23,663 nt of DNA, taken from positions 1 through 23,663 of the forward strand of contig JBFRWD010000113.1 in the NCBI GenBank assembly GCA_051439425.1. Reading direction: 5' to 3'. A program made the translations under genes and the position numbers. Each line of letters opens with the position of its first letter. Within the stretch, counting starts at the first letter, position 1. The notes below the pieces were generated by a model, which was not told the DNA's origin, ran no database searches, and saw only the letters and a program-made list of their open reading frames with translations. The DNA comes from Synechococcus sp. GTDB taxonomy: Bacteria > Cyanobacteriota > Cyanobacteriia > Thermostichales > PCC-7336. Of this stretch, positions 1 through 23,663 are shown piece by piece.

Positions 1-110
1 AGTGGCTATCTCAACTGCCTGGTATTCAGCCAGAGTGGAATAAACAGCTTTTTTCTGAGATGCTGACTGCTTCAATTTACCCCATAGTGCATCCCCATCA
101 ATGTCAATGA
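1..110 (+). CDS. 3' end of a possible hypothetical protein entering from outside the window
   Basis: Frame starting at 3 is open (WLSQLPGIQPEWNKQLFSEMLTASIYPIVHPHQCQ) to TGA at 108-110, 21 nt before the next + strand ORF. No recognisable motif. Confidence 0.3.
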   Translation, partial: WLSQLPGIQPEWNKQLFSEMLTASIYPIVHPHQCQ

Positions 111-131
111 CAAGTTAGGCGAGGCACTGCT

Positions 132-452
132 ATGGTTTCTCCTACTGCTAATCTGCCTACTATCCGCCACCAATTGTCTGATTTGATTAGTCAGCTCTTT
201 TGGAGCTTTAGTTACAAGTATAGTACTCGGTGTGAAAACAAATTTCTTCAATTGTTTACAATAGTACGTAAGTATTATAATTTCCTTGAAACCATGAAAT
301 ATGCGATTGTTAAGGCAACTAAGTACTATAAGAAGAATACCGTCAACGAATGGACTACTAACCTTAATCAAGCCCTGATTCTCAAAAATCTTAACTATGC
401 TCAGGCACTCACTGATAAGTTCGGTGGGGAAATACTTCCCGTTGAGGAATAA
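132..452 (+). CDS. Hypothetical protein (106 aa)
   Basis: Open frame of 106 codons in AT-rich DNA, with GAGG at 121-124 ahead of the ATG. No recognisable family. Confidence 0.5.
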   Translation: MVSPTANLPTIRHQLSDLISQLFWSFSYKYSTRCENKFLQLFTIVRKYYNFLETMKYAIVKATKYYKKNTVNEWTTNLNQALILKNLNYAQALTDKFGGEILPVEE

Positions 453-554
453 AATGCCGAGCTGGTTGGTCTATGCAATGAACTACTAGACTTAATGGTT
501 AAGGTGTTTTAATTTCTTAGCTACAAATATATTACCAGACAAGAATTACTTGAC

Positions 555-580
555 AGACCCAAGAAAACTAGTCTGGGTTT
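555..580 (+). terminator. Imperfect hairpin, possible intrinsic terminator, immediately left of the IS
   Basis: AGACCC(A)AGA ... TCTGGGTTT can pair (one G-U, one bulge). It lies downstream of the 132..452 ORF. No long U-tract follows. Confidence 0.3.
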
Positions 581-585
581 AGGGG

Positions 586-609
586 CAATACCCCTGAATG
601 AAAATTTCA
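586..609. repeat. IS terminal inverted repeat (downstream of transposase)
   Basis: CAATACCCCTGAATGAAAATTTCA. It contains the stop codon (607-609) of the reconstructed transposase frame. Confidence 0.93.
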
Positions 610-2053
610 GGCTGCCTCTGGGGGGATGATCTGTAGGTCTTTTTTAACATCTCTAGAGCTGGAGCGATGCTGACTGGTTTTACGTTTGAATTTAGACATT
701 TTCACCTTGACCACTCGTTCATTCACTCGCGCTCTTCGGGGGCGATCAGGCGGAGCCTGGCACTGCGTGATCGAGCTCGGCTTGAGCAATTAAGCTCACT
801 AAGTATTGATGCTGGTGTGCCAATTCTTGACAGGGCAAGGGTTGACTCATGTGCGGGACTGCATCAATCACCAGTTGTAAACAATCAAGAAAGCCGAGTA
901 ATTGAGGGTCTTTTTGAACTGGTGTGGCTGCTTGTAGCATCAGTTCTCGCAGCAGATTGTAGACAATCATCATGGCATAGAGTTCTTGTTCGACTAACTC
1001 TGGCAGTTTGCTGCGAAATAAGGTGGGCATCTGTCCTCGGAGGGTGGCACATTGGTGGGTTTTGATTTCATCCAGGCACAGTTCTATGTCCCACCGTTTA
1101 TGGTACTGCATCACCAACTCTGGGGCGCTGATGGTAGAGTCGAGAAGGTTGGGGACCAGACGTGCAGGACGAAAGCCTGGAATTTGATAGGTAATCACTC
1201 GCAGTGTGATTGTTTTGCTCTGCCATTTTTTCCGCTTCTCTGTGGAGTGCAAGGAGTCCAGAATTTTTCCCTGCTTGTGGCAGAGATAACTGTCGTCTGG
1301 CAATCGTTGGGCCACGGGCAAGACAGGATTACTACTGACTTTGAGGAGAAAGGCACAGTCTTGTTGCTCAATGGCCCACATCATCGGGAATGAATAGAGG
1401 CCTGCATCGACCATAAATAGCAAGTTCTTGGCTTTCAGCCGTTGGAGGATGCTCATCATCAAGGTGCGTTTTCCAGTACCTTTTCCTTTACTCGGACCAT
1501 AAGCCACATCAAGCAGTAAACGGGGACCAATGGCTAACAAACTCACCCAGCGCATTTGGGGATAGGCACTCGCTTCCCGTCTGGACTTGGTCTTGCTAAA
1601 TCGCTCCTGATTGGCCACGGTATCCGGCATAGTGCCTGTACTCCCATCGAAGGCGACACTCACCCATCCATGAAAATCAGCCCCCAGGGGGTTGAATGTG
1701 TCCACCACTCGTTCAAACAGTAGTTTAAATACCGCGGAACCCACGCGCTTTCGGGCATGAGTAATCGTACCCTCCGCCACCACTGCTTTGGGCAAGAGGC
1801 AGGACAACCAGCGCCACCCTGAAATCATCCAATTAAGGACCGCACTACAGCTCAAATCCCTTCGGATAGTCAAGGCCAGAACCAACCACACGACCAACCC
1901 CGACACTAATTTGGTTCCCTGGCGCTCTTGGTCTTGTTTGACCTGGGCTAACACCTCTGTGAGCAAAGGTCCTAGTCGTAGAGCGAACGGATTGAAACTA
2001 TATTCTGAACTAAAGTCGGCTAAGTTGCTTGGTTGGATAGCTGATTTGACCAT
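607..2053 (-). pseudogene. IS4-family DDE transposase, frameshifted near the C-terminus
   Basis: Catalytic-type motifs FDGST, VDAGLY and YHKRWDIELCLDEIK (Y-x2-R-x3-E-x6-K, the IS4 YREK signature). Likely start is ATG at 2053 because the ATG at 2149 is inside the IR. The main frame stops at 746, while the basic tail RPRRARVNERVVKVKMSKFKRK continues in the 607..789 frame. Confidence 0.88.
744..772. mobile_element. 21-bp insert flanked by GATC direct repeats (small dispersed repeat-like element)
   Basis: GATC(744-747)-AGGCGGAGCCTGGCACTGCGT(748-768)-GATC(769-772). Removing 25 nt joins the two transposase frames (...AELDRPRRARVN...) and leaves GCGATCGA. Confidence 0.7.
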
Positions 2054-2137
2054 TGAAACCTTGCTGTGGATGTGTGAATATAGGGACGTAGAATATCCTC
2101 TCACATTACAGCAGGGCACCTCTGACCCACTGGCACT

Positions 2138-2161
2138 TGTAAATTTCATTCAGGGGTATTG
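2138..2161. repeat. IS terminal inverted repeat (upstream of transposase)
   Basis: Reverse complement is CAATACCCCTGAATGAAATTTACA. The first 18 nt are identical to the other end, 22/24 overall. Confidence 0.93.
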
Positions 2162-2175
2162 GCTTTAAGAGGGTA

Positions 2176-2547
2176 TCAAACTATATTAGATAAGTGCTCG
2201 TCGCCTACTTTAAAGCCAGGAACGCAAATGACTCCCAAACGATTCTTGGGCGAGGTACTTATAATTCGGTGGTGTATACCACGTTCAATGACGACAAGCT
2301 CATTAGACTCGAATTTTTCGGTCCAAGACCTATTCTCTTTAGGATCGTGAAATCGGATCTCAAATGAGCCATCTAGAATAATGTAAATCTCGTCGAAGGT
2401 TTTATGGTAGTGACCTGTTGTGGGCTTCATATCAAGCCCAAACGCGAAATCAAGGCCTTTGTAATCATCACCTTGCAAAACCTCCCTGATTTTCCCACAG
2501 GTCGGAGTTTGTTTAACAACATGATCGCTCATCTTTCTAATAAGCAT
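2176..2547 (-). CDS. Cupin-domain protein (123 aa)
   Basis: Cupin metal motifs GHYHKTFDEIYIILDG and IERGIHHRI. GGAG upstream of the ATG. 26 nt downstream of the preceding gene. Confidence 0.88.
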   Translation of the reverse strand: MLIRKMSDHVVKQTPTCGKIREVLQGDDYKGLDFAFGLDMKPTTGHYHKTFDEIYIILDGSFEIRFHDPKENRSWTEKFESNELVVIERGIHHRIISTSPKNRLGVICVPGFKVGDEHLSNIV

Positions 2548-2573
2548 TGAAATTCTCCATTGCGATGTAATGA

Positions 2574-4559
2574 TTAGATTATCGGTCTAAGATACAGGGT
2601 TGTTTTTTTTTGTCCCGCTAAATTGATAGTGCGGGTAAAGAGAGAATAGGCTCTGTGATGAGGTGGAGGCGGCTTTAAAAAGAGTTCCTTGAACAGGCGA
2701 ACATAGTTTTTCTCATCTTCTTGCTGCGTTTGTAGCCATGCTAGGATTCGTTTATGCATGACTTTAATGGCTACAAGATGAACTGGAAACGCGACGCTTG
2801 TTGTTAATTCTAATATTTCTCCAGTCAAGGGGTGTAGGCGAAAGGAAAGCCCGGATCGTCGCTTTTGGGCAAGAGACTCAGATATTATGCCAGGAATGGC
2901 TGGAGCTATCTTAGTCGTAGTTTCTGAGAAGCCCAACTCAGTAGAGATTTCAGCTATCAGTGAGGGTCTCCAGCCGAAAAACTCGTAATAGACTTTAGTG
3001 CTCCACTTCCCATCACCGCGCAGTCCGAATCCAATTTCTTGAGGAAAGCCAAGGGTTTGAAGTCTGTCGCATACCCATTGCAGTTTCTCCGTATAGGGGA
3101 TACCCGCTGCAGCGAGTTTTGATTGCAGTCCAGTGTGCGAAGCCCCCTGCTCGCTAAGTAAATTATTGATATATACTTTGAGAACAGGCCAATCTCCAGC
3201 CGTCTGCGAGATACCCGCCCAAAGGCAAAATCGTGTTCCCGGGGGCAACTGCATTGCACAGGCCTGAATCTCGTTCCAAATTGGAGTGAGTTGCTGCCAG
3301 AGATCTCCACAACCCAGGTTAACAGCTGTATGTTTCAGGGCATCTAACCCTGTTTGAATCCTTTTAGCTGCCGATAAAACGGGGTTACCAATTTCGCATG
3401 TGTATCTCAGCGAAAGGGCTGAGTCGGTTTCTGTTGTCACAGAAAATTCTAGCGGTTGACCCATTGATAAAGAGGACAACTGTCCTGATGGCCAAACATT
3501 GGGCTGGGCCAAACTATCCTGAGTCAACCGTTGAAAGTGCTGTACTGCTTCTGCACTCTGCTGCTGGGTAAAGCCTGCCAAAGTACTGACACGGTACACT
3601 AACTGATCGCAGTTTTGCCCATAGGTAGAGCGCCGCTTCGTCGTATGGACGTTGTTTTTGAAGAATCTGCACCGCTTTGTTTCCACTGGCAGCAAACATT
3701 GCGAAGCAACAGAGGCTAGCACCGTTACCGTTGTAAAAATCCGCCGTGCATCGCAGGTCAGCTTGGGATGTACTTGCATGAGCCCTTCATGGGAAGGTGG
3801 CACGCGCAGAATTGGTATAGACTCCCAGCTACCGTCAGGATACTGTTGTGCTAATAAGCGCGACATAATATCCTTAGATGGAGTTTCAAGCAAGCTGCAG
3901 GCTTTGAGAAAGGGCGAGTCTCCCTGGAGAAAAGGCCAATCATAGTTCAAAGTTGGCTTACCAAGACGCCGCCATAGCCGCCACGCTAACCAGGTTGGAA
4001 AATGCGAATGCGCCCACCAGTAACCAGCAAACGTTCCCGCTCTTGTCTGGGTGGGGACAATGACGGTTTGCCAATAGGTGAGGGTGTCTGCCAAAGACCA
4101 AGCTAGCGAGTCTAATAGGGCTGCTGAGACGATCAGTGAGACATCGACACAGGGCTGCGCCCATTTATGCTTGTCTGGGTGAGAGCGATAGGTGCAAAAC
4201 AGACCATTGGGAGTCTGGTGGGTGAGGAGAAAATCTAAAGCTCCAGAGGGAATCGGTCGATTTAGGCGTGCCAGCAACACCACTACCCATGCTGTGCTAT
4301 CCGCATCAGGTACTGTCGTCATGTTATAGCCCCAACCCCCTTGGCAGCGGATATTGCTTAACAGCCAGTCAGCGGCTTTGTTGACACAAGCTCGGGCTAG
4401 CCGAGCCGTCTGAGGAGTCAGGTTGGCTGCCGTTTCTAAAAGCAATTCTGCAGTATAAGCGGTTACCCAAGCATCAGAAGTTCCTGCCTTCAACCAAAAA
4501 TCGGTCCAATAGCCTGATGGATGTTGAGTTCGAGCGAGATACTCAACACCGCTATCCAT
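2574..4559 (-). CDS. Fusion enzyme: N-terminal prenyltransferase/squalene-cyclase (QW-repeat) barrel plus C-terminal ABBA/DMATS-like aromatic prenyltransferase domain (661 aa)
   Basis: QW-type repeats LARTQHPSGYW, WLLSNIRCQGGW, FLLTHQTPNGLF, LLAQQYPDGSW, and PDADSTAW at the DxDD position. C-terminal PLEFS, LRY, LKVY, TKVYY and TTLYLRP motifs. Start moved to ATG 4559, which overlaps the upstream stop by 8 nt. Confidence 0.75.
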   Translation of the reverse strand: MDSGVEYLARTQHPSGYWTDFWLKAGTSDAWVTAYTAELLLETAANLTPQTARLARACVNKAADWLLSNIRCQGGWGYNMTTVPDADSTAWVVVLLARLNRPIPSGALDFLLTHQTPNGLFCTYRSHPDKHKWAQPCVDVSLIVSAALLDSLAWSLADTLTYWQTVIVPTQTRAGTFAGYWWAHSHFPTWLAWRLWRRLGKPTLNYDWPFLQGDSPFLKACSLLETPSKDIMSRLLAQQYPDGSWESIPILRVPPSHEGLMQVHPKLTCDARRIFTTVTVLASVASQCLLPVETKRCRFFKNNVHTTKRRSTYGQNCDQLVYRVSTLAGFTQQQSAEAVQHFQRLTQDSLAQPNVWPSGQLSSLSMGQPLEFSVTTETDSALSLRYTCEIGNPVLSAAKRIQTGLDALKHTAVNLGCGDLWQQLTPIWNEIQACAMQLPPGTRFCLWAGISQTAGDWPVLKVYINNLLSEQGASHTGLQSKLAAAGIPYTEKLQWVCDRLQTLGFPQEIGFGLRGDGKWSTKVYYEFFGWRPSLIAEISTELGFSETTTKIAPAIPGIISESLAQKRRSGLSFRLHPLTGEILELTTSVAFPVHLVAIKVMHKRILAWLQTQQEDEKNYVRLFKELFLKPPPPHHRAYSLFTRTINLAGQKKTTLYLRPII

Positions 4560-6756
4560 CTTCGCGATTGGGGAAAATAAACAAACTGTTTCCCTGAGAT
4601 GATTTTGCTTCACTCCATGCTCCCTGTCTATCAAAATATATGTTTTGTACGCGGTAGGTAAAGCTGGGTAGATTCGCAGCATCTTGACCTAGAATTTCCT
4701 TGAGCGATCGCTGCATGGTCACTTCTCCCTCCGAGTTATCTTTTCCCAGAACTAGCTGCTGTGGAGTATAGCCCTCGCGACTAATCTCCACCACGACCCG
4801 ATAAAGTTCTGAAAAAGCATCGGGTATTGTAGCCGCTTTAAATAGCGGACACTCGACCTTTATTTTCCATGAAAGCGACCCCGAGGGGGAGATTTCATGA
4901 ATGCGATCTAGCACATCGGTAGGATTGCTGGTGAGTTGGGGATCGAGCAAGGTCAGATGCACAGCATTCCATACATCATCAAGCACATCAATCGGCTCAA
5001 ATTCCACCACTTTTTTTGCGGCTGGTTCTAGCACAATCGGAACAGCTGTTTTATTAATCGCCTGAAAAATTGCCAGAGGCACTACCGAATTGCTATCTAC
5101 CTGCAACAGCCGAGGCACACAGGCGCCGATCTGCACAGCAGAATTAGCTGGGTTAAAAAGTTCTACCTGGCAAGGCGATAAGGTCTCTTCAACCATCCGC
5201 GTTTCCAGCTCAATGCCTGCCAGCTCGCTGAGAACCAGTCGCATGGGAATGCGCTTGACTAATCCATTAGATTCGTCTTGCCCAGAGGGTATGGTGACCT
5301 CAATCTCTCCGGTCATCCCAATTGGCGATGTCAGGAGTTCTGCTAAATAGCGATAGTATTCTAGCGAGAGGTCGAGCGTCATTTCAATGCCGCTCTCCAG
5401 GGAAACAGAGATCTCATCCCCAGCAATCAGCGAAATCTCTTCTGGGAAAGCAGTTTTCAGCCTCAAGATTGCTTTCTCGTAACCTCCCACAACCACACTT
5501 GGATGTGCTAAACTACCAGCACTTTCACGGTAAAGAAAATCTCGCAGAGCACTTAGCTTAGCAGGATCGTGATAGGGAAGCACCTGCAATGTGACCCGCA
5601 CGCGTACATTATCTTCGCTATCTCGATACAGTTGCGGAATAACATGGGGTGTGCCTAATTCAGGATTAAAGGCCAACCTCAATTCATCCGGGAGACGGTA
5701 GACGGTGTTCGCAAATTCTGCCTGGCGGATAAAGCCAAATTCCGTATCAGTCCAGTCTGTCCGCAGGCTATCCTCATCAGCACGAATAACAGCGTAGATA
5801 GGAAGGTTGGGCTTTAAGCTGGCTTGAAAGGCAAAATCTATTGTTCGTTTGATCGTCGCCTTTTTGTAATTTTGTTCTGCCTCTCGGTTTTGCTGCTCCC
5901 TTTCCAAAGTCTCGACCCTCTCAAGGAGTTCGCTAGAGATATTAGGAATGACTGGCTGCCTTAATCTGGCAACGGTAGCAGGTCGAACCGTCAGATTATT
6001 ATTTAATCTGAGCACGCTGTTATTAGGCTGTGCCAAAGCAGGATTTACCGATAGTCTTCGGATTGAGCTATTGTGCAAATTTAGCATTGGTCTGAGGGGC
6101 AATGGCTGTGCCTGTGGCCTCGCTGGGGGGGCACGGTGGCGACGGGGTTCCTGTGGCTGCTCGTCTGGCTGCGCTTCTAGCCAATAGCCATAGCTCAGCA
6201 ATAGCTCTAACTTTGCCTGTTGCTGCATCGCCTGATAAAGCGGCTCAATCTCATTAGCGGGAATTTCCATGCCAGCCCGAATGACGATCCGAGATTCCTG
6301 TCCGTCGGCCGCTTCATCGAAAAAAATCGTCGGTTGGGGAAAAGACTTGCGGTTGCCATTCCAGGTCACCGTTAAGGCATCAACATGAACCGAAAAAGGC
6401 TGGGCATTACTGAATGTTGAGGGAACTTCTTCAAGCTCGAGATGCAGGCGGAAATTGCCATCAGCATCTTTTAAAAAGCGCACATCAGGACCAGGGATCT
6501 GCCCTCCCCGCTTAGCGATGCGAAAATCGGGACGATAGTAATGCTTGCCATCGTTTGCCTGATAGGTTTTTCGATCCTGCAGGGGGGCTTGGTTAGCTTT
6601 GAACCGAGGCGCATTCTGATCGACCGCTAGCAAAATTGCATGCTGAATCCTATGCAGGGGAATGGTAGTTAGGGACCTTGCCTGCATCAGTTGCGGAGAA
6701 AGCTGAGCTTGATTAGCAGTAAGGGCTTCCACTCTTAGGGTTGTATTTTGAGGCAT
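4552..6756 (-). CDS. Uncharacterised protein G (734 aa), divergent member of the paralog array
   Basis: Long ORF with AAGGA upstream. Two segments resemble the family N-terminal motif (YQANDGKHYYRPDFRIAK..GPDVRF; IRQAEFANTVYRLPDELRLAF..GTP). Central P/Q/R/N-rich linker and a C-terminal repeat-like unit (YRVVVEIS...FTYRVQNIYFD..GAW). Confidence 0.8.
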   Translation of the reverse strand: MPQNTTLRVEALTANQAQLSPQLMQARSLTTIPLHRIQHAILLAVDQNAPRFKANQAPLQDRKTYQANDGKHYYRPDFRIAKRGGQIPGPDVRFLKDADGNFRLHLELEEVPSTFSNAQPFSVHVDALTVTWNGNRKSFPQPTIFFDEAADGQESRIVIRAGMEIPANEIEPLYQAMQQQAKLELLLSYGYWLEAQPDEQPQEPRRHRAPPARPQAQPLPLRPMLNLHNSSIRRLSVNPALAQPNNSVLRLNNNLTVRPATVARLRQPVIPNISSELLERVETLEREQQNREAEQNYKKATIKRTIDFAFQASLKPNLPIYAVIRADEDSLRTDWTDTEFGFIRQAEFANTVYRLPDELRLAFNPELGTPHVIPQLYRDSEDNVRVRVTLQVLPYHDPAKLSALRDFLYRESAGSLAHPSVVVGGYEKAILRLKTAFPEEISLIAGDEISVSLESGIEMTLDLSLEYYRYLAELLTSPIGMTGEIEVTIPSGQDESNGLVKRIPMRLVLSELAGIELETRMVEETLSPCQVELFNPANSAVQIGACVPRLLQVDSNSVVPLAIFQAINKTAVPIVLEPAAKKVVEFEPIDVLDDVWNAVHLTLLDPQLTSNPTDVLDRIHEISPSGSLSWKIKVECPLFKAATIPDAFSELYRVVVEISREGYTPQQLVLGKDNSEGEVTMQRSLKEILGQDAANLPSFTYRVQNIYFDRQGAWSEAKSSQGNSLFIFPNREDG

Positions 6757-6795
6757 GGTATTTCTTCCTTTGATATACGTGAATATTTAAGCCGA

Positions 6796-9006
6796 TTAGC
6801 GAGCAGGCGCTTCCAGCACTAAAACGGGATCGTCCGTTTCCTGCCATGTCCCTTCAAAGTTATCGCCACTATCTGCGCCAACGTAGCGCAGCTTATAGCG
6901 GAAGGTGGTCTTTTCAGAATCGCGTAAGAGCACTTTCCACAAGACGAAATCATTATTATCGGCTGAAAACCTTAAAATCTTGTCCTGTTTGAGATTATTG
7001 TCGGAATCTTCATACTCCAGGTAAACAAAGATCCGCCGATATTTGCTCCAATTCACCAGACCAGCATCAACCTGCACTTCTAGAACCTCGACACCGCCAG
7101 TACCTACTGGGATGGTATCGCCTAGTGTCCCTTCTATATCCGTTTTCTTCTCGCTAGACCCGTTTTTATAGACGATGATCTTGTTGTATGTAAACCGAGT
7201 AAGGTTAGGATCTCGCAGACTGAAAGTCCAACTGCTGGTTTCCCCATTTGATATAAGTTCGGTGTGATGGCTTACCTCAAAATCATTCCGCTCATCCCGA
7301 TAGACAGCATCGACAATAACCTTATCAATCACGCTAAAGTCAGCTTGGGCTAGGAATCGGGTAGACTTACTTTGCTCAAAGGGATTGGAAATTGTCAGCG
7401 TCTCAGCATTGTCGCGCTGTTCGCGGGTCTCCATTTGTTGTCCATCCTTGAGCACATAAACCAGGTCATAGATATGGTCGCGGGGTGGACCGGCATGGCC
7501 AGTGTAGGTGAAAAAGACTGCTAGGGGATTGTCTAGGGTTAGCTCAAAAGATTGATTGGCACTACTCGCGTTAGAGCCAGGGTAGCGAATATTGACCCGC
7601 ACGGCTTTGACAATTTCAGGCATACTCCCTAGCGCAATGGTTACCTTCTTAAACCCCAGTCGCTGATAGGAAATCACCAGCTGTCGTTCTCGGACCTCGA
7701 TAGTGCCAGAATTAGGGACGCGAATAGTTTCACCGGTGTCTTTATAAACGAGTTCGCTCCAGTATTGATAGGTATCTTTTGGTGAACCGTCGGCATTTTT
7801 GGCCATGATTTGCCGGAAACGATGCACATCGTTTGCGCTCTTAAACAAATATTCTTTTGCCTTTTTGACCCGCACATTTCTCATTTCATCTTGCTGGTCG
7901 TAGTCGATAAAGACCTTAAGGGCGTAAACGGGATCGTCCTTAAAATTGACGTTGGCATTAACCGTAACATCCAGTTCTTGGAAAAATTGCTGACTAGCGT
8001 CTACATATATGGTCGCTTTTTTGATTTGTTCTGGTGTCAGAATCTCATTGAGTTTGGCATTCGGATTAATGCGCTTTTGGATGATGTCCCGTTTGTTGAA
8101 ATGAACATCAATCTCACCTTCCACATCCTTTTCAATTTCTTTAAGCCACTTGTTACTGCTTTGTTCCTCGGTAGCAGGAGTAAATGCGGTTTGAAAAAAA
8201 CTGGGTAAGATGTTGGTTTGCAACATGCTAAATGCCATTTTCTCCAATTCATTTGTTAGATTAGAATTTGGATCGTTATCACGAAAATCGCCACTATCAA
8301 TATCAACAGTGAGACTGTGAAAAATCTCGCGAAACTCTTTAAGAGAGCCAATTTCTGGCCAGGTTCGCTTGTAGACCAACCTGCCATTTCTCTTCCTTGT
8401 TTCGATGACGGTGGTGTGCTGCTTAAGCTCCTCGTAAAAATCTCCGCGGTTGCCGTGAATATGAATCGAAACATTAGGAATTCTTGCCAAGTAAATCAGG
8501 TTGTAGTTGATAATAGCGGGAATAACTCCTTGCTCAACGCTTTGACGAAAAATCTCTGACGCCTCCTGGTTGAGTTGCTGACTGAAACTAGCAAGGTTCG
8601 CACCCATTAGAGAGGGCTGCTTCGAACCGGCACTAAAGCGCACAAGATCTTCATTGAAGGTGATGAACTCGACTGAACCGCCAATGAAGGCAGGTGGATA
8701 GCTCAGCTTGGGCTGGAAACCCACTAGGTTCTTTAGATACTGTCGAATCTGCTGTTCGTCTTGCGTTGAAACGGCTGCTTGGGTGGTTAACGAGAGATAG
8801 GCACGCTGAACTTCGCTATCTGCTGGCCCCAGATTGCCTACATCTCGAGCGTAGAGAATAAAGGTAAATAGGGGATCTCCATTGTCATCGACGGCAATAG
8901 TTGGACGATCTGTCACCATGTAGAATTGGGCATCATCATCATCATCCCGGTGAATCATGACGTGATTGATATCGGGAACTTTAATCGTTTTGTAGAGACT
9001 TAACAT
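6796..9006 (-). CDS. Uncharacterised paralog F (736 aa): conserved core plus ~4 beta-rich repeats
   Basis: AGGAG RBS. Motifs HRDDDDDAQFYM..GDPLFTFILY, GGSVEF and QPSLMGAN shared with neighbours. Confidence 0.9.
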   Translation of the reverse strand: MLSLYKTIKVPDINHVMIHRDDDDDAQFYMVTDRPTIAVDDNGDPLFTFILYARDVGNLGPADSEVQRAYLSLTTQAAVSTQDEQQIRQYLKNLVGFQPKLSYPPAFIGGSVEFITFNEDLVRFSAGSKQPSLMGANLASFSQQLNQEASEIFRQSVEQGVIPAIINYNLIYLARIPNVSIHIHGNRGDFYEELKQHTTVIETRKRNGRLVYKRTWPEIGSLKEFREIFHSLTVDIDSGDFRDNDPNSNLTNELEKMAFSMLQTNILPSFFQTAFTPATEEQSSNKWLKEIEKDVEGEIDVHFNKRDIIQKRINPNAKLNEILTPEQIKKATIYVDASQQFFQELDVTVNANVNFKDDPVYALKVFIDYDQQDEMRNVRVKKAKEYLFKSANDVHRFRQIMAKNADGSPKDTYQYWSELVYKDTGETIRVPNSGTIEVRERQLVISYQRLGFKKVTIALGSMPEIVKAVRVNIRYPGSNASSANQSFELTLDNPLAVFFTYTGHAGPPRDHIYDLVYVLKDGQQMETREQRDNAETLTISNPFEQSKSTRFLAQADFSVIDKVIVDAVYRDERNDFEVSHHTELISNGETSSWTFSLRDPNLTRFTYNKIIVYKNGSSEKKTDIEGTLGDTIPVGTGGVEVLEVQVDAGLVNWSKYRRIFVYLEYEDSDNNLKQDKILRFSADNNDFVLWKVLLRDSEKTTFRYKLRYVGADSGDNFEGTWQETDDPVLVLEAPAR

Positions 9007-9117
9007 GATAGGCTCCTATAAGTTGAAACTAAATTGAATTTGTCTGTTTCCAGCGTGTAGAGGGCGTTAAAACAATCTATAGCTGGGTCTAGGAGGGGTG
9101 AGTAAGCGGTATTTGCG

Positions 9118-9762
9118 TTAGCGTTTGTCTAACTTGATTTCTACACGCTTACCGTTAACAGGATTTATCTGGCAGGTTAACTGCCGAGATATGTTTCGAG
9201 CTGTGGTTTGACGCATGGTGGAACTTTGACAAGTCTTTTGACCCGGCTGATTTGCGGTAGAGGTGGTTTTGGTTTCAGCAACATCCCAGCCGACAAACTG
9301 CACGCTGTAGCACAAGGATAACCATTCCTTGTCAGATTGCCAAAGTTTGCTGAGGGTCTGGGCCTGTTCCGCGGTGAGACTTGCGCTCAATACACATCGG
9401 TTGTCCCCCATGAGGGTCGGTTGTCCTGTCAAAGTGAGTATATCGTCAATCTCCACCGTGACGGTTCCGCTTCTCCAGTCAGGGGAACTGAAGTGGGGTG
9501 GATTGCCCTCTTTTGCGGTTAGAGCAGCGGTCACTGCCAGCTGTTCAGCTGGTGATAATCCGAGGGAGGTCGTCAGGTTCAGCTGACCGCCTGTGGTGAT
9601 GCCCCGCTTCTGATAGGTCATCAGCGTCATGTCGACAGCCCCCTCGATCAGAGAGAGGTGGGGCTGAGCGAAGGTGTAGTAGCGAGCTGAATCTTCTATA
9701 TCTGGGTAGATCCACAGGTGTGGATAGTCAACCAGGGTAATCGGACGTGTGAGATCAATCAT
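9118..9762 (-). CDS. Uncharacterised minimal paralog E (214 aa), core domain only
   Basis: Motifs IYPDIEDSARYY, TGGQLNLTT, SGTVTV and GQPTLMGDNR match the family core. No C-terminal repeats. Confidence 0.85.
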   Translation of the reverse strand: MIDLTRPITLVDYPHLWIYPDIEDSARYYTFAQPHLSLIEGAVDMTLMTYQKRGITTGGQLNLTTSLGLSPAEQLAVTAALTAKEGNPPHFSSPDWRSGTVTVEIDDILTLTGQPTLMGDNRCVLSASLTAEQAQTLSKLWQSDKEWLSLCYSVQFVGWDVAETKTTSTANQPGQKTCQSSTMRQTTARNISRQLTCQINPVNGKRVEIKLDKR

Positions 9763-9865
9763 CTTAGGAACTTAGTAGAAATACGTTGGACAATTGGATG
9801 GCTTATAGTGCCTGTGAAAGCAGAATTCAAATTTAAAGCTGTTCAATTTATTTTTTCTAGACTTC

Positions 9866-11479
9866 TTAGCTTCCACTCCCACTGCCGCCGGCAGCTGACA
9901 GCAGCAGTCGAATCAGGGCAATACCACCCCAGGCCTGACGGGAATCGGGATCGGCTATTTCGTCATACAGAATCTGTTCTTGAGAGCTGCGGCTAGCGGC
10001 AGGTAGCGGCAGACGCACCCGTTTTACTTTGCCAAGCGAACTGCCTACAGCAATGTTGAACCAGGCGTCTATGGCGGTTTGCAGATTAGCCGGTGAGGAG
10101 CCCAAATGGGTTCCCCAGAGGTTGCGGCGATAGCCGATCGTCTCGGCATGGTTGTTTTCATCCATAAACGCCACTGAATGCTCTAGATCGGTGTAGAGGC
10201 TGCGGCGCATCATGTTGGCAGAGCCTACCATGGCCCAAAAATCGTCAATCAGCGTAGTTTTAGGATGTATGACGACAGGATCGGTGCGGCGGAAAATGCC
10301 AACGCGATCGCGTTGGGCAACACTCAACCCCCGCAACAGATGGTCGTTAATCGCGATTTGGAAATCGGTTGAAGAGCCGCCGGGGGCAGTGGGGTCGGGC
10401 CCTCCGATCGTTAAGATGACTTTTAAGCCTGACTGGGCTTTGATCTGAGCATTCATCACATCGAAGAGTTCCTCGCCAGTGAAGGCTTGATCTTCCATAT
10501 AGATGTAGGTTTGGGCTCCTTGGAGGGCTCGTATCCAGGCATTGCGCACATCAAACCGTCCTCTTGGAGCATAACTCAGGCTGTCGTTGGTGGGCAATGA
10601 CATCGCGGAGTGCGGGATTGAAAAATTCATCCTCGGCACGGTTGTCAGGCTTTGAACGTGGGATTGTCCGGCATTGGGTAGGGTCAAGCTGCGGTTGGCC
10701 AGCGTCGGCATGGATGAGGAATGACTGTTGGCTGTGATGGGGGTTTTGCGGTTGATGCGTCTGGCGACTCTGTCAATCCGAAACCCTCGAATCGTCAGTC
10801 GCACTGGGGAGCGTCCTTTGATTTCATTCCATTGCTCCCGAAAAGCGGCAAACATCGATTGGACTACAGGCCCCTCCACCTTGGCGGCGACATCGTGCCA
10901 CTGATCTTCGTGGCGGAAGGTCTGCAAATCGATGCCGCCGGTAAATCCCACTGTTTTCGTGCGATCGCCCACCAGGGCAAATTTCATATGAACGGCCCCT
11001 GCCGGGTGGGCCAAAATGTTCAATACTGCTTGATTGGCCAGGTTAGATTCGGCGCGCAGCGCTTTGATGAACTCAACACTTTCATTGTTAAGGGCCAGCA
11101 TCGAGCCGACATTGGGGTCGCCACTATTTTGAACGCGGCTATCCTGCAAAATTTCTGGGGCCATGACCCATGTCATGACGCGCACATCTACCCCCGCTCT
11201 GGCTTTAGCTTTAAGCAGATCACTCAATTTGTTGGTGGTTTTATTCAATGAAAAGGGAATGTCTAACCACCACCCCATTAGGTAGATAAACTGACCACTG
11301 GTGTCTCCGCTGCCGAGGCGATCGATCTCTGCTTTCAGGGCAGGAAAGTATTGCCTGCCGTGGATGAGGGGGGTTACTTTGTTGTTGGTTGAAATCGGAA
11401 TTGATGGAGGGTTGCTACCGAGACTGGTGGAACTTCCAACATCCATATAGCGAGCCTTGAGTTCTTGAAAAGTTGGCAT
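9866..11479 (-). CDS. Phospholipase D superfamily protein with two HKD-type motifs (537 aa)
   Basis: HMKFALVGD...GFTGGIDL and HPKTTLIDD...MVGSANM. Also IYLMGWW, GVDVRV, WHDV and YIYMEDQ motifs typical of two-domain PLDs. AGGAG RBS. Confidence 0.93.
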   Translation of the reverse strand: MPTFQELKARYMDVGSSTSLGSNPPSIPISTNNKVTPLIHGRQYFPALKAEIDRLGSGDTSGQFIYLMGWWLDIPFSLNKTTNKLSDLLKAKARAGVDVRVMTWVMAPEILQDSRVQNSGDPNVGSMLALNNESVEFIKALRAESNLANQAVLNILAHPAGAVHMKFALVGDRTKTVGFTGGIDLQTFRHEDQWHDVAAKVEGPVVQSMFAAFREQWNEIKGRSPVRLTIRGFRIDRVARRINRKTPITANSHSSSMPTLANRSLTLPNAGQSHVQSLTTVPRMNFSIPHSAMSLPTNDSLSYAPRGRFDVRNAWIRALQGAQTYIYMEDQAFTGEELFDVMNAQIKAQSGLKVILTIGGPDPTAPGGSSTDFQIAINDHLLRGLSVAQRDRVGIFRRTDPVVIHPKTTLIDDFWAMVGSANMMRRSLYTDLEHSVAFMDENNHAETIGYRRNLWGTHLGSSPANLQTAIDAWFNIAVGSSLGKVKRVRLPLPAASRSSQEQILYDEIADPDSRQAWGGIALIRLLLSAAGGSGSGS

Positions 11480-11526
11480 GAGTATCTCCTGATGGATTGC
11501 GCAGGTTTAGGGTGACCGCAGGGAGA

Positions 11527-14106
11527 CTAACCCAGGGGTCGAATGAGGAGTGGTGAGCGATTGGTGGTCTGGAATTCAGATTCGACATTAGTGCCGTCGT
11601 CAAAGAAAAAGTTTGTGCGCCACTGAAAACTGTCAGCGTTCTCATCAGGGAGACGCAGCTTCCATTCTTGGATCTGGCTGTCTGGTGAGCTGTCGATGAC
11701 CAGGGTTTCTGTTTGGGTAAATTCCTCACCCCCTGCCGGATCTTCGTAGCGTAAGTCCACCAGGACTAAGCTGACACCGATCGCACTCGGGTCGGGTCCC
11801 AGCCACCGCACTGAAATTGTTTTCACCCTATCTGCAGGAACCCCTACCAGCAGATGGGGTGAGACTGCTTCTTGCCAAGGTTCGACATCGACACCGCCAT
11901 CTTTGTAAATACAGCGCTCCTGGTAACGCAAGACGGGGGTTGTTCCTTCGGGTAAGCGAACAGTCAGCACCTGTCGCCCCGCCCCGCCCGGTTGCTTCAA
12001 TTCGTAGGTTTGGTTAAGCAAGGTATCTGAATTGCTAGTCACCTGAATATCCACGAGGACTGACTCCAGCTCGGCGAGCGGGTCTTGCATGATGATGTCA
12101 CCGCTGAGGCGGTCACTGACAGGTAGTTCCACAATCAGAGAGGCATCGGCATCTCCGCTGTCGGTATCTGGCCACTGTTTCGCGCCCAAAAACTCTGAAG
12201 AGCCATCGTCATAAAAGACGGTTGTTGCGATCTCGAACTGTTCTGTGGCATCCGCAAGGCGAATGACTGCGTTTGCAATGGGCGCATCAGAAGACAAGAC
12301 AAACAGCTCGGCATCGTCCACACCGCTAGCCTCGTTGGCATAGCGCACCTGAACGTGAACTTCTGTAATTTCTTCTGCAATATTGGGAGGCAAGCGCAAT
12401 TCAATCGGCAAAGTTCGCCCTAATTCACGCGGATGGATCGCCAAACTACGAGCATCGGTTTCGATCCAGTCGCTGGTCATGCGTAACTTATCAATTCCGA
12501 TGCCAAAGTCGCTGAGATAATCAACGATCAGCTTGTACTCATAGGTCTGCGTTCCGTTCTCATCCGCAAAAAATGTGAAGGTTTTTTTCTGCTCCCCATC
12601 CCGTAAAATTACCTCAGCTGTATCCTTGGGAAAGCTGCCATCCGATCGGATGCCATAGCGCAGCTGCACCGTCATTTGACGAACCCCCTCTGTCGTAAAA
12701 TTCACATCACCTGCACTCACATTGATATTGATGCGCTGGAAGAAGGGGTGATTCAGGTCGATCAAATTGACGTGCCGATTGAGTTCGCGGCTATCGGCCA
12801 TAAACTGAATAAAATTTTGCGGCGCGATCGTTTTCTTCTGGGCAGACACCTGCGACAGATTGTAAGTTACCGTTCGCTGCTCGCGCTGAGAAATCTGTTT
12901 GAGGGCAAAGGCAGCCTGCGGTTGACCCAATTGGTTCCACACATCGGCAGCTGTGCGGCCAGGTTGATTGCCCCCGCTGGTCCCCTGAGTGCCCCCTGTC
13001 GTCCCCGAGGATTCTCCTCCAGACGTAGGTTGGGTCGACCCCCCAGCAGTGCCGCCCCCCGTCTCCCCGGGCCTGCCGCCAGATGGGGTAGCTTCGCCTC
13101 TGCTTGCTGCTGCGTCGCTTGCTGCCCGCATGCCTGGGGTACTGGCCATGCTAGCAGCGATCGCCGCCCCTGGCCCATCGCGCATCGCATTGCTGATTTG
13201 CGTGCTAACGGTGGTCGCAGATGTAGGGTCAGCAGCGGTGATTGTGTCCCCTTGCACCTTGGGCTGACCGGGGGTCAGTGACGGTTGGAAGAGTGCCCCA
13301 GTCGCCAAATCTTTGACTAGTTTATCGATGCGCTGCTGACGAGAGGCGATCGCTTCTGGGGTAGAGAGTTCTAACGTACGGGCAACCTCGTGAATTTTAA
13401 TCGCTTCTTGCCGTTGCAGTTCTTCAATAATGTTGTCGATATCGGCTTTGAAGAAAAGCGTGCCCAGGGTAAAACGCTGACGGGCATAGTCATAACTCTG
13501 CTTGAAGTCAATGGTAATTTTTAGATCGTAGGCGGGCAGCAGTCCAACGTACTCCAGCTCGTAGACCACCCCCACCGGCCGCGCATCCACATCACCGCCG
13601 AGCACTCCCAAGAAGAAAGCAGCCCCCTCCTCACTGAGCGAAAATGAAAAGATAGTCCGATTATCTCCGGTGAGAGAAGGTTGGCCAGCCCCCAGGATCT
13701 TTTGAATAAACCGAGGACCACTGGCTGCCAGAGGGGCGCTCTCATCAGCGGAAGCCGTCCCTTCTGTGCCAGTGCTGCTCTCTCCTAACGCAATTACCCG
13801 AGCTGTTCCCTTAGTGTACGGAATCGGGGCCAGGGTAATCTCTTCCTCAAAGCGACGATTCAGTTCACTTTCGACCCGACCCCGTAACGGTCCCAAGTCA
13901 GACGCGACCGCCATATTGAGGAAACCACCGGTAATCGCATCGGCTGATTCTCCTCCTTTGTTATAGGTAAACAGGTCGAAAAGAGGACGGTTATTTTCTA
14001 CGGCAATCTGAGGATTGGGTGCCTCGTAGAAAAACTGTTTTTCATTATCGAGATCTTGGTAGAGGGTAACGCCGAAAATCTCCATTTTTGATTCAAGGTC
14101 TAACAT
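11527..14106 (-). CDS. Uncharacterised paralog D (859 aa): core with a long G/T/S/A-rich insertion plus ~4 beta-rich repeats
   Basis: Start moved to ATG 14106 (GGGAG upstream; MLDLESKMEIFG aligns with paralog N-termini). Motifs LYQD..QFFYEAPNP, GGFLN, GQPSLTGDNR and PVGVVY. Confidence 0.9.
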   Translation of the reverse strand: MLDLESKMEIFGVTLYQDLDNEKQFFYEAPNPQIAVENNRPLFDLFTYNKGGESADAITGGFLNMAVASDLGPLRGRVESELNRRFEEEITLAPIPYTKGTARVIALGESSTGTEGTASADESAPLAASGPRFIQKILGAGQPSLTGDNRTIFSFSLSEEGAAFFLGVLGGDVDARPVGVVYELEYVGLLPAYDLKITIDFKQSYDYARQRFTLGTLFFKADIDNIIEELQRQEAIKIHEVARTLELSTPEAIASRQQRIDKLVKDLATGALFQPSLTPGQPKVQGDTITAADPTSATTVSTQISNAMRDGPGAAIAASMASTPGMRAASDAAASRGEATPSGGRPGETGGGTAGGSTQPTSGGESSGTTGGTQGTSGGNQPGRTAADVWNQLGQPQAAFALKQISQREQRTVTYNLSQVSAQKKTIAPQNFIQFMADSRELNRHVNLIDLNHPFFQRININVSAGDVNFTTEGVRQMTVQLRYGIRSDGSFPKDTAEVILRDGEQKKTFTFFADENGTQTYEYKLIVDYLSDFGIGIDKLRMTSDWIETDARSLAIHPRELGRTLPIELRLPPNIAEEITEVHVQVRYANEASGVDDAELFVLSSDAPIANAVIRLADATEQFEIATTVFYDDGSSEFLGAKQWPDTDSGDADASLIVELPVSDRLSGDIIMQDPLAELESVLVDIQVTSNSDTLLNQTYELKQPGGAGRQVLTVRLPEGTTPVLRYQERCIYKDGGVDVEPWQEAVSPHLLVGVPADRVKTISVRWLGPDPSAIGVSLVLVDLRYEDPAGGEEFTQTETLVIDSSPDSQIQEWKLRLPDENADSFQWRTNFFFDDGTNVESEFQTTNRSPLLIRPLG

Positions 14107-14171
14107 TGTTGTCTCCCGAGCATAGAAAAAGTTGAAATGAGCTATCGTGCTGTTCGGCACGATAACATCGC

Positions 14172-16451
14172 TCACAAATTGCGAAGTGAAATAATTAATT
14201 GCGTCATCTCGCTTTCTAACCAGTCAGAAAGCGAGATGCTTCCATCCTGTTTAAATGTCTGAGAACGCCAGCGGTAGCGCAGCGTGCTGCCTGGGGGAAT
14301 GGTGAACAGCACTGGCTGAACCATCGCTTCACCAGGGGCAAAGAAGATTTCATGCCGGGCATCAGCCTCAAGCTGCTCTAGCGTCACTAGCAGCGCATCA
14401 ATGCCGGCATCTTTCAACGTTCCACCAATTAAACGAACGGTAACCGTGACCGCACGGCTATTCTTTTCACCAACTACGACAGAACCATCTGTTGTTTCCA
14501 GCCACTCACCTTCGTGGGTAAAACCAGGCTCAAAGGTGGTCTCCCGATAGCGAATCATCTGCTTGTTGGGATCGAAAATTGGCCAGCGCAGCTCGGTGCT
14601 GGCAAAAGAAGGCAAGAGCTTGACTAGAAACTCCCTTTGATAGCTGCGATCTTCATCTGTATACTGCACTTCCAGGTCAATTTCTGTGATGCTTTCGGCA
14701 ATCACATTGGGGCGAATAAAGAGCGATCGCTCTTGACTAAACGGTGCATCGATTCGCACAAGGGGATCGCTTCGCTTGGAAGGAGCATCCTCCCAGACTG
14801 TGCCATCTGAAAATACGTAGGTCACCTGCACCTGATAGGCTGGCTCGATCGGCTCCGCTGTCCGTACCCGCCATTGCAAAGGCTGTTGTAAAGAAGAAGG
14901 CAGCTCGATGCGGAATTGCTCGCTCGCAGCGAACTCGGCATCGGGGGCATCGTAGCTCAAGCGAACATCGATTTGCTTCACCGACTCGTGAATCCGACCG
15001 GGCTCGACCTCTACCTTCAACATGCCAAAATCTCGATTGGGGTTGATGGTCAGAGACTGCCCGACCCGAGTTTCAGGGGGTAGCGCGTACTCAAAGCTAT
15101 CGGTGTCAATGCCATTGTTGGGCAGAAATTCGTAGACCAACTGCACGGTGTAAGCCAGCGAATCGCGCCCGTTACGCTGGGCACCAAAGATTTTATCCCC
15201 GGTAGAGTCCGGTCTAAATAGCAGGGTTTGTTGCTTGTCCCCATATTCAAAGTTTGCTGCCACTTGTCGAATTCCCATTGAGGTAAATTCCTCTTTTAGG
15301 GGCCCGGTAGTGAGAACTTCAACCGTTTGGAAAAACTGATTGTCCAGAGGCACGCGATGAATGCGCTCTCGCAGCATTTGCTGGCTCACCAACAGCGGCA
15401 AAAACGCCTGGGGCGCATGGGTCCGCTTTTGGGGCAATCGTTCGTTGAAGCTGTAGGTTACAAATTTATCTTCGTAGCGTAGATTTGCTTTCAGAGTCAG
15501 GGAAATTTGCCCCCCACCAGTACTGCTGGCCGCCACGCCAGAGGATGCCGCACCGGTCAGGGCCGCCGCGGCAGTAGATGCCTGCCGAAGCGAATTAAGG
15601 GGGGTCGACGGCTTGAACATTTCCTGAACAATGCGCTCTTTAAACAGCTCGAGGGCAAGTTGCTTGCTTTTTTGCGCCGCTTCTCCCGTCATTTGGCTGG
15701 TTATTTGGATATCGATCGCGCTTTGTTCGCTTAAAAAGTCAATCCCAGCATTAATATCAGCTTTAAACCAAGCATATTGCCCCCCCAATCCGCCGCCAAA
15801 ATGCTTGTGAATCCGGCTGAGATTGGCATGGATAGTCACATCTACCGCTGGACTCAATCCGTAAAATTCGAGGGCGTAGACAACCCCAACGGGAGCAGCC
15901 CCTTGACTGTAAAGCCCTTCCAAAAAGGCAGCCCCCTCCTGACTGAGTTTTAATGAAAAGATAGACCGTAAATTACTCAGCAACGATGGTTTTCCGGCAC
16001 CTAGAATTCTCTCGACAAATTTTGGCCGATTGTCCAAGCGCCTATCGGATGCGGCAGCCCCAGCCTCTCCCTCTAGATTCTGCATTTCATCTAAAGCGAT
16101 CACGCTGACCGTCCCGTCTGTGTAGTGCACGGGAGCGAGGACAATGTCCGTTTCCAAGATGCCCACTCGATCGGCAAGTCGCGATCGCACCGTGCGTAAC
16201 GTAGCAGGAGGAATCACGCATTCCACCCCCATATTCATAAACCCCGCCCCCAACTCATAAGGGATTTTCGTCCCCGACAGCACCGAATGTTCTAAAGCCA
16301 CGGTATACATGTAAAGGTCAAACATCGGGCGGTTATTGACAATTGCCAGATGAGGATTAGGCGCAACATAATAAAATTGATTGGGAATTGCGTGATCGGC
16401 ATATAGTAAAGTGCCGTCGATTTCGAGTGTTGGTTGTTCAAATGTGAGCAT
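14172..16451 (-). CDS. Uncharacterised paralog C (759 aa)
   Basis: GGGAG RBS. Motifs LYADH..QFYYVAPNP, DGTVSV, GKPSLL and PVGVVY. Closest by eye to paralog D. Confidence 0.9.
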   Translation of the reverse strand: MLTFEQPTLEIDGTLLYADHAIPNQFYYVAPNPHLAIVNNRPMFDLYMYTVALEHSVLSGTKIPYELGAGFMNMGVECVIPPATLRTVRSRLADRVGILETDIVLAPVHYTDGTVSVIALDEMQNLEGEAGAAASDRRLDNRPKFVERILGAGKPSLLSNLRSIFSLKLSQEGAAFLEGLYSQGAAPVGVVYALEFYGLSPAVDVTIHANLSRIHKHFGGGLGGQYAWFKADINAGIDFLSEQSAIDIQITSQMTGEAAQKSKQLALELFKERIVQEMFKPSTPLNSLRQASTAAAALTGAASSGVAASSTGGGQISLTLKANLRYEDKFVTYSFNERLPQKRTHAPQAFLPLLVSQQMLRERIHRVPLDNQFFQTVEVLTTGPLKEEFTSMGIRQVAANFEYGDKQQTLLFRPDSTGDKIFGAQRNGRDSLAYTVQLVYEFLPNNGIDTDSFEYALPPETRVGQSLTINPNRDFGMLKVEVEPGRIHESVKQIDVRLSYDAPDAEFAASEQFRIELPSSLQQPLQWRVRTAEPIEPAYQVQVTYVFSDGTVWEDAPSKRSDPLVRIDAPFSQERSLFIRPNVIAESITEIDLEVQYTDEDRSYQREFLVKLLPSFASTELRWPIFDPNKQMIRYRETTFEPGFTHEGEWLETTDGSVVVGEKNSRAVTVTVRLIGGTLKDAGIDALLVTLEQLEADARHEIFFAPGEAMVQPVLFTIPPGSTLRYRWRSQTFKQDGSISLSDWLESEMTQLIISLRNL

Positions 16452-16464
16452 TGTTTAGCTCTCC

Positions 16465-18690
16465 CTAAGCGATCAATTCTTGTCGTTGAAGATGAACGAT
16501 CAGATTGCTAGCGATTGAAGTCTGCCAGGGCAATCGATTGACAAACCCATTCTGATCGACAAACATCACTTGTATGTGAAGTTCCTTAATGGGGGGATCG
16601 CCCAATCCAAACTCCCATTTCTGCGGCGACAGCTCCCCTTCCCAAACCATCTGGCGTTCGGCACGGACAGTTCCATCTAATGACCGTTGCTCCAAATGGA
16701 CTCGCACCGCTTGGAGGCGATTTTCCTCCAGCGTTCCGCCAATTGGGCGTACCGTGACAAGGCGTTTTTCAAGCAGATCGGTATCAACCACTAGGCGAGT
16801 ATCTTCTGTGGTGCGCCATTCGCCTTCCAGCAATCCTTGGTTGCCAAACACGGTCAAGCGATAGGAAATTTCCTGAGAACCGCCATCTGCGATATCGTAT
16901 TTCTTCTGAATAAACGGCTGGCTGTTCACTAGATCGATCTGTTCGTCAAAGGTAATGCCATTGGCTTCATCCTCGTAGCGTAGCTCTAATAAAGCGACAT
17001 GCAACCCTTCGAGTGATAAATTAACCAGAATTTGCAGGACTCGTTTATCTGGGGCAGGATTTGGCAGAGAGAGAATCTCCTCCGTACTCTCGCGGGTTAG
17101 CAGCGCAATATCCGGTGCATCTACATCCTCCGGGCGCAGATAGGTAACAGTGTACTTGTAAGCTGGTCGGGTTGTCTCAAAATGACGAAAATGCCAGGTC
17201 TGTGGGTTCGTATCCCGAAAAGTGAGTCGCTTTGTCCAATCTTCATAGCCAAGATCCACAACGACCGCTGCAAACTTTCGGAACTGAAACGTAGGCGGAA
17301 GGAAAACCTGGATAGACTCAACTTTATAAGCTAAGCGAGTTTCGACAATCAACTGGGGGGTTCGACTGGTTTTCCAAGCGGTCTGCACCGCCTCGTGGGC
17401 ACCAAATGAATGTGCCGGATCGAAGTGAACAATGGTTCGATACTCGTAGGGCAGATCGAACGGGTTTTCCGCACCCAAAAGATTCACGATATAAGTCTGC
17501 CGCTCGGTTGCCGAGCGAAAGGTAAAGGTACGAGCCGCCTGTTGATTGGGCTGGCGGAGTTCTGTCTCCACCCGTGCAACTCCGTCGCTGGAAAAGCGAT
17601 CTTCGACTCCAATTTCTACCTCGAGTCGGGGAAACCCATTGAGATTAATCTTTTTGACCAAGGACTGGCGTACTAATGTCCAGTTGGGGTTCGGGCGACC
17701 CTGCTCGTCTACCTGAAACTGGCGAAATAGTCCTCCGAGCGTACCTTGGGGAACCACTTCACGCCGCTCTGCCACGGCTTCATCCATGCGAATCTCAAAG
17801 TGGCGGATTTGCTCCTGGGTAAGCGACCGCAATCGATAACTCACCCCCGGTACAATAGTTCGAACCAAACTGAACAGAACATTGTCAACAGCGTCAGTCA
17901 CGGTCTCCGCTGCATCTGGCTCAGTTGCAAACAGCGGCTCAAACATCCGTTCGATAACCCAGTCAAGCAGCTGCTTTCGAGCTGCCTCTGCCGCTGCGCG
18001 GTCAGCCTCACTACTGCCAAACACCGTCGTGTCGATGGCAATATCTTGGGTTTCGAGAGCCTTCTCAATCGCTACTTCCACATCAGCCGCAACATAGTAA
18101 GCATTGGCCTTGAGTCGATGGGTAAGTTCGCTGTAAACCTTCTGCCAATCCGCCTCGATAGTAATGTTGTAACTAGGACGCAAACCGCTCAATTGCATAC
18201 GATATATCAAAACCAGCGGTAGCTCAGGGGTCTCTAAGAGCTTTTCAACCAGCTCTGCTCCAGCGGCATCTAGCAACAGTTGAAATGACACCCGATTTTT
18301 AATATCGAGAGCGGGCTTACCGCTGCCCAAGATTTGCAGTTCAAATGGGGCATCCTCAGATCTCTCGATACTACTGCTGCCCAGGGCAACTAGCTCAACC
18401 GTCCCCTCATCAAACAGGACTGGCTTAAGCTCAAAATCATCGTCTAGTCGAGCTTGGAGTGCCTCAAATTCAGTTACGAGTTCAGCAGAAAAAGTGAGCA
18501 ATCCTCCCTCGATCTTTTCATTCCCCGCCCCGCCCCCCAGATATTGCACCAGGGAAAAATCCACTGGCCCATTGTCTTTCAGCCGCAGCTGGGGCGTGGA
18601 GGGCAAAACATAGCGAACTTGCTCGGCCTCGCTATCTGGCAACAGCGTGTACCCGCCAACTATTTGGTAAGGAGGAGTGAAAGACAACAT
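16465..18690 (-). CDS. Uncharacterised paralog B (741 aa)
   Basis: GAGG upstream. Motifs LLPD..VRYVLP, GGLLTFS, EGTVELV and GKPAL..KNR. C-terminal repeats such as VVDLGYED...YKYTVTY. Confidence 0.9.
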   Translation of the reverse strand: MLSFTPPYQIVGGYTLLPDSEAEQVRYVLPSTPQLRLKDNGPVDFSLVQYLGGGAGNEKIEGGLLTFSAELVTEFEALQARLDDDFELKPVLFDEGTVELVALGSSSIERSEDAPFELQILGSGKPALDIKNRVSFQLLLDAAGAELVEKLLETPELPLVLIYRMQLSGLRPSYNITIEADWQKVYSELTHRLKANAYYVAADVEVAIEKALETQDIAIDTTVFGSSEADRAAAEAARKQLLDWVIERMFEPLFATEPDAAETVTDAVDNVLFSLVRTIVPGVSYRLRSLTQEQIRHFEIRMDEAVAERREVVPQGTLGGLFRQFQVDEQGRPNPNWTLVRQSLVKKINLNGFPRLEVEIGVEDRFSSDGVARVETELRQPNQQAARTFTFRSATERQTYIVNLLGAENPFDLPYEYRTIVHFDPAHSFGAHEAVQTAWKTSRTPQLIVETRLAYKVESIQVFLPPTFQFRKFAAVVVDLGYEDWTKRLTFRDTNPQTWHFRHFETTRPAYKYTVTYLRPEDVDAPDIALLTRESTEEILSLPNPAPDKRVLQILVNLSLEGLHVALLELRYEDEANGITFDEQIDLVNSQPFIQKKYDIADGGSQEISYRLTVFGNQGLLEGEWRTTEDTRLVVDTDLLEKRLVTVRPIGGTLEENRLQAVRVHLEQRSLDGTVRAERQMVWEGELSPQKWEFGLGDPPIKELHIQVMFVDQNGFVNRLPWQTSIASNLIVHLQRQELIA

Positions 18691-18792
18691 ATGCTTACGC
18701 CCTCGAATTTAGATAAGGTTTAACCAACAAGTCTCAATCAACTCGGTTCAGCCAGACCAAACTACTGATCTTGTGCTGACTCCTGAGTTTTT

Positions 18793-21036
18793 TTAGACAG
18801 GCTCAGCCGTATTACTTGGCGGCAGAAATAGAAAATCTCGATCGGATTGAATAATACCGCTCTGATCGATCAATTGCTTTCGGGTGCCATCTGCCATAAA
18901 GTAATCGACCGCGTAGATATAATCGCTGACACGGGCATCCTGTCGCGCGATGCTCCAGGTTTGAGAAGAACTATCTCGGAACAGGAAACGAGCAGTATCG
19001 ACAACATCATTGTCTTCGTCAACATAGGTGAGGCTCACAATAGCGCGGCGTACGATGCCCCCAATGTCGACATCCGAGGGATCGACTTCAATTTTGACAA
19101 CGCCGTCTGGCGCATTTCCCACGACGATTGTTTCCCCACTGGCCTCTTGCCAATCGTCTTGACGAAACGCACTGTTTTTGAACAACAGGGTTTGTCGGTA
19201 GCGGTAGCTGCGGTGATTCTCGTCGCGAAGGGGGACTTGCCACGCTAAAAGCTGCGCAGTATCCTTCTGGAAGTTGAAGCTAGTGATCCGACGGTAGTCA
19301 TTGTCAATATCTTCGTAATCGAGATCGACAACCATCTGCTGCACTTCGTTCCAGTCTACAGAAGCGATGACATTGACCGATAAATTCCGGTCAAAGGCTG
19401 TGGGAATCGTCACTGTTTTAGCCTGGGAAGAGACCCAGCTTGTGGTGGAGCGCTGGGCGGCTCCTGGACCATCATCGAGGATATAAGTCCAGCGGTAGCG
19501 ATAGGGCTTATCCCAAAGCGCGAAAATGTTGCGACGATAGTTAACCGAAGAATCCTGCGCGTTTAACAGCACTGATTCGATAGTTAACGGAACCTGGTTG
19601 CGAGGATCGCTATATTCAATTTCAACTTCAATCCCCTTTAATTCGTTGCCAAAAACTTGTGGCTGAGCTGAAAAGGTGACTTCAATAATACCAGGATTGG
19701 GCACCTCCAGGGTCAGATCGCGCAACTGGGTCGAGTATTGAGCAATCTTCCGCTTACTAACTGGCCCTGCTTTATAGTTGACTTCAATTTCGACCTGATA
19801 GGTATCTTTACCAACGGCAGCTAAACGTGTCATAAACGCTTTGTCCTGGCGTTTGTAATTATCCGCTGTAAAAATAACGCTCTCGTATGCTGAAATGCGC
19901 GTTCCGTCAGGTTTGACTTCGTCATAGCTCAAGTGACCAACAACGCTATGGACGATATCTTTGTACTTACTGAAATCCAGGGTGGTGTCAACACTAACCT
20001 CAAGGGTATTGTAGTACCAAGGCGCATTTTGTAAATCGATATCCAAAATGACATCGTCAATGGGCATCCCAAGAAAAGAAGGATTTATCTGGGCATTGGG
20101 ATTGTATTCGCGATAGATCACATCCCGATAGGACACATTCAGGTTGAAATTTTGACTGATATCGGTCGAAAGAAATTCCATCCATTGGCTGCGCCGATCC
20201 TCTTCTGTTTCTACGGTTCCACCTTTGAGGAAATGTTTTTGAATAAATTCATCCATCGACCGAAAGGCAAATGCCCGCAGCGACTCCATATCCTCTTGCT
20301 TAAGATCGACATTTTCCTTCAATATTTCAAGTTTAACTAATCCCTGAGATTCCATGATTTCAGAAATGGAAGTTCGTTGACGTTCCTCACGGCTATCATC
20401 CCCCCAGACACTCTCATCAGTAATGGTTTGTTCCGTATACTCCATGACAGCTTCTTTCACTTCCTGGGAGTTGACTTCACCAATGATCGTTATGGCAGGC
20501 AGGCGAACAGGAAAACGTAGCTTGTACTGGATCGCGCCGATGCTCCCACCCTGTTTTAAGGTTTCATAGAAAAGCGTGGCTGCATCTGCTTTAAGTTCGA
20601 TAGCGATCGATGCTCTGTTATCAGAAAACAGCGAAGGCCTACCGAGTTGAATTGCCTTAATAAACTTATTGTCCTGCATAATAATTAATTCCACCGTGCC
20701 ATCGGTAAAATCAACTGTTGCCAGTTTTGGTTCTGAAACCTGGGTAGATAAAGGATTCTCTTGACGCAGAAGCTGGCGCAAGCGCGGCATGATTTTTTCG
20801 CTTATTGTTTGCTGCGGCACCTCAAAATTTGTCGTAAAGACAAGATATCCTCCACCGGGCTCTTGCCCACCACGTTCTAAGGGAAACTGGTATCTGAGAA
20901 AGGTAAATTGAGGTTTGCCATTTTCGTCTTGGGCAATACGAATGTCTTTAATCAGATAGTAAAACTTTGATTTGTCTGCATCATCTCGAAAAATGGTAAT
21001 ACCATCAATCTCATCAAATACTGGAATACTAAGCAT
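18793..21036 (-). CDS. Uncharacterised paralog A (747 aa), first gene of the operon
   Basis: Motifs IFRDD..KFYYL, GKPQFTFLRY, GGGYLVFTT, DGTVEL and GRPSLFSDNR. Four C-terminal repeats. Confidence 0.9.
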   Translation of the reverse strand: MLSIPVFDEIDGITIFRDDADKSKFYYLIKDIRIAQDENGKPQFTFLRYQFPLERGGQEPGGGYLVFTTNFEVPQQTISEKIMPRLRQLLRQENPLSTQVSEPKLATVDFTDGTVELIIMQDNKFIKAIQLGRPSLFSDNRASIAIELKADAATLFYETLKQGGSIGAIQYKLRFPVRLPAITIIGEVNSQEVKEAVMEYTEQTITDESVWGDDSREERQRTSISEIMESQGLVKLEILKENVDLKQEDMESLRAFAFRSMDEFIQKHFLKGGTVETEEDRRSQWMEFLSTDISQNFNLNVSYRDVIYREYNPNAQINPSFLGMPIDDVILDIDLQNAPWYYNTLEVSVDTTLDFSKYKDIVHSVVGHLSYDEVKPDGTRISAYESVIFTADNYKRQDKAFMTRLAAVGKDTYQVEIEVNYKAGPVSKRKIAQYSTQLRDLTLEVPNPGIIEVTFSAQPQVFGNELKGIEVEIEYSDPRNQVPLTIESVLLNAQDSSVNYRRNIFALWDKPYRYRWTYILDDGPGAAQRSTTSWVSSQAKTVTIPTAFDRNLSVNVIASVDWNEVQQMVVDLDYEDIDNDYRRITSFNFQKDTAQLLAWQVPLRDENHRSYRYRQTLLFKNSAFRQDDWQEASGETIVVGNAPDGVVKIEVDPSDVDIGGIVRRAIVSLTYVDEDNDVVDTARFLFRDSSSQTWSIARQDARVSDYIYAVDYFMADGTRKQLIDQSGIIQSDRDFLFLPPSNTAEPV

Positions 21037-21711
21037 GATCTATTCTCAACTAAAACTAGGAGATATCTAAGTCATAGGAATTTAAAATAACTTGAATCAT
21101 GTAGTCAGGATTTATACTTTTTATCTTGATTTAACTAAAATAAACAAAGATTATGAGGAACTTGTGTAGTAGGCAGTCAACTTTGTTTTGAGGAATAAAA
21201 AAGAAGTTAATGTAAAGGAAAAGAACTTTAGTTTCCGCTAAGTCTGAAATAAGAAAATGAGTCCAGACTCTGAGCTGAAGCAAAAACACCTGTTATTTAA
21301 TTGACCCAAGCAGCGCATTGTTAATAAGCGATCAATGTTAGTCCGTTGATGCAGCCTTCCCGCTCATCTCACGGCACAGTTGTTGTTGAACTATACCTTT
21401 AGCTTATATTTATTTAGTTATTACTAGAGCACTGGTACAATCTCAAAATAGGTGGCGAAAGTCACAAAACTCCAAGTTTCTTCATGCACGTCTTAATCTC
21501 TCGCTCGAGAGTATGTCTCTTAATGAGGTAGAATCAAAGATTAGCAGTGGGGAAGAGATAGGAATTCGCTCTAAATAGTGAGAATTTAGGCGCAGCAGAT
21601 GGTGCCTATGAATAGAGAAGCACTTCGATTGAGGACAATTTCTTTCAGTTGAATAACCCTAATGTCAACCTCAAACGCCAAAGCCGTCATCGCTCTCAGC
21701 AGGAGATACTC
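21037..21711 (-). promoter_or_regulatory. AT-rich intergenic region, presumed promoter/leader of the operon
   Basis: 675 bp without a convincing ORF, upstream of the first operon gene. No specific promoter or operator could be assigned. Confidence 0.4.
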
Positions 21712-22680
21712 TCATTGATCTTCACCGATCAAAGCTTCCAGTTCGACCAACAAAGATTTCAACTTTTCCTGTTTGTCTGGATTCGACCAGACCTTAAACT
21801 TTTTGACTCGTTTGTAGGTAGTTTCCAAGAGCTTTTGCAGTTCCATTCCCGCCGAGGGAGGCTGTAAAGCTTTTACCTGTTCTCGAATTTGATTGACTGA
21901 TAAATTATACTCAATGGCTGCTGAGAGAAGCTCCTTACGGTCAGATTCTGACTCTACCTTAGCTATCTCTCTAGCTTTGGTATATTCGATTGACCCAGAC
22001 CGCAAAGCATCCAAAATATCACCGGGAAGGTTAAGTAACGGTAACCTATGAGTGCGGAAAGACTCAGGGGACATCTTGCCTACCTTCGCAAACACCTCTG
22101 CCAGTATTTGTTTCTCTTCTGGGCGGACATCGTTGTCCGCCACCCTGCGTCGTTGAGTTTTAGACAATTTATTGAGTAAGGACACAACCCCTGCTCTATC
22201 GGTTGACAATTTCAGGGCCAATAAATCTAAAATCCCTTCCGTCTCCTCTACTGGGTTCAAATCCTCTCTTTGTAAATTCTCTGTCAGGGCATACTGTATT
22301 GCCTGAGTTTCAGACATCTCTCGGATGGTTGCAGGAACTTCCCTTAAGGAACATTCTTTAGCCGCCCGATATCTTCTCTCTCCTGCAACCAACTCATACT
22401 TATCACCCACTGGTCTTACTAACAAAGGCTGGAGAATACCTTCACTGCCTACCGACTCTACCAGAGATTGCATCGCTTTGGGGTCAAAAAAGTGCCGAGG
22501 TTGAGTAGCAGGTATGACAATCTGGGATAAAGGCACTAATTTAGAAGCTAAGGCAGAAGCCTCTTCTTCCATTTCCGGAGACACAGTAGTGCTAGCTGTT
22601 TTTTCCTGTTGAGCAACTTTTTTTGGCTTAGACTTGCTTGAACTGGTGGACACTCGTCTGGTTGTTTGTCTAGGACTCAT
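21712..22680 (-). CDS. parB: ParB/RepB/Spo0J family partition protein (322 aa)
   Basis: QPRHFFD, GILQPLLVR, LVAGERRYRA (CTP-binding arginine patch) and ENLQREDLNPVEE motifs. Disordered basic N-terminus. Confidence 0.93.
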   Translation of the reverse strand: MSPRQTTRRVSTSSSKSKPKKVAQQEKTASTTVSPEMEEEASALASKLVPLSQIVIPATQPRHFFDPKAMQSLVESVGSEGILQPLLVRPVGDKYELVAGERRYRAAKECSLREVPATIREMSETQAIQYALTENLQREDLNPVEETEGILDLLALKLSTDRAGVVSLLNKLSKTQRRRVADNDVRPEEKQILAEVFAKVGKMSPESFRTHRLPLLNLPGDILDALRSGSIEYTKAREIAKVESESDRKELLSAAIEYNLSVNQIREQVKALQPPSAGMELQKLLETTYKRVKKFKVWSNPDKQEKLKSLLVELEALIGEDQ

Positions 22681-23663
22681 GTTTAAACCCCCTAAAATAG
22701 TCTGAAACCATTAATTTGTATTTGCTAAGGGTGAAAAATTTTCCCAAAGCCGATCGAGCAACAAGTCTGTTTATCTGCATCACTCGGTTCTTCCCCAACA
22801 GCGCGATCAAAGCAGATATCACCGCTTGTTGTTCATTACGTAAAGTATAACGTCGGAAATCCTTTTAATGGTGTGGCTGAATTAAGAATTTTACCTACGG
22901 CGGCTTAAGAATTCGTCAATCTAATCGAAGTGCGATCGCTCTTGGTTTTAAATCGGGTGCTCGTACTTCTTTCAAGTTAAGCAGCAGCAACGATATACAA
23001 GGTTGGAGAATAGGAATTAGAATAAGTAGAATTTATCAAATTTTCGCAACAATGAGGGATCAATTCTCAGCTATACAAGACATTCAGCAGCAATTCCCTA
23101 TGCTCAGATCTTGCACCAAGAAAAGTTGATAGGAGAATGGATAGCTGAAGTGGTTGTTTAGACGAGATTGCAGCCAGTTCTCTATTGAGAATAGAGAACT
23201 AATCTCAAAAATTAATAAAAACTCCGAAGCAAGACTAATTTATTCAACCCGATGACCAACTTTTTTTCCATTACTAGACAAATCTGACTAACTGTCGTTT
23301 AGTTCATCTATGGCAAAGCGTCAATTCATCAATTTGGGCTCGTTTAACTACGGCTAAAACTCCATCTATATGTGCTTGACTTCCCGTTTTTCTAAGTGTT
23401 GAAAACGGGACTACTCATGCTCTTGATTAGTTTTGCTAACAATGGCAGTCTGAGCTTTGAGTTGATAATAAGAGAACTAAGTTCATGAATCAGATTTTAC
23501 CCCAAGCGGAAGAATTACTCTCAACCTTGAAACAACAGAACTCTTGCAAAAATATTTTGTGGTATGATTAGGAGTTATTTTGATTTCGCTTTTTGCCAAT
23601 TAAAATAGTGAGAATTGAGCAATTTTTTCGATCGAGTATTATCGGGCGATCGCCCTCATTAAA

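Follow-up and report, generated by a model that had tools for sequence, protein, structure and literature searches.

What kind of bacterial system is encoded by a long run of large and mostly unnamed genes that also includes a phospholipase and a terpenoid enzyme? The question is raised by a 23,663-nucleotide stretch of Synechococcus DNA (the window), in which ORF calling places ten genes, all on the minus strand, between positions 2176 and 21036 (Table 1). The successive gaps between them listed in the initial annotation (102, 13, 65, 47, 103, 111, 39, −8 and 26 nt) were reproduced from the ORFs, given that gene D starts at ATG 14106 and TC at ATG 4559; longer ORFs are possible, from GTG 14175 for D and ATG 4682 for TC, but alignments of orthologs favor the shorter starts. 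No terminator-like site was detected on the minus strand in any intergenic gap of the operon, the 675-nt region upstream of A contained no ORF of at least 60 aa and no Rfam match, and the window as a whole contained no tRNA or Rfam family. The sequencing runs listed for this DNA are DNA runs labelled marine sediment metagenome, with none of RNA among them. The evidence presented below makes it near certain that the window carries a single copy of an operon that spreads horizontally and has the core A-B-C-D-(PLD)-(E)-F-G-TC.

Table 1. Features of the operon and its upstream region, in window coordinates.
Feature	Position	Strand	Description
Gene A	18793..21036	-	747 aa; full-length paralog opening the operon, with N-domain, helical insert and beta-sandwich array
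Gene B	16465..18690	-	741 aa; full-length paralog; BLASTP to C 3e-33
Gene C	14172..16451	-	759 aa; full-length paralog; AF2 model
Gene D	11527..14106	-	859 aa (alternative GTG start 14175); full-length paralog; BLASTP to C 4e-61
Phospholipase D (PLD)	9866..11479	-	537 aa; two HKD-type motifs; Pfam PLDc_2 8e-14
Gene E	9118..9762	-	214 aa; short paralog, N-domain alone
Gene F	6796..9006	-	736 aa; full-length paralog, nearest to A; BLASTP to A 1e-45
Gene G	4552..6756	-	734 aa; conserved core protein outside the A-F paralog family
TC	2574..4559	-	661 aa; class II terpene cyclase (~1-300) and DMATS-like prenyltransferase (~335-660)
Small cupin-like protein	2176..2547	-	123 aa; lineage-specific tail gene
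Intergenic region upstream of A	21037..21711	.	675 nt; presumed promoter/regulatory region

By sequence comparison the operon holds six paralogs, with A, B, C, D and F at full length and E as the N-domain only, and not the seven counted originally. BLASTP joins A with F, C with D and B with C (E-values in Table 1) and links E to A, C, D and F at 1e-3 to 1e-6. The count falls to six because G has no significant BLASTP match to A–F, and its profile-profile comparisons (hhalign) with the C, A and F families stayed under 1% probability. The family is defined by its N-domain of ~210 aa, whose profile recovers A at 2.6e-63 and E at 2.6e-37 (over positions 1–182) and matches 2414 representative proteins (clusters). 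In an alignment of 38 rows spanning six paralog classes and eight genomes, D19, G113 and Y192 are invariant and P33, Y49, G70, P155, L157 and L169 are conserved in at least 90%, while the N-terminal residues read M (37/38), L/I (36/38), S/T/D (33/38) and L/I/F (35/38); the common motifs and the M-L/I-(S/T/D) start, first noticed within the single operon, are thus real features of the family. The N-domain has no match in Pfam, NCBIfam, PADLOC, PHROG or the PDB, gene A has none in Pfam, NCBIfam, PADLOC or PHROG, a profile of seven proteins has none in the PDB, and the N-region of C has no usable named match in the ESM Atlas. Every one of 85 homologs of C is unnamed or annotated as hypothetical. 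Designer PPRs, which were all that the N-domain profile returned from the PDB, were rejected as repeat-protein artefacts with no qualifying stretch, and no longer fusion proteins containing the N-domain (1330–3795 aa) were found, a negative that counts as weak evidence.

The AF2 model of C (pLDDT 78.7) comprises the N-domain (residues 1–~215), helices (~233–299), a disordered linker (300–329) and four FN3/Ig-like sandwiches (330–759). A, B, D and F align with C across their full length, the sandwiches having been modelled in C alone, and all five proteins share the succession of N-domain, helical segment and low-complexity linker; the linker of D is long and rich in Gly, Ser, Thr and Ala, and its ortholog consensus begins MLDLES. 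Structure searches with Foldseek and VIA returned only generic FN3/Ig/MG matches for C, with a best Z of 7.6. For the N-domain model, with a pLDDT of only 70.7, Foldseek found no PDB match at E ≤ 1e-3, and the top VIA-wide score was a generic FN3 match at Z 6.4. Neither the N-domain nor G was matched to a fold known from pore formers, toxins, pili or secretion systems, the best scores (Foldseek E 0.07, VIA Z 6.4) belonging to generic sandwiches; the pore-former folds considered for the N-domain include MACPF/CDC, aerolysin and gasdermin. Among viral structures, the best Foldseek match to the N-domain was an uncharacterised Medusavirus protein (E 3.3e-3, prob 0.98, TMq 0.32). Prediction of a complex between the N-regions of C and D (residues 1–300) scored 0.01 against a mark of 0.32, a value that speaks neither for nor against a contact.

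In line with the initial annotation, there is no signal peptide and no hydrophobic segment of transmembrane grade, the highest Kyte-Doolittle 19-residue mean being 1.73. A, B, C, D and F are acidic and contain zero or one cysteine each in this operon; in 12–18 orthologs of each, cysteine makes up 0.04–0.23% of residues, against a median of 0.77% in the long ORFs of this genome, of which 12% are equally poor in cysteine, so that a low content is not rare. Orthologs of PLD are not consistently free of cysteine. One relative of the family, a single case, carries a PG_binding_1 domain at its C terminus. Low cysteine, acidity, FN3-like arrays (from the C model) and the PG_binding_1 relative are features usual for extracellular proteins.

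Of 25 genome loci, 24 preserve the order A-B-C-D; all 15 loci that extend to F go on with F-G, and in each of the 12 extending past G the next gene is TC. The same gene order recurs on a Paracoccus plasmid and in metagenome loci, and the loci, which come from about ten phyla (by record titles), have unrelated flanks. The loci bear out a conserved multi-gene system, and no description of the operon was found in the databases and literature searched, the latter at the level of listings and abstracts. Each paralog has its own orthologs (A in 22 loci, F in 15, and B as well), and every paralog class forms a single group in the tree with UFboot values of 96–100 (B 100/98, E 100/100). Because each class forms one well-supported group, the duplications are older than the spread of the operon and every copy has been retained, as the earlier description of ancient, retained paralogs had it; separate retention together with a kept gene order is the pattern expected from non-redundant subunits. 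Variant operons with 3–5 paralogs but lacking PLD and TC, found on a Pararhizobium plasmid and in Deinococcaceae, identify the paralog set as the core. The operon is rare: a sample of 301 genomes from its phylum contains it once, and 121 Deinococcaceae contain 3 full copies; its hosts are monoderms and diderms alike, and in the window it is flanked by an IS4 transposase and ParB. No match was found in 50,697 phage records.

PLD is near certain, judged by its sequence, to be an HKD enzyme whose catalytic motifs are intact, and it is probably of the phospholipase type. It scores 52 bits against the Pfam PLDc_2 cutoff of 27, which bears out the original call, and in 14 orthologs H164/K166, H405/K407/D412 and G419-S-x-N422 are invariant; the first HKD motif has one extra residue ahead of its Asp. 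All five PDB matches to its profile are phospholipases D, including 7v53 (4e-14), taken here to be PldA, the type VI lipase effector of Pseudomonas aeruginosa, as well as plant PLD alpha1 and human PLD1/2. With these enzymes PLD shares the two HKD-type motifs (H, K, GSxN and D invariant; 4e-14 to 4e-10), but at 537 aa it is far shorter and the matches are confined to the motif regions. The NCBIfam matches to cardiolipin synthase and DrmC are weak and far under cutoff, the PADLOC match to DrmC (E 1.5e-3) is likewise sub-threshold, and no T6SS or immunity gene was recognised. No swappable cargo was seen at the PLD position: PLD is optional, missing in 2 of the 15 loci reaching F and in two variant operon types, yet it was never substituted there, and the variable module is instead the 3′ tail.

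G is almost certainly a conserved protein in its own right whose translation is coupled to that of TC. Its profile had no match in the PDB and only unnamed clusters in the ESM Atlas; its orthologs always lie between F and TC, and the end of its reading frame and the start of TC overlap, by 8 nt in the window and by 4 nt in the Paracoccus record as annotated. For TC, the fusion of a terpene cyclase with a prenyltransferase recognised at the outset is confirmed, and its assignment as an MstE-like class II meroterpenoid cyclase joined to a DMATS-like aromatic prenyltransferase is, on profile and motif evidence, close to certain. Query positions 2–298 match monodomain class II meroterpenoid cyclases over their full length (6sbb, 8paj, 8pak, 6ij1; 1e-36 to 2e-26), with 8paj at 1.4e-36 and MstE at 3e-32. 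The second half (positions 336–533) matches the DMATS-type ABBA prenyltransferases 6zrz (9.2e-5), 7w8u 6-DMATS (1.5e-4) and PriB 5inj (5.6e-4); these similarities are weak, but they comprise four independent entries over 115–200 residues, with no Pfam match. D85-A-D87-S-T-A, corresponding to the DxD general-acid motif, is invariant in nine TC orthologs, and repeated K-V-Y strand motifs are conserved. PMC12324236 describes the DxD acid motif of MstE and its aryl-C20 substrate, and limits its survey of MstE homologs to 300–400 aa, for which reason that survey would miss cyclase-prenyltransferase fusions. TC differs from the MstE-type cyclases in being fused to an ABBA prenyltransferase and in sitting in a non-biosynthetic operon; the fusion order cyclase to prenyltransferase was not found in the literature searched (listings and abstracts). 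True phospholipases D as the closest solved relatives of PLD, together with an MstE-type cyclase and a DMATS-like prenyltransferase in TC, strengthen the earlier suggestion that the operon points to membranes.

Downstream of TC the loci diverge. The small protein of the window is only weakly assigned as a cupin: its Cupin_2 score of 20.6 bits (3.6e-4) falls short of the Pfam cutoff of 27.2, and an HxH(x)4E(x)6G motif is visible at residues 46–60. It follows TC in this window only; the other loci examined end at TC or bear a tyrosinase and a protease. The tyrosinase with a serine protease lies straight after TC in two unrelated lineages (2 of 14 loci with downstream sequence examined), and the proteases are non-homologous, S1 in Paracoccus and S8 in Bryobacterales. 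Upstream on the Paracoccus plasmid, directly adjoining the operon on the same strand, is an EAD1-trypsin / EAD1 / STAND-NTPase module. Two Hbl-family genes lie beside one distant family member, a single case found in just one of the 301 genomes sampled from its phylum, and a NACHT-TPR gene lies beside one distant member. Hemopexin-repeat genes lie divergently upstream in three actinobacterial loci, and in two actinobacterial loci the small ORFs just upstream of A are mutually non-homologous. PADLOC matched nine proteins among 98 flanking proteins from 21 loci and the two flanking genes of the window; because all nine carry the Pfam domains MutY, NUDIX, ParA, methyltransferase, DinG-type helicase or LuxR HTH, they form no defence-island pattern.

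The reading that we tentatively put forward is that the operon may encode a self-assembling hetero-oligomer, as suggested by synteny alone, acting on membranes or the cell envelope, with PLD as an effector and a terpenoid-lipid module. The N-domains would hold the six paralogs together in an ordered hetero-oligomer that needs no NTPase, the strictly conserved N-terminal M-L-S-L strand being a possible inter-subunit contact and the sandwich arrays pointing outward as binding arms; no ATPase or translocon was found in the operon with Pfam. A lipid membrane or cell envelope would be the target of the complex, which would most likely work beyond the cytoplasm of the producer once released, as an antagonistic or toxin-like apparatus in which PLD would be an optional lipolytic effector. 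The product of G-TC would be a polycyclic aromatic terpenoid that serves as a membrane-active lipid cofactor or else is bound covalently to an aromatic residue of the subunits as their lipid anchor. Since no export route is encoded and the hosts are both monoderm and diderm, an extracellular role needs lysis or another route; the Hbl neighbors and hemopexin-repeat genes give a weak toxin-side context. A distinctly improbable extension by analogy would be a bacterial "membrane-attack" apparatus, in which the six paralogs assemble in fixed order and insert into foreign membranes without an ATPase or secretion system, G-TC covalently lipidates them by attaching a cyclised, sterol-like terpenoid to an aromatic residue, a eukaryote-type PLD is carried along, and in some lineages a protease-activated tyrosinase module acts like arthropod prophenoloxidase melanisation. 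Assembly in fixed order is known from complement C5b-C9, and we know of no covalent modification of an aromatic protein residue by a cyclised terpenoid in bacteria.

The extracellular-type features would also suit a structural material at the cell surface, in which polymerised paralogs form a sheath, coat or adhesive matrix with a terpenoid-lipid anchor, PLD remodels the membrane beneath and, in some lineages, tyrosinase-driven quinone cross-linking hardens the product after proteolytic activation. The acidic, Cys-depleted FN3/Ig-like arrays, the PG_binding_1 relative and the tyrosinase modules with their unrelated proteases agree with such a material, and low cysteine would spare quinone-thiol side reactions; we nevertheless consider it unlikely, as the rarity of the operon is odd for an envelope structure, signal peptides and export genes are lacking, and the tyrosinase module is confined to two of the loci examined downstream. 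Sporadic, horizontally transferred and plasmid-borne occurrence, a phospholipase effector, the Paracoccus EAD1/STAND module and the NACHT-TPR neighbor could instead reflect anti-phage defence by abortive infection, an intracellular paralog complex sensing infection and freeing or activating PLD, which destroys the host membrane. Set against this unlikely alternative are the lack of any PADLOC-DB v2 match to A–G, TC or the cupin-like protein, PLD giving only its sub-threshold DrmC-like match, the flanks without a defence-island pattern, the empty result from phage records, lineages without PLD, and a composition (no NTPase or nuclease; 19 kb of FN3-array proteins) unlike known defence systems.

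A natural-product cluster would place TC at the center: with tyrosinase or cupin it would make an aromatic polycyclic meroterpenoid, and the large proteins, rather than being a machine themselves, would scaffold or carry that lipid or confer self-resistance to it. TC does unite aromatic prenylation with class II cyclisation, both of them meroterpenoid steps, the aryl-C20 substrate of MstE (PMC12324236) fits, and possible tailoring enzymes lie 3′ of TC; this is improbable all the same, given variant operons that have paralogs without TC, seven of nine core genes that are non-enzymatic, and no conserved polyprenyl diphosphate synthase, transporter or regulator. That the genes are mere neighbors with no joint function is scarcely credible, with nine gene families in one order across about ten phyla amid unrelated flanks, and short or overlapping gaps free of terminator-like sites.

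No name, solved structure or Pfam, NCBIfam, PADLOC or PHROGs model exists for the families of seven of the nine core genes, and the N-domain family with its 2414 clusters belongs to an operon whose order holds across about ten phyla. Were the membrane-acting hetero-oligomer correct, five to seven large subunits without an NTPase, combined with PLD and a cyclase/prenyltransferase fusion, would constitute a new class of bacterial apparatus, possibly with new lipid chemistry in the form of a meroterpenoid lipid or a protein-terpenoid conjugate. Direct testing is feasible in cultured carriers, which by record title include Deinococcus aquatilis DSM 23025, Paracoccus sp. SMMA_5 and Cellulomonas sp. 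ICMP 17802.

Among known systems, no hallmark of Tc toxins, eCIS or T6SS (TcA/TcB/RHS, sheath, tube, baseplate, VgrG) was matched in Pfam, NCBIfam or PHROG, nor, above threshold, any named defence gene of the operon in PADLOC, in agreement with the initial annotation. Chaperone-usher pili, Hbl/Nhe/Ahl-type tripartite toxins and complement C6-C9 all use paralogous subunits in a fixed assembly order without an NTPase and act at a surface or membrane. The operon resembles them in its diverged, retained paralogs side by side, by analogy only; it differs from them in having no sequence or fold match and in its subunits of 740–860 aa with four FN3-like domains (C model). A–G contain no Bacillus_HBL (PF05791), MACPF, pilin, usher or chaperone domain in Pfam, and, as regards chaperone-usher and sortase pili, signal peptides are absent and no usher, chaperone or sortase Pfam domain occurs in the operon or its flanks. 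The best full-length Foldseek matches to the C model are the MG-domain arrays of alpha-2-macroglobulin, complement C3-C5 and TEP (E 3e-8), with TM-scores of only 0.08, as for generic tandem sandwiches. The CxEQ thioester motif (C[GLAS]EQ) is absent from all ten proteins. Proteins of the alpha-2-macroglobulin/complement/TEP group also possess an alpha/alpha toroid domain (PMC12324236), but theirs is a thioester toroid, whereas the toroid of the operon, in TC, is a DxD cyclase.

ORF calling in the window recovered ten genes, all on the minus strand, in the order A-B-C-D-PLD-E-F-G-TC-cupin, where A to D and F are full-length paralogs, E is a paralog comprising only the N-domain (the family-defining N-terminal region of ~210 aa), G is an unrelated conserved protein, PLD is a phospholipase D gene and TC is a terpene cyclase/prenyltransferase fusion gene. 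The intergenic gaps are 102, 13, 65, 47, 103, 111, 39, -8 and 26 nt, values that assume ATG starts at 14106 (D) and 4559 (TC); with these starts the gap list of the initial annotation was reproduced exactly, and the ten co-directional genes it described were found as well. Alternative longer ORFs begin at GTG 14175 and ATG 4682, respectively, and the shorter starts are favored because the ortholog alignments begin at MLDLES in D and near GVxYL in TC. All gaps of the window operon were inspected, and none contains a terminator-like site on the minus strand. The window spans a complete contig of 23.7 kb. GC content is 0.385-0.43 at both window ends vs ~0.5 inside, and a plasmid or island is a possible origin of the window.

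Within the operon, BLASTP linked A with F (1e-45), C with D (4e-61) and B with C (3e-33); the matches of E (214 aa) are to A, C, D and F (1e-3 to 1e-6). G showed no significant BLASTP link to the other operon proteins, and when an alignment of 13 G sequences was compared, profile to profile, with the families of C, A and F, the probability was <1%. The operon therefore encodes six paralogs, five of full length and one N-domain only; of the seven originally proposed, A to F stand and G does not. The N-terminal motifs that had been described as shared were borne out in a 38-row N-domain alignment, in which conservation is strong at the very N-terminus (M in 37/38, L/I in 36/38, S/T/D in 33/38 and L/I/F in 35/38). 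Maximum-likelihood analysis placed every one of the six classes in a single group of its own (UFboot 96-100) and joined B to C+D; the duplications are thus older than the spread of the operon.

All 85 homologs of C are unnamed or annotated as 'hypothetical'. A genome scan yielded 25 loci, whose genes were mapped by phmmer. The order A-B-C-D is consistent in 24 of them, L017 being without B; G follows F in 15 of the 15 loci reaching F, and TC is next in all 12 loci that extend beyond G. PLD is present in 13 of the 15 loci reaching F, missing from L009 and L019 (both Actinomycetota), and E was detected in 11 of the 15. According to record titles, the carriers include Cyanobacteria, Chthonomonadaceae, Deinococcus, Bryobacterales, four Chloroflexota orders, many Actinomycetota, Limnochordia, a deltaproteobacterium, Eisenbacteria and Paracoccus, or ~ten phyla by our reading of the organism names. 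The full operon order is present on the Paracoccus plasmid, and metagenome loci agree with it. At L023 (Chloroflexia) the genes other than C and D are intact, and the split genes may reflect a decaying copy or assembly errors. At L007 (Thermomicrobiales) the additional PLD-domain protein occurs besides the PLD that follows D.

Coordinates of features in the window, in protein C (AF2 model) and at loci of relatives
Feature	Location	Position	Description
Operon	window	2176-21036 (-)	ten ORFs
IS4-family transposase	window	746-2149 (-)	Nterm_IS4 + DDE_Tnp_1; brackets operon
ParB-like protein	window	21712-22680 (-)	ParB_N + HTH_ParB; brackets operon
C part 1	protein C	residues ~1-215	beta-rich N-domain
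C part 2	protein C	residues 233-299	helices
C part 3	protein C	residues 300-329	Ala/Gly/Ser linker, disordered
C part 4	protein C	residues 330-759	four beta-sandwich domains, pLDDT ~90
Upstream module	L043	6414-11301	EAD1-trypsin peptidase, EAD1 protein, STAND-type ATPase
Tail genes	L043	29800-32266	tyrosinase (PPO1_DWL + DUF7868), trypsin-like protease after TC
Tail genes	L034 (G003:C81)	186-3178	TC, then tyrosinase, 138-aa ORF, subtilase (S8)
Variant operon	L042	1423-18487	8 genes, without PLD or TC
Split genes	L023	10001-14767	C as three ORFs, D as two ORFs
Second PLD-domain protein	L007	627-2663	678 aa, immediately upstream of A
TC homolog	L052	2896-7320	within 1474-aa ORF
Hemopexin-repeat proteins (3-4 repeats)	L008	928-3957	divergent, just upstream of A
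	L010	1921-3168	as above
	L021	3182-4660	as above
Region around distant N-domain member	L090 (G316:C4)	3252-13032	single member (759 aa) with its neighbors

At a cutoff of E<=1e-3 the N-domain profile retrieved 2414 representative proteins, of which 1556 reach <=1e-10 and 403 reach <=1e-30; many belong to distant subfamilies. The domain is N-terminal in all of the best 150 of the 2414 matches. Two variant operons were found, one on Pararhizobium qamdonense plasmid p2 (L042), where four paralogs are clear, a fifth of 600 aa is weak (E 5e-6) and the remaining three proteins, of 817, 304 and 588 aa, are unknown and unrelated, and the other a three-paralog set in three Deinococcaceae genomes. The L042 operon sits between Crp/Fnr regulator and P450 genes. 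Carriage is sparse in the genomes sampled: the family occurs in 1 of 301 genomes of the source phylum, namely the source genome itself, where all six matches lie within the window, and in 8 of 121 Deinococcaceae genomes, three of which have six matches. A phage collection searched with the family gave no matches.

Protein C was modeled with AF2 from 40 orthologs (pLDDT 78.7) and has four parts (Table). Structure searches with this model returned generic tandem FN3/Ig/MG arrays only (Foldseek E ~3e-8 but TM 0.08; best VIA Z 7.6). Modeled alone (pLDDT 70.7), the N-region matched nothing in the PDB at E<=1e-3 with Foldseek, and its best VIA-wide Z was 6.4, to FN3-like sandwiches. Among viral structures its best match is an uncharacterized Medusavirus stheno protein, A0A7S7YF07 (E 3.3e-3, prob 0.98, TMq 0.32, 280 columns). 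None of A-G matched Pfam, NCBIfam, PADLOC or PHROG models, and no signal peptides or TM segments were found in their sequences. A, B and F have no cysteine and C and D have one each; across 12-18 orthologs per class, cysteine amounts to 0.04-0.23%. Among 580 long ORFs of the source genome the median is 0.77%, but 12% of these ORFs are equally cysteine-poor. The distant relative P0214 (1002 aa) carries a C-terminal peptidoglycan-binding domain, PG_binding_1 (1.3e-12), the sole known domain fused to the N-domain family among 30 relatives scanned.

PLD matches Pfam PLDc_2 (8e-14), its residues H164/K166 and H405/K407/D412/GSxN are invariant across 14 orthologs, and its profile has five matches in the PDB, each of them a phospholipase D (7v53, plant PLD alpha1, human PLD1/2). 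In profile searches of the PDB, the matches of the N-half of TC are monodomain class II cyclases (8paj, 1.4e-36; MstE, 3e-32), with D85-x-D87 invariant among orthologs, and those of the C-half are DMATS-type aromatic prenyltransferases (9e-5 to 6e-4). According to the passages that describe it, MstE uses its DxD motif and cyclizes an aryl-C20 substrate, and the homolog search set out there was confined to 300-400 aa (PMC12324236). TC might serve either free meroterpenoid synthesis or protein lipidation. The stop of G overlaps the start of TC both in the window and in the annotated Paracoccus record, a coupling which suggests that G acts together with TC. On the L052 metagenome contig, the ORF containing the TC homolog, without Pfam match, may be TC fused to an upstream protein, which is not G by phmmer.

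Most loci stop at TC. Among the loci examined, a cupin after TC was observed in the window only; its match lies under the Pfam cutoff, and a partial metal-binding motif is present. A pairing of tyrosinase and protease after TC is common to a Bryobacterales genome (L034) and the plasmid of Paracoccus sp. SMMA_5_TC (L043), the proteases being non-homologous; the L043 tail genes overlap stop to start. Flanking genes vary between loci, and the PADLOC matches, on 9 of 98 flanking proteins, all fall on proteins with housekeeping-type Pfam domains. The exception to such flanks is the L043 module directly upstream of A on the same strand. Hemopexin-repeat neighbors occur at three actinobacterial loci, and that of L021 has no obvious signal peptide following the likely Met start. 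Upstream of the L090 member lie a 419-aa ORF and two genes of the Bacillus_HBL family (alpha-pore-forming toxins); a Big_2 protein comes after it, and the opposite strand carries a NACHT-TPR STAND gene. This member was found in only 1 of 301 genomes of that phylum's sample.

Taken together, the conserved order, the separate retention of the paralogs, the paralog-only variants and the junctions, which are short or overlap, are most simply read as a multi-subunit assembly based on the N-domain. The lack of an NTPase, the FN3-like arrays of the C model, acidity and cysteine poverty, together with the peptidoglycan-binding relative, the phospholipase-type PLD and the terpenoid-lipid enzyme, suggest that the system acts outside the cytoplasm, on a membrane or envelope; the main weakness of this extracellular reading is that the operon encodes no export route. 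A housekeeping structure or phage defense are possible alternative roles for such an assembly, and we favor an accessory antagonistic role over both because the operon is rare, plasmid-borne and without defense-island context. The initial proposal of an undescribed conserved system holds, as gene order is kept across loci and no describing database entry or paper was found: family databases, solved structures, source annotations and the literature, as searched, contained no description of the A-G proteins or of their operon. While its function is inferred, we rate the operon as new in kind.
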